Positions 1 to 64,000 of a DNA stretch of 64,000 bases are shown one piece after another (the first letter of the stretch is position 1; every line of letters starts with the position of its first letter). Made by a program: the position numbers and the translations under genes. The notes under the pieces are model-generated. The model saw only the letters and a list, made by a program, of their open reading frames with translations, was not told the origin of the DNA and did no database searches. The stretch comes from an uncultured cyanobacterium (GTDB taxonomy: Bacteria; Cyanobacteriota; Cyanobacteriia; Cyanobacteriales; Cyanobacteriaceae): NCBI GenBank assembly GCA_963710605.1, contig CAVQBA010000005.1, positions 160,001 to 224,000 of the forward strand, written 5' to 3'.

Positions 1-431
1 CTATTATGGAGTAAATAAAAATTATAGTTTTGTTGTAAAAATATATTATATATTTGACGGCTTATAGTATTAGAAATACTTGCCATTAAATTATTTTGTT
101 TATAGATAAGAAATATTCTTAAACCAGTACTAATGAATATTATGAAAACCCAAGCTGTACTCAAAGCTAGAATTAACCCAAGTGAAGTTTGAATATAAAA
201 AAAATCTAATGTTGGCTTAAAGGTTGGATTATCAGCTATAAAGGATGGATTGCTCAGAACGGTTAAAAAAGGCAGGGTAGAACCCAAACTTACAACTTCT
301 GTAAAAGAAGAAACTACCATCAAAATTAAGAGAATAATTAACTGATAGCGATGATAACTACTTAAGTATTGAAATAATTGCAGTAATTGTTGAAATAAAT
401 TTTTACCAATTATCTTTGTCTGTTTAGGCAT
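1..431 (-). CDS. 5' part of ABC transporter permease/ATP-binding protein (polysaccharide-locus, HepA-like); runs off the left edge
   Basis: Manual translation from ATG at 431: MPKQTKIIGKNLFQQLLQLFQYLSSYHRYQLIILLILMVVSSFTEVVSLGSTLPFLTVLSNP..., typical N-terminal ABC membrane domain; directly downstream of wzc. Confidence 0.7.
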   Translation of the reverse strand, partial: MPKQTKIIGKNLFQQLLQLFQYLSSYHRYQLIILLILMVVSSFTEVVSLGSTLPFLTVLSNPSFIADNPTFKPTLDFFYIQTSLGLILALSTAWVFIIFISTGLRIFLIYKQNNLMASISNTISRQIYNIFLQQNYNFYLLHN

Positions 432-482
432 TATTAAATAATAATTTATTTTGTTTTATTATAGATACTTTTGATAATTAAA

Positions 483-2654
483 TCATTTATTAATTTCTAA
501 TTGATTAGTTTCTAATTGATAATAATAATTATGGGATTCTTTGGGTGAAACCTTTCCATTAATAACCATTCCTAAAACTTTTTGTTCTGATTGTTGTAAT
601 ATATATTTAGCAAGATTAGCATTTTCATAATCAAGTAATTCAGTTCTTGCTACTAACAAAACTCCATCAGCGATCGATGCTATATTAACAGCATCTACAA
701 ATAAGTTCAAAGGAGGAGTATCAACAAGAATGTAGTCATAATCGTGAGAAATATCTTTTAGAAAAGTCTTTATTTGCAAATGACGAGCTTTCATTTTATT
801 ATTCTCATCGATCGATCCTGGTCTGAATAAATCAAGTTCTTTTTCTACTTCTACTATTGCTTTTCGAGGATCTATCTTATTCTCTGTAGTATCATCTAAA
901 GTCATATTTTCTTCAACATCCCAAATTTTATACTGAGAAGCATGCCGAAAATTCCAATCAACAATTAGTACCTTAAGCCCTAATTGATTTATTGCCATCG
1001 CTAAATTAGCTACTACTGTGGATGTACCTTCTCTAGGAACGGAGCTAGTCACTACAATAAACTTGTTCTGAGAATCTGAATGTTTTAGTTTTAAATTAGT
1101 AAAAAGAACTTGGTAGGATTGACTAATAAAAGAGTTTGGATTTTCTCTAACAACAATTTGAGGAGTCGGTTGTTTCAAAGTAAAATGGGTATAAGATTTA
1201 TTGACAAATGGAATCAATCCTAATATAGGATATCCAAATAAATTTTTGGCTTGTTCTGCGGTTTTAATTGATTTGTCAATGGCTTCCAAGGCAATTATGG
1301 TTAAAAAACCAGAAACTATAGCGAACAAAAAACTCCTAGTTATATACTGATTTCTATTAGGAGAGAAGGGTCGCTCTGGAACTAAAGCTTTGGACATCAA
1401 ACTAACATTTACCAGATTCTGGTTCTCTTCTATTCTAATTTCTTCAAGTTTTTGTAAAAGCGAAGTATAACTTGACTGAGCAATTTGTAATCGACTTTCT
1501 AATTCCCTTTCTTTTTGTTTTAACTGAGGAATAATTGTTAACTTTGTCTCATTGTCAACTTTTTTCTGAGATAAAGCCTTTATTTGACTTAACAAACCCA
1601 AACGTTTGATTTCTAATTGAACCAACTGTGAGGTAAGATCTTGTTGCAGTTGTCCGAATTGTTGAGAATTTTTAGATTGTGACTGTCCTGATGAAGGTAC
1701 ACCAATTGCGGCTAATCTTTCGTTTAATAATTCTTGTAATGCTTGTCGCTTATTTTTTAAATCTATAATTACAGGATTTTCTTCTGTAAAAATTGTTCGG
1801 TTTACTTTTAGTTGTGCTTCTGTTTGTTGAAGTTCTCCGAGTACTCCTTGAATACCTGGGTTTTGAGTAATAATTGTTGCTGTTACAGATTCTTTCACAT
1901 ACATTTCCAATTGTTTTTCAATTGCTTGTATCTGAGTATTAGTTTCTGCTAGAGCTATTTGGGCTTGACTAATCTGTTGCTGTTGTTGACTCAAAGCTGA
2001 TAATTTTGAAGTTGTTTCTGCGGTTAAATCAACAATCTGATTATCATTTTTAAAACGACGTAAATTTTCTTCGGCTTTGATGAGGTTTGCCTCTAGTTCG
2101 GGTAACTGATTTTCAATAAATTCTTTTCCTGTTGATGTTTGAGAACGCGTAAGTTCTTGATTTTTTTCTAGGTAAATTTCAACTAAATTATTAACTGCTG
2201 AGGCTACTTTTTGTGGGTCAGTACCAACATAACTTACTTCTAAGATATCAGTACCTGCTAAAGCTTGGATTGAAAAATTTCTGCGGAATCGCTCGTATTC
2301 ATTATTGGTTAACTCAGTATTGTTACCCGATCGTAATTGATTTTGCTTAACCACTTCTTCAATTATAGGAACAGCAAGCATCTTTTCGGATTCAGTTGTT
2401 AAAGGACTTCCAACTAGGTTATCTACTTGTCCTATTTCTTCACCTACTCCCGTAATTGAGGCGGTGGGGTCTTGTTGTTTAACTAAAAGCTTAGCATTAG
2501 CTCTATACAAAGGAGTTTCTAAAAACAAACTTAAGCCAGATAGCACAAAAACAACGATAGAAATACCACTAGCTGGTAACCAATGACGTTTTAAAATAAC
2601 TAAGTATTTGCTGATATCAAAATATTGTGATTCTTCGTTAAAATTTTCTATCAT
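483..2654 (-). CDS. wzc: Wzc/GumC-family polysaccharide co-polymerase with tyrosine-kinase-like C-terminal domain
   Basis: N-terminal TM, long coiled coil, second TM, degenerate Walker A (TSSVPREGTS), VDTPP motif, Tyr-rich tail (NYYY). Confidence 0.9.
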   Translation of the reverse strand: MIENFNEESQYFDISKYLVILKRHWLPASGISIVVFVLSGLSLFLETPLYRANAKLLVKQQDPTASITGVGEEIGQVDNLVGSPLTTESEKMLAVPIIEEVVKQNQLRSGNNTELTNNEYERFRRNFSIQALAGTDILEVSYVGTDPQKVASAVNNLVEIYLEKNQELTRSQTSTGKEFIENQLPELEANLIKAEENLRRFKNDNQIVDLTAETTSKLSALSQQQQQISQAQIALAETNTQIQAIEKQLEMYVKESVTATIITQNPGIQGVLGELQQTEAQLKVNRTIFTEENPVIIDLKNKRQALQELLNERLAAIGVPSSGQSQSKNSQQFGQLQQDLTSQLVQLEIKRLGLLSQIKALSQKKVDNETKLTIIPQLKQKERELESRLQIAQSSYTSLLQKLEEIRIEENQNLVNVSLMSKALVPERPFSPNRNQYITRSFLFAIVSGFLTIIALEAIDKSIKTAEQAKNLFGYPILGLIPFVNKSYTHFTLKQPTPQIVVRENPNSFISQSYQVLFTNLKLKHSDSQNKFIVVTSSVPREGTSTVVANLAMAINQLGLKVLIVDWNFRHASQYKIWDVEENMTLDDTTENKIDPRKAIVEVEKELDLFRPGSIDENNKMKARHLQIKTFLKDISHDYDYILVDTPPLNLFVDAVNIASIADGVLLVARTELLDYENANLAKYILQQSEQKVLGMVINGKVSPKESHNYYYQLETNQLEINK

Positions 2655-2744
2655 GGTTTGCGATATTACTTACAAATATTTTTAATTATTAGGAAAATAG
2701 TAAGCTTTTAACTAGTTCAACGCTTACCAGATAAAATACAAATA

Positions 2745-3734
2745 TTAATTTTCATAATTTTTTGTGAGATAAATTTCACCTAAGACTATCATTATTATAA
2801 CTATGAGTAGGCTAATCCATGCTCCTAAATTATTATTACCTAAATAATAAGTAATAATAACAATTAATAAATTAACTAAAATATAGATGTTGGTTATTTG
2901 AGCGTAAGTTAAATTTGATTTTCCTAGTCTCTGATATAAATGTTCTCTGTGTGCTTGAAATAAATTTTTTCCATTTAAAAAACGGCGTACTAAAGTATAA
3001 ATTGCATCACCAACTAAAGGTAAAATAATCACTAAGGCTGACCATGCTTTATTTGGTTCACCATCATGATTCAATAAAGCGATCGTAATTATTGCTCCAA
3101 GAAATGTACTACCAACATCTCCCATAAAAATTTTGGCTGGAGACCAATTCCAATACAAAAACCCGATTAAAGCCGCGACTAGTAACCAGAGTAAAGGTTG
3201 ATTAAAATAAATTGCTAAAAAGCATAGTTGTATTACACTACATCCAGCTACCAGACCATCTATACCATCCATAAAGTTATAGAAATTAATCATCGCAGTT
3301 ATGCCAATTATGGTTAAAGCGATCGCAATTATGTGTCCTGCTAATCCTAATTGCATTAACCAAGGTTGGGGAAAAGCTCCGAAATAGGCAACAATAATAC
3401 AAGCACAACTAAATTGAGATAGATAACGAGTTAATGCTGGCATACCTTGAAGATCGTCTAATATCCCCACTACAATCAAGGGAATTAAAGCGATCCAAAA
3501 AAATAAAGATGGAATAATCGACTCGATAAAGCAAAAACCGATCGTGCTAGTAATAGCGAAGGTAATGATAAATCCTAAGCCGCCTCCACGAGGAATGGGT
3601 TGGCTATGAGAGCTTCTTTCATTGGGAATATCTAACAGTGTTTGACTGAAGTATTTTTTAATCGCAAATGTGAGCCAAATACTAATTAAAAAACTACTTA
3701 TTGCTAAAACTAGTAACCGTGTTGTTAATGTCAT
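2745..3734 (-). CDS. MraY/WecA-like polyprenyl-phosphate sugar-1-phosphate transferase
   Basis: PNERSSH..PRGGG, GILDD, NFYNFMDGIDG, FMGDVGS, HREHLYQRL motifs; multi-TM. Confidence 0.9.
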   Translation of the reverse strand: MTLTTRLLVLAISSFLISIWLTFAIKKYFSQTLLDIPNERSSHSQPIPRGGGLGFIITFAITSTIGFCFIESIIPSLFFWIALIPLIVVGILDDLQGMPALTRYLSQFSCACIIVAYFGAFPQPWLMQLGLAGHIIAIALTIIGITAMINFYNFMDGIDGLVAGCSVIQLCFLAIYFNQPLLWLLVAALIGFLYWNWSPAKIFMGDVGSTFLGAIITIALLNHDGEPNKAWSALVIILPLVGDAIYTLVRRFLNGKNLFQAHREHLYQRLGKSNLTYAQITNIYILVNLLIVIITYYLGNNNLGAWISLLIVIIMIVLGEIYLTKNYEN

Positions 3735-3820
3735 ATCGATCGATAAACATACAATTATGAACTTTTAAAAAATATATTTAAACTAAAATTACTGTCAACC
3801 AGATTGGATTTTTTTATAAT

Positions 3821-4732
3821 TTAAAAAGTGGGAGATATTATTTTTTCTTGTTTGAGGATTTCAATTTCTTGATCAACTCCAGTTTCCAAACTACGGGGAT
3901 AAAAATCTAAATCTGTTTGAGCACTATCATGAGGATAAGCTTTATCTTCTCGTAATCTAAGAATTTGTTCCTTTCTTACAGGCGATCGTTTTCCTAGTAT
4001 TGTTTCTAAAATAGTAGCAGAGTAAACTCCCAATCTTAAGGGAATTTTTAATTTATAAATCGGTTTTTCGAGAATCTTTTCAACTATTTCTAATAATTCC
4101 AAAAAATTAACAACACTTTCACCTGAAATATTATAACAACCATTGATATTTAGCTTTTGTAGGCAAGTGAGAATAACCTGAGCTAGATCTTCAGCGTGAA
4201 CGGGTTGTAGTAAACTTTTTCCATCACCAAAGACAAAAAAGAAACCATATTTATCACAAAACTTAATTAATTTGTGTAAATTTTTATCTCGATGAGAACC
4301 GTAAATCATGGTCGGTCTTAATAAGCAATATTCTCCTCCATAATTAGATAACTGTGATTCGATACTTTTATAAATAGAAGAGTATTGATTATATTGAGAA
4401 TAAACACCAGTTGTCCCGATAACAATTAATCGAGGATTTTGTTTGACTTTTGCTAAGCTTTGGAGAATTTCAGGAATATGACGAATAGAAGCAATATGAA
4501 TGATAGTTTGTGGAGTATAGTTTTCTAGTATGTTGTTCCAAGTATTACTGGTTGAACTATCACCGATAATATAATTGAGGTTAAGATTCAGATTATCTAT
4601 TTGCGAACAATTACTCGTAGGTTGAATCAAACAGTAAATTTTTTTTTGCGGTGCTATCTTTGCTAACTGTTCTAAAAAGAAAACTCCTTGTAGTCCAGTT
4701 GCTCCCGTCATCAAAATCTCAATTGGTTTCAT
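3821..4732 (-). CDS. NAD-dependent epimerase/dehydratase (extended SDR)
   Basis: TGATGLQG Rossmann motif, YSSIYK, LRPTMIYG, QPVHAEDLA. Confidence 0.85.
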   Translation of the reverse strand: MKPIEILMTGATGLQGVFFLEQLAKIAPQKKIYCLIQPTSNCSQIDNLNLNLNYIIGDSSTSNTWNNILENYTPQTIIHIASIRHIPEILQSLAKVKQNPRLIVIGTTGVYSQYNQYSSIYKSIESQLSNYGGEYCLLRPTMIYGSHRDKNLHKLIKFCDKYGFFFVFGDGKSLLQPVHAEDLAQVILTCLQKLNINGCYNISGESVVNFLELLEIVEKILEKPIYKLKIPLRLGVYSATILETILGKRSPVRKEQILRLREDKAYPHDSAQTDLDFYPRSLETGVDQEIEILKQEKIISPTF

Positions 4733-5837
4733 GATATATTTTCCTTTTAGCTAAAATCTTTTGATACAAGTTAAAAGTTTTTGCAAACATTTGATCAAAA
4801 GTAAATTCTTCTTCATACCTTGTTCTTGCTTGTTCGCCCATTTTTTGACGTAGTTGATCATTGGCAACCAATTCACAAAGTTGTTTTCGTAAAGTGACGA
4901 TGTCACCTTGAGGAACACAATATCCTGTAATCCCCTCCAAAATTGCCTCAGAAGCACCACCAACATCGGAGACAATTACGGGCAATCCTGCTCTCATTGC
5001 TTCAATAGTAGTACGAGGAAAACCTTCCCAATTAGAAATTAAAACAAAGATTTGAGCTTCTGATAATATTTCAGCTACATTAAAACAATGACCCCTGAAG
5101 CGAACTCGCTCGGATAAACCTAAATCTTGAACTAAATTTTTAATTGATTCTATGTTAGAGCCTTCACCGACTAAATCTAATTGTACCCCCTCAATATTTT
5201 GTAATGCTTTAATCAAAGTTAGATGATCTTTTTGCTGTTCAAAACGAGCAATCATAACTATTTTTACTGGGTCATTTTTGCTTGGATTAGCTTTCAACTG
5301 TTCTGAGATATTGGGCATTCCGTTATGAATAGTTAACAATCGATCCTCAGACATACCTATTTTTAAACCAATTTGACGATCGTGATTAGAAACACATACG
5401 ATTTGCGTTGCTAAATTTTCAGTTAATTTTTCTATATTTTGGTAAATAATACGTTGAGGTTGTGGTACACCTTCAGTAAAAGCCCAACCATGAGCTGTAA
5501 AAATACATGGAGTACCTGTTAATTTAGCGGCTAATCTTCCCAAAATACCTGCCTTACTAGAATGGGTACTAATTAGATCTGGTTGAAAGTTTTTAATTGT
5601 ATTAGTTATAAAATTAAAAGTTTGCCAATCTTTGATCGGATTAAGATTCCTGATGAAAGTAGAACAGCATAAGTGCTTAACCTTATTCTGAGCCAAATTT
5701 TCTGTGTAAGGACCACCAGAGCCTGTCAATATTAATACTTGGTGATGATTTTTTTGGAGATGAATTGCTAAATCTCTAACATGAACTTGTGCTCCACCAA
5801 TAGTATCTGCTCTTGTAATGATAAATAGTATTCTCAT
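4719..5837 (-). CDS. GT4 family glycosyltransferase
   Basis: GGAQ, HSSKAG, EGFPRTTIEAM (EX7E), SDVGG. Confidence 0.9.
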   Translation of the reverse strand: MRILFIITRADTIGGAQVHVRDLAIHLQKNHHQVLILTGSGGPYTENLAQNKVKHLCCSTFIRNLNPIKDWQTFNFITNTIKNFQPDLISTHSSKAGILGRLAAKLTGTPCIFTAHGWAFTEGVPQPQRIIYQNIEKLTENLATQIVCVSNHDRQIGLKIGMSEDRLLTIHNGMPNISEQLKANPSKNDPVKIVMIARFEQQKDHLTLIKALQNIEGVQLDLVGEGSNIESIKNLVQDLGLSERVRFRGHCFNVAEILSEAQIFVLISNWEGFPRTTIEAMRAGLPVIVSDVGGASEAILEGITGYCVPQGDIVTLRKQLCELVANDQLRQKMGEQARTRYEEEFTFDQMFAKTFNLYQKILAKRKIYHETN

Positions 5838-6041
5838 TGATGATAGTAAAATGAATAAATTTTTGAACAGGAAAAACGTTTACAAGTACAAATTTTAAGA
5901 GAATAATGTTAAATAGTATCGACTATTGTATCTGTTTTAGATTCAATTGTAGTATAAAAACAAGAATCTTAAATTATCTATTCTGCTGCTTTTATTCATT
6001 TATCAAACTTAATTACTAAACTTTACTTTATTCGGTAGTTT

Positions 6042-6664
6042 TCACGAGTAATCTTTGAATTTGGTCATGGTAGCATGATTTGGATGAGAAATTCCTTCTC
6101 TTTGTAAAACTTTGACCACAGTTATTAGCAAAATCTTAAAATCCAACCAAAGACTCCAATTATCTATATACCAGACATCTAGTTTCAATTTTTTTCCCAA
6201 TTAAGAGCATTACGACCATTTACCTGAGCCCAACCAGTTATTCCAGGTAGAACATCGTGTCTGCGTGCTTGTTCTGGATTATATCAATCGAGGTATTCTA
6301 CTAACAAGGGGCGAGGACCAACTAAACTCATCTCACCTTTAATTACATTCCCAAGTTGTGGAAGTTCATCTAAACTTGTTTTGCGTAGAAATTGACCTAA
6401 AGTAGTAAGACGTTGTTTGTCAGGAAGAAGATTTCCCGCTGAATCAGATTTACTATTCATACTACGGAACTTATAGAAGTTAAAAATTTGGCTCTGTTTA
6501 CCAGGACGAGGTTGAACAAACAAAACTGGGCTACCCATACGCAGTCTAATTACGATCGCAGTTACTAGCATGACAGGAAAGAAAAGTATCAAAATAATCA
6601 AGGATACTAGTCTATCTGCGACTATCTTGATTATTTTTGCTAAGGTATTTTTACTATTTTTCAT
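6042..6664 (-). pseudogene. Bacterial sugar transferase (WcaJ/PglC-like), disrupted
   Basis: [17 protein letters not shown], then in-frame TGA at 6284-6286; continues [24 protein letters not shown]; a 1-nt deletion in the A7 run (~6190) precedes LDVWYIDNWSLWLDFKIL. Confidence 0.85.
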
Positions 6665-6740
6665 CTCTTTAAAATCAATTATTATTAATAGATAAAGTTA
6701 GTTTATTTTTCTACAATGGTATCAAAAATAAGTTAAATAT

Positions 6741-7604
6741 ATGTATCAAGAAAATTTAGATAAAACTACTGTTATCTCAATAAGTGAAGAGGAATTTGCT
6801 CAATATCATCATCATCATAAGATAAAAATAATTAAACATAACGATCGCTATTGGGAAGAAACATTTATAGGCTTCTATCAACCAATACATTGGATGAGTC
6901 GCTTAACTCCAAAACAAGCAACCTGTCCGACACAACGATGGTACTGGGGATTTCGATGTGCTTTAGAGGAGAAATACAGTAACATTGCTAATGGTTCTCT
7001 TCCAGTTCACTTATTAACAAATATTAAAAATTACGACGGACAAAACCTTTCATCTAACCGTAGAAATCACTTAAGAAGATGTCATCGTCGAGCAAAAATT
7101 GTCGAACTAAAAGGAACAAAATTATTAATCGAGCAAGGATATGATGTCTATCATTCTGCGATTGTCAGAACTAATTATCAGAAGCCTCTTTCTCAACAAA
7201 AATATCGAAAACAGCTCACAGCTAAACAGAACAACACCGAAAAATGCAAGTGGTTAGTCTTAGCAGGTTTGATAGGTGATAAGTTAGGTGGTTATCTGAG
7301 TGGCTATGCGGTCAATGGTACGGCTTATATTCCTGAAGTTTATATTGCGACTGAAGCTTTATCGACTTATATGGGTACGGGGTTAGTTTTTGAGTTTATT
7401 CAAGCTTGTCGTCGTTCAGGACAAATTCATGAGATTGTTTATGGTTTGCACTCTAGAGAAGATAAAGCTTTATGTACTTTCAAAAAAGGAATGAAGTTTG
7501 AAGTCAAAAATATTCCTGCTAAAGTGAAAATGAATCTGGTGCTAAAAACACTGATACGCTTGAGATACCCACATAAATATTATCGATTAACTGGTCAAAA
7601 GTGA
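6741..7604 (+). CDS. Hypothetical protein, probable GNAT/FemAB-like fold
   Basis: SSNRRNHLRR and LCTFKKGMKF resemble FemAB/GNAT substrate-binding motifs; adjacent to a GNAT gene. Confidence 0.5.
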   Translation: MYQENLDKTTVISISEEEFAQYHHHHKIKIIKHNDRYWEETFIGFYQPIHWMSRLTPKQATCPTQRWYWGFRCALEEKYSNIANGSLPVHLLTNIKNYDGQNLSSNRRNHLRRCHRRAKIVELKGTKLLIEQGYDVYHSAIVRTNYQKPLSQQKYRKQLTAKQNNTEKCKWLVLAGLIGDKLGGYLSGYAVNGTAYIPEVYIATEALSTYMGTGLVFEFIQACRRSGQIHEIVYGLHSREDKALCTFKKGMKFEVKNIPAKVKMNLVLKTLIRLRYPHKYYRLTGQK

Positions 7605-7608
7605 GTAT

Positions 7609-8692
7609 ATGAATTGTAAAATCATTAGTGTTAACGATCCTTTATGGATATATTTATTAAAAACTATTCCTCATGATATTTATCACTTACCCCATTATGT
7701 CTGGTTAGAAGCACAGAGAATTAAAGCTATTCCTAAAGCTATCGTCATTTTAGAACAAGAGAAAATTTTCTTTTTACCTTATTTACAGCGTAAAATTGAG
7801 CAATTATCGGCAGAAAAATCAAACAGTCTTGAATTATTTGATGTTATTTCACCTTATGGCTATCCGGGAATATTATTAAATGAGCCAGCAAGTAAATGTT
7901 CTCAGTTTTTAAACTTAGCTATCGATAAACTAATTAATGAGTTATCTCAAAAGAATATTTGTTCGGCATTTTTGCGTTTGCATCCACTTCTTAATTGTAA
8001 TTATCACAAAATTTTTTCTCCTCAAATTTGTCACTTGGGTGGAGAGACTGTATCGATCGATCTTACTTTAGAAAAAGAGCAGATTCTTACTCAAACTAGA
8101 TCTAGGTTTCGCACTCAGATTAATAAATCTATTCACGACGGATTTGAAGCAAAAATGGTGAGTTTTCGAAATTATTTAGATGAGTTTAAAGAAATTTATC
8201 ACCAAACCATGACACGTCTTCAGGCTAATGAACTTTACTTTTTCGATTGTATCTACTTCGTTAATCTTCTCAATTTAGACGAAAATATTCATTTGTGTAT
8301 TGTTAAATTAAAAGACGAAGTGATCTTGTGCAGGATTATTCACTGAATGTTGTGGAATAGTTCAATATCATCTTGGAGGAACAAAAGATAAGTTTGTTAA
8401 ACAATCTCCTAGCAAGCTAATGCTTCATTATGTTCGCTTTTGGGCGAAAGAACGTGGCAATAAAGTATTACATTTGGGTGGTGGATTAGGTGGTAGATCT
8501 CAAGACAGCTTGTATCATTTCAAATCTGGCTTCTCGAAGCAGACAAATAATTATTCGACTTTTAGGCTCATTGTCAATCAAGAAAAATACGATCGTCTGC
8601 TTAATTCAACTGCCAAATATTTAAATCTTGAACCAAAAATAATTATTGAATCTGGTTTTTTTCCTAGCTATCGTTATCAAATCGACCCTTAA
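7609..8692 (+). CDS. GNAT/FemAB-like acyltransferase, split by a +1 frameshift near 8326
   Basis: DVISPYGYPG, FLRLHPL; removing one T gives VICAGLFTECCGIVQYHLGGT continuing into LHLGGGLGG..LYHFKSGF..FFPSYR. Confidence 0.8.
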
Positions 8693-8765
8693 GGGAACAT
8701 ACGTACGTATAACATCAGAATAGAGGCTACATTAATAAGTTTTTAACAGGTCCGTCTAGTTTAGA

Positions 8766-9503
8766 TTAGGTATTTTGATTACGAGCATTTTTAGAAATAC
8801 TAATTAATAAAATTCCAGAAATTAATGCTCCTAAAATCCATTTAATCGAGTTTTCTAACAAAGTAAAACGTAAATTAGAAAGTGTCTCCCTTCCTCTAGC
8901 CCGTATATTTGTTTCTTCAACATCAATTGATAACAAAAGCTCTTTTTTAATCTCTTCTACCTGTTGGGTATTTTTAATTTCTGGAGCTTGGCTGTTTTGA
9001 TTGAGACGACTCAGAAGTTCTTGCATTTGTTGTGTATTGGTTACTTGTCCTACTTGGGAAGAAGCATTTTTTACCACTTCTATTTGTTCATTTACTTGAG
9101 CCGAAATATTTTTCTGATTTTGCTTGTCAATACGTATCGTATTGAAAATCCCCAAAGGAATAAAAAGAAGTAGTACCAAACCATAAATAAAAGCTATCCA
9201 AGCCAAAAACTTGACTATAGGAAGTTCCCATTTAGCTCTGGCTTGTTGACCACAGAAAAATACTAAGGCAAATCCTAGTACAGGAACAATAACCTTCTCA
9301 ACCATTTGCCCTAAAAGTTGTAATTCCCAAGTAGGGTTAAAAAATTGGGGAGGATACAATATCGTTACAAAATCTAATAAGGTTAATATTAAAAAAAAAT
9401 AACCAATTCTTCGCAAAATATTTGCTGATTTTAACAAGCTAGAATTACTTTGGTTTAAATTTTCTACTGAGTCAATTAATTTGTGCTGATCTGATGTAGG
9501 CAT
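8766..9503 (-). CDS. HpsJ-like cyanobacterial membrane protein
   Basis: PPQFFNPTWELQLLGQMVEKVIVPVLGFALVF pattern; three N-terminal TMs, soluble loop, C-terminal TM. Confidence 0.7.
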   Translation of the reverse strand: MPTSDQHKLIDSVENLNQSNSSLLKSANILRRIGYFFLILTLLDFVTILYPPQFFNPTWELQLLGQMVEKVIVPVLGFALVFFCGQQARAKWELPIVKFLAWIAFIYGLVLLLFIPLGIFNTIRIDKQNQKNISAQVNEQIEVVKNASSQVGQVTNTQQMQELLSRLNQNSQAPEIKNTQQVEEIKKELLLSIDVEETNIRARGRETLSNLRFTLLENSIKWILGALISGILLISISKNARNQNT

Positions 9504-10219
9504 AGTTACAATATATTTTTAACGGATATTTTGAATGACCTATCGGGTTTAGCTAAATTGGTAGAATTTTAATTTTCGTAAAGACAAAACAAAAACAGAA
9601 AGTATTCAGTTGATATTATCCTACCAATTAGGTGATTATAGGCAATCGTCACAGAAGGTATTTTTGCTCTACTGATTAAAACATTTTCAGAAATCGGCAG
9701 ACAAAAACCGATCAAATTTTTGGCATAACCTAGTTTTTTCTAATATTACAAAATAAATTTTTATTACTAACTATTGTTGAAAATTTATCTTGATATCAAG
9801 AATTAAAAGTTAATGGTACTAGAATTAGCTGGAAAACTGCTTGAAATGTTTCAAAATTTTAATAAAATATCTAAAAATATTAGTTTTTTAGATATTTAAA
9901 TATTGATTTTTTTAAATTAATTCAATTTATTAAGTATTCTCTAAGGTTTAGTTGACAAAAAATAATTATTTAGTTAGGATCACCTAAGTAGGCTGTAACC
10001 TTTTGTGACAGCAATAGTACTACTTTTGTTGTCTTGTTAATATTACGTAGAAAGAACCAAAAAGCATTATTGCTATTTAGATTGAGATTGAATTCAATCT
10101 TCTTCGGCTAATACTTCAACTATAAAATTCAACATAAATTAAGTAAATATACGAGCGAAATAAGAAATATATCTACTCCCCCCTAAGACACTAACAGTTT
10201 ATATGGATAGCAAAATATT

Positions 10220-12233
10220 ATGAATTTAAACTTAAAAAGCACCAGCATAAGAAATCGTCATTTTTTCGCAATGGATATACTAATTAATTGTCTGACCACA
10301 TCAATTGCTTTATTTCTTAGATTAGATAGTATTTCTGTTCATCATATTTCTGGTTTAGTTGTAGCTACAATTCTATTTTTAATTATCAAACAGACTGTTT
10401 TTTATAAATTTGGCTTATATAAATGTTATTGGCGTTATGCAAGTATTGATGAAGCAGAACAAATAATAAAGATGGTTTTTGCTTCTACATTATTACAAAC
10501 TGTTTTATTCTACGGTTTATATTATTCGCCTTATGCCCCCATTCGCGAGCTACCAAGATCTTTGCCTATTCTTGATGGGATGGTGACACTTATTTTACTT
10601 AGCTTACTCCGGTTCAGCCTTCGTTGGTTCGATCGAAAAAGCAAGACTAAGAAAAGAGCGAACTCTCCACACAACGGTAGTCGAGTGTTAGTGGTTGGTG
10701 CGGGAAATGCAGGTATTGCGATCGTTAAGAGGATGCAAAGTATTCCCGAACAAGATTTGCTTCCGATCGCTTTTATTGATGACGATCCTGAAAAACTGGG
10801 CTTAAATATTCAAGGAATTCCTGTCTTGGGCAACCGTAATTTAATTTCCCAAATAGTTATTCGGGAAAAAATTAACAAAATTTTGATTGCTATGCCTTCG
10901 GTTTCAGGGGAAATAATTAGAAATATATTTGATATTTGTCACGATACAAAAGTAAAAACAATAACTTTACCTAGTCTTGACGAACTAATTGATCGCAACG
11001 TACACTTGACGAGTATTAGAGAAGTAAAGATTGAAGATCTCCTTAGAAGAAAAACTATCCAAACTAACTTAAAAAATGTCACACCATTTTTCAAGAAAAA
11101 AATAGTTCTTATTACTGGAGCGGGAGATATCTATTGGTAGTGAAATATCCCGTCAAATTCTCAAATCTATGCCAGACGAAATTATTCTTTTAGGTCATGG
11201 TGAAAACTCTATCTTTTATATCGAGCAAGAGTTAAGAAATATTCTTAATAAAAATCCTCATTTTCAGGCAGTTAAACCTCGTTTGATAACCTATATTGCT
11301 GACATTCGTTGCAGAACACGTTTAGAAAAAGCTTTCAAACAATTTCGCCCCGATATAGTTTTTCATGCGGCGGCTCACAAACATGTACCTTTAATGGAAT
11401 TAAATCCAGCAGAGGCAATTACTAATAATGTTAGGGGAACAAAAAATTTACTGGATATGGCAGTAAAATACGACGTAGAAAATCTGGTAATGATTTCTTC
11501 AGATAAAGCTGTTAACCCAACTAACATAATGGGTGCCGCTAAAAGAGCCGCAGAGATGCTTGTTTTAGATACTGCCAGAAAGCAAAATAAATCTTTTGTG
11601 GTGGTTCGTTTTGGTAATGTTTTAGGTAGTCGTGGTAGTGTCATACCTACTTTTAAATCACAAATTGCGGCGGGAGGACCGGTTACTGTAACTCATCCTG
11701 AGATAACTCGTTATTTTATTACTATTCCCGAAGCAGTTCAACTAACTTTACAAGCATTATTGATGAATAACATGGGTGAAATCTTTATGCTTAATATGGA
11801 AGAATCTGTAAAAATTCTCGATCTGGCTAAAGAAATGATTCGTCTGTCTGGTTATAAATCAGAAAAAAATATCAAGATCGAATTCACGGGGCTTAGACTT
11901 GGAGAAAAGTTATATGAAGAGATGTTTCATGAAGATGAGGATTACTTACCGACTGACTCGAATCAAATTTTTGTTTGCTCTAAAGCCAGACATTTAATTC
12001 ATCCAGATTTAGATCTCATTATCCCTGAACTTTTTGATGCGGCATTTATGAACAATACTCCATTAATTATTACCTTACTAAAAGAATTAATACCAGGATA
12101 TAGACCTAATATACCTAATCAGGAACAAGAGAAAGTTTCTACTTATTCACATGCGTTTAGTCGAAAAAACATATTGCCGAATATAGATATTTCTCAGATT
12201 TTTACCCACAGTAATATCAAAATCCAAAAATAA
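10220..12233 (+). CDS. capD: CapD/WbpM-like nucleoside-diphosphate sugar dehydratase, split by a +1 frameshift near 11126
   Basis: N-terminal TMs, VGAGNAG, IEDLLRR, ITGAG/[shift]SIGSEI, HAAAHKHVP, SSDKAVNP, RFGNVLGSRGSV, GEKLYEE. Confidence 0.85.
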
Positions 12234-12291
12234 GTATAGACCATCTGAAAAAAATGAATAATATTTACAGCTATAGCAACAAACAAGTCAG

Positions 12292-12738
12292 TTAGGACAC
12301 CTCGAATCGAGTCCCCCTCCTTACAAAAGTATCTGCCATAGTTGTAAAATTACCAACTGTATCTATTGCTTGTATATCAAAATATACGTTTTGCCGAGGA
12401 ACGCTCATCTGTCTAAGAATGGTGGGGTTTGGCTCTATATTACTCGTACATCCAGAAATCCAAATATCTAAATTAGAGTGCGATCGCCAAAATTTTCCCG
12501 CAAATCTAACTCGCTCGGCATTACCGTCTAAAACGAAAATTGCTTTTGGGGTAGGTACTTGTATCAAAGTAATGGCAAGACGTAAAGGAATAATACTACA
12601 CAAAGCGATCAATATTATTAAGCTTAAAAATAACAATGATTTCCCAAATTTAGATTTACGCAACCAATATTTTCTAGATCGTCGATCGTCATTTTTGTTT
12701 GCTATTCGACGATATTTGTACTTGTTGTACTTAGACAT
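12292..12738 (-). pseudogene. YdcF/DUF218-family protein, 3'-truncated by a repeat element
   Basis: AIFVLDG, AIDTVGNF; the expected C-terminal TSxxH motif is absent and the frame runs into a TATAGC-type repeat (12272-12320). Confidence 0.6.
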
Positions 12739-12920
12739 GATGCTGATAGAAATTTATACTTTACAAGTTTTCAAATTGATTTTGGGATCATTACCTCAAA
12801 CAGTTATCTATTATATTAAGAGGAATTAAGATTAAATAAGTCATCTTATTTGAAATAAAAATTTAAAAGCTCAAATTCTAATAGTGTGGAGATCAAAATA
12901 CCGTTGAAAATATTTTAACC

Positions 12921-14075
12921 ATGAAAATCTTGCATATTTGTGCTTTGGGAGGAACAGCAAAGTCGCTTTTGCTACCTCAAATAGATTACTTTTTATCTCG
13001 TGATGTATTGGTAGAAATTGCTTGTTCCCCAGACACCGAAGTTACAGAATTACAAGAGCAAGGATACATCATCCATCCTATCCAAATCGATCGTCGTATC
13101 TCTGCTTTTTCTAATCTAAGAAGTATTTATCAGTTAAAAAGATTAATCCAACAAAATGATTACGATCTCGTTCACGTCCACACGCCCATAGCCGCAGTTT
13201 TAGGTCGGATTGCGGCTAAACTAGCTGGAGTTAAAAATATTGTTTATACCGCTCATGGTTTTCCTTTTTATGAGCTATCTTCTCCTCTTCAATACACTGT
13301 TTATTTCCAGATAGAAAAATTTGCGGCTTCATTCACAGATCTTATTCTTAGTCAAAATCATGAGGATGTTGCTACTGCTAAAAAGCTCGGTCTTTGTTTG
13401 CCAGAAAAAATACGCTATCTTGGTAATGGAATAGATATCGATCGTTTTAACCGTAATCGCCTTGAACGATCGCATCAAATTGAATTAAAACAATCTTTAG
13501 GAATTCCTGAGACAGCGAAAACGATTGTAGGCACAATCGGACGTTTGACTCGTAAAAAAGGTAGTGGGTACCTAATTGAAGCGATCGCTAAACTTAAACC
13601 CAAATTTCCTACCCTTCATGTTGTCATTATTGGTAGTCAACTTAGTACAGACCCCGAACCATTTTACTTGGAATTAGTCGAAAAAATTCGCATTTTAGGG
13701 ATTGAGGAATCTGTTACTTTTACTGGAGAACGCAATGACATACCAGAACTTTTAGGTTTGTTGGATATTTTTACGTTACCTACTTTCACCCACGAAGGTT
13801 TGCCTCGATCGATTTTAGAAGCGATGTCAATGAGTTTACCTGTTGTAACAACAGATATTAGAGGTTGTCGAGAAGCTGTAATCGATGGTGAAACAGGATC
13901 GATCGTACCACCACAAGATTCACAAAAGTTAACCGAAGCACTGAAGAATTTGTTATTAAATTTAGAACTAAGACAAACTTATGGAAAAGCAGGTCGCCAA
14001 AGAGTTGAGAATGAATATGACGAACGGTTTGTTTTCCAGCGTCTTAAAAAAATTTATCAAAAATTAGAATTCTGA
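12921..14075 (+). CDS. GT4 family glycosyltransferase
   Basis: HVHTP, YTAHGF, GNGID, EGLPRSILEAM, TDIRGC. Confidence 0.9.
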   Translation: MKILHICALGGTAKSLLLPQIDYFLSRDVLVEIACSPDTEVTELQEQGYIIHPIQIDRRISAFSNLRSIYQLKRLIQQNDYDLVHVHTPIAAVLGRIAAKLAGVKNIVYTAHGFPFYELSSPLQYTVYFQIEKFAASFTDLILSQNHEDVATAKKLGLCLPEKIRYLGNGIDIDRFNRNRLERSHQIELKQSLGIPETAKTIVGTIGRLTRKKGSGYLIEAIAKLKPKFPTLHVVIIGSQLSTDPEPFYLELVEKIRILGIEESVTFTGERNDIPELLGLLDIFTLPTFTHEGLPRSILEAMSMSLPVVTTDIRGCREAVIDGETGSIVPPQDSQKLTEALKNLLLNLELRQTYGKAGRQRVENEYDERFVFQRLKKIYQKLEF

Positions 14076-14116
14076 ATTGTAACATCTTTCTAAAGATTAA
14101 AATTTATTTATTTCTT

Positions 14117-15103
14117 GTGTCATACAATGATGACAACGAGCAAGCTAAAAAATTTTATTACTTGTTCAAAGAAAAACTAATGATTTACAAATCTTTCAAA
14201 CTAAAAAAAGAATCATGGATGTCTAAGACAAGAAAAGAGTCGATCGTTTTTTTTACTCAATTTTCTCCTAATAAACCACCACGACAAAAACAAGTGAATC
14301 ATAAATTATTTAATGTCGTCCAAATTGAAACTCATAATACTTGTTCGCAAAAGTGTTGGTTTTGTAAATTTGGTCAAGAAAGACAAGATCCTGAAATCAT
14401 GTTCATGAGTGATGATATTATATCGACAATTGCCAATGGTTTACATGAATTAGAATATTCAGGTCGTATTTCTCTTTATGGTATCAACGAACCTTTATTA
14501 GAGCCTCGATTGTTGGATTTGATAGCATTATTTAAGTTGAAATGTCCTCGATCGTTTATTACCATCAACACTAATGGCGATAAATTAACAGAAGCTTTGT
14601 ATCAAAAACTTCTGACTGCTGGATTAGATTGCTTGATTATAAATATATATAACAATTTGGCCATGAAAAGATTAAAAAAATATGGAGCTTATAAAAAAGT
14701 AGCACTAAAAGATTTACGAACACCAAATAGTAAGATAAATAATCGAGGTGGCTCAATTCAAATTAATCACGATCGATTTTTTCCCCAAAAAAAAATTAAC
14801 TCAAACTGTTTGCGTCCATCTAATATGTTACAGATTCGTCCCAATGGAGAGGTTAATCTTTGCTCTAATGATATGTATGGAGATGTGATTATGGGCAACG
14901 TGACAATTCAAAGCTTAGAGCAAATATGGAATTCAGAAAAATTTCAATTATATCGCCATGAATTAGTCCAAAATGGTCGAGCTAATTTAGAATTATGTAA
15001 AAATTGTAGCCATAATGGAACAACCTCTAGAAGAAATTCCTATAACCTAATATATTGGCAGATGAAAAGAAAAATTACTAAAGTCTTTGGGCTATCTAAG
15101 TAA
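14117..15103 (+). CDS. Radical SAM protein with SPASM/twitch domain (start uncertain)
   Basis: CSQKCWFC (CX3CX2C), NEPLL, NTNG, C-terminal CLRP..LC..CKNC. Confidence 0.85.
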   Translation: MSYNDDNEQAKKFYYLFKEKLMIYKSFKLKKESWMSKTRKESIVFFTQFSPNKPPRQKQVNHKLFNVVQIETHNTCSQKCWFCKFGQERQDPEIMFMSDDIISTIANGLHELEYSGRISLYGINEPLLEPRLLDLIALFKLKCPRSFITINTNGDKLTEALYQKLLTAGLDCLIINIYNNLAMKRLKKYGAYKKVALKDLRTPNSKINNRGGSIQINHDRFFPQKKINSNCLRPSNMLQIRPNGEVNLCSNDMYGDVIMGNVTIQSLEQIWNSEKFQLYRHELVQNGRANLELCKNCSHNGTTSRRNSYNLIYWQMKRKITKVFGLSK

Positions 15104-15183
15104 GTTAATACTTTAGAGTTTAGAAATAAAAATATTGAAATAAATAGAAGTCAGGGAATAATTGACCGATTTATTATTATATT

Positions 15184-16311
15184 TTATACATCCATTAGTT
15201 TAGCTAATAACAGGGCTTGCTGTTTAGCTTCGTATTTATCAATTACATGTTGACGCCCAGCTTTGCCCATTTTTTCTTGAAGCTCAGGATTTTCTAAAAT
15301 TTGAATCATCCGTTGTGCCATTTCATCTACATCTTTTTCCTCTACCAGAAATCCAGTTACTCCATCAACAACAGTCTCAACAAAACCGTTATGTCTAGTT
15401 GTAACAACAGGAACCTCACAAGCCATCGCTTCTAAAAGCGAAACACCCAAACTTTCGGTATCTCCATTAGATGCAGTGACAGAATGTTGAACAAATAGAG
15501 CGGCTTGAGATACTCTATTTTTAACAAAATCATGATCTTTTGCTCCATGAAAAATAACTTTGTTCTCAATTCCAAGTTCAACAGCTTTGGCTTTAGCTCT
15601 TTCCAATAGTGGTCCATCGCCAATTATTTCTAGTCTAGAATGACTAATCTTCTCTTGTACTTTAGAAAAAGCTTCTACGGTTAAATGAGGAGCTTTTTTT
15701 TCAACCATTCGACCTACCGCAATAATTAGGTTCGGTTCTCTATCTCTATATTCATTAGGTGAAAAGTTATTTATTTCAAGACCATAGGGTGCGATATATA
15801 TTTTATTTTGAGAAATACCTACAGTAGCAACTTTATTGGCGAAAAATTTAGTTGCTACAAATATTTTTCTTGCATACTGTCCCATACGCCAATAGCTATA
15901 CTTATTTTTTAAACTTCGTCCCCCAGTACCCGCATCATGACCATGAAAAAAAGCATACAGAGGAATTTGGACTTCTTGACAAACTGATTGGATTTTACAG
16001 GCAGTTTGACCAAATTCAGCTAAAACACAAGTAATATTGTTAGTTTTAAAAAAATTGATTACTGTTTCTTTTTCTTTACCTACTAAAGCTCCACTGTATC
16101 CCATTGTAATATAGTTGATTGTTCCCCTAATTTTTCGCTCTATAAAATTTGTTTTTGAATTATCTATTTTTAAATTCGGACAATCTTGTACTGATAGACC
16201 ATTTCCTTCAAAATAAATTACAGCAGTATTATTAGGAGTAATCAATCTAATATGTTGTCTGATAAAAGTTTCGGCGATTGAGTCTGGATTAGGGGTAACA
16301 ATAGCTAACAT
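15184..16311 (-). CDS. GT4 family glycosyltransferase (WcaL-like)
   Basis: ETFI, FHGHD, VGRMVEKK, ESLGVSLLEAM, TRHNG. Confidence 0.9.
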   Translation of the reverse strand: MLAIVTPNPDSIAETFIRQHIRLITPNNTAVIYFEGNGLSVQDCPNLKIDNSKTNFIERKIRGTINYITMGYSGALVGKEKETVINFFKTNNITCVLAEFGQTACKIQSVCQEVQIPLYAFFHGHDAGTGGRSLKNKYSYWRMGQYARKIFVATKFFANKVATVGISQNKIYIAPYGLEINNFSPNEYRDREPNLIIAVGRMVEKKAPHLTVEAFSKVQEKISHSRLEIIGDGPLLERAKAKAVELGIENKVIFHGAKDHDFVKNRVSQAALFVQHSVTASNGDTESLGVSLLEAMACEVPVVTTRHNGFVETVVDGVTGFLVEEKDVDEMAQRMIQILENPELQEKMGKAGRQHVIDKYEAKQQALLLAKLMDV

Positions 16312-16514
16312 AATAAAAACTATAACTTATTTAGTTACTTTTAAAAGATAAATTTAGTGATAATCATTCATTTTTTAATATTAATACACTTTGTCTGAAT
16401 AATAATTTGTATCAAGTGTATTCACTGTTTTCAAAACACAAAATCTTTTTCCATTACCACTCCAGATTGTGTAATTGCGACCAACTATTAAGATTTAAGT
16501 CCGATAAAATTTAC

Positions 16515-17375
16515 TTAGATATTTGTTTCAATTTGACATAAATTATTATAAATAATTTTGCATTCTGATAAAGTGTTTTTAGATATATCTAAATCAACCG
16601 ATCTGTTAATGCTGTTAATTCTAGCATCAGTTTTAAAATCTCTCCATATACCTGGCATTTTTGCTTTTTTCATAATCGTGTCTATTGCCAGATTAGGAGA
16701 CTTTACAAAACTGGGATAACTCAAAAAAATTATTCTACGATCGTTTTTTATTTCTGTCATCAAAGGAATTTTATTGCGTTCAATCCAATATCGAGCATAC
16801 AATTCAGCTAGAGAAGGTTTTACTGCTGAATTTTCATCCAAAGAAGTTTTAACTTTTTGACAAAGTTGTTCCAAACGCCAGAAACCACTTTCATCACTCT
16901 CATTTTTTTTACTAATTTCAAAAAAACGATTGTCCCACTTGCGGAGCATTGAATCAACAACATGAGGACAATCTCTAAATAACCACACACCCACACTATT
17001 AGGGAATAGATCGAGTAATTCTATCGCCCTATTCGATTCAAATAACGGTCTTATTACTGCGTAACGGGCATTTTTTTGAAGAACTTGTGTTTGAACTATC
17101 TCCAAATCATTAAGAACAGTTTTGTCTTTAGCTATCGTTAGTTCGCTAAATTCACCAAATACAGCCGAATCTAAATCTTGGCGGAAAATATTTTCTAAAA
17201 AAGTTGTTCCAGAACGTTGACATCCAAAGATCCATATTACAGCCGTTGGGTTACCTAAATCGAGAATCTGCGATCGCCATTTTTTGATTTGAGCTCGCCA
17301 TTTAATTTCCGAGTTTTTTTTACGACCTAAAATAGATTTTTTAATTCTTGTTACCGAATAATTTATTTTATTCAT
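16515..17375 (-). CDS. Sulfotransferase-domain protein
   Basis: 5'-PSB-like GCQRSGTT and 3'-PB-like FRDCPHVVDS. Confidence 0.75.
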   Translation of the reverse strand: MNKINYSVTRIKKSILGRKKNSEIKWRAQIKKWRSQILDLGNPTAVIWIFGCQRSGTTFLENIFRQDLDSAVFGEFSELTIAKDKTVLNDLEIVQTQVLQKNARYAVIRPLFESNRAIELLDLFPNSVGVWLFRDCPHVVDSMLRKWDNRFFEISKKNESDESGFWRLEQLCQKVKTSLDENSAVKPSLAELYARYWIERNKIPLMTEIKNDRRIIFLSYPSFVKSPNLAIDTIMKKAKMPGIWRDFKTDARINSINRSVDLDISKNTLSECKIIYNNLCQIETNI

Positions 17376-17440
17376 TTTTTTTGTCGGGCGATAAAATACT
17401 AACTAAGTATATAAGAAGATATCTAATTTTATTTTAGAGT

Positions 17441-18565
17441 TTATTTAATAATGTTAGAACGTAATTTATTAATCAGTTCACGCAAAACTTTTCTCGAAAA
17501 ATTTTGCTTTTGGTATAAATAAAAATAACTTAATATGGAGTAAAAGAATGAAATATACAGCTTAGGTTCGAGCAAAGATTTTTGATTTGAAATCTGTCTA
17601 ATTACTCCTTCTAATTGTTTTGCTCTCAATGCCGGATCATAATTTTTTAAAATTTGCTTGCGAGCTACTGAACCTATACTATTACGAAGAGCTTTATTTT
17701 CAATTAATGATTGAAGAATAGATTGCCATTCCATTTGTTCTGCAAGAAAGCCATTAATTCCATGATTAATTATACGTTTATATGTATCTGTTGGGGAAGC
17801 AACGGTAGGAATACCACAAGCTCCAGCTTCCATGTACTTTAGTTCGCTTCTTCCGTGGGCAAATTCCGAATAAATATCAAGGGGAGCAAGGTTAATATCT
17901 ACTTGCTTATAAAGATTAATGTAATCATAGTAAGGCATAAATTCATGGTAAATAAAACGATCTCCAAAATTAAAAAATTTGTCTGAAAATTTTAGTTTAC
18001 CAGCCAAAATTATTTTAACACTTGAATTATTATCTAATAAGTTTAAGAGAGTATCTTGAATGACCAAAAAATCTTTGTCATGTGTTTTTGAGCCAGAAAG
18101 ATAGGCAATTGTTACAAATTTAGTTTGATAATTTTTTCTTTCCTCATATATAGAGTTAGCTATATTTAAATATTTATTGGTCAAAGCATTTCTGATGACA
18201 TAAGAGTTTTCGATAGTTGTTGGTAATCTCTTTTGCAAATATTCTGTTGACACAGTTACAGCATCACATAATTCGAGAAAATGCCCATTATCAGAGCTTT
18301 CATCAAAAGTTAAATCGTCTGTGTCATAGATAATAATATTACCTAAGCTTTTCGCATATTTTCCAAAAGCTTTTGTAAATCTGTCGTAAGCTGTCCTATG
18401 AAAAAATATGATTCCTGACTTAATTGGAGTAGCTTCTTTTATATTACAAACTTCTACATCCCAATCAATTGCTTTTAAATATTCAGCAGGTTGTAAGCAT
18501 CTGAGTTGTACCGTCCCAAAGTAGTTTATCGGTTTTGAACAAATGAACTGAATTTTTGCTTTCAT
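17441..18565 (-). CDS. GT4-like glycosyltransferase
   Basis: YDTDD, SGSKTH, RSELKYMEAGACGIPTVAS. Confidence 0.8.
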   Translation of the reverse strand: MKAKIQFICSKPINYFGTVQLRCLQPAEYLKAIDWDVEVCNIKEATPIKSGIIFFHRTAYDRFTKAFGKYAKSLGNIIIYDTDDLTFDESSDNGHFLELCDAVTVSTEYLQKRLPTTIENSYVIRNALTNKYLNIANSIYEERKNYQTKFVTIAYLSGSKTHDKDFLVIQDTLLNLLDNNSSVKIILAGKLKFSDKFFNFGDRFIYHEFMPYYDYINLYKQVDINLAPLDIYSEFAHGRSELKYMEAGACGIPTVASPTDTYKRIINHGINGFLAEQMEWQSILQSLIENKALRNSIGSVARKQILKNYDPALRAKQLEGVIRQISNQKSLLEPKLYISFFYSILSYFYLYQKQNFSRKVLRELINKLRSNIIK

Positions 18566-18643
18566 TGTCTTTATTTTGACTATCGAGTGTACAGTGATGG
18601 GAAAACGAATCGTAAAGAATCAAAAACTAAATTACTCAGTTAG

Positions 18644-19762
18644 TTAAACTTTAGCAAAGAGAGCATCTTTAGTCGCCTTCAAATATCCACGGCCCCATTG
18701 CTGACAAGGTTCTAGGTGGTTACCCTCAGCCCATTCATTCCATGCATTGATAAATATAAACTTGTCTTGATCGGAATTATTTACCACTTTTGTAACAATA
18801 TTTTCTAGCCAATGATTATATAGTGAAGGAGTAGAACCATGCAATATATTCGCTTTTTTTCGACGACGAGCTGTGTTGTCCCATGATGGAGTAATACATG
18901 GAAATCTTTTATAAGGAGGAATTTCTTGATTAATCATCTGTTTCATCAAAAGTGAATAATCATAGATTCTGGGAAACTCAATACTTAAATGATTTAGATT
19001 GATTTTTCTTACTATTTTGTTATAATATTTTCCTAAGTTTTTGCTTATTTGTTTTTTTTCAGACATTCCATTTAACTTTGCCCAATCTGGCTGAAATTCT
19101 ACTGCCGCATCAAAGCCTAAGGCAACTGGATCGGTTTGCTCGCTGGGATAACTTTCCACTCTACATAGATAAAGTTCGCCAATTCCCAAACGATGAGCTT
19201 CTTCTCTCCAAATCTCAGTAGTTTTGACTGGATTAGGAATTTCTGAAGCTCGATAGACCAAGAAAAGTGGTTTTCCATCAATACGAATGTAACGCTCATC
19301 TTGAAAAGCTTTTGCAAGCCATCTAATATGCTCCTTATCATCTTCAGCACTATAATTTTGTCCGATTAAAATTTTTCTATCTTGACCATACCAAATACGA
19401 GTCCAGTTCTCGTTAGCCCAGCACAGACAAAATGGAAAAGACGGTTTACCACTATTAAGTACTTCATTAAAAGGACGTTCTAAGATTCTTTTACCATTAA
19501 ACCAATAATGATAGTAACAAAAGCCATAAATTCCATATTGTTGAGCTAAGTCTGCTTGAGCTTCTCTAGTTTCAGAAAGTCGTAAGTCATAAAAACCTAA
19601 ATCTGCTGGTAGGTGGGGTTGATAATGTCCCTGAAATAATGGTTTGGCTTTGGTGACATTTGTCCATTCTGTAAATCCTTCTCCCCACCACTGATTATTT
19701 TCAGCAATGGGATGGTATTGAGGAAGGTAGAAAGCAATAGGTTTTATCTTTGATAACTTCAT
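18644..19762 (-). CDS. WbsX / GH99-like domain protein
   Basis: AFYLPQYH, GFTEWTNV, LGFYDLR, CWANENW, INAWNEWAEG. Confidence 0.9.
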   Translation of the reverse strand: MKLSKIKPIAFYLPQYHPIAENNQWWGEGFTEWTNVTKAKPLFQGHYQPHLPADLGFYDLRLSETREAQADLAQQYGIYGFCYYHYWFNGKRILERPFNEVLNSGKPSFPFCLCWANENWTRIWYGQDRKILIGQNYSAEDDKEHIRWLAKAFQDERYIRIDGKPLFLVYRASEIPNPVKTTEIWREEAHRLGIGELYLCRVESYPSEQTDPVALGFDAAVEFQPDWAKLNGMSEKKQISKNLGKYYNKIVRKINLNHLSIEFPRIYDYSLLMKQMINQEIPPYKRFPCITPSWDNTARRRKKANILHGSTPSLYNHWLENIVTKVVNNSDQDKFIFINAWNEWAEGNHLEPCQQWGRGYLKATKDALFAKV

Positions 19763-19831
19763 TGTTTTTTTGTTTTTATATCAAATATAATAGAGTGTAA
19801 AACTCATTGTTGCTCGACTCTTAAGCTATTC

Positions 19832-20794
19832 TTATTTAGGAAAAATGTTGTTGAATTCTACTCCTGCCAGTAGCTGGTACATAATTCCTCCTAGCCTTCC
19901 TAGCTTAAAAGCTAAATAACGTCTCTTACCAAGATTATTTAACTTAACATCAAAACTAGATGCAATCTCACCACAACGTTTACCTAAGTCTTTCCAACCA
20001 GTGGCATTACAACGAAAACCTAAGGCGTACATTCGAGAAGCAAATTCTTGCTTTAGTTCATAACTAATATCATCTCGATCGCGGATTGCATTAGCTAAGC
20101 GTTGCTCGCAGTAAATCCGCCATGTACGACCTTCATAACTACGAAGTTTGTCACTAATTCTAGTGCTACCTCCTCGACGAGCGCTGGCAAGTATATCACG
20201 AATGGCAACAGTTTTTTGAGCATTAACTACTGCCCGCTCTACATATTCGCGATCCTCAAAACAAGTCATTTCGGTTTTCCAAGGTTCGATACGCTTTACT
20301 AATTCTGTTCTAAAAGCAGAACGAAGGGTATTAGCCCACAGAAGACCTCTTATAGCTAACTCAAGTTGATCTTGATTATGTCTCCCATAAAGAGTTTGGA
20401 TAATTTCACCAGTTTGCGCATCAAAGCCTTCAAAACCAGTTTGGATAAAGTCACATTTTTCTTTCTCAAAAGTTTCAGCAAGTCGTTGTAGTCGCTCTGG
20501 ATAAAGACGATCGTCTGAATCGAGAAACTGAACATACTCGCCACGAATTTCCTCAATCCCTTTATTACGGGCAGCACTGACTCCTGCATTTTCTTGGTAA
20601 AAGTAACGTAGAACTAAATTTTTCCCTTCATCGTTCTCTTTTTGCCATTTTTCTACAACTTGCTTGGTATTATCTGTTGAACCATCATCTACTAAAATGA
20701 TTTCGATCGATCGATATGTTTGAGCTTTTACACTTGTTAAAGTTTCTATGATAAAGTTTGCTCGATTGTAGGTAGGTATAATGATAGAAAACAT
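19832..20794 (-). CDS. GT2 family glycosyltransferase (type B, the only intact copy)
   Basis: IIIPTYN, VDDGSTD, SAARN, FLDSDD, FEDREY. Confidence 0.9.
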   Translation of the reverse strand: MFSIIIPTYNRANFIIETLTSVKAQTYRSIEIILVDDGSTDNTKQVVEKWQKENDEGKNLVLRYFYQENAGVSAARNKGIEEIRGEYVQFLDSDDRLYPERLQRLAETFEKEKCDFIQTGFEGFDAQTGEIIQTLYGRHNQDQLELAIRGLLWANTLRSAFRTELVKRIEPWKTEMTCFEDREYVERAVVNAQKTVAIRDILASARRGGSTRISDKLRSYEGRTWRIYCEQRLANAIRDRDDISYELKQEFASRMYALGFRCNATGWKDLGKRCGEIASSFDVKLNNLGKRRYLAFKLGRLGGIMYQLLAGVEFNNIFPK

Positions 20795-20831
20795 AATTTA
20801 CAACATAATTAGTGAAAAGTCTTAAAAATTT

Positions 20832-21815
20832 TTAAGCAGTTTTTTCAAAACGGTTGAATAATCTACGAAATTTCTTGTATAGTATTCTAATAGTGCTGCC
20901 TAACCAACCCCACTGAGATAGTAACAATTCAATTCTTAAAGAAAGAGTCGGATTAATTTCTTTAGACGCAACTGTTGCAATAGATTTATATCTATTCGCT
21001 AAATTAATTTGATTTTTTAGGCGTAATCTAAAATATAACCTAACCATTTGATGGACTAGTAATCTTTTCAAACTCATCGAAATATCTTCTTTATCTAAAA
21101 TCTGCTTTACAAAATTTTCTTTACAATAAATAGCCCATTCTTGATCGTAATCAAAGCTTCTATGATCGCGGCTGCCTCTTCTTAAACTAGCCACAACATT
21201 CTTTATTCCAATCGGATTTTTAGCTTTACATAATGCTCTTTCAATAAAATCCGTGTCTTCAGACATTGTCATAATTTCATTCCATTTCCCCACTTTCTCA
21301 ACGAGCGAACGATCGTAAAAAACTCTTAATGTGATCGCCCAAATTTCTCCTTTAATCAGATGTTCAATTTGTTTTCTATCCGAGTAACCATAAACAGTTG
21401 AAGTTATGGAGTTATCTTCATGATTAAAAATATCGTATCCAGTCAAAATTAAGTCTGCTTCATCATTTTCAAACACTTTATTGACAGTTTCTAAAGCGTG
21501 GGGATAAATACGATCGTCTGAATCTAAAAAATAAATAAAATCACCTGTTGAAGAATCATATCCTCGATTTCTGGCTGAAGCTACTCCCGAATTATCCTGA
21601 TAAATGTAATTGATGATTAATCGATCGGGTTCGGCATTTTTTACTTTCCATTCTTGGATAACTTCTGAAGAGTCATCTGTAGAACCATCGTTAACGATTA
21701 CTACTTCAATGGGACGATATAATTGTTGTTTAACTGAATCGAGAGTTTCTTGAATTAGGTTGGCTCTGTTGTAAACTGGAATAATAATTGAGTATAGTTT
21801 ATTTGTGGGAGACAT
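20832..21815 (-). CDS. GT2 family glycosyltransferase (type A, copy 3)
   Basis: IIIPVYN, DGSTD, ASARN, FLDSDD; paralogue of 22117-23100 and 23396-24382. Confidence 0.9.
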   Translation of the reverse strand: MSPTNKLYSIIIPVYNRANLIQETLDSVKQQLYRPIEVVIVNDGSTDDSSEVIQEWKVKNAEPDRLIINYIYQDNSGVASARNRGYDSSTGDFIYFLDSDDRIYPHALETVNKVFENDEADLILTGYDIFNHEDNSITSTVYGYSDRKQIEHLIKGEIWAITLRVFYDRSLVEKVGKWNEIMTMSEDTDFIERALCKAKNPIGIKNVVASLRRGSRDHRSFDYDQEWAIYCKENFVKQILDKEDISMSLKRLLVHQMVRLYFRLRLKNQINLANRYKSIATVASKEINPTLSLRIELLLSQWGWLGSTIRILYKKFRRLFNRFEKTA

Positions 21816-21859
21816 CTTGATATTATTGTATTGATAATTAGTGCTTGAAAAACGTTAAG

Positions 21860-22078
21860 TTAATTTCTTTTTTTCTTGTCTCCAAGAAAAATAAGTGTTG
21901 TGTTATCTGCAATGTTGTTCTCTTTTTGGCATTTTTCTAAAACTTGCTTCGTATTATCTGTTGAACCGTCATCTACTAAAATGATTTCGATTGAGCGATA
22001 GGTTTGAGCTTTAACACCAGTCAAAGTCTCCGTAATAAAGTTTGTCCTATTATAAGTGGGTATAATGAGAGAAAACAT
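21860..22078 (-). pseudogene. Truncated GT2 type B copy
   Basis: First ~55 aa nearly identical to the N-terminus of 19832-20794, then unrelated sequence and stop. Confidence 0.85.
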
Positions 22079-22116
22079 AGTGAGTAATAATATTAGTAAA
22101 AAGTCTTGAAAAATTA

Positions 22117-23100
22117 CTAAGTCAGTCTTTGAAAACTATTGGATAATTTACGAAATTTATGCAAAATGGAGAATATAATACTACCGAACCATCCCCACTG
22201 ACAAAGTAATAGCCTTATTCTTAAAAAAAGAGTAGGAGTTACTTTTTTAAACCCAGATGTTGCGATAGACTCGCATTTATCAGCTAATGCAATTTGATTT
22301 TCCAGTCGTAGATTACAACATACTTTAGTCATTTTACAGAATAAGAATCGTTTAAAATTCATCGAAACATCATCTTTATCTAAAATATGTTTGAGAAAAT
22401 TTCCCTGACAATAAATAGCATCTTCTAAATTATCAACCAAACTTCTATGATTTGAATTTCCCCTCCTTAAACTAGCAATCACATCCTTTATCCCTATTGG
22501 ATTTTTAGCCAAACATAATGCTCTTTGAATAAATTCAGTATCTTCATGCATTTTCATTGTTTGATTCCATTTTCCCGCTCTATTTAGGAGCGAACGATGA
22601 TAAAAAACTCTTAATGTTATTACTTTAATTTCTTTTTTGATAACATGTTCTATTTGTTTTCTATCCGGATAACCGTAAACAGTAGAAGTTATGGAGTTAT
22701 CTTCATGATTAAAAATATCATATCCAGTTAAAATTAAGTCAGCTTCATCATTCTCAAACACTTTATTTACAGTTTCTAGAGCGTGAGGATAAATACGATC
22801 GTCTGAATCCAAAAAATAAATAAAATCACCACTCGAACAGTCATATCCATTGTTTCTGGCTGAAGCTACCCCCGAATTATCCTGATAAATGTAATTAATA
22901 ATTAATTTTTCGGGTTCGGCATTTCTTGTTTTCCATTCTTGAATAACTTGTAAAGAATTATCTCTAGAGCCATCATCAACAATTACCACTTCAATAGGAC
23001 GATATAATTGTTGTTTAATTGAATCAAGAGTAGATGCAATTGTACCAGCTCGATTGTAAACTGGAATGATAATTGAGTATACTTTGTTTGTTAAAGACAT
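22117..23100 (-). CDS. GT2 family glycosyltransferase (type A, copy 2)
   Basis: Same motifs; shares the block FIYFLDSDDRIYPHALETVNKVF with its neighbours. Confidence 0.9.
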   Translation of the reverse strand: MSLTNKVYSIIIPVYNRAGTIASTLDSIKQQLYRPIEVVIVDDGSRDNSLQVIQEWKTRNAEPEKLIINYIYQDNSGVASARNNGYDCSSGDFIYFLDSDDRIYPHALETVNKVFENDEADLILTGYDIFNHEDNSITSTVYGYPDRKQIEHVIKKEIKVITLRVFYHRSLLNRAGKWNQTMKMHEDTEFIQRALCLAKNPIGIKDVIASLRRGNSNHRSLVDNLEDAIYCQGNFLKHILDKDDVSMNFKRFLFCKMTKVCCNLRLENQIALADKCESIATSGFKKVTPTLFLRIRLLLCQWGWFGSIIFSILHKFRKLSNSFQRLT

Positions 23101-23139
23101 TTTGACATTGTTAATAATTAATATTAAAAAATGTTGAGT

Positions 23140-23359
23140 TTTTTTTTTCTACTTTCAAAAGAAATAAGTATTAGATAATTTAAAACATTGTACCTTTTCT
23201 TTTTAATATTTTTCTGTAAATTATTTAGTCTTATTTTTTAAACCATTATCTACCAAGATGATTTTGTTTGATAAATCTGTAGGTTTGAACTTTCACACTC
23301 AGTAAGATTTCTGTAATAAAATTTGCCTGATTATAGATAGGTATGCTGATAGAAGACAT
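23140..23359 (-). pseudogene. Heavily degraded GT2 type B remnant (not in ORF track; left boundary approximate)
   Basis: Manual translation from ATG 23359: MSSISIPIYNQANFITEILLSVKVQTYRFI.. aligns to MFSIIIPTYNRANFIIETLTSVKAQTYRSI, then frameshift/stop. Confidence 0.75.
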
Positions 23360-23395
23360 AATTTACAACATATTGATAAAAAATATTAAAACAAC

Positions 23396-24382
23396 TTAAG
23401 TAAGTTTTTTCTTTTTACTATTAAATAATTGGCGAAATTTGTATGGAATCATGAATAATATACTGCCTGGTATTCCCCATTGGCAAAGCAATAACCTTAT
23501 TCTTAAAGAAAGAGTCGGAGTAACTTTGTTAAACCCAGACGTTGCTATAGATTCACATCTATTCGCTAATACACTTTGATTCGCTAGACGTAGTTTACAA
23601 CTTAATTTAGCCATTTTACTAATTAGTAATCTTTTAAGATTAATTGAAATATCTTCCCTATCTAAAATGTGTTTAAGAAAATTTTCTTTACAATAAACAC
23701 TTACTTCTAAAGAATGACCAAAACTTAAATGATCTGAATTACCTCTTCTCAAACTAGCAACTATATCTTTTATTCCTATCGGATTTTTGGCTAAACATAG
23801 TGCTTTTTGTATAAATTCAGTGTCTTGTCCTGATTTTATTCTTCGATCCCATTTTCCCACTTGCTTGAGGAGCGAACGGTGATAAAAAACCCTTAATGTT
23901 ATCACAACAATTTCTCCTTTAATAACATGTTCGATTTGTTTTTTATCTGAGTAACCATAAACAGTTGAAGTTATGGAGTTATCTTCATGATTAAAAATAT
24001 CGTATCCAGTCAAAATCAAGTCTGCTTCATCATTTCCAAACACTTTGTTGACAGTTTCTAAAGCGTGGGGATAAATACGATCGTCTGAATCCAAAAAATA
24101 AATAAAATCACCCGTCGAAGAATCATATCCCTTATTTCTGGCTGAAGCTGCTCCAGAATTGTTTTGATAAATGTAATTGATGATTAATCGATCTGGTTCC
24201 GCATTTTTCGTTTTCCATTCTTGAATAACTTGAGAAGAGTTATCGATCGAACCATCGTCAACAATGACTACTTCAATGGGACGATATGATTGTTGCTTAA
24301 CTGAATTAAGAGTAGCTTCAATTATATTAGCTCTATTATAAACGGGAATAATAATTGAGTATAATTTGTTTGTTGGAGACAT
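23396..24382 (-). CDS. GT2 family glycosyltransferase (type A, copy 1); start placed at MSPTNK by analogy with paralogues
   Basis: IIIPVYN, VDDGS, ASARN, FLDSDD. Confidence 0.9.
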   Translation of the reverse strand: MSPTNKLYSIIIPVYNRANIIEATLNSVKQQSYRPIEVVIVDDGSIDNSSQVIQEWKTKNAEPDRLIINYIYQNNSGAASARNKGYDSSTGDFIYFLDSDDRIYPHALETVNKVFGNDEADLILTGYDIFNHEDNSITSTVYGYSDKKQIEHVIKGEIVVITLRVFYHRSLLKQVGKWDRRIKSGQDTEFIQKALCLAKNPIGIKDIVASLRRGNSDHLSFGHSLEVSVYCKENFLKHILDREDISINLKRLLISKMAKLSCKLRLANQSVLANRCESIATSGFNKVTPTLSLRIRLLLCQWGIPGSILFMIPYKFRQLFNSKKKKLT

Positions 24383-24828
24383 TTTGACATTATTAATTAT
24401 TAATACTAAAGAACACTTGAATATTCGTATCAATTTTATATTCTATTGTATGTATTATACTTAAAACTGAATAAACTATTGACGGCTAATTTTTAATACC
24501 TTCTCTTACTAAATATGATTATTCTGGGAAAGGGATAAAATGTTTTTATCAAAATAGTACTCCGATTGCATCATTTGATAAAGCGAAGAAAGATTTATCC
24601 TTGCCATTCTTTTTATCTACCGAATATGGCAAACTAGGGCTAATATACATTTAAAGAATCAGAAATCAAGATTAAGTCGGTCTGCATTGATAAATGAAAT
24701 TATCTTTGAACTTAATTCAGATAACAAGTTTACTCTTATCCATAAACAGAACTTTGTTTTTGACCAAAAATAATGAATCAATCTTCACGTTTGAGAAGAA
24801 AAATTATAGATTATCTCTAATTGTGTTT

Positions 24829-26034
24829 TTACTTTAGTAACAAATAATATAAATCTCCTGTCCAATCTACTAATCCTGCTTTGGTTTTAGCTACATCTCC
24901 TGTACCAAAAAATATATCCACTCTTCCTGCCCCTTTAATTGCACTACCTGTATCTTGATCTAATACATAACGACTAACAATTGGTGTCTCTACTTGTGAT
25001 TGCTGATTAATTTGTGGTATTTGGGTGTTGATTAAAGCTAAAGCACCGGGGGGCATAATACTTTTATCAGTAGCGATCGATCTTTCGTCCGTTACAGGCA
25101 CATTAAGGCTACCATAAGCTGGTCTGCCACCTGTTTCTTTAAAAAAGATAAAACGTTTGTTACGGGGTAAATAGATACTTAATTCGGCAGGATGCTCTTC
25201 TAAGTAACGAGTTAAGCGAGGCAAACTCATTTCCTCAGCAGGTACTTTACCATCTTTAATTAATTCTTTGCCTAAACTACTGTAAGGATAATCAGTCGCA
25301 CCATTGTAACCGATTGTCATAATTGTACCATCAGTTAATTCTAGTTTTGCCGAGCCTTGCACTTGGATTAAATATGCCTTGAGACGATCGTTTAACCAAA
25401 CTAATTCATCACCACGTATGGTACTATTAAAACCTAATCCGTCCGTACCTTCTAAATCACGACGAGTAGGGTGAGGTGCTTCCCAAGTTTCAAAATCACT
25501 AGGTTTTCTAAATAAGGGGTAACGATATTCAGCAGTGGGATAACGACTAGCTTTATATACAGGTTGAAAATATCCAGTAAAAGAGACTGTGCCTTGATTG
25601 TCATGCCCGACAGATTGATAAAAAACAAATTCTCTTTCGACGGCTTGTTGTAACTGTTGCGGAGTTTTAGAAGTAAATAATAAAGTGCGAAAACGTCTTA
25701 ATGAAGCAATAACTTTTTCACGACTAAACTCAGTCATCTGATAATCTTGATATGCTTGTTTAGCTTTAGCTGTGTTTAAATAAGTCAAACTATAATCAAT
25801 ACCTTTGATTAATTCTGATTTATCTTTGGTAAATAATTGTTCATCAATAATAGAAACCGAAGGTGTATCAATTCGCTGAAGAGGAAAAGCATCAAGCCGA
25901 ATATTATTAAATACCGTCAAATTGAGACTACAAGCTAATAATGAGCTATATACAATCTGATTAGACTTAAGGTTAAAAAATTGCTTCATATAAGAAGTTA
26001 ATTGGTTATTCATTTTCATCTTCTTTTTGCTCAA
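24829..26034 (-). CDS. mltA: Membrane-bound lytic murein transglycosylase A (start uncertain)
   Basis: FTGYFQP, IQVQGSA, SIATD, DQDTGSAIKGAGRVDIFFG (3D domain). Confidence 0.92.
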   Translation of the reverse strand: MSKKKMKMNNQLTSYMKQFFNLKSNQIVYSSLLACSLNLTVFNNIRLDAFPLQRIDTPSVSIIDEQLFTKDKSELIKGIDYSLTYLNTAKAKQAYQDYQMTEFSREKVIASLRRFRTLLFTSKTPQQLQQAVEREFVFYQSVGHDNQGTVSFTGYFQPVYKASRYPTAEYRYPLFRKPSDFETWEAPHPTRRDLEGTDGLGFNSTIRGDELVWLNDRLKAYLIQVQGSAKLELTDGTIMTIGYNGATDYPYSSLGKELIKDGKVPAEEMSLPRLTRYLEEHPAELSIYLPRNKRFIFFKETGGRPAYGSLNVPVTDERSIATDKSIMPPGALALINTQIPQINQQSQVETPIVSRYVLDQDTGSAIKGAGRVDIFFGTGDVAKTKAGLVDWTGDLYYLLLK

Positions 26035-26304
26035 CTGTTTTGATTGTATATACTAACGAAAAAAATAGACTCTAAAACAAGGGTAATAGTTTCCTTAGCC
26101 CAATTGATTAATCAAAACAAATTAACAGTAATTGATTAGTTAGTTAAAACATTTAACCGCTTCTAATCCTAACTCTCTAGTAATAAAAAAGAAAGTAATA
26201 AGCATAAAAAATAAACGATCGATTAAATAAATTTAATTCTTCACTATCAGTCATTTTCCTTGATTAGTAAGACAAAAAACGTTAGACTAGTAATATTGCT
26301 TTTA

Positions 26305-26387
26305 GCGGATGTGGCGGAATTGGTATACGCGCACGCTTGAGGGGCGTGTGGTCTTAGACCTTGCGAGTTCGAGTCTCGCCATCCGCA
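26305..26387 (+). tRNA. tRNA-Leu (GAG)
   Basis: GCGGATG/CATCCGC acceptor stem, D-loop GGAATTGGTA, anticodon loop TTGAGGG, long variable arm, GTTCGAGTC T-loop. Confidence 0.95.
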
Positions 26388-26529
26388 TTGTCTATCTTTA
26401 CCAGTTCGTATAGTCTTCAGAGTTTTAAGTAAAGTTAGATAAGCTGAATTGATACATTTTTGATTAGCTTGAAATAATCTACTTTTTAAAATTAAAGTCA
26501 AGTAATATTTTCATTAGCCAATATATTAA

Positions 26530-27103
26530 TCAGTTATCGATCGTTTCCTCAACAATATTACCTGAATCATCGTCAAATCGTTCAATAATTTCTAATAATT
26601 TAGCGACAACTCGATCGTATATTTTTTTACGCTGTAATAGTTTGGGTTTTTGGTTACAGGCATTGAGTACTGTTTCTCGTAAGGGTTCTTTACCTGTAAA
26701 ATGATAGGTATTAATCATCTTATCGATCGCTCGCTTCTTGGTTAAGATTTTCTGTTTGACAAAGTTCTTTTACTGCTTTAATTCGCTCTTGATGCCAAAA
26801 TTCATTAAAAATCTGTTCTAGTTTTTCCTCAGGTTCAATTTGAGGCATACGAGTATTAATAAATTTGGTAATAAGACCTCGTTTTTTTCGTAATTGGCTT
26901 TCTTTATCGAGTAACTTAAGAATAGAGTCTTTTTTCTGCTGATATTCTTGGTTTTTATTCTCGTCTTTACTTTCTTTTTGCAGTTGAGCTAATAGTTTGA
27001 GGATATAAGTTATATTGATTTCATCCCTTTGAATTAATTCTAGTTCAAATTTACCCGAACCTGTAGGATACCAAATATAACCGTGTCTCGGCTTTCTCCA
27101 CAA
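26530..27103 (-). pseudogene. hsdR: Type I restriction enzyme R subunit remnant (internally deleted, frameshifted)
   Basis: GYIWYPTGSGK Walker A context joined directly to FELELIQRDEINITYIL, resembling the EcoR124I-type C-terminal domain; frame changes at ~26720. Confidence 0.65.
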
Positions 27104-27235
27104 TACAACGCACCAAATCGATCGATTAGTTACACATTAGCAATTCTTACTTCAAAATTGGAAAATAATAATAATAAAAATAAAAACTCTTAATTTGTTA
27201 TAATTTAACTACTAAATTTTGAGACATTAACTCCC

Positions 27236-29545
27236 TTGCAATCTGCTCTTGATTATTTACCAAATATCGCCGATTTACCTTTAATTCTCGCAGGGACAAT
27301 TTTACGCCGTACCGAACCAGATAAGGTCACAGTTTGGTTAGCATTAAAAGAGGCTCGATCGCTTCGCTTAGAAATATACGCTACTAAAGATCGAGGAGCA
27401 ACGATCGATACTGTACTACTAGAAGGTAATACCGATACGATTCAATTAGGCAAACATCTACACGTAGTTACCATAACCGCCTTTGCAAAGAATGATGTTT
27501 TACTTCAACCAGGAGAAATCTATGCTTATAACGTCTATTGTACCGACGATGGTTATAGTTTGATTGACGATACTCGGATTCACAAATATAATTTAAGTTA
27601 CTTTTCTCACCAACTGCCGACTTTTTGCCTACCGCCAGATAATTTAAATAATCTGAAAATCGTTCATGGCTCTTGTCGTAAGCCCCATGGCGGTGGAAAA
27701 GATAGTTTGTCGTGCTTAGATAATCTAATTGATGATTCATTTTGGGATGCCAATAATCGACCCCATCAGCTATTTTTAACAGGAGATCAAATATATGGAG
27801 ACGATGTCGCCGATGCAATTCTCTGGTTAGCACAAGGTGTTAATCAGCTTCTATTTGGTTGGTCAGAAGAATTACCCTTGCTCCTCGGAACAATTCGTGC
27901 TGATGACTTGCCTCCTGGTAAACGGACAGAAATTGCTCGCATTGAAGGCGGATTGACTGCCATGTTAGCAAATTCACCAGAAAAAGCGAAAAGTCATTTA
28001 TTTAGTTTTGGTGAATATGCGGCAGTATATTTATTATCATGGTCGCCAGTATTTACGCCTTCTAGTTTTCCTTCGGGTAAAAGTTTATTTAAAGATAATA
28101 AACAATCTCGCTATTGGGAAGAAGAAATAGAGGAAACAAAGAGTTTTATCCAAGATTTAAGCCGTGCGAGAAGGGCTTTAGCTAATATTCCGACGTACAC
28201 AATTTGTGATGACCACGATGTTAGTGATGATTGGTATCTCAACCGTACATGGTGCGATCGTGTTTTAGGGAAGCCTTTAGGAAAAAGAATCGTACAAAAT
28301 GGCATTTTGGCTTACGCTTTATTTCAGGCTTGGGGAAATACACCTAAAAAATTTGCACCTGGAACAGGAGGTGAAAAATTGCTACAATTAGCTTCTCGCT
28401 GGTTAGTATCCGAAGGTAACGATACACGAGCAAAAACCGAATGCGATCGTTATTTGGGTATTCCTGCTGTCGATAATACCACTAAATTACCCTTATTAGA
28501 AGAAGATGAAGATGTTTTGATTCTTCAACGGGACGATCGAGCCATTCCTTGGTATTATACCGTTTATGGTAGTAAACACCAGGTGGTTGTGGTCGATACT
28601 CGTGCTTGGCGAGGTTATCCTCAGGGTAAAGATGAAGGATTATTACCGCCGATGTTATTGTCTCCTAAGGCATTTAAACAGCAACTAGAAATCCCCTTAA
28701 GTCAAAGCCCATCGCACATCGAAGCTACCTTTGTTGTTTTACCAACTAATCTAGTTACCTTAAAGCTTATCGATCGAGTTCAAGAGTTTGAATTGAGTCG
28801 TAACCGAGTATTCAATACCGATGTAGGAGATTCGTGGAACTTTAATACTTCTGCTTTTGCTCGACTATTAGTTAGTCTTTGTCAACGAAATAGACCAAGA
28901 AATAATAGCGTAAGAGATAATAGCGTCATTATTCTTTCAGGAGATATTCATTATAGTAGTGCGGTACGAATAACTCATTGGTTTCACGACACTTTAGAAA
29001 CTAATGTCTTAGTTCAATTAACTTCGAGTGCGATTAAAAATTCGGAAACTTCAGCTCGCATTGCTCATACTAAATTCAAATCGTTATTTCGAGAAAAAAC
29101 GCAATTTTGGGTAGGATGGGAGCAACCTTTAAAGCTTAAAAAAGTAAACAAGTCTTTGGGGTGGCGAAAAAAAACTGATTTCAACTCTAATCGATCGCTT
29201 CCTGATTGGCAATATCGCATTGAATGGTGTAAAAGACAACCTGCACAGTCATTATCTTGGCAACAGTCTTCTTTTTCAGAAGAAGAGCAAAATAATCTGT
29301 GGCAAAAAACGATCGAGAAGTTAATTAATTGGTTATGGCGTAATCGTTGGTTACAGGAAGGTTCAGAAGTTGTCGGTAGAAATAACCTCAGTTTAGTAAG
29401 GTTTGAATGCTCGACAACCAAAACTGTTATTCAGGAAACTTACTGGCATCCCCCTTGGAATAGTACTAGTACTGTCAAAAGTCGTTATGAAATTTCTCTT
29501 GAGTCAGATGCTTTACCACCTTTAAAGAAAACCGATGTGATATAG
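27236..29545 (+). CDS. PhoD-like metallophosphatase
   Basis: HGSCRKPH, LTGDQIYGDD, DDHDVSDDW, DTR, LSGDIHY. Confidence 0.85.
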   Translation: MQSALDYLPNIADLPLILAGTILRRTEPDKVTVWLALKEARSLRLEIYATKDRGATIDTVLLEGNTDTIQLGKHLHVVTITAFAKNDVLLQPGEIYAYNVYCTDDGYSLIDDTRIHKYNLSYFSHQLPTFCLPPDNLNNLKIVHGSCRKPHGGGKDSLSCLDNLIDDSFWDANNRPHQLFLTGDQIYGDDVADAILWLAQGVNQLLFGWSEELPLLLGTIRADDLPPGKRTEIARIEGGLTAMLANSPEKAKSHLFSFGEYAAVYLLSWSPVFTPSSFPSGKSLFKDNKQSRYWEEEIEETKSFIQDLSRARRALANIPTYTICDDHDVSDDWYLNRTWCDRVLGKPLGKRIVQNGILAYALFQAWGNTPKKFAPGTGGEKLLQLASRWLVSEGNDTRAKTECDRYLGIPAVDNTTKLPLLEEDEDVLILQRDDRAIPWYYTVYGSKHQVVVVDTRAWRGYPQGKDEGLLPPMLLSPKAFKQQLEIPLSQSPSHIEATFVVLPTNLVTLKLIDRVQEFELSRNRVFNTDVGDSWNFNTSAFARLLVSLCQRNRPRNNSVRDNSVIILSGDIHYSSAVRITHWFHDTLETNVLVQLTSSAIKNSETSARIAHTKFKSLFREKTQFWVGWEQPLKLKKVNKSLGWRKKTDFNSNRSLPDWQYRIEWCKRQPAQSLSWQQSSFSEEEQNNLWQKTIEKLINWLWRNRWLQEGSEVVGRNNLSLVRFECSTTKTVIQETYWHPPWNSTSTVKSRYEISLESDALPPLKKTDVI

Positions 29546-29715
29546 CTAAATGAGTTGTAATCAGGGAATAAAGACAGTTTCAATATTTTGATATTCGTTA
29601 TTAATAATTTGTAAAAATTAAATGGGATTTATTTTGAAATAGTACTATTTAGGTTAGTATGCGATGGAAAAAGTTGGTATTAAGCTATCGATCATTATTA
29701 AGCATTGATATTGTT

Positions 29716-29823
29716 TATAGCGTTTCTCATGGTTATGAAGTACATTTACAATTTACAAGTCCCCCTTGAGAAGGGGGATAGGGGGAGCTTTCTTTGTACT
29801 TCATAATACTAATAATTGCTATA
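29716..29823. repeat. TATAGC...GCTATA MITE-like dispersed repeat with internal CCCCCTT/AAGGGGG hairpin
   Basis: Terminal inverted hexamers, subterminal ATGAAGTACA/TGTACTTCAT; homologous to 45677-45786. Confidence 0.75.
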
Positions 29824-30003
29824 TCTCAAAAATAATTTGGTAGTTAAAAATTTTTGAGAATCAGATACAATCAAAAAATAAAAAAACAGATTAAGCATAG
29901 ACTAAATCCCCCAATTTTGGTGGACTTACTAACAGTAACTGTTGCAAATTTTATTTGAACTGATATTAGATACAATCAAAAAACTAAAAATAATAAAATC
30001 ATT

Positions 30004-30228
30004 ATGAGTTACCAAAATATTATTACGATAGAATCGGGAAAGCGAAGTGGAAAACCCTGTATTCGAGGAATGCGTATAACTGTTTACGATATTTTAGAAT
30101 ATTTAGCAGGTGGAATGACAGAAGCAGAAATTCTTGAAGATTTTTCAGAATTAACCCGTGAAGATATTAAGGCTTGTTTGGCTTTTGCGGCGGATAGAGA
30201 GAAAAAATTATTTATTGCATCTTTATGA
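30004..30228 (+). CDS. DUF433 antitoxin-like protein
   Basis: GKPCIRGMRITVYDIL..GMTEAEILEDF..LTREDIKACLAFA. Confidence 0.9.
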   Translation: MSYQNIITIESGKRSGKPCIRGMRITVYDILEYLAGGMTEAEILEDFSELTREDIKACLAFAADREKKLFIASL

Positions 30229-30557
30229 AATTATTATTAGATGAAAATTTATCAGATCGAATTATTAATAAAATCATTGATTTGTATCCCAATTCTCACC
30301 ACGTCAAAACTTTATCACTCCTCAATACTGATGATTCTCTGATCTGGGAATTTGCCAAATATAATGATTTTGTAATTGTTTCTAAAGACTCTGATTTTCA
30401 CCAACGTAGTTTATTATATGGTCATCCACCAAAGTTTATCTATCTTCGTATTGGTAATAGCCCTACTTCAAAGATTATAGAAATTTTAAGGAGTAATTTT
30501 TTAATTATTATGGAATTTTATAATAGTGAAACAGAAAGTATTCTCATCTTAAGTTAA
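30225..30557 (+). CDS. DUF5615 PIN-like toxin
   Basis: MKLLLDENLS, DDSLIW, SKDSDF; overlaps the antitoxin stop codon. Confidence 0.88.
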   Translation: MKLLLDENLSDRIINKIIDLYPNSHHVKTLSLLNTDDSLIWEFAKYNDFVIVSKDSDFHQRSLLYGHPPKFIYLRIGNSPTSKIIEILRSNFLIIMEFYNSETESILILS

Positions 30558-30654
30558 TTGAGAGCGTTTTTGGGAAGGGCGATCGATCCCTATATAATCT
30601 GGTATATAAAGCAGGAGATAGTTTTCTCAGTTCAGTTTTTATCGCATCAGGATA

Positions 30655-30912
30655 TTATTTTTGTAGTTGTAACCAGTTTTGTCTATTTTGACGATCGATC
30701 GTTATGGTTGTTACTTTTAACTCTATAGCAGTTGCCCTTAATCCTAACTTTTCGTTTTCGACTAAATCTTGTAATTTTTTATGCCACTGTTCGCCATAGC
30801 TAATAATTCGATTCGGTTTATAATTATCTGAGTTGGATGATTCTAAAATAGTTCGACTATAAACCATGCTACAACTACAAGTAAAAGTACCTAAAAGTTT
30901 TTTATTATCCAA
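30655..30912 (-). pseudogene. tnsD: Internal fragment of a TnsD-family Tn7-like target-selection protein
   Basis: GTFTCSCSMVYSR...YGEQWHKKL..L...LGLRATAIELKV (Zn-knuckle plus HTH-like), recognised from TnsD family pattern; no start context. Confidence 0.6.
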
Positions 30913-31132
30913 ACAATGAGTTAAATCTAATTTAATGGTAACAAAACAGAGGAAGTGAGAAAGTTAGATTTGTCTTAATAATGTAATTATTACTACTTTT
31001 TGTCTAGAAAATAATCTTCCTCTTCTATGTTCTGATCAAGATTTTAAACCTTTTGTTAACTACTTAAATTTGATTTTTGCCTAAATCAATTATATAAGTA
31101 AGGCGATGCACCGCCTACCTCTTTTGTTACTA

Positions 31133-32617
31133 TTATCTTTGAATAACTTTTTCTCTTTGGTAAGACAACACCGCTAAATAATAAAATAAAAAAGTAGCCC
31201 ACACTAACCACAGTATATTGATAAAAATGTAACTATTATTTCCATCATTTATTATAGATTCTACTAAGTTTCGATAATGATAAAAAGGCAATAATACTAA
31301 TAAATCTGCTAACCAAGAAAATTTATCGGGAATAGGTATAGGTAATAACCAACAAAAAATGGGAACTAATATTAATGAATATCCTAAAAGAGAATCTGCA
31401 CTTTTTGTTTCGAGAACAAAACCTAATGTAATTCCTAGTAGCCCGAAGGGAATAATGCCAATGATTAATACTAAAATAAGAGCAGATAAATTACTGGTAA
31501 TTTCAATATGTGCTACAGAAGTTATTAAAGAAAAATAAACTACCGTAAAAACTCCACAAATCAGACTAATTGCTGTTAATTTTGCCCCAATATATATGGT
31601 AGGTGCTAATGGGGTTGCTTTGATTAAATTTAACCATTTTTCCGATCGTTCTACCACAATTCTTTTTGCTAATCTATCAATAACAATAGTGAACAAAAAA
31701 ATCCCACAAGTGGCAGTTAATGGTAAACTTAAATCTTCCTTAACAATTTCATTTCCTGATAATTTAAGTAAAAATGGAATTAAAAAAGCAATAAAAAATA
31801 TTCCTAATAAATATAAAGGGGTGCGTAAAATTTGTATTATTTCAAACTTTATTTGTTTGAACAATATCTTTAAATAAGAAGGTGGTTTTACATCATTGAC
31901 AGACTCCAAAGTAGTAATTTCTGTTAATAATGTATCCTCAGAATTTTCAGTTAATTGACTATTGTCTGAGACTTCAGAGTATTTAGTTAAAGTAATAATT
32001 CTAGGCTTTAACATATCTAATTTTTCTCGATCAGATTTATTATTAGTCACCATCAGAATTGTTTTGCTTTCTTCAATACATTCTTTAATCTGTTTCCAGA
32101 AGGCATTATAACCGCTTTCATCTAAATTTCGGGTAGGTTCGTCTAATATTAATAAAGTAGGATTTCCCACTAATGCTAAGGCAAAGTATAACCTTTGTTT
32201 TTGTCCTCCTGATAAGTCTGTAGCCCAAGATTCTGCTTGATCTTTTAAATCTACTTTGCTTAATACTTCTTCTACACTCAAAGAATTAACATAATAACTT
32301 TGCCATAAAGAAATTAATTCTTTGACTTTAATGTTGCTTGGTATTCCAGTGTTTTGAAGTACATAACCTATTTTCATTTTAGAAAGGGGATCTTGAGGAG
32401 ATAAACCCATTAATTTAACAGTGCCATGATTAGGCTTAATTAAACCTAAAATTAAGTTTAATAAGGTAGTTTTTCCTGAGCCATTTTCCCCTTTTAAGAC
32501 TAAAAATTCTCCTTGTTTCAGGTTTAAATTAATATTTTCTAACACTTTATTGCTGTTAGGAGAAAATATATTTTTTCTGAAGGTTTTAGATACTTGTTCT
32601 ATTTCAATTACATTCAT
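31133..32617 (-). CDS. Fused ABC ATPase / ABC-2 type permease exporter
   Basis: GENGSGKTT, LSGGQKQR, ILDEPT, followed by about six TM segments. Confidence 0.88.
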   Translation of the reverse strand: MNVIEIEQVSKTFRKNIFSPNSNKVLENINLNLKQGEFLVLKGENGSGKTTLLNLILGLIKPNHGTVKLMGLSPQDPLSKMKIGYVLQNTGIPSNIKVKELISLWQSYYVNSLSVEEVLSKVDLKDQAESWATDLSGGQKQRLYFALALVGNPTLLILDEPTRNLDESGYNAFWKQIKECIEESKTILMVTNNKSDREKLDMLKPRIITLTKYSEVSDNSQLTENSEDTLLTEITTLESVNDVKPPSYLKILFKQIKFEIIQILRTPLYLLGIFFIAFLIPFLLKLSGNEIVKEDLSLPLTATCGIFLFTIVIDRLAKRIVVERSEKWLNLIKATPLAPTIYIGAKLTAISLICGVFTVVYFSLITSVAHIEITSNLSALILVLIIGIIPFGLLGITLGFVLETKSADSLLGYSLILVPIFCWLLPIPIPDKFSWLADLLVLLPFYHYRNLVESIINDGNNSYIFINILWLVWATFLFYYLAVLSYQREKVIQR

Positions 32618-32645
32618 GTCAAATATTAAGGATCAACAATATTTT

Positions 32646-33053
32646 TTACGAAGCCTGTGTCACAAACCAAATTAATACCGCAATTCCCACCGCCGGAAGT
32701 AAAGAGACTCCCATCGTAGTTGCGATCGCATAACCAGCAATACCACCAATAAGTGCTAGTAAATTACCTGTTGCAGAGTGAGCCGAACCGTTTTCACAAT
32801 TTACACTAGCTACACAGATATTTGTATCCCCAGAAAAAATTGAAACAGTAGCAATGATAGCTACAACTAAAATTCCTCCGAGAATAATAGTTTTCAAATT
32901 CGATGAAAAACCAAATTGATGATTCTTTGTCATCATATTTTCTTGTGGTAATGGAGTCGATAATTTTATCTTTTCTTTATCTTTGATGATGTTAGAAGGA
33001 TTGGTTTGTGTAGAGGTGATGTCTTGAGACTGTGTTTCTGGTTTCATAGTCAT
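32646..33053 (-). CDS. Hypothetical small hydrophobic membrane protein
   Basis: ORF 29 bp upstream of the ABC gene; polar N-terminus, Gly/Ala-rich hydrophobic C-terminus with a Cys pair. Confidence 0.6.
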   Translation of the reverse strand: MTMKPETQSQDITSTQTNPSNIIKDKEKIKLSTPLPQENMMTKNHQFGFSSNLKTIILGGILVVAIIATVSIFSGDTNICVASVNCENGSAHSATGNLLALIGGIAGYAIATTMGVSLLPAVGIAVLIWFVTQAS

Positions 33054-33071
33054 TTACTCTGTTAATGAAAG

Positions 33072-33369
33072 TGTAGAGTGACAATAAAGTTGGTAACTTT
33101 CAACCTATTAAAGCCTTATTACTTCGTCAATAAAAATTGAAACTAAATAAATAAAGTTGGTAACTAAAGACTAACTAAGCTTTTTCTCTACAATTTTAAT
33201 GACAATAAAGTTAGTAACTTTTCTGAAAACTATATAGATGAATGTGTTTACAATATAATTTTTTAAATTAAATTATTAAAACTTTTGTTTAAGATCGCAA
33301 TCGTGCTACGCCTGCCGCTTTAAGCGATCGACAAATCTTTTTGTAATAGGATAATAAAGTTGTATAACT
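33072..33369 (+). mobile_element. Tn7-like transposon end with TnsB-type binding sites
   Basis: TGT-AGAGT then GACAATAAAGTTGGTAACT (33080-33098); further copies at 33126-33144 (degenerate), 33147-33165, 33201-33219, 33350-33369; same layout as the Tn7 end TGT-N5-GACAATAAAGT. Confidence 0.72.
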
Positions 33370-33883
33370 TAGGTAATACCTTATTTTATAATAATCATAT
33401 ACTAGTTATTTAATTAAAAATAAAATCTACTGTCCTAAGCTATCTTCAGTCTTGAAATGTTACATCATTTTCAATAAGATTCGATCGACTTCAGTCGCCG
33501 CTGCGCGATCGTGTAGTACCGTTCTACGCACAATCGCAAATGTGATTAATTGTCAAAATCGATCGAGTAGTAATACTAAGAAATTGAGGAAATGAGAATC
33601 TCTAAAGTTATCATCCGATTAAAAAACTGAGGGAAAATCTAGATTAGTACTACTAAGGCGTATTATTTTGAGAATATGAGAACTCAAAAAGATACACTTA
33701 TTAGTTAATTCATACGATCGCTATTAGTAATTTAATAACTTTGTCATGAAGAGTAAAAGTTATTATTTTTTTTATTTTTCCCTCCAGTGATTGTACTCCG
33801 TAATATCTAAGCTCCTCTTATTTTTAACTTGACGAAATAAATTTCTACAAGTGACAAATAATTTGCCACTTATGGAAATCGAT

Positions 33884-34543
33884 TTAGCAACCCATCGGTG
33901 AATGACAATCACCATAAAAAGGATCGATCGGTTTGACTGGATTGGGACGAGAATTATTTTGAGTTGATGTATTATTTTCAATCGGAATATTTCGATCGTT
34001 ACTCGGTTGCGAATTATTAGACATACCACCACTAATCCATCCATCTAAAACTAGACCCATAAGTAATAATTGTGCAGCTACTTGTTGTTGTCTGATTTGC
34101 TGTTGTTTTTCAATATAAGCTTGTTGTTCGCTTGGAGAAAGACTTTCAAAATAAGCTCTTCTTCTGACTGCTTCTTGAATTTCTTGTTCTTTTGCCGCCG
34201 CACGAGCTTGTGCAAGTTCTTCTTGTCTTCTTTTTCTTTCTTCTAAACGTATTTGACGTTGCTGTTCGGCTATTTCTCTTTTTTCTCGTTTTTCTTCACG
34301 TACTTTTTCTTGCTCAACTATGTCTAATACATCATCAACTCCCTCCTTTACATCATTAAATACATCCCAAAAACCAGCAGTCAATATATTGTCTGACGGT
34401 TGTGAGAGTAATAAATCAGCAGTATCGATCGTATTGGGTTCAATTTTATTTAGTCCATCTTGACTAGCGGATACAGTCGTAAAACTGCCTGAAACCAAAA
34501 TCAGACTGCTTGCAAGAGTACATATACTTTTATTTCTTTTCAT
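33884..34543 (-). CDS. Hypothetical secreted coiled-coil protein
   Basis: Signal-peptide-like N-terminus, E/R/Q-rich helix, C-terminal CHSPMGC. Confidence 0.65.
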   Translation of the reverse strand: MKRNKSICTLASSLILVSGSFTTVSASQDGLNKIEPNTIDTADLLLSQPSDNILTAGFWDVFNDVKEGVDDVLDIVEQEKVREEKREKREIAEQQRQIRLEERKRRQEELAQARAAAKEQEIQEAVRRRAYFESLSPSEQQAYIEKQQQIRQQQVAAQLLLMGLVLDGWISGGMSNNSQPSNDRNIPIENNTSTQNNSRPNPVKPIDPFYGDCHSPMGC

Positions 34544-34625
34544 AATTAATCTGTGTTTGTATTAACTGAGTTGTTTCGATTAATAACTAGAATAAATTAA
34601 TTATGAGGAATAATCATGTTGCTCG

Positions 34626-34639
34626 TGCGAACAACTAAA
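34626..34639 (-). promoter_or_regulatory. Shared upstream motif copy A (TTTAGTTGTTCGCA)
   Basis: About 83 bp upstream of ATG 34543, same strand. Confidence 0.6.
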
Positions 34640-34806
34640 TATATGTAGAAGATTGATGTTAAAACTTTTACAGTTAATAGGTTTGAGATTTTGGTGATAT
34701 TTTCAAACAAGATAAGATAGACGATCGAATAGTCAAAATCGATCTTATTTTCTTTCTGTGTTGAGAAGATACAATTATTGAAAGAAAGTTCTTTTTCTCA
34801 ACGAAA

Positions 34807-35670
34807 TTAGTGAGTTAAACTAGAAAAATACTCAAACCATTGTTTTACATTAATTTTCGCTCCTGCGGCATTTTTATGACCACCACCACCATAGTGTTTA
34901 GCTACTTGCGATACATCAGCACCACCATTTTTACGACTACGAAGGTTAATCACGATCGTATCATCAATACAACTCCACATCACTACATATGGTGCTTGAG
35001 GAAATTTATCATACATAGCTTGACAAGTTTCTGAGACCATATGAGGGCTATTAATCATCGGTACTCGATCTGGTTGTTCTGGCAGATTAGCCCAATAAAC
35101 ATTTTTTAATTGATTTTTAACTTGATTTTTTCCTGCTCGAACAATAGTCTTACCTTGTTCGACTAAGTTTGAGACATATCGATCGTCATTTAATAAGTTT
35201 TGCCAAGTATCTAAATCAAAATCAACTAAATTTAATACTGCTTCGGTGAAAGGTTTTGTTTGTTCTATTTCCCATTTCCATAAATCTCGATCGTCAAACA
35301 TCTTTACTGACCAAGGTAAGGGAGATTCGGGGAAGAAGTAATTCCAAGTTAATACTGCTCCCGATTTGTTTAAGTTAAAGAAAGCTCCTGATAATCCCAT
35401 TAACGCCTCTTGGGCTGTTTTATGGTGATCGAGTATAATTACCTTTTGATGATCGTTTTGTAATTCTAAAATGATGTTTCGAGGATAACTGAAGTCTAGT
35501 AGATAGATAACACTGTTTTTCCCCATTTTTGGTACGGGAGATTGGTGATAACCTGCAATGTATTCTACTTTTGTATTGGGATGATGTTCTTGAAAAAATT
35601 TGTATGCGATGGTAGCTGAACAGAATCCATCTAGACAATTGCCATGATAGATAACATAAGTTTTAGTCAT
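34807..35670 (-). CDS. DHH/DHHA1-family phosphoesterase
   Basis: YHGNCLDG, LLDFS, ILDHHKT, DDRDLW, GGGGHKNAAG. Confidence 0.9.
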   Translation of the reverse strand: MTKTYVIYHGNCLDGFCSATIAYKFFQEHHPNTKVEYIAGYHQSPVPKMGKNSVIYLLDFSYPRNIILELQNDHQKVIILDHHKTAQEALMGLSGAFFNLNKSGAVLTWNYFFPESPLPWSVKMFDDRDLWKWEIEQTKPFTEAVLNLVDFDLDTWQNLLNDDRYVSNLVEQGKTIVRAGKNQVKNQLKNVYWANLPEQPDRVPMINSPHMVSETCQAMYDKFPQAPYVVMWSCIDDTIVINLRSRKNGGADVSQVAKHYGGGGHKNAAGAKINVKQWFEYFSSLTH

Positions 35671-35825
35671 TAGTTAGCTAGTTTATTTTGTTAATAGACA
35701 ATAATGTTACGAATACTCGATAACTCTCGAAATATAGTAAGGATTTGAAGAGTTTTCAGAGTAATGTTTAGTTGGTTGCCGATCGATTTTGCTTAATTAG
35801 TTAAAGTAACTTTTTTCTGCTCAAA

Positions 35826-37421
35826 TTACCAAACTTGAATCGATCGAGCTGACATTGCGTTAGCGAAATTATTTCTCTGGGGGTGATTAACTCCAAAAAT
35901 AGTTACTACCTGATAAGCATCATCATCATCAGGATAATTAGATTTAATCCAAACGTAAGAAGGAATACCTAATTTACCTCCTACATCAGCGTTTCCTCTA
36001 TTAGTTTGATTATTAAATCCTTTAAAACAATCGCTACTATAAAGTAAGTTTAATCCTTCTCCTAAGACATCTTTTTTGTAACCTTCTCTATACCAATCGT
36101 CAACTTCACTAGGATATTTTAATTGAGTAGAAGGAATCAAAAATATTCTACTATTATCGTCGAAAACATCTTGATAACGATTTTGTTGATTTCCTAAACT
36201 ATGATTAGCTGGATTACCTTGAGGTTGAATAGCTCGAAAACAATCTAAAACATCTTGAATAAAAATTTGCCAGTCTGACTCTACACAAGGAAGAATAAAA
36301 TCGCTTAATTCCCAAAAGCATCCTCTTAGTCTTCTATTATTTAGATGTAAGGGGCGACGAGAACTTTTTGCAAATCCTCCTATATGAGATGCAAATTTCA
36401 ATAAAGATTCTATTAGCTCGAAATCTTTTTGGTTTTTTGCTTCTAATAAAATTTCACCTTGACAATAGTAAGGCTCTTTTCTTTTACTATCTCCTAAATC
36501 TTCTTCACTTAAAGTAATATCCAAACGAGTAGTACTTTCTTGGTTTAATTGACCAAATAATCGATTTTCTAAACGTTTACTTGTTTGTATATCATATAAG
36601 CCTAAAGCGATCGCTCTGAACCAGTAACGTAAAATACCTCTTAAAGCGATCGGGCGAAATTCCACATCGCCATTCCATTGGTTATCTTTATTCGGAGGAA
36701 ACGCACCATAAACACCTTGAGAATAAAATTGAAAATGATATTCACCAGAATAGGGTAAATTAGCTTTAGCGTTAGCTCGTCCGTAACCAGCATTTACTCT
36801 CGAGCCTATTCCAGCTTGTAACGCTTTTTTTAACCAATTTTTGACAGTTATTAAATCGGCAGATTGATTTTTACCTTTACTTGTCAACATTAAACCAATT
36901 AGAATTTCAGGTTTTTCCATTGACAGAAAAAAGTGAGGCACGGGGTCATATTTTACTCGATTGTTATTTTGCCATGTCCATTGAGGATTAACTATATCAG
37001 TACTCAAACAAGGTTCGGTGGGAAAAGCATCTAAAATTTGTACCGTACCAATACCCTCATCAATATCACCTAAAATTCTTTTTACTTCGGTTAAGCTAAT
37101 TTCTCCTTTTTTAGTATCTTTTTTAGCTTGTGCGAGGATAGCTCCTTTTAAACTGCTAGCTGGAAGATAAGGTACACCATAAACAGGATGAAATACAGGT
37201 AAAAGTAATTCTCGAAAGCCACGCATTCCCCCAACTCGAACACGCCAAGAAAATTCGATTTTGAGGCTTTCGGTAGCTAGTTTTTTTGTTCTTGCTGTTA
37301 ATTTACGATATATTTCATTACAAGTTTGTTCTGCATCTTCTACCGATTCTAAAATTGGGGATATTTGCCTTTCGGTCGTAAGTACTTTTGTATTGAGAGC
37401 TTGTAAAGGATTAATTATCAT
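35826..37421 (-). CDS. cmr6: Cmr6-Cmr1 fusion RAMP protein
   Basis: N-half PYLPASSLKG..GIGSRVNAGYG (Cmr6-like); C-half FRPIALRGILRYWFRA..LFG..GGFAKSSRR (Cmr1-like). Confidence 0.8.
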   Translation of the reverse strand: MIINPLQALNTKVLTTERQISPILESVEDAEQTCNEIYRKLTARTKKLATESLKIEFSWRVRVGGMRGFRELLLPVFHPVYGVPYLPASSLKGAILAQAKKDTKKGEISLTEVKRILGDIDEGIGTVQILDAFPTEPCLSTDIVNPQWTWQNNNRVKYDPVPHFFLSMEKPEILIGLMLTSKGKNQSADLITVKNWLKKALQAGIGSRVNAGYGRANAKANLPYSGEYHFQFYSQGVYGAFPPNKDNQWNGDVEFRPIALRGILRYWFRAIALGLYDIQTSKRLENRLFGQLNQESTTRLDITLSEEDLGDSKRKEPYYCQGEILLEAKNQKDFELIESLLKFASHIGGFAKSSRRPLHLNNRRLRGCFWELSDFILPCVESDWQIFIQDVLDCFRAIQPQGNPANHSLGNQQNRYQDVFDDNSRIFLIPSTQLKYPSEVDDWYREGYKKDVLGEGLNLLYSSDCFKGFNNQTNRGNADVGGKLGIPSYVWIKSNYPDDDDAYQVVTIFGVNHPQRNNFANAMSARSIQVW

Positions 37422-37435
37422 TATCTAGTTACCTC

Positions 37436-37972
37436 CTAATCATTTTTTGGTTCGCCTAATACTGCTACTGCCCAAAAAGACCATTCTTTGGATAATTGAA
37501 TGGCAAGACGATTTAAACCTGTATATCTTCTTAAGGGTAAGTTAATTAAAGTAGATTCGTCATCAACATCAAAATTACTACCACTGAAACTTTTGAGTTT
37601 GATCAAAAACTGTTGATAAACATAACCTTTATATTTAGTATCGGAGGCAGTACCAATGAGGAATTTTTGGGCATCACCACTCAAACGATGAAGCCCCCAT
37701 GTAGAAATATAAGCAGTTAATCCTCTAATAAGGTTACAGGCTTTACTGTCATAACTATTTCCTCCTAATTCTCGATGGAGAATTGTTTTTAATTCAGTTA
37801 AACCTTTATAAGCTTCTTGGCTAAAAGAGCGAGAATCTAGTTTCATCGTAGTCAGTCGCTTTTGAGTAGGTTGTACATTAGATTGATTCATCGTAGATGA
37901 TTTACTAACGTTTGTTGTAGCTGGTACTGTTTTGTTTTGTTGCTTATATTTGTTTTTGCGTTGTTTACCCAT
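37436..37972 (-). CDS. cmr5: Putative Cmr5-like small subunit
   Basis: Small helical protein between cmr4 and cmr6; YISTWGL motif; call rests mainly on position. Confidence 0.6.
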   Translation of the reverse strand: MGKQRKNKYKQQNKTVPATTNVSKSSTMNQSNVQPTQKRLTTMKLDSRSFSQEAYKGLTELKTILHRELGGNSYDSKACNLIRGLTAYISTWGLHRLSGDAQKFLIGTASDTKYKGYVYQQFLIKLKSFSGSNFDVDDESTLINLPLRRYTGLNRLAIQLSKEWSFWAVAVLGEPKND

Positions 37973-38003
37973 AGTATGAAAACTCCTGTCAATTAATATT
38001 GTT

Positions 38004-43280
<5,277 letters not shown>

Positions 43281-43357
43281 TATTATTTAACCATGATATT
43301 GTTATCAGCAACTTTGGCAATCATAAAGTTAATTAAAAATAAATACAATCATTTTCC

Positions 43358-43370
43358 TGCGAACATCAAA
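43358..43370 (-). promoter_or_regulatory. Shared upstream motif copy B (TTTGATGTTCGCA)
   Basis: About 78 bp upstream of the cas10 ATG. Confidence 0.6.
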
Positions 43371-43419
43371 ATAGTTAATAATTTGTTAAAAAACTACATT
43401 AAAAATACATATGTTTTAG

Positions 43420-43717
43420 ATCGATCGTTTGGTGTGTCGATACGAGTTTTCGTTAGCTACAAAACGGTAAAATAATCTCTGTAATCTTTGATTTATAGTT
43501 ATTTGAGGTATATTTACATAGAAAGAATAAAAGAGCCTACACACCGAAACAAATCTCTGAAAGCTATATTTTTCGTTGACCTGTGTCGATGCTATATCCA
43601 GACTGTGTTTGAGGTAGGTAATTTTTCTACTTTTGGCATATAATAAGAACAGAAATGGCTGGTGTGTCGATTAGGGGGTTTGAAAGCCTTAGTCTATATG
43701 CTTTCTAGAACGCAACT
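43420..43717 (+). promoter_or_regulatory. CRISPR leader
   Basis: Non-coding, next to the conserved end of the array; three TGTGTCGAT copies (~43433, 43582, 43663) and GGGGGTTTGAAAGCC. Confidence 0.7.
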
Positions 43718-45140
43718 CTCTGGTTTAACTACTGGAGAACAATTAATGGAAACTTAAACCACAAAATTGCTAGCATAAAACAAATGAACACTCTGGTTTA
43801 ACTACTGGAGAACAATTAATGGAAACATGTCGATAGAGATTTCATCTTTATCGTCGAAAATTGCTCTGGTTTAACTACTGGAGAACAATTAATGGAAACA
43901 TGCCGCCAGAAATTATATTTTGCCCGTAGAACTCAACCTCTGGTTTAACTACTGGAGAACAATTAATGGAAACATTTTCATACTCTTCAATTAATTTTTC
44001 TTGTATTTTTCTCTGGTTTAACTACTGGAGAACAATTAATGGAAACTCTCCTAGTAGGTTTTGTACCCCTTGGAAAAAAGCGTCTCTGGTTTAACTACTG
44101 GAGAACAATTAATGGAAACTTATGAAGCGTGTAGCGCTTTCATAAAATCTTCTAACTCTGGTTTAACTACTGGAGAACAATTAATGGAAACTTTTTTTGA
44201 GTAATTTCTTCTTTTTGTTCTTTTCTCTGGTTTAACTACTGGAGAACAATTAATGGAAACAAAAGATCGCCAACCTGAGGTGAAATTTCACTTCCTCTGG
44301 TTTAACTACTGGAGAACAATTAATGGAAACGGATATACGATTTCTCCGGCTTGAGCTACTTCAACACCAAACTCTGGTTTAACTACTGGAGAACAATTAA
44401 TGGAAACCTCCAGGTGATTCCTGTAACCTTGGGTGAGATCCTACTCTGGTTTAACTACTGGAGAACAATTAATGGAAACTACGATGACCCAGAACACTAG
44501 TAGTCGTTGGTGGGTACAATTCTCTGGTTTAACTACTGGAGAACAATTAATGGAAACTGGTTTGCAAATGAGCATTCAGTGAGACGCTTTACTCTGGTTT
44601 AACTACTGGAGAACAATTAATGGAAACTCCAGCTCTTCATTATCGTTAACTCGGCCAACTTGATTCTCTGGTTTAACTACTGGAGAACAATTAATGGAAA
44701 CTTCTATTAGAGGAACGAGAAGGGCGATTACTCTCCTCCTCTGGTTTAACTACTGGAGAACAATTAATGGAAACTTGCGTTCTTCTTCACAGAAGAGTTG
44801 TTCGAGTTCCCCTCTGGTTTAACTACTGGAGAACAATTAATGGAAACGTTGAATGCATTCTTTAAATCGTTTCCAAATTCTGCTAGGCTCTGGTTTAACG
44901 ATCGGAGAACAATTAATGGAAACGAGACTAAGCTGACAAAACTGTCAGCTTTCAAAAAATTACACTCTGGTTTAACGATCGGAGAACAATTAATGGAAAC
45001 GTTGAGACAAGTACGATCTCCTGTGTGACTGTTAGCTCTGGTTTAACGATCGGAGAACAAACAATTAATGGAAACGAAAAAAGAATCACTGGAGTTACAG
45101 CAATTGCTGTCTCTGGTTTAACGATCGGAGAACAATTAAT
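43718..45140 (+). CRISPR. CRISPR array: 20 repeats, 19 spacers (33-42 nt); repeat CTCTGGTTTAACTACTGGAGAACAATTAATGGAAAC
   Basis: 16 identical 36-nt repeats (43718-44847), then 4 variants with CGATCG; repeat 19 has a 4-nt duplication and repeat 20 is truncated; 3' GGAAAC and degenerate right end give + orientation. Confidence 0.98.
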
Positions 45141-45204
45141 AAAAGAGGATGAAATTTGCTATTTTTTACAGTGGCAGACTTCATTCTTTTTTTTTGTTGA
45201 CTGA

Positions 45205-45309
45205 TATAGCAGAGAACGAGTTAGTTAAGACATAGTATAAGAACGAACGCTGTACCATCTAAGGATTTTACCTTTGCCCTTTGCCCTTTGCCCTTTGCCC
45301 CTTGCTATA
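45205..45309. repeat. TATAGC...GCTATA element containing CCTTTGC heptamer tandem repeats
   Basis: Terminal inverted TATAGCA/TGCTATA; about four CCTTTGC units. Confidence 0.65.
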
Positions 45310-45613
45310 GCAGGGTGTATGAATATTTTGTTATGACGATCGACAATATTTCTAAGCCGACGAATAAAAGCGATCGTATAGCTAAATGAATTTATAATTG
45401 CACTTTTTGTGTTGATGAAAGTCTCCCCTTGGAAGGGGAGGGGCTGTCACCTGAATTTATTTCAGGTGCTTGTAAGCCCCGTGAGAAACACGAGGGGTTG
45501 GCGAGAGTATAAGTAATCACAAATTGATTCGACTATAATTTGTGTTGGAGACGATCGTTTTCATTGTTATAAGCAAGTCAATGAGACAAAGTAAAGTCAA
45601 ATATTACTAAATG

Positions 45614-45626
45614 TTTCTTATTCGCA
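45614..45626 (+). promoter_or_regulatory. Shared upstream motif copy C (TTTCTTATTCGCA, variant)
   Basis: 177 bp upstream of the CARF gene; about 67 bp if the intervening 110-bp MITE is removed. Confidence 0.45.
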
Positions 45627-45676
45627 TCAAAAATAGAGACAATTGTTTTTTTTAAACTAGACTCAGAAATAGTAAC

Positions 45677-45786
45677 TATAGCGTTTTCCATACTTGTGAA
45701 GTACAGTTAGCGATCGACAAGTCCCCCTTAATAAGGGGGACTCGTGGGGGATCGATATGTACCTCGTAATGGTGATAATTGCTATA
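45677..45786. repeat. TATAGC...GCTATA MITE-like repeat with CCCCCTTAATAAGGGGG hairpin
   Basis: Homologous to 29716-29823. Confidence 0.75.
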
Positions 45787-45802
45787 TTAATAGAATGATT
45801 AT

Positions 45803-47533
45803 ATGACTATTCTTATTTGTAACATTGGAACATCAGATTTAGCAGTGAAAGTAGATGGTTATTATTTACCGATTGGGTTCGATCGTATTCAGCCTAATAT
45901 GAATTACAGTGAATTAAGTGAAGAAGAAAAAGATTATTGGGATAATCTACAATTCTATATCACCGAAACTATCTGTCAACCATTGAAAGTAGAAGTTAAA
46001 GAAGAATCACGAGGAGAAAAAAAGTTTTATCGCTACTCTTTTCGAGATTTAACAAAGGCAATTCTTGATAATTACGATGATTGGAAAGACAGAGTTAAAC
46101 CTTGTCGTATTTTAGGAGTCATTGACAAAGCAGTTAAAGAATTTCAAGTTAAAAATATTTATTTCTTTGTTACTAACCAAAAATCGCTTCACCCTCAAGA
46201 CTCGATTTATCTGTTTAAAATTTTAGAAAAATGGTTAAAAGAAAACGATTATGATGTTAATTTATTTGCTAAATACATTCCTGAAGAAATTGTCTTAAAT
46301 AATGAATCTTTAGATCGATTATTAGATTTTTATTACAGTTTTTTTCAAGAATTAATTCATACTTATGATGGTAACGAACAATTACTAGTAAGCCTCAAAG
46401 GTGGTATTCCGAATATGCAGACTGCATTAAAAATGCAAACTATATCTGCACCAATGTCAAAACAACTTTTTCTTAATCCTCAGCTATCACTCAAAAATGT
46501 TTTATCAGGTAAAAATTCTGATTGTGAATTAACTTCTTTTTGGCAATATACCCGCAGTCAAAAATACAATACAGTTAAGCAACTTTTAAATAGATGGGAT
46601 TTTGATGGGTGTACTGAAATTCTTAACGATTGGAATAAAACTTTAACATTTTTTATCGAGCAAGAAGTACTTCAAAAAAGTTTAATTAAACAGAATCGAA
46701 GAACTACAGAATTAGTTAAAAGCGTACTTAAAGCTGGGCTTTCGGCATTTAATTTAGATATTAGTTCGAGCCGAAATATCATTAAATCTGCGTTAGAAAA
46801 TACACCGCCACAATTAGTTAATAATCTGAGTGATATTCAAAGTCAGCTTGAAGAAAGTAACTACGATAATTTACTAAATATTTATACTCAATGTTGCATT
46901 TATGACGAATTAGGACAAACAGCTAATATGCTTTCTAGTATGATGTCTTTTTACGATATTATGCTTCAAAAAATGATTAAAATAATCGGAGGAAAACAAT
47001 ATCTAACTAGTCTGTATCATATTAAACTTGAACACTTTAAAAATGATATTGGAAATGAATTATTTTCTCAATTTAAAGACTTAGAAAAGAATGTATATGG
47101 TAAATATCACAATATAAAATTCAATCGTTTTAGTAAAGTAAATTATATTAATATTTTAGTAAAACATCGCTCTCAAAATTTAAAGATAACTAATCAAATA
47201 AATTATTGGAATGAAATAGAATATCAACTACAAGATAATAATACAGCCAAAGGTATTTTAGGTTTACTAGAAAGTTTAGAATATTGGGCTGATTTTCGTA
47301 ATAAAACAGTTCATCATGCTGAGGGTATTTCTCCTGCACGACTAACAGAAGCTAATCAAAATCGTCCTGATGGCGCTTGTTCTTACGATGAGATATTATG
47401 GATTATAGAACAAATTCTGACTAGTCCTTTAATTGCCTCAAAACGGGATTACAAAAAGGATTTTGTAGCTACTGAAAAATACTATATTTATTCAGATATT
47501 AAAAAATGGGCGATCGATACTTTAATTTATTAG
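45803..47533 (+). CDS. CARF-HEPN (Csm6/Csx1-like) cyclic-oligoadenylate effector
   Basis: N-terminal NIGTSD, FVTNQ..HPQDS, SLKGGIPNM (CARF-like); C-terminal RNKTVH (RX4H HEPN); next to a type III array. Confidence 0.75.
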   Translation: MTILICNIGTSDLAVKVDGYYLPIGFDRIQPNMNYSELSEEEKDYWDNLQFYITETICQPLKVEVKEESRGEKKFYRYSFRDLTKAILDNYDDWKDRVKPCRILGVIDKAVKEFQVKNIYFFVTNQKSLHPQDSIYLFKILEKWLKENDYDVNLFAKYIPEEIVLNNESLDRLLDFYYSFFQELIHTYDGNEQLLVSLKGGIPNMQTALKMQTISAPMSKQLFLNPQLSLKNVLSGKNSDCELTSFWQYTRSQKYNTVKQLLNRWDFDGCTEILNDWNKTLTFFIEQEVLQKSLIKQNRRTTELVKSVLKAGLSAFNLDISSSRNIIKSALENTPPQLVNNLSDIQSQLEESNYDNLLNIYTQCCIYDELGQTANMLSSMMSFYDIMLQKMIKIIGGKQYLTSLYHIKLEHFKNDIGNELFSQFKDLEKNVYGKYHNIKFNRFSKVNYINILVKHRSQNLKITNQINYWNEIEYQLQDNNTAKGILGLLESLEYWADFRNKTVHHAEGISPARLTEANQNRPDGACSYDEILWIIEQILTSPLIASKRDYKKDFVATEKYYIYSDIKKWAIDTLIY

Positions 47534-47612
47534 TAAATTGTAGAAATAACTACAAATAGCTATCTGCTCAAAATAAATAGCTAGAAGCTATTATTACAGT
47601 ACGATCGATTTA

Positions 47613-47957
47613 CAGGGCTGTTTCATTCACGTTCACCGAAAATAGCTATCTGCTCAAAATAAATAGCTATCTGCTATTTATACATACAATTCAAAATAAA
47701 TAGCTAGAAGCTATTATTACAGTACGATCGATCGATTTAGTTACATGATCTTTTTACCAAAAAATCAAGGGTTTAAAGCCCCGAATCTCCCCAGGGCTGA
47801 TTCATTCTCGGAAGAGCAAAATAGCTAGAAGCTATTATTACTATACGATCGAGTGATTTGATTACATTGTCTTTTTATTATGAGAAAAAAACTGCGTTCT
47901 ATTTACGGCTATTTCTTAGTTGTAGAAATTACAAAATTTAAGAATGAAACAGCCCTG
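47613..47957. mobile_element. MITE-like element(s) with CAGGGCTGTTTCATTC terminal inverted repeats
   Basis: TIR 47613-47628 and exact reverse complement 47942-47957; extra near-copy at ~47792; AAATAGCTAGAAGCTATTATTAC repeated three times between ~47575 and 47840. Confidence 0.75.
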
Positions 47958-48241
47958 CCCTTATAAAGGGGCTAGGGGGGCAAAATAAAGTATTGTAAAT
48001 TTACTCACCAGATATGTGTACACGGTAGCTTTGGCTTTAGGGGATATAGAGGTATCAATATGTACCTCATCATACTAACAATTGCAATTGTCTCAACCAA
48101 AACTAAGTAGCTCAAACTAAATAAGCACACATTTTGTAATTACCCCTAAAAGGCTTTGAAACGCTATTAAGATGATGGCTAAAGCCGTCACTACAAACTA
48201 AAGCTGTTTATCGTTTAATTAAGTGGGGTTACTTAATATAG

Positions 48242-48361
48242 ATAGCAACATAAGAATTAGTTAGGACGTTTTTTTATCTATGTACAACCCCTCTTTCATC
48301 TCCCCTTCCAAAGAGGAGACTTTAATCGATAAAAATCTTAATCTTACTTCGTACTGCTATA
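48242..48361. repeat. ATAGCA...TGCTAT dispersed repeat
   Basis: Shares AGTTAGGAC with 12272-12320 and a near-match at 45205; internal hairpin. Confidence 0.55.
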
Positions 48362-48398
48362 TCAATCAACTCAAATTTTTAGTAATTAGTAAATAACC

Positions 48399-50612
48399 AT
48401 GTTATGTCATCTTTTAATTAGTCTTCCAGAAACCGATAAGTCAAATTTAATTCAAAAGTTACAACAATTAAAAAAATATAAGGTTATTTCTTGTAATAAC
48501 ATTTATCAACAACTTGACCCAAATAAAAGTATTTTAGAGTCTCGCTTAGAAATTGAAGCAGAAGTAATTAAACAAATAGAAGAAGCGATTGCTAATAATA
48601 CACCAGTAATTTATGATTCTTTTTACCTCAAAAGAGTTTGGCGAATGGATTTTTTTAATCGAGTCAAAGAAAGAATACCTAAATCGATCGAATGGTTTGG
48701 ATGGTATTTTAAATTTGACGATCGAAAGTATAACGAATTCTATCTCAAACATGAAAATATATTTAAAACAATTCCCCCCATTGAAAGACTACCTGAAATT
48801 AAAAAGAAACTATTATCCCTTAGTAAAGCAGAAGGCTTTGTCGAAATTTGCGAAATAAAAAATGAAAAAAATATTAAATTATCTAATAAAGATCGAGAAA
48901 AAATAATTAATTTTAATGTTGACAAATTTATCCTGTCTCAAAAAAGAAGTAAGAGTAAAACTTCTGTTTTTCACCGTTATTCAAAATTAATTGATTTCAA
49001 TCGATTAATGCATTTGATTAGTTTGTTAATTCATTATCCTGCTCTTGGTAATTTGCAATTTGAACATCCAAAAATGATTAAAAAAATATTTGGAGAAGAA
49101 AAAACATTTACTGATTCTATAGATGAAATTACAGCTATTATGGCTCAGTTAAAAGGTAAAATTTATGCCGAACGAAATTTAATTACCGAAGACTTAAACT
49201 TTTTAGAATCTCATCAATTTCTTTATGATAATCAAGATTTGGTAGTACAAGATAAACCGATAACAGTAGAGAAGATTGAATATGACGATTATTTTTTTAC
49301 TCATTATGCTTCAAACATAGATGCTTTTGAGCGAATATTAACAACCTTAAAATTTATTAGTTTAAATCCATTTATAGATACTGAAAAATTGACCCTTGTC
49401 AATCCCGATAGTTTTGAAAAACTAAGTGAAGCGATCCAGTCTTCTCATCTAAGTCAAAAAGATAAAGACAAAAAACAAAATTTGTTAAAAGGTACTCTTC
49501 CTCGATTTACTTACAAACTAATGGAATATAAAGAAGAGCTAAATAAAAAACATATTGAGAATGAAGAACTCGATTATAATCAAGAACTCGATCGTAATTA
49601 TTGGTTTAAGAGACTATATAATTTATTAGAGTGTCGTGATAATTTACGGAAAGATTTTCAATTAATTATTCATCCCTATCAAGTTTTTCCTCATCAAACT
49701 ATGCGTAAAGGTTATTTTTTCGGTACAGGTATTTTAACCGAACAAGAATTAAAACAAGCTTTTGATTTAGTTAGAAACCAAGCAAATGACATTGACGATC
49801 CTCTCGCAACTGAGTTTTCTAACAAGTTTCAGCAAATTCTTGAAACTACTAAATTACTAAATAAATCTTCATATTACTCCTCAAAAGCGATCGCTAATAG
49901 TTTGATTGTTGATTATACTGAAGTAGGCAAAGAAGCTTTGTGTCACGAATATAAGCAGAAAGAAATCATAAATGCGATCGAAAATCATCATTTAGTAAAA
50001 TTAGGAAAATACCACGATCGAGGTAAATATGCCGAAGAAGAAGAGATAGGAGAAGCATGGTTGTTACAATTAGTTTTTTATGATATTGCTTGGTATTTAG
50101 CTTTTGAACGCCGTGCGGATAAATGGATATTTTTAGAGAGATTAGATCGCTTGTATTGTACAGATTTCAACGTAACAAATAGTGACAATAGATCTTTTAG
50201 TGACCAGAAGAATAGTTTTAATAATCTAAATAAACTACTCAATGCCAGTGCGGGAATTTTTCTAGGTTTTTCAGTAGAAGAGCAAAAGAAATTTTTACAA
50301 AACAATAGTCAAAAAGATGTCATGGTTACAGTTGAATTATGGTTTAAGCAATCAGCTTTTGTTTTTATTAAAGAAGGTACTAAACGTTATCCTAAAGTAA
50401 ATATGAAGATTGAAGAAAACAAGACAGGAGATAAAGATTTTCCTCATCTTTTTAAAGTACAACTACCAAAATGGTCGCTCAGAGAATTTAATTTTAAAAA
50501 ATGGATTTTAGGTTTCGGAGAAGCTGTAAAGGTTGTTGAACCAGAAGAATTAAAAGAGGACATAATTAAAATTGCCACAGGAACTTTAAAAGCTAATCAA
50601 AAAAATAATTAA
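48399..50612 (+). CDS. WYL-domain protein with degenerate N-terminal kinase-like (AAA_33) domain and C-terminal WCX
   Basis: AWYLAFE..ERLDRL; WILGFGEAVKVVEPEEL; MRKGYFFGTGIL; N-terminal LISLPETDKS..IYD. Confidence 0.88.
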   Translation: MLCHLLISLPETDKSNLIQKLQQLKKYKVISCNNIYQQLDPNKSILESRLEIEAEVIKQIEEAIANNTPVIYDSFYLKRVWRMDFFNRVKERIPKSIEWFGWYFKFDDRKYNEFYLKHENIFKTIPPIERLPEIKKKLLSLSKAEGFVEICEIKNEKNIKLSNKDREKIINFNVDKFILSQKRSKSKTSVFHRYSKLIDFNRLMHLISLLIHYPALGNLQFEHPKMIKKIFGEEKTFTDSIDEITAIMAQLKGKIYAERNLITEDLNFLESHQFLYDNQDLVVQDKPITVEKIEYDDYFFTHYASNIDAFERILTTLKFISLNPFIDTEKLTLVNPDSFEKLSEAIQSSHLSQKDKDKKQNLLKGTLPRFTYKLMEYKEELNKKHIENEELDYNQELDRNYWFKRLYNLLECRDNLRKDFQLIIHPYQVFPHQTMRKGYFFGTGILTEQELKQAFDLVRNQANDIDDPLATEFSNKFQQILETTKLLNKSSYYSSKAIANSLIVDYTEVGKEALCHEYKQKEIINAIENHHLVKLGKYHDRGKYAEEEEIGEAWLLQLVFYDIAWYLAFERRADKWIFLERLDRLYCTDFNVTNSDNRSFSDQKNSFNNLNKLLNASAGIFLGFSVEEQKKFLQNNSQKDVMVTVELWFKQSAFVFIKEGTKRYPKVNMKIEENKTGDKDFPHLFKVQLPKWSLREFNFKKWILGFGEAVKVVEPEELKEDIIKIATGTLKANQKNN

Positions 50613-50754
50613 GATTCATTTTATCTCTATACGATCCAGACTTTTTCTCGTGCGATCGCTTTTTAGAACGGCTCAAATCAATACCAGTAAAAGCTCCTAA
50701 GTTTATTGTGTCAGCGATCCAGTTAAAATAAACTTTTTATATTTTATTTATTCA

Positions 50755-50767
50755 TTTGTTGTTCGCA
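50755..50767 (+). promoter_or_regulatory. Shared upstream motif copy D (TTTGTTGTTCGCA)
   Basis: Followed by about 95 nt with no credible ORF, then a terminator. Confidence 0.55.
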
Positions 50768-50860
50768 TCAAATAAATACAGAACCTCTATTTTATTGACG
50801 ATACTAGTTTTGTACAGATTGAGGGGGGAGATAAAGTTTAGTTTATAACATTATTAGTCG

Positions 50861-50889
50861 AAGAGGAGATTTTTCTCCTCTTTTTTTTT
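50861..50889 (+). terminator. Intrinsic terminator
   Basis: AAGAGGAGA-TTTT-TCTCCTCTT stem-loop plus T tract. Confidence 0.75.
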
Positions 50890-50987
50890 CGATCGTATGA
50901 TTATCATCAATCTTCCTATTGACAAATCTTTTATTCCCTTCACTTGACGAACATTTAAAAATAACAATTATCAAAACGATCGATCAT

Positions 50988-51001
50988 TTTAGTTGTTCGC
51001 A
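50988..51001 (+). promoter_or_regulatory. Shared upstream motif copy E (TTTAGTTGTTCGCA)
   Basis: 99 bp upstream of ATG 51100; TATACT 22 nt downstream. Confidence 0.6.
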
Positions 51002-51099
51002 TGAGAAAAATTTATTTTTTAATTATACTTGTCACAATTAATTTATGAAGTTCAAGAGCAAAATCAAACTCGTCCAAACAAATTGTTTCTACCAAATTT

Positions 51100-51573
51100 A
51101 TGAGTAAGTCATCAAGAAAACTAAAGAAAGTTTACAGTCATAAGTTGACTCTTTTTTGTCTGTTACCTCTTCTACTTGGAGGACTAATTTATATTTTATT
51201 TCGCCCCAACACTTTATTAATGTTTCATTGGTTTGAGTTGATGAGTATTGGCGATGAAGTAGAAATAGCGAGAAAAATTTTTGCTCCACTATATCCATTT
51301 ATTCCCGAACCAATTATTTTTAGTTTACCTTTTGCTTTATGGTCATTTTCTTTGGCATGGTTTTTAGAACTTGTTTGGAATCAAAATAACAACAAGAAAT
51401 TAAGCGATCGTATTTTTTGGTTAACTTTAATTATTTCTTTAGGCTTAGAATGCCTTCCCCACTTCTATCAAAGTTTGGGGTGGTTTTGTGTTGATGATGT
51501 GATGTGGATTTTTATTTCACTAGTTTTGTTCAAAATAATTAGGAGTGTAGAAAATGATTGGAAAATTCAATAG
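51100..51573 (+). CDS. Hypothetical multi-TM membrane protein
   Basis: About four hydrophobic segments; GGLIYILFRP..FSLPFALW. Confidence 0.75.
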   Translation: MSKSSRKLKKVYSHKLTLFCLLPLLLGGLIYILFRPNTLLMFHWFELMSIGDEVEIARKIFAPLYPFIPEPIIFSLPFALWSFSLAWFLELVWNQNNNKKLSDRIFWLTLIISLGLECLPHFYQSLGWFCVDDVMWIFISLVLFKIIRSVENDWKIQ

Positions 51574-52229
51574 AATACGAACATTAGTAATGTTCTTCGG
51601 TTTAACTTTATTCGCAGTTTTAGCTGTTGGTTCAACTGATTCTGTTCGCTAACATTGATAATTTTACTCAAAAATCACAACAAATTTCAAATTTATTTGA
51701 TTCGATCCAACAATTATCCGATACAACTATAACATCGGTTGACGAAGGTTACCAAGATTTAGGTACTTATATTCAAGAAAAGAATATCTCTAATCAAACA
51801 ATTCAGTTAGTGGAGGCAAAGTATGAACAAATGAGTAGTAGCTTTGACGAGCTTAAATCAACTCTTAACAAGGTAGAAAATGAGGCAAATACTTTATTTC
51901 GATTACTCAGAAAAAGAGCTCGTGAGAGTACTGACACTAATTTGAGAGAAAAAATGATTTTTGGTATCAGTGATAAAGAAGCTATTATTCAGGAAAAAAT
52001 CTCAATCGTTAAGCAAGTTTTAAGTGAAATAAGTCTTTCAATACAAAATTATGACAACATTCTCGGTTACATTCAAGTAACGACTATTACCGAGCAAACT
52101 GGTAATCAAATTCTGGGTGATATTAATTTAATTCTTGAAAAATCTCAGTTACTTCGGGCTAACATTAGACAGTCGATGGAGGATGCAAAACAAATTATTC
52201 AAGTATGGATCAACTATAACAATTATTAG
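51554..52229 (+). CDS. Hypothetical exported coiled-coil protein; probable +1 frameshift near 51647
   Basis: ATG 51554 gives signal-like MIGKFNRIRTLVMFFGLTLFAVLAVGSTDSV; removing one base joins it to ANIDNFTQKSQ... Confidence 0.6.
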
Positions 52230-52324
52230 TACGATCGAGTACATTTGGATCCCCAGCTCATCCCCCGCGGTTTCGGGGGACTTGCAAATAATTAATCTTA
52301 ATTAAATAGACTGTATCTTTTAGT

Positions 52325-52350
52325 GGTGGGCAATGTCCACCTTTTTTTTT
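52325..52350 (+). terminator. Intrinsic terminator
   Basis: GGTGGGC-AAT-GTCCACC plus T9. Confidence 0.7.
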
Positions 52351-52809
52351 ATGATCTTGTAGTAAGGGCTGAAGCCCTTATTTTTGCAATTGTTAAAAGA
52401 TGTCTATCATCATGACTAAAATTGTAATTTTGTCGATCGCTAAATTAGTTACTATTTTGGGCTAATTGGATCTTTACTAACACGGCTTCGATCGACTGAT
52501 TTTCTTTGATTTATGACTATGGTGTCAGCGATCCAGTAAATTCTTATATTTAACTAAATCTGAAAATATTTACTAATAAAAATAGCTTAAAAGTTAATTA
52601 AAACAATAAATTTAGATCGATATCATACCAATTCAAATGAAGGAAAATAACAGTTATTTTGAGTAAGTCCAAAAAGTGAAAAGTGAAACATTTTTTATCT
52701 TCCCTCATGATTGGGGGATAAAAGGGGGAAGAAATTAGTGGCGAATTATATGTAGCTGTAAATGAATTGTTTTGAACAGTTGAATCAGACTTCCTCTCCT
52801 TTGAAGAAG

Positions 52810-52965
52810 CAGGGCTGTTTCATGTCTTATTTTTGTAATTTCTACAACTAAGAAATAGCAGTAAATAGATCGCAGTTTTTTCTAATAGTAAAAAGATCAT
52901 GTAACTAAATCGATCGATCGTATAGTAATAATAGCTTCTAGCTATTTTCTTCTTCCGAGAATCAA
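52810..52965. mobile_element. Inverted copy of the CAGGGCTGTTTCAT MITE
   Basis: Reverse complement of ~47800-47957. Confidence 0.75.
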
Positions 52966-52994
52966 GTTCCCCTCCTTTGAAGGAGGGGTTAGGG

Positions 52995-54249
52995 CTTACC
53001 CCACCACATACAAATTTTAATTATATAATAAGCTATAATTTATTGACCGTCAATATTATAACTACTATATCGAGATGGAATTAAAAGATAAAACTTGGCA
53101 AAAACCTTTTCAGTCAATTTCTTCACTATTTTCACTCTCAAGGAAAAACTTGTTCTCGTAATATTGCACTTGTTAGTTTAAGTCTACTTCAATTCTCTTA
53201 CCGCTAACACTTATGCTATTGCACGTGGTTTATCTTCTCTCACAGACAAAAGTTTTAATTCTTGCGAAAAAAGAGTCAATCGTTTTTTCGATAGTCAATA
53301 TTTTCAAATTGACGATAATTTATTTCGTTCTCATAAAAATTTTATCTTTTCCGCTCTCGAAGAAATGAATTTAATTTCTTCAAAAAAACCTATTTTTATT
53401 AATGTTGATTTTACAACAAAACAAGATAATTTTTTGATATTATCTGCATCTATTCCTTTTATGAAAAGAGGTATACCGTTGTTTTTTACTATGCGTAACT
53501 ATCCTCAAAAAGCTGGTCAGTTAGATCAGAAAAAAATGGAGTTAGCTTTTATTAAGGGATTGAAGCACTTATTACCTAAGAAATATCAATATGTTATCGT
53601 TGCTGACCGAGGTTTTTGTACACAAAGATTTCTTCAATTGTGTTTGGATCATAATTTTAATTTTATTATTCGTGCTATCACTAATTTAAATCTCAATTTT
53701 AAAGGATTAAAAACGCTCTTTAAAGAAAATATCGCAAGGTAAATTAGACATAACTAATGCCTATATTCCTTCGTGGAATATGAAGCTCTCGATTAATTAC
53801 TAATCAAGAAAAAGAAAAAACATGGAAATTATTTACTAGCCTAAACATTAAAAATAAATCCATAATTTGCCAATATCAAGAACGCTTTAATATAGAGAAG
53901 ATGTTTCAAGATCAAAAATCTTCTTTATTTGACATAGAATCAACTCAAATTAAGAAATATTCGCTCGTTTAAAAAGCTTTACTACATAGTTAACTTAGTT
54001 CAAGCATTAATGATGTTAATGGGCTATTTCATGTCAGAAAAAATGCCCAAGATTAAAAAAAAATATCCAATTCAAAGCGAAATGATTTTTCCATTATCCA
54101 GCAAGTTAGGTTATTAGTCTCTAATTTCGGTACTATTTTCAAGCGTTTATTTAATTTATTTTTTAACCGACTCAACGATCGAATTAAAGATAAATATTAT
54201 CGATATTCTTCTTTTTTTACATAGCTATTTTTATATGTGGTGGGGTAAG
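52995..54249 (+). mobile_element. IS4-family-like insertion sequence with degraded DDE transposase
   Basis: 16-bp TIRs CTTACCCCACCACATA (52995-53010 / 54234-54249), 10-bp target duplication GGGGTTAGGG on both sides; NVDFT, VADRGF, RFNIEKMFQDQKS motifs across broken frames. Confidence 0.88.
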
Positions 54250-54396
54250 GGGGTTAGGGGTGGTAGAGATGTCCTAATCTTACTTCCTACTACTATATAT
54301 AGTCTGTATCTTATCAAACTGAGAATTACTGTAAATGAAGACTTAAAAATGATCGCTCAATATTATCTTACTAGATTTTTAAGTCTTTTTGTACTA

Positions 54397-54410
54397 TTTA
54401 CTTGTTCGCA
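54397..54410 (+). promoter_or_regulatory. Shared upstream motif copy F (TTTACTTGTTCGCA)
   Basis: 113 bp upstream of ATG 54523. Confidence 0.6.
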
Positions 54411-54522
54411 CAAAAGCAATGTAAATTTGCCTAAGTTCAAGATAATTTGTAATTACCTCAATTAAAAGTGCTAAGTCATTTTAGCGATTGAGGTATCAAG
54501 TCAATTTATCAAATAACAATTT

Positions 54523-55735
54523 ATGTCTAATAAAGAAAGGAATAAATTCAAAGATATTTTACCTACCTTCATCGCATTTTTTGAAAAAGAACGTGGAGGA
54601 TTACGCATTAATGCTCGTACAGGTAATCTAGAAACAGGAGATGGTCAAGAACTACAAAATACTAATCATATAGGTGCTATTTTAATGTTTGAGGCAGAGA
54701 TAAATATTTCTGACAAAATTATCAACCGTATTCTTTGCTACATCAGAAAAAACTCACCCGATCGTCATTACGAATCCCGTATTTAACTATCTCAAATCTG
54801 TACAGAGTTTAGGAATTAAATCTGATTGGCTTAAAGGTAAAGCAAAGAAATGGTTGGGTTTAGAAAGCGAACTAGACCAAAAATATTTTGAATTAACTCT
54901 AGTTGCCGCTGTCGCACGGGCTATTCAACCTGGATGTAAAAAAGATGAAATATGGGTTTTACATGGAGAACAAGGTATTGGTAAATCAACATTTTGTCGA
55001 GCTTTAGTTCCCGATAACAAATTGTTCACAGACTGCATCGAATGGGAAAAGTTTAATCAAGATACGAAAAGACAATTAAATCGAAACTGGATTGTGGAAT
55101 GCCCTGAAATAAGTACTATAAACAAACCTAATAAGCTAAAACAGTTTTTGACAACTCAGGTAGATGAATTTCGACAATGGTGGACTCCTGATTTTGTGGT
55201 TTTACCACGTCGATCGATTATCATCGGTACAACTAACGATCAAGATTTACTTACCGACGTAACAGGAAACCGACGTTTTTGGATTTCATCTATTCCCCGA
55301 AACTTTACTATTCCGATAGAGGATATTGACAACTGTCGAGATGATATGTGGTGTGCCGCAATCGATCTTTTTAATCAATTATCCCAAACGAAAGAAAAAT
55401 GGAGTTTACCTGCCGACTTAGAATCCGAGCAAAAAATTCGTAATAAAATATTTTCTCCTGATAATCATTTAAAATTTACGGTACAAAAATATTTACTCGA
55501 GATGTTTAACAAACATCTTAAAGAAGATAATGATAAAGATTCTTTTTTCACGAGTGTCTATCAAATTCGTAATAGTTTATTTGATTCCTCATCTAATAAA
55601 TTAGATAAACAAATAACCAAAATATTACGGGAATTGGGTTTTAGATGTACGGGAGAAAGAATGCGTCTTTCTGGAATACCTATTCGTACTTGGAAGCCTT
55701 ACTGTTTTGATTGGATTGATGCGGAAACAAAATAA
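54523..55735 (+). CDS. VapE/VirE-like P-loop ATPase, split by a +1 frameshift near 54772
   Basis: Restored YNPVFNYL; AVARAIQPGCK, GEQGIGKST, WIVECPE, GTTN..LTDVTGNRRFW. Confidence 0.82.
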
Positions 55736-55851
55736 TCTTACCTCACTTATTTTTTGAAATACGATCGAACGCCGAAATGAAATTAGTTTTGTTACGGCGT
55801 TTTTTACTGGAGAACTTGATTTAAGTATATTCATCTCTAATTTTTGCTCAA

Positions 55852-55865
55852 TTTAGTTGTTCGCA
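55852..55865 (+). promoter_or_regulatory. Shared upstream motif copy G (TTTAGTTGTTCGCA)
   Basis: 76 bp upstream of ATG 55941. Confidence 0.6.
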
Positions 55866-55940
55866 TAGAAACTTTACTAAACAACCGAATATGTCTTTAT
55901 TTTAGAGATAGTAATATTACATCACTTCCAAGAGCTATTT

Positions 55941-57272
55941 ATGATGAGCAAGAGACACAAGCGAAAAAACAATAATCACAACAACAAATCTATTTTATTT
56001 CTACTCGGTCGTATTCCCTATCATATTTTAATCTTAATTCAAAGTCTTTTAATTTGGTGTACTGGTACAACTCGTCGAGAATTACCAGAGCATTTAAGAA
56101 AGCCCTATGCAGGATTGGGAACAATGGCGATCGTTTCTACTAGTCTGGCTACTTTTGGCGGTTATACATTCATTTTAATTTCTTTAGGCTCGCCATTAGG
56201 AGGGATTGTTGGTGGATTAGCCGCAGGTAGTTTTATGTGGGGGATGGATCGTTCTGTGTTAGGATTTCCTACTCCTGTTAATAAAAATTCTAACTCTAAG
56301 TTAAATGGATCGTTTTGGGTCAAATTAACTGTTAATATCGCTTTTTCATCTATCTTAACTGTACCTTTATCTACACTAATGTTGATGGGTGCAGTTCAAG
56401 TAAAAAACATAGAACAAGTAGAAGATAAGATCGAAAAAATTGATATTAAGTTAGATAATAAAGAAATCGCTCTCGCAGAAATTGCCAAAAAATTAGACTA
56501 TTATGACAGCAATTCTCAACTAAGGGTTACTGTTATTGATGGTGAACCAAAACCCAATACACAATTTATAGACGGCCATGAAGCCACCCAACAAACCGAC
56601 GAACAAACCAGAGCTGAAAAACAGCTACTTTTAGAGGAAAAACAAGAATTAAAACAACAAATTACGGCTTACGAAGATGGAGATTTAAGTAAATCATCTT
56701 TAAAATTCCCCGAACAATTCAACCATGTCATGACTGAAGCTCGTTGGACAGATAACGTTCTTAGCTTCTTGTTTTTCACGATAACAGCTTTAATGGGTTC
56801 GGGAGCCGTTTTGATTAAAACCTTTGTCTTTACTGACGATGCCAATAGTAAAAGACTAGAAAGATTGGAAAAAGAAGCAAAGGAAGAAGAACAACTAAAA
56901 TACGTTATGAAGACTTCTGCCAATCAAATTTGCTATTCCGTTTTTAATGCTGAAGCAATGGATGAGGATTTAGGTAATAAGTTAAAAACCATGCAAAAAC
57001 AGTTTGAAACTGAAGTAGTTGAGCTTCATCAATCCTTTTACGACGGACGATTAGCGAAAATGCGGACAAATATCGCCAATCAAGCCGCTGAAGAGAAGAT
57101 TAGTTTGATTAATAATTCAATCAATAATGTTAATTCTCACAATGGTAATACGAAGTACAACGTACCATCTAATAAATCCTCTTTTAACGGCGTTAAGAGT
57201 AGCCATAATGGTCAGTCTGATGTTGCGACAGAGAATGACATCATCAACTTTCTGAATAACACTAAGAAGTAA
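55941..57272 (+). CDS. Hypothetical membrane protein with coiled coil (DUF4407-like architecture)
   Basis: YAGLG..three TMs..MDRS, coiled coil, late TM ending VLIK. Confidence 0.6.
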   Translation: MMSKRHKRKNNNHNNKSILFLLGRIPYHILILIQSLLIWCTGTTRRELPEHLRKPYAGLGTMAIVSTSLATFGGYTFILISLGSPLGGIVGGLAAGSFMWGMDRSVLGFPTPVNKNSNSKLNGSFWVKLTVNIAFSSILTVPLSTLMLMGAVQVKNIEQVEDKIEKIDIKLDNKEIALAEIAKKLDYYDSNSQLRVTVIDGEPKPNTQFIDGHEATQQTDEQTRAEKQLLLEEKQELKQQITAYEDGDLSKSSLKFPEQFNHVMTEARWTDNVLSFLFFTITALMGSGAVLIKTFVFTDDANSKRLERLEKEAKEEEQLKYVMKTSANQICYSVFNAEAMDEDLGNKLKTMQKQFETEVVELHQSFYDGRLAKMRTNIANQAAEEKISLINNSINNVNSHNGNTKYNVPSNKSSFNGVKSSHNGQSDVATENDIINFLNNTKK

Positions 57273-57361
57273 ATGCTCCCATCAAGTGTGTTTTACATCA
57301 TCTAAGACACACTTACAGCCAAACTCTAACAACTTATTTATTAACAACAAGGTAAACTAAT

Positions 57362-57928
57362 ATGAAAAACCAAAACAACGACATTCCTTTAACGACGATA
57401 GAAAAAGATAACTCTTCTGCAACTCCAACAATTAACAACTTAGCTCAACAATTTATGGAGCTACAACAAAGTGATAATCTAACTCCCTATCAACAAGGAG
57501 GTTTTGTTCAACGTATTTTTGCGAGTAAGGAAGAAAAGTTACAACGCACACACCAGATGGAAAAAATGATTGCCTACCAAGATTACGAAATGAGAATTGG
57601 TAAAGCTATGTGTGAAGCTAAAGAAAAAGAACTTCAAATGCAAATAGCCTCGGCGTTATCTCAAAAAAGAGTTACTTTAGATTTGCAAACCAAACAATGT
57701 ATTGCTGAAAATTATCAGCGATTTAGCGTTACTATTAACGATCGTCTTGCTGAAGCAGTAAATTTATACTTAAAGGGTTTAAAAGATGCCGAGTTAATTC
57801 CTAACGAAAAAGCTAAACAAAAATTAATTGATTATGCCGAGCAAAAATTTGAGCAAGATTGTCAATTAATGGAGGATTTAGTTGCTGATTTTCTTAAAAA
57901 TGTTTATGCAGATTTAGAGAATCAATAA
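57362..57928 (+). CDS. Hypothetical helical protein, probably co-transcribed with 55941-57272
   Basis: 188-aa ORF, AAGG upstream, terminator downstream. Confidence 0.7.
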   Translation: MKNQNNDIPLTTIEKDNSSATPTINNLAQQFMELQQSDNLTPYQQGGFVQRIFASKEEKLQRTHQMEKMIAYQDYEMRIGKAMCEAKEKELQMQIASALSQKRVTLDLQTKQCIAENYQRFSVTINDRLAEAVNLYLKGLKDAELIPNEKAKQKLIDYAEQKFEQDCQLMEDLVADFLKNVYADLENQ

Positions 57929-57978
57929 AATCATTTTGGCTTTATTATTACTAAAAAATAAATATTTAAAAACGATCG

Positions 57979-58005
57979 AGACTAGATAATTTCTAGTCTT
58001 TTTTT
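57979..58005 (+). terminator. Intrinsic terminator
   Basis: AGACTAGA-TAATT-TCTAGTCT plus T tract. Confidence 0.65.
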
Positions 58006-58124
58006 ATGTTTACTAAAAGGTTAGAAATATAACAGTTATATAAATATTTAAACTAATTAATTTTTTAAGTCTTGCTTTTGAAATTAGTATCGTTCTCCTT
58101 ATATAATATAAATTAGTAAATATA

Positions 58125-58261
58125 TATAGCAATACTAAATCATTTGTGATATATCAAAAAATAGTAAATAAACCTCAAACTTTTAAATATTGTCAATTGT
58201 CAATTGTCAATTGTCAATTTTTCAACACGAAAAATGCTACAACTCAAATAGTATTGCTATA
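58125..58261. repeat. TATAGC-family MITE with ATTGTCA heptamer tandem repeats
   Basis: 13-bp perfect TIR TATAGCAATACTA/TAGTATTGCTATA; four ATTGTCA units. Confidence 0.75.
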
Positions 58262-58289
58262 GATGCCGTAAAATACTTTATTAATAATG

Positions 58290-58516
58290 GATATAGCCGA
58301 ACAAATTCGACGATATTTACCCAGAAACTCGATCGATACTGATGAGTGAAGCGATTGGGGTATTGTTATGGGCAGATTCTATGGCTATAGTGCTGAAAAT
58401 GGTTATTGGATGTGGTGTTATTTGGTTTTACTGGATTTAGATTCTCCTTCTGCTCGTTGGTGCGTTATCGATACGGCATGGGAACAAGATTTGGAGCTGT
58501 TAGATCGAGATAAATA
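58290..58516 (+). pseudogene. Small Trp-rich hypothetical gene remnant
   Basis: DWGIVMGRFYGY..WMWCYLVLLDLDSPSARWCVIDTAWEQDLELL preceded by an in-frame TGA; paralogue at ~62098-62400 (-). Confidence 0.55.
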
Positions 58517-58518
58517 AA

Positions 58519-58547
58519 TAAAAAAGGGTGCATTCCTGAATGCACCC
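58519..58547 (-). terminator. Intrinsic terminator
   Basis: GGGTGCATT/AATGCACCC stem with T tract on the minus strand; conserved in the inverted copy at ~62072-62098. Confidence 0.7.
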
Positions 58548-58569
58548 CGAATATCCTATTAAGCCATCT

Positions 58570-59640
58570 TTATTTGGTATCTTCAACCAACTGTTTGAGT
58601 TTTTCAAACATATTTTGATATAACCAAATTGCTAAATGTGACAATCCTAGTTTCACGGCAATCGTAGTCGGTAAGATACCAGTCCAATAAGCCTTTAACC
58701 AAATACGTTCGGTATCGATTCTATCATTAATCTTTTTAACGATGTTCGGAGCAGTGTTATAGTATTCTTTAATCAGTTCTTTTCCTGTGGGTGTAATGGA
58801 TAAGTGTGTATCTCGAAATAAACGTAAAGTTTGTAATTCCCAACAATCATCAGGAAGACCTATTACAGAACAAGTTGCTGTGGTTAAAAAGCAACGAGTC
58901 TCTGCTTTACATTTACCAGTTGTCAAATCTTTGATTAGATTATTGGTAATACCATCAATTTTTTTGTTGATTGTTCCAAGAACACTATGAAGATTTTGTA
59001 TATCAAAATGTGCTTCTAATAATGGAGAGCCAGATATTTCACTAGCAACTAATTTAATTTTTTTGTCATTACTAGATAGTGCTTTGATAAGAGTTGGATT
59101 TTTATTAGTACTATCTCTGTGATAAATGTCATAAGTAAAATACTTACCACCCCCTTTTGCTGCAGATAAATCTATTTTTTCATTTTCATACAATAAATTT
59201 GAAGTTTTTAAATCATAGAGTTTCAAATTAATAAATTCAACAGAGTTCTTATTTTTAATTAATTCTGCTATTTCAAAATTGATACTCCAAGTTTCTACCT
59301 CAGTGTAAGAAATTTTTATTGAACAAGTAAAAGGTATATTGAGTACTTTGCTAGAAGTAATTTGTTTTTGCCGAAAAGTTTCTTTAGACGGACCAAAGTG
59401 AACAGAACCGTTATACCCGACTAATTCAGGTATTCCTGCTTCATCACGTTCGTTTGCTAGAGTAAATCTGTTCTTAGCAAGAATTTCTCCCGATTGCGAT
59501 CGAATAGTTAAAACATTACTACAACGAGGTTTTTTATTTTGAGCTATTGCGGGTTTTATTTGCGTCAAACCCAATCCAGTAATTAAAGCAATAGAGCGTT
59601 TTCCTGTTGATTTTAAAAAGTTTCTTCTGTCTGTTTTCAT
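58570..59640 (-). CDS. Tat-exported protein with C-terminal CFI-box-CTERM-like domain
   Basis: DRRNFLK twin-arginine signal; CFLTTATC...DDCWELQTLRLFRD...LIKEYY..AP. Confidence 0.8.
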   Translation of the reverse strand: MKTDRRNFLKSTGKRSIALITGLGLTQIKPAIAQNKKPRCSNVLTIRSQSGEILAKNRFTLANERDEAGIPELVGYNGSVHFGPSKETFRQKQITSSKVLNIPFTCSIKISYTEVETWSINFEIAELIKNKNSVEFINLKLYDLKTSNLLYENEKIDLSAAKGGGKYFTYDIYHRDSTNKNPTLIKALSSNDKKIKLVASEISGSPLLEAHFDIQNLHSVLGTINKKIDGITNNLIKDLTTGKCKAETRCFLTTATCSVIGLPDDCWELQTLRLFRDTHLSITPTGKELIKEYYNTAPNIVKKINDRIDTERIWLKAYWTGILPTTIAVKLGLSHLAIWLYQNMFEKLKQLVEDTK

Positions 59641-59744
59641 TGTTAATCTTTTTTATTATTTATGGTAAAAAAGGACAAATATCAGAACCTTATAAACTCA
59701 TAGTTTTAAAAGTCGAATTTGTCCTAGTTAAATTGGTAGTTGTT

Positions 59745-60128
59745 TTATTCGGAAATCGAACAACTTCGAAGTACATTTGTGGTGACTAGAACTTTTTTTG
59801 CATTTGTATCCCACTGCAAAGAGGGTAGAATTCCCTGACCGCCAACGGCTTCAGTCTTGCTATAAATTTCCTCTAAAGCTAATAAATCTAATGTCAGAGA
59901 GGAAACTAAGTTCGGTTCTTGAATTTGTTCTTGAGCAGACAATATAATAATGTCTTCTGCGTCGAGTGTATCTTGGTAATTTAATTTATCTAATGTCAAT
60001 TTAGTTGAACCAATGACAAATTTATTATTACTATTCGTTGCAATACAATCATTATTAGCAGATGCTTCAACTAAGCTGGTTTGGAACAAAGCAATTATTG
60101 TGAAAGCAAGGATGTTAATTATTTTCAT
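59745..60128 (-). CDS. Hypothetical secreted protein
   Basis: Sec-type signal peptide; two Cys; GGAG upstream. Confidence 0.65.
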   Translation of the reverse strand: MKIINILAFTIIALFQTSLVEASANNDCIATNSNNKFVIGSTKLTLDKLNYQDTLDAEDIIILSAQEQIQEPNLVSSLTLDLLALEEIYSKTEAVGGQGILPSLQWDTNAKKVLVTTNVLRSCSISE

Positions 60129-60292
60129 GGCTTTTAATTCTCCGTTAATATATTTTCTCGTTAAGTAGTTAATCTAATGTGGTGAATAAAGAAATCGATC
60201 GAAAAAGGCGATTGATAATCAATATTGTTGTAAGGGTTTGTGCCTCTGATTTTTATTATGATGATCAAACTAAATAATCTTATGTTGTTTGA

Positions 60293-60305
60293 TGCGAACA
60301 ACAAA
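60293..60305 (-). promoter_or_regulatory. Shared upstream motif copy H (TTTGTTGTTCGCA)
   Basis: 165 bp upstream of ATG 60128. Confidence 0.55.
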
Positions 60306-60484
60306 CATATAGTTAAAGAAGGAATCATAATAGACTTGTTGCGAAATAAATAAAAATATCCAACTCTTTATTCATCTTGCCTTTATTAAATTTCTTCTTC
60401 TTTATGCTGCCTCTAGATAAAAGTTCCATAAACCTGAGGCAGTTAAAATTAGCTTATCGTCAAATTTAAACACACGATTCTTAT

Positions 60485-60770
60485 AGAACCTATTTGAGAT
60501 CTATTAACAATTAGCTAATAGCTAATCTTTTAAGCATTAATCGTAGAAAACATAAATTAATTTTAGTTGTGGCGTTAGCCAAGGTTCATTCAAAGTTTTT
60601 GACCAAGATGAATACATCTCTCCATCCAAGAATTTGTTCTTTCAATGACCAATCTAGCTTTGATAGGAACAAAACCCGATTTCCCTTGAGTTTCTTTTTT
60701 CGCTTTAGATGGTTTGTTAGCCAGTTGAAATCTTATTTTCCTCATGATACTGGGATAAACTTCTTCTAAT
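60485..60770 (-). mobile_element. IS5-family transposase 3' fragment (left boundary approximate)
   Basis: GFVPIKARLVIERTNSWMERC; interrupted upstream by the IS1634-like element. Confidence 0.7.
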
Positions 60771-61856
60771 CCCTTATTCCGCATGTTAAAAATAAACTAC
60801 AAAAACATTACCTGATATATTCTCTTTATCAAGATATTTTCCGAGAATATTTAACTTTTTTTCCATTCACTAATTTCAATTTACTCATTTTTCTTTCTTT
60901 TTTCCACCGCAAAGCCTCCCTCTTTTTTTGAGGTCTATTTATTTATTTTTCTCTCCATTTTCTACTCTAAATATAATAATATTTTTGGCAATTTTCACCA
61001 AAATAATTCACTGTTTTTTTCCTTTCTTTATTTATGTTTATTTGCTCTTACTTTTCTACTTTTATTAAATGTATTCCTTGAAATAATTGAAATATCCATT
61101 TTAATGTTGGTTTCTGGGATTGTTTTGATAGTTTAAGATTAGTTGAGAAAAGCTACTCTTTTCTGACTCACTTCCCGAACCTACTCTCATAAACAATGGG
61201 ATATCTCCATCATTTGTTGTCATTATATTGAGCAAAAATTGATTGAGATTCTGGTCTTTTGTCCCGTGAGTATCCCTTGTTTATTTTAATTATATTCTCT
61301 TGACAATATTTTGATTCTTCTCCATAATTATATTCTCCTTGAACCGATATAGATGTCCCATCCAAATGACTAAATTCTGTATCTAATTTAAATACGTTGA
61401 TGGTGTTTATGCCGATTTTTGTCCATAATGATTCCACAGATATATCATAGAGTTTATCCATTACTCTCCCTATTTTATCGTCATTAATTAATTCTGCTTT
61501 AATCCCAGAACCTAATAACTTATCTACTGGTTTGTCTTGAAAATATTGTGGAAATAAATATAATGGTTTGGATAAAAATCCTAAGCCATTAAGAATGATT
61601 GCCTTGACAATTAAACCTTGCAGAAATTTTTTCTCGCAAATCTTGAGGTATCATAGAATCGACGAGAGCGTTCAATTTGTAAATCATCGATAATACCTGC
61701 AACTAATCCTAAATGGTCTAAGTTTTGAACTTGTATTTGTTGAGTCATGACAACCCTCGTATCTATATTTATTCAATTATCCTCTTTTTTTCTGTCGATT
61801 TATCTAAGTATATTTATTTAGATGTTTCTCTTTCAAATTAAACTGCGGAATGTGGG
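60771..61856 (-). mobile_element. IS1634-family element, internally deleted and frameshifted
   Basis: MTQQIQVQNLDHLGLVAGIIDD, HLDGTSISVQGEY, GYSRDKRP; imperfect TIRs CCCTTATTCCGCA (60771) / TGCGGAATGTGGG (61844-61856). Confidence 0.8.
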
Positions 61857-62040
61857 CTATAACACTGCTCCAAACATCGTTAAAAAGATAAATGATAGAA
61901 TCGATGCCGAACGTATTTGGTTAAAGGCTTATTGAACTGGTATCTTACCTACTACGATCGCAATCAAACTAGGTTTCTCACATTTAGCAGTCTGGTTATA
62001 TCAAGAAATGTTTGAAAAACTCAAACAGTTGGTCGAATAG
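61857..62040 (+). pseudogene. 3' fragment of a second CFI-box-CTERM gene
   Basis: Near-identical inverted copy of ~58578-58762, with a TGG>TGA stop. Confidence 0.85.
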
Positions 62041-62097
62041 ACTAAACAAGAAGGGTTTAATAGAGCGTTCGGGGTGCATTTCGAGTGCACCCTTTTT

Positions 62098-62400
62098 TAT
62101 TTATCTTCATCTAATAACTCCAAATCAACTTCCCAAGCAGTATCAACTAAGCACCAATCGCTAAAGCGTGAATCTAGATCGAGTAATATTAAATAACACC
62201 ACATCCAACATTGATTGGCTAGGCTATAACCATAAAATCTCCCTATGACAATATTCCAATCAGTTAACTGCTCTCGATCGAATAATCGTCATCGTATAAC
62301 TTGCCCCATTGCATACATTAGTTTTTTGGTATCGAGAAAAAAGGAAGTATTATCGCTAGGAAGAGGTAAATTTTGATTAGCAGATAAAAGATTAGATATA
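62098..62400 (-). pseudogene. Second copy of the Trp-rich small gene, with an in-frame stop
   Basis: GQVIR*RLFDREQLTDWNIVIGRFYGY..CWMWCYLILLDLDS..DTAWEVDLELL. Confidence 0.55.
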
Positions 62401-62594
62401 GTTTTTACTTCCTCTTTCTTTTTCGATCGTCAGAAAATAAGTGATAGCTGTATAGTCTGCTAAATGTTGTAACCGAACTTCATCCAGATTAATTTTTAGT
62501 TTTTGGAATAATTGTCTGGCTTTCTGGCAAAGTAATCAATAATCATTTTGTTTCTATTTTAACCCAGTAATTATAAGGAGTTAAAATAGCTTGA

Positions 62595-62608
62595 TTTTGT
62601 TGTTCGCA
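62595..62608 (+). promoter_or_regulatory. Shared upstream motif copy I (TTTTGTTGTTCGCA)
   Basis: 80 bp upstream of ATG 62688. Confidence 0.6.
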
Positions 62609-62687
62609 CCATAATCGAACAAGACGATATATTACTAACGTATCTTAGTTATTATCACCGCAGTTAAAAAGGAGAAAGTTAGTACAA

Positions 62688-63083
62688 ATGAAAAAGATAT
62701 CAACTAATGGTAAAGGTTTTTTAGTTTCCTTAATTACATTATCAATGTTTTTGTTGAATGATTCTGTTGCCAGTGCCTTTCTTTTCGTCAATTGGAGTAA
62801 ATTTGAAGTAAAAGATGTTCATCCATGGGGATTTACTAATATTGTTGTTTTAGAAGACGAAGATAAACAAGAAAAATGGTATTTCATCCCAAAACATAAT
62901 GCTTTAGAAAGCTGTGACATTAATGAAGGAGATACAATTAAAGCGAGAGTATCAGAAGACAGCAAACAGTATAACGAGTATTTAGAAAGTATCAGAAATA
63001 AACCTTTGACGAAACAATTGACTAAATTTGTCGCAAATCGTTCTATTATTCGTCTTCAAGGCTGTTACAATTATGAACCTTAA
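62688..63083 (+). CDS. Hypothetical secreted protein
   Basis: AGGAG RBS, signal peptide ending ASA, two Cys. Confidence 0.7.
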   Translation: MKKISTNGKGFLVSLITLSMFLLNDSVASAFLFVNWSKFEVKDVHPWGFTNIVVLEDEDKQEKWYFIPKHNALESCDINEGDTIKARVSEDSKQYNEYLESIRNKPLTKQLTKFVANRSIIRLQGCYNYEP

Positions 63084-63206
63084 TAAAAATTAGATTCGTA
63101 GTTTTGAAACGGCAACTATAATTTAAGTCTCGCTATCGTACCATACAGTATGATTAACAGTGAGGCTTAAATTTTTATTTATTTGGTCTTCTATCATCTG
63201 AATATA

Positions 63207-63606
63207 TCAAGCTGTTTTTGACTGTTGTTTTAATTTGATGATTAAGTTTTGATAATGTTCTAGGGCGATACTACGAATTAAATGATGTAACCCCAAAACA
63301 CGTTGATTATTGTGATTGACCGATTCGTCAACCAAGAAGCGGTAAAATAGAGTCTGTAATGCCATTTCTTGTCTTTCTTCACTACACAATCGATTTTCTA
63401 TTCGTTTAATCAAGACTGCTAATTGCATAAACCATCCTTGATTTTGTACTGGAATTCGATAAACTCGTTGCCGCACAAATTAAATAGTAAGCATCGGGAG
63501 ATTGAGACTTTAAACGATCGAATACTGCTTTTAATCGTTGTCTATTCACTTCCAAACGAACTTTTCTCGTTAGTTTATGTAATTTCCAGTTATCATCACT
63601 ACCCAT
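63207..63606 (-). CDS. Hypothetical protein, apparently split across two overlapping frames
   Basis: Two overlapping same-strand ORFs (63406-63606, 63207-63476); no family recognised. Confidence 0.35.
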
Positions 63607-63805
63607 AACTTGAAGTGCATTATGTTCGGCTTCGGTAAGAGTTTTTTCTACAGTATTATATGAGTTATTTTTGATTGAATTAATCGATCGTTTTCATACT
63701 ATTAGTTTCGGAAAGAGACAACCATAGGGATATCTTTTTATTCAACGTCTTATTATATCGTTATCAAAAAACTAAACAAATATTTGTATTAATCAAGAAA
63801 AACTA

Positions 63806-64000
63806 TTAAGTTTTAACAATAATTAGTCTTTCTACCCGATCGAAGTCTTCACTTTTCAATCCTGCTAATTTCATAACTTTCCATACTTTGATATCTTGCC
63901 CTTGTTTATTTAGTCGATCGATCGCCCATCTTATCCTTCTTTCCTGAAACATTTCCACCGATTCAACAACCTTTTTCAAATAGGCTTTAGTTAAAGGTAA
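63806..64000 (-). CDS. tnsD: 3' end of a TnsD-family Tn7-like transposition protein (gene enters from the right edge; not in ORF track)
   Basis: Manual translation LPLTKAYLKKVVESVEMFQERRIRWAIDRLNKQGQDIKVWKVMKLAGL..., matching the TnsD C-terminal pattern (LPxT..ES..FQxRRIxWA..W..AGL). Confidence 0.72.
   Translation of the reverse strand, partial: LPLTKAYLKKVVESVEMFQERRIRWAIDRLNKQGQDIKVWKVMKLAGLKSEDFDRVERLIIVKT

Follow-up and report, generated by a model that had tools for sequence, protein, structure and literature searches.

The window analysed here is a stretch of 64,000 nucleotides from an assembly of 3.93 Mb (7 contigs, 85% complete by marker genes). Its right half holds a Tn7-type left end, a type III-B CRISPR system with accessory genes, a run of further open reading frames (ORFs) that includes orphans and, at the very edge, the end of a tnsD gene. 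A further 13 kb was read beyond the window. There, the gene order is tnsD, a helix-turn-helix (HTH) gene, a mini-array of four repeats, cas5-cas7-cas8-cas6, tniQ, tnsC, tnsB, tnsA and the right end. The element spans positions 33072 to 76990 (43,919 bp) and its features are listed in Table 1.

Table 1. Features of the element and of its attachment site. Positions above 64000 are extrapolated window coordinates (position in L001 plus 62000).
Feature	Position	Strand	Comment
Left end (LE)	33072..33221	+	terminal TGTAGAGTG, then three spaced TnsB-type sites
Possible fourth, divergent site	33342..33369	+	TGTAATAGGATAATAAAGTTGTATAAC; single copy in genome
219-aa ORF	33884..34543	-	no family match
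DHH/DHHA1 phosphoesterase	34807..35670	-	287 aa; end of cmr operon
Cmr6-Cmr1 fusion RAMP protein	35826..37421	-	531 aa
Cmr5	37436..37972	-	178 aa
Cmr4	38004..38885	-	293 aa
Cmr3	38867..40060	-	397 aa
Cas10/Cmr2	40296..43280	-	994 aa; GGDD cyclase motif intact
Type III-B CRISPR array	43718..45146	+	19 detected 36-nt repeats; spacers 33-42 nt
Csx1-type CARF-HEPN effector	45803..47533	+	576 aa; PDLC01808, E 3e-144
WYL/WCX-domain protein	48399..50612	+	737 aa
Remainder of cargo, including orphan ORFs	51100..63606		
DDE transposase fragment	53365-53742		
VapE-like ATPase	54854-55735		
DUF4407-like ORF	55941-57272		
CFI-box-CTERM protein	58570-59640	-	
Short broken frames	~60590-61461		one run against Pfam, no match
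tnsD	63806-65767 (L001 1806-3767)	-	653 aa from TTG start; C-terminal 64 codons in window (63806-64000)
80-aa ORF	65856-66098	-	
Cro/C1-type HTH protein	66368-66607	+	79 aa
CAST mini-array	66637-66892	-	4 repeats, 3 spacers, the last two with the same sequence
cas5	67160-67789	-	Cas5/Cmx5, above NCBIfam cut-off
cas7	67790-68740	-	Cas7/DevR, above NCBIfam cut-off
cas8	68743-70389	-	Cas8a1/Csx13, above NCBIfam cut-off
cas6	70402-71049	-	Cas6/Cmx6, above NCBIfam cut-off
tniQ	71133-72068	-	311 aa; TniQ alone above Pfam cut-off
tnsC	72068-73753	-	561 aa; AAA_22/TniB (Pfam)
tnsB	73765-76011	-	748 aa; Mu-transpos_C (Pfam)
tnsA	76035-76865	-	TnsA N and C domains (Pfam)
Right end	76895-76990	-	four packed sites of the same 17-mer as the left end, finishing ...ACA
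glmS (outside element)	77015-78889	-	stop codon 24 bp from right end

The left junction reads GAAAG/TGTAGAGTGACAATAAAGTTGGTAAC (from 33067/33072). Inside it, the 22-bp site TGACAATAAAGTTGGTAACTTT is found at 33079-33100, at approximately 33146-33167 and at 33200-33221, at successive distances of 67 and 54 bp. We searched the whole 3.93-Mb assembly for the 17-mer ACAATAAAGTTGGTAAC, allowing up to 2 mismatches. Three spaced matches lie on the + strand at the left end (33081, 33148 and 33202) and four contiguous matches lie on the - strand at the right end (76895, 76925, 76945 and 76965). The sole other match in the genome, a 2-mismatch occurrence on contig C7, was taken as chance; the clustering at both ends is far above chance expectation. 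The genome has this one left and this one right cluster, and no internal end of the element. The element is bounded by TGT...ACA termini. In L001 the ACA terminus is at 14990 and the glmS stop codon is at 15015-15017, so the right end is the one proximal to glmS. Hence, the initial annotation was correct to place a left end with several TnsB-like sites at 33072, and two of the things that it proposed to look for right of the window, tnsABC(D) and an inverted end finishing in ACA, were found. The divergent site TGTAATAGGATAATAAAGTTGTATAAC is similar to the one found at the terminus of another Tn7-like family, which occupies glmS in the relative G002.

The peptide at the window edge, read initially as TnsD-like, is the C-terminus of a protein matching both TnsD (PF15978, E 9.6e-107) and TniQ (PF06527, E 2.7e-27) in Pfam, and the Tn7 TnsD structure 8glu (E 6e-32). 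The element has two TniQ-family selectors, a short TniQ beside the cas genes and the long TnsD. Transcription of the tns genes runs inward from the right end, as the initial annotation anticipated. Of the core genes, tnsD is the one that borders the cargo. The tnsA and tnsB genes are separate and are accompanied by tnsC, encoding an AAA+ protein. Among solved structures, TnsB is closest to Tn7 TnsB (chain 7pik, E 4e-125). Cas8 matches chains of 8fcj that correspond to type I-B Cas8 (E 5e-72) and Cas11 (E 1e-09). It also contains an extra segment of 33 aa that is clade-specific, being common to the closest relatives (same length, 75-79% identical). None of the core genes is truncated or interrupted. 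The Cas3, Cas1, Cas2 and Cas4 families were not found among 37 ORFs of the region by a Pfam scan that left out a 90-aa ORF at 33772-34044 and frames overlapping larger genes; in the genome, Cas1 (PF01867) is present on contig C1 only.

The CAST mini-array sits 270 bp downstream of cas5. The relative G296 has a site that agrees with spacer 2 at 31 of 37 positions, including 28 of the 30 at the PAM-proximal end, and an ATG, the AvCAST PAM, is immediately 5' of the match. This was the sole protospacer found. No insertion was seen beside it. Neither CAST spacer has a protospacer in its own genome, and spacer 1 has no match in 301 genomes.

Cas10, Cmr3, Cmr4, Cmr5 and Cmr6/1 of the type III-B module were identified by NCBIfam and PADLOC matches. 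The module, which has an intact cyclase motif and a Csx1-type CARF-HEPN RNase, is predicted to use cOA signalling; the DHH/DHHA1 protein may degrade a signal nucleotide or nanoRNA. The array has 16 perfect repeats on the cmr2 side and three degenerate ones at its far end, and the repeat is absent elsewhere in the genome. No member of the Cas6 family was found among the cargo ORFs. The repeat is predicted to form a hairpin at nt 1-20 followed by a single-stranded AU-rich tail, an equally good fold being obtained with 1 of 200 shuffles. The 13-nt tail AATTAATGGAAAC is common to this array and a homologous array in G057, while the hairpins differ. Maturation of the crRNA would be by host RNase E, as in Synechocystis III-Bv, and would leave a 5' handle of 13-14 nt. 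Since its repeat is III-Bv-like, the module should be functional in any cyanobacterial host despite lacking a Cas6. No match to the array turned up in phage or plasmid collections or among 300 other genomes of the order, and a role as an active defence array thus draws no support from any known target.

The region is very probably a single 43,919-bp type I-B1 CRISPR-associated transposon (CAST) of the AvCAST kind, occupying the Tn7 attachment site that follows glmS. The assignment of the carrier follows from the tniQ, cas6, cas8, cas7 and cas5 genes and the mini-array right of the window. The III-B genes and array, Csx1, the WYL protein and the orphan ORFs are enclosed by a single matched pair of Tn7-type ends and are hence cargo of one element. 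Two CRISPR systems of different type, a type I-B1 CAST core and type III-B cargo, are thus combined in a single mobile element. This upholds the initial view of the III-B system as cargo of a Tn7-like transposon of more than 30 kb, with cas genes, array, CARF protein (Csx1), WYL protein and orphans as one unit. The genes identified between the ends are defence, mobile-element or orphan genes only; there are no housekeeping genes among them.

We infer that the element is active. Its core, at the right, codes for a cut-and-paste transposase of TnsA and TnsB, for TnsC as the AAA+ adaptor, and for two target selectors. TnsD reads the 3' end of glmS and sets the right end 24 bp past the stop codon; the geometry of the right end and glmS shows TnsD homing to be the route by which the element reached its present site. 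The second selector comprises the short TniQ, a nuclease-free type I-B Cascade (Cas6, Cas8/Cas11, Cas7 and Cas5) and the three-spacer array. By homology, TniQ-Cascade would recognise a protospacer flanked by ATG on another replicon and direct insertion to a point approximately 80 bp downstream. The ~30 kb between the left end and tnsD is cargo. Its main item is the self-contained, Cas6-less III-B module, made up of the Cmr complex, Csx1, the WYL protein, the DHH phosphoesterase and the 19-repeat array, which would bring RNA-targeting immunity to each host entered by the transposon. The closest TnsB (88% identical) is from another family (f35) and the best within the host's own family is 54% identical, which suggests a horizontal origin.

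Related elements differ in their cargo. The same gene order is found at glmS in G222, G087 and G057. Seven III-B and accessory queries had no match beyond tnsD in any of the four related CASTs examined (42 kb searched in G222, 25 kb in G087, up to its left end, 24 kb in G295 and 13 kb in G271). In G057, a homologous III-B locus is outside the CAST, on the opposite side of glmS. Hence, III-B genes near glmS are not always cargo. The same-genus genome G001 has just a 151-bp remnant of the right end and tnsA at glmS, which shows that this locus is subject to large deletions.

The GAAAG duplication of 5 bp predicted by the initial annotation is not there. The right flank is ACATA, which matches the left flank at 1 of 5 positions. 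Among relatives, the two 5-bp flanks still agree at 4 of 5 positions in G087, whereas G002 has no duplication. The absence reflects the history of this copy and not the family of its genes. It does mean that the present pair of junctions cannot stem from one simple insertion, and that the left junction is secondary. For the same reason, it is by inference that we regard the whole 44 kb as having moved jointly. The left flank consists of a 135-aa gene and an ABC transporter. Homology of this flank to G018 and G012 ends within 0-5 bp of the TGT terminus. In both relatives the flank continues into another small gene that is missing from this genome, which points to rearrangement or deletion at the left end.

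These observations bear on three other readings. The element could be a composite or fossil, in which the left end (33072) arrived independently of the CAST core next to glmS and a secondary event made them a unit. Candidates for that event are recombination between two element copies, intramolecular transposition or an adjacent left-end deletion, and capture of chromosomal DNA; in that case the transposon may never have moved part or even all of the cargo, the III-B block included. The missing duplication fits this, and the homology break at TGT, together with the loss of the gene kept by G018 and G012, would fit a transposase-made junction at a second target, after which the intervening DNA was lost. 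The remnant in G001 and the III-B locus adjoining glmS outside the CAST of G057 are also in its favour. However, there is one left and one right site cluster genome-wide and no internal end, the identified genes between the ends include no housekeeping gene, and the core genes are intact, the Cas8 segment being present in the closest relatives too. Furthermore, the cargo would be the same as before if the secondary event were recombination between two copies or a deletion next to the left end on its outer side. On balance, we regard a composite origin as unlikely.

The remaining two readings fare far worse. The initial annotation allowed that the repeats at 33072-33221 might be an operator or promoter of the 135-aa gene with no transposon end present, and they do lie 18 bp upstream of its start codon. 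However, the homologues in G018 and G012 (85% identical DNA) are without the repeats, the alignment breaks at TGT, and the same 17-mer makes up the inverted right end beside tnsA. These comparisons exclude the operator reading for practical purposes. An ordinary Tn7-like transposon (tnsABCD, no RNA guidance) with III-B cargo is just as hard to sustain. The initial annotation saw no sign of RNA-guided transposition, and inside the window that holds, with cas6/7/8 and cas12k absent. It fails past the window edge, where tniQ, cas6, cas8, cas7, cas5 and the mini-array stand between tnsC and tnsD. The type I-B1 CAST is therefore our preferred reading.

Given two CRISPR systems in one CAST, the III-B cargo array could feed guides to the Cascade-TniQ complex and, conversely, the CAST Cas6 could help to mature III-B crRNAs. 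If so, the array would be a portable target library for a transposon unable to acquire spacers. Hu et al. (2024; PMC11300857) showed that CASTs can use crRNAs of co-resident defence arrays if the repeats fit structurally; their I-B CAST took only the structurally most similar foreign repeat. The CAST and III-B repeats share no sequence, and a 3'-proximal hairpin in the former contrasts with a 5' hairpin and long tail in the latter. These differences in sequence and fold, and the selectivity described for the I-B CAST, make the evidence lean against guide sharing, and we consider such crosstalk very unlikely. In the present case, an array of this sort is located within the CAST itself.

The closest known counterpart is AvCAST of Anabaena variabilis ATCC 29413, the likeness resting on its published anatomy and not on its protein sequences. 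Both have separate tnsA and tnsB, tnsC, two tniQ-family genes (a short tniQ and the long tnsD), a short array and the genes of a type I-B Cascade, with no adaptation module. The one protospacer found for our element is flanked by ATG, the PAM of AvCAST. In both, the right end is proximal, 24 bp from the glmS stop, and, in the asymmetry of type I-B1 CASTs, right-end sites are contiguous and left-end sites spaced. A short TniQ by the cas genes plus a long TnsD is the type I-B1 arrangement described in PMC9881144, and the 24-bp distance is that given for type I-B1 homing in PMC13251919. Conversely, our element has four right-end sites where three are reported, no target-site duplication, the clade-specific Cas8 segment and a complete type III-B cargo. 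Tn7 of E. coli shares the glmS attachment site, asymmetric ends, TGT/ACA termini and the TnsB and TnsD matches. It differs in its second pathway, in place of which a TniQ-Cascade module is found here, with no match to a TnsE-like protein among the ORFs scanned. PmcCAST (type I-B2), which we take to be structure 8fcj, has type I-B (MYXAN) Cas8 and Cas11 in common with our element. Type I-B2 CASTs home to tRNA genes. They are described as having a fused tnsAB transposase (PMC9881144); in our element the two genes are separate and glmS is the site of attachment.

For the cargo, the nearest parallel is CRISPR3 (III-Bv) of Synechocystis sp. PCC 6803, compared by description and not by sequence. Both have a Cmr-type effector, no cas6 in the locus, and a 36-nt repeat in which a 5' hairpin precedes an AU-rich, single-stranded 3' tail. 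For the Synechocystis repeat, PMC12464536 gives a stem-loop at nt 2-18, single-stranded nt 19-36 and RNase E cleavage 13/14 nt from the 3' end. The difference is that the III-B locus here is transposon cargo. Benler et al. (2021; PMC8649781) report type III CRISPR-Cas cargo in 2 of 6,549 Tn7-like transposons, both in Proteobacteria. As in those two, Tn7-type ends enclose an entire type III system, cas10 included. In our case, the carrier is a CAST in its own right, and its host is related to cyanobacteria that harbour CASTs. Taken together, this is a known kind of element, a type I-B1 CAST, with a rare cargo, a type III-B system.

The element is bounded by two Tn7-type ends and spans 43,919 bp (33072-76990). 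At its left terminus the sequence reads ...GTTAATGAAAG|TGTAGAGTGACAATAAAGTTGGTAACTTT, and further copies of the 22-bp unit follow at ~33146 and 33200, spaced by 67 and 54 bp. We searched all seven contigs (3.93 Mb) for the 17-mer ACAATAAAGTTGGTAAC, allowing up to 2 mismatches. Three copies lie at the left end and four, on the opposite strand, at the right end. Outside the two ends, the whole assembly contained one isolated match, with 2 mismatches, on contig C7. The four right-end copies are packed together beyond tnsA, three of which stand in perfect 20-bp tandem. The initial annotation had proposed a Tn7-type left end; the mirrored sites near tnsA show that this end is real. An inverted right end finishing in ACA had also been anticipated and was found (...ATTTTACA), 24 bp from the glmS stop codon. 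Both ends are intact, and every core gene is open in this copy. There were no further Tn7-type end clusters in positions 1-33300 of the window, and the element is not distinct in base composition (31.5-34.7% GC, against 32.6-32.9% in the flanks). At 270 bp inward from the left end, the genome has its single copy of TGTAATAGGATAATAAAGTTGTATAAC, which resembles the terminal site that another Tn7-like family has at glmS in three relatives (G002, G011 and G009). It represents the relic of an older element or else a fourth, divergent TnsB site.

Features of the element and its surroundings. The window is C5:160001-224000, and L001 is the next 20 kb of contig C5 to the right (window coordinate = L001 coordinate + 62000); extrapolated window coordinates are contig C5 coordinates minus 160000.
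Feature	Position	Strand	Remarks
tRNA-Leu (GAG)	26305-26387	+	6.7 kb left of element
ABC transporter gene	31133-32617	-	left flank
135-aa gene	32646-33053		left flank; start codon 18 bp from terminus
Left terminus	33072
Left-end 17-mer copies	33081, 33148, 33202	+
TGTAATAGGATAATAAAGTTGTATAAC	33342-33369
Cas10/Cmr2, 994 aa	cargo	-	GGDD present
Cmr3, Cmr4, Cmr5, Cmr6-Cmr1 fusion	cargo	-
DHH/DHHA1 phosphoesterase; 219-aa orphan	cargo	-
III-B array	43718-45146	divergent from cmr2	19 detected 36-nt repeats
Csx1-type CARF-HEPN protein	after array		PADLOC E 3e-144
WYL/WCX protein	cargo, after array
Orphan ORFs, transposase fragment, VapE-like ATPase, CFI-box-CTERM protein, short broken frames	cargo, after array
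ATTGTCA run (x 4.4)	58189-58219
tnsD, C-terminus	63806-64000	-	653-aa ORF
80-aa ORF	right of tnsD	-
Cro/C1-type HTH gene, 79 aa	after 80-aa ORF	divergent
Mini CRISPR array	after HTH gene		4 repeats, 3 spacers
Spacer 2 of mini-array	~66746-66782		L001 4746-4782
cas5 209 aa, cas7 316 aa, cas8 548 aa, cas6 215 aa	right of mini-array, in that order	-
33-aa segment of Cas8	~69808-69906		L001 7808-7906
tniQ 311 aa, tnsC 561 aa, tnsB 748 aa, tnsA 276 aa	right of cas6, in that order	-
Right-end 17-mer copies	76895, 76925, 76945, 76965	-	extrapolated
Right terminus	76990		L001 14990
glmS stop codon			L001 15015-15017

The peptide at the right edge of the window, initially read as TnsD-like, is indeed the end of a TnsD (Pfam TnsD E 9.6e-107, TniQ E 2.7e-27) that matches TnsD of Tn7, and tnsA, tnsB, tnsC and tnsD are all present at or beyond the edge. 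No sign of RNA-guided transposition had been noted at first. This holds inside the window but fails beyond it, where tniQ, cas5-cas7-cas8-cas6 and a mini-array were found. The Cas proteins fall in type I-B/MYXAN families (Cas5/Cmx5, Cas7/DevR, Cas8a1/Csx13 and Cas6/Cmx6), all above NCBIfam cut-offs, and for Cas8 there are further matches to solved Cas8 and Cas11 chains of type I-B. Among solved structures, the nearest to TnsB is Tn7 TnsB (E 4e-125). The ORFs at 63207-63606 showed no similarity when compared for tns fragments. Cas8 contains a 33-aa hydrophobic segment, in frame and AT-rich, that is absent from the homologues in two related CRISPR-associated transposons (CASTs; G222 and G087). 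We rejected a defect or a repeat element as its explanation. The DNA of the segment is unique in the genome, and the Cas8 proteins of the closest relatives, G245 and G295 (75-79% identical), are equally long, implying that the segment is common to them.

Spacers 2 and 3 of the mini-array are identical. The CAST spacers have no self-target in their own genome at up to 8 mismatches. When the array was searched against 301 genomes of the order, related arrays were found in three genomes, and spacer 1 had no match. The duplicated spacer matched a site in a genome of the same family (G296:C28:1781-1817; locus L070). The match covers 31 of 37 positions, including 28 of the 30 counted from the PAM-proximal end, and ATG directly precedes it. 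By a rough hand estimate, a 28/30 match is expected ~1e-5 times in the searched sequence. A 170-aa ORF without a known family contains the site and adjoins an AAA+ ATPase and an IS4-like transposase. The site may be a natural target for the guide pathway. This match is the only direct hint of a real guide arm. Phages gave no match to the array, and plasmids only chance-level matches to an AT-rich tail (E 0.07).

The 5-bp GAAAG target-site duplication predicted from the left end is absent: GAAAG lies outside the left terminus and ACATA outside the right. The left flank is 85% identical in DNA to its counterparts in G018 and G012, which represent two other genera. This exceeds the ~75% identity of glmS DNA to that of G012, which suggests that the flank has itself been exchanged horizontally. 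In G018 and G012 the flanking sequence runs on into another small gene that has no homologue here, and the alignment to them stops 0-5 bp from the TGT. The transposon end, now 18 bp upstream of the start codon of the 135-aa gene, has replaced whatever drove transcription of that gene.

Because a random deletion would rarely stop exactly at the terminus, a second target appears to have received the left end in a genuine transposase-made joint, and the stretch from there to the original glmS-side flank to have been lost. Either recombination involving two copies of the element or an intramolecular event would account for this. Insertion guided by the present spacers, which would predict a protospacer nearby, found no support: the G018 and G012 DNA following the left-flank homologues contains no protospacer for either CAST spacer at the expected distance (best local scores 6-9). 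The content between the ends is unaffected by the missing duplication. That the present 44 kb moved as one is an inference, as the missing duplication leaves no record of it in the sequence. Together, the missing duplication and a breakpoint right at the terminus give a small natural record of how such elements reshape adjacent DNA.

The closest TnsB proteins (88%, 88%, 79% and 73% identical) all come from one genus of another family, and the best match within the element's own family reaches 54%. Hence, protein identities indicate that the element arrived horizontally. Relatives in the CAST clade are 75-88% identical. A genome of the same genus (G001, 67% complete) retains just a 151-bp remnant at glmS, consisting of a right end with one site and the start of tnsA (L043 14702-14852, G001:C188). 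The remnant is 94.7% identical to the present element and the adjoining glmS DNA 82-83%; synteny around glmS in G001 is too rearranged for reconstructing an empty site. Among ten relatives' glmS loci readable in orientation, at least six have a Tn7-type right end 22-26 bp after the stop codon (L014, L016-L019 and L024, from G001, G009, G012, G006, G011 and G024). These end in ...ACA after AACTTTATT-type sites and represent at least three site families. Insertion of Tn7-like elements at glmS is thus frequent in this order.

Other cyanobacterial Tn7-like elements use tRNA-Leu genes as attachment sites. Rfam and tRNA scans covering the window and L001 gave a single match, the tRNA-Leu (GAG) gene, which lies outside the element; we saw neither tns genes nor end repeats beside it. 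The ATTGTCA run and a neighbouring sequence of ~35 nt recur on many G001 contigs and are a dispersed short repeat.

The type III-B array has 16 perfect repeats on the cmr2 side and 3 degenerate ones at the far end, so its leader adjoins cmr2. Allowing up to 7 mismatches, the rest of the genome has no further copy of its repeat. The array matched no phage or plasmid, and none of 300 other genomes of the order with two candidates scored per genome. The cargo contains no Cas6, Cas1 or Cas2 family member. Genome-wide, Cas1 occurs on contig C1 only, where a second Cas10 is also present, and Pfam Cas6_C (PF01881), the one Cas6 family searched at this scale, has no match. Two other CRISPR-Cas loci lie on C1 (G000:C1:178009-178873 and C1:299270-303428). 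In one, cas1 is split across two frames; in the other, cas1 adjoins the second Cas10, whose identity to the cargo Cas10 is 37%. In the III-B repeat, nt 1-20 fold into a hairpin and AACAAUUAAUGGAAAC stays single-stranded; just one of 200 shuffles gave an equally good fold. G057 has a homologous III-B locus, its Cas10 54% identical by tblastn, in which the repeat has another hairpin and an identical tail, AATTAATGGAAAC. In Synechocystis, the III-Bv system lacks Cas6, and its 36-nt repeat has a stem-loop at nt 2-18 and is single-stranded over 19-36; RNase E cuts the AU-rich part, giving 13-14-nt handles (PMC12464536). The cargo system is alike in its Cas6-less locus, 36-nt repeat, 5' stem-loop and single-stranded tail. 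By analogy, its crRNAs would be matured by host RNases, which would suit a system moving between cyanobacteria. A Cas6-less cargo system should need just a host housekeeping RNase, and this may explain why it travels well.

Four related CASTs have readable DNA beyond tnsD (G222, 42 kb; G087, 25 kb; G295, 24 kb; G271, 13 kb). In G087 this DNA reaches the element's own left end, where the duplication matches at 4/5 positions. None of the four has a match to Cas10, Cmr3, Cmr4, Cmr6/1, DHH, Csx1 or WYL beyond tnsD. The III-B block is thus variable content of this element family. A Cas10 homologue of the cargo kind is absent from four of the five closest TnsB relatives, and in the fifth lies 2 Mb away. 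For the closest CAST relatives (G283, G245 and G295:C105), contigs end just after tnsB, before the cargo and left end. A TnsD-based search for related loci in genome contigs gave 47 pattern matches, 0 confirmed. The G057 III-B locus is not part of the G057 CAST and lies across glmS from it, so nearness to glmS alone is no proof of cargo. It comprises cmr2-3-4-5-6/1, csx1, a long array and two cas1 genes. The G057 CAST itself is a related I-B1 element at glmS; its tnsD is broken, and its cargo includes a type I restriction R subunit. Both the CAST and the III-B locus were read from G057:C1:1-40000 (L050/L051).

AvCAST, the type I-B1 CAST of Anabaena variabilis ATCC 29413, is described with insertion 24 bp past the glmS stop codon, right end proximal, contiguous TnsB sites at the right end and widely spaced ones at the left, an ATG PAM for Cascade, and insertion 78-81 bp downstream of the PAM (PMC13251919, a 2026 preprint). 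The present element shares the anatomy given there, both in its position at glmS and in the layout of its end sites, and hence is a type I-B1 CAST. Such CASTs are few and are sought as tools for inserting DNA into genomes; with this copy the group gains an example open to testing, along with a candidate PAM and natural target. In a 2021 survey of 6,549 Tn7-like transposons, 9 minimal I-B systems are counted, complete CRISPR systems are infrequent in cargo, and type III systems with cas10 are cargo in two elements, both from Proteobacteria (Benler et al., PMC8649781). According to Hu et al. (PMC11300857), III-B systems are found alongside I-B CASTs in one genome, and CASTs can use foreign arrays where the repeat fits; the phrase 'within the transposon' does not occur in that paper. 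Guide cross-use between the two systems described here is unlikely, since the repeat folds of the CAST and III-B arrays differ. Supplementary tables and figures aside, we found no description in the literature of a CAST carrying type III-B as cargo. Type I-B1 CASTs at glmS are already known; the unusual thing here is the cargo, which shows that a CAST can hold, besides its own, a second, complete CRISPR-Cas system that differs in type.
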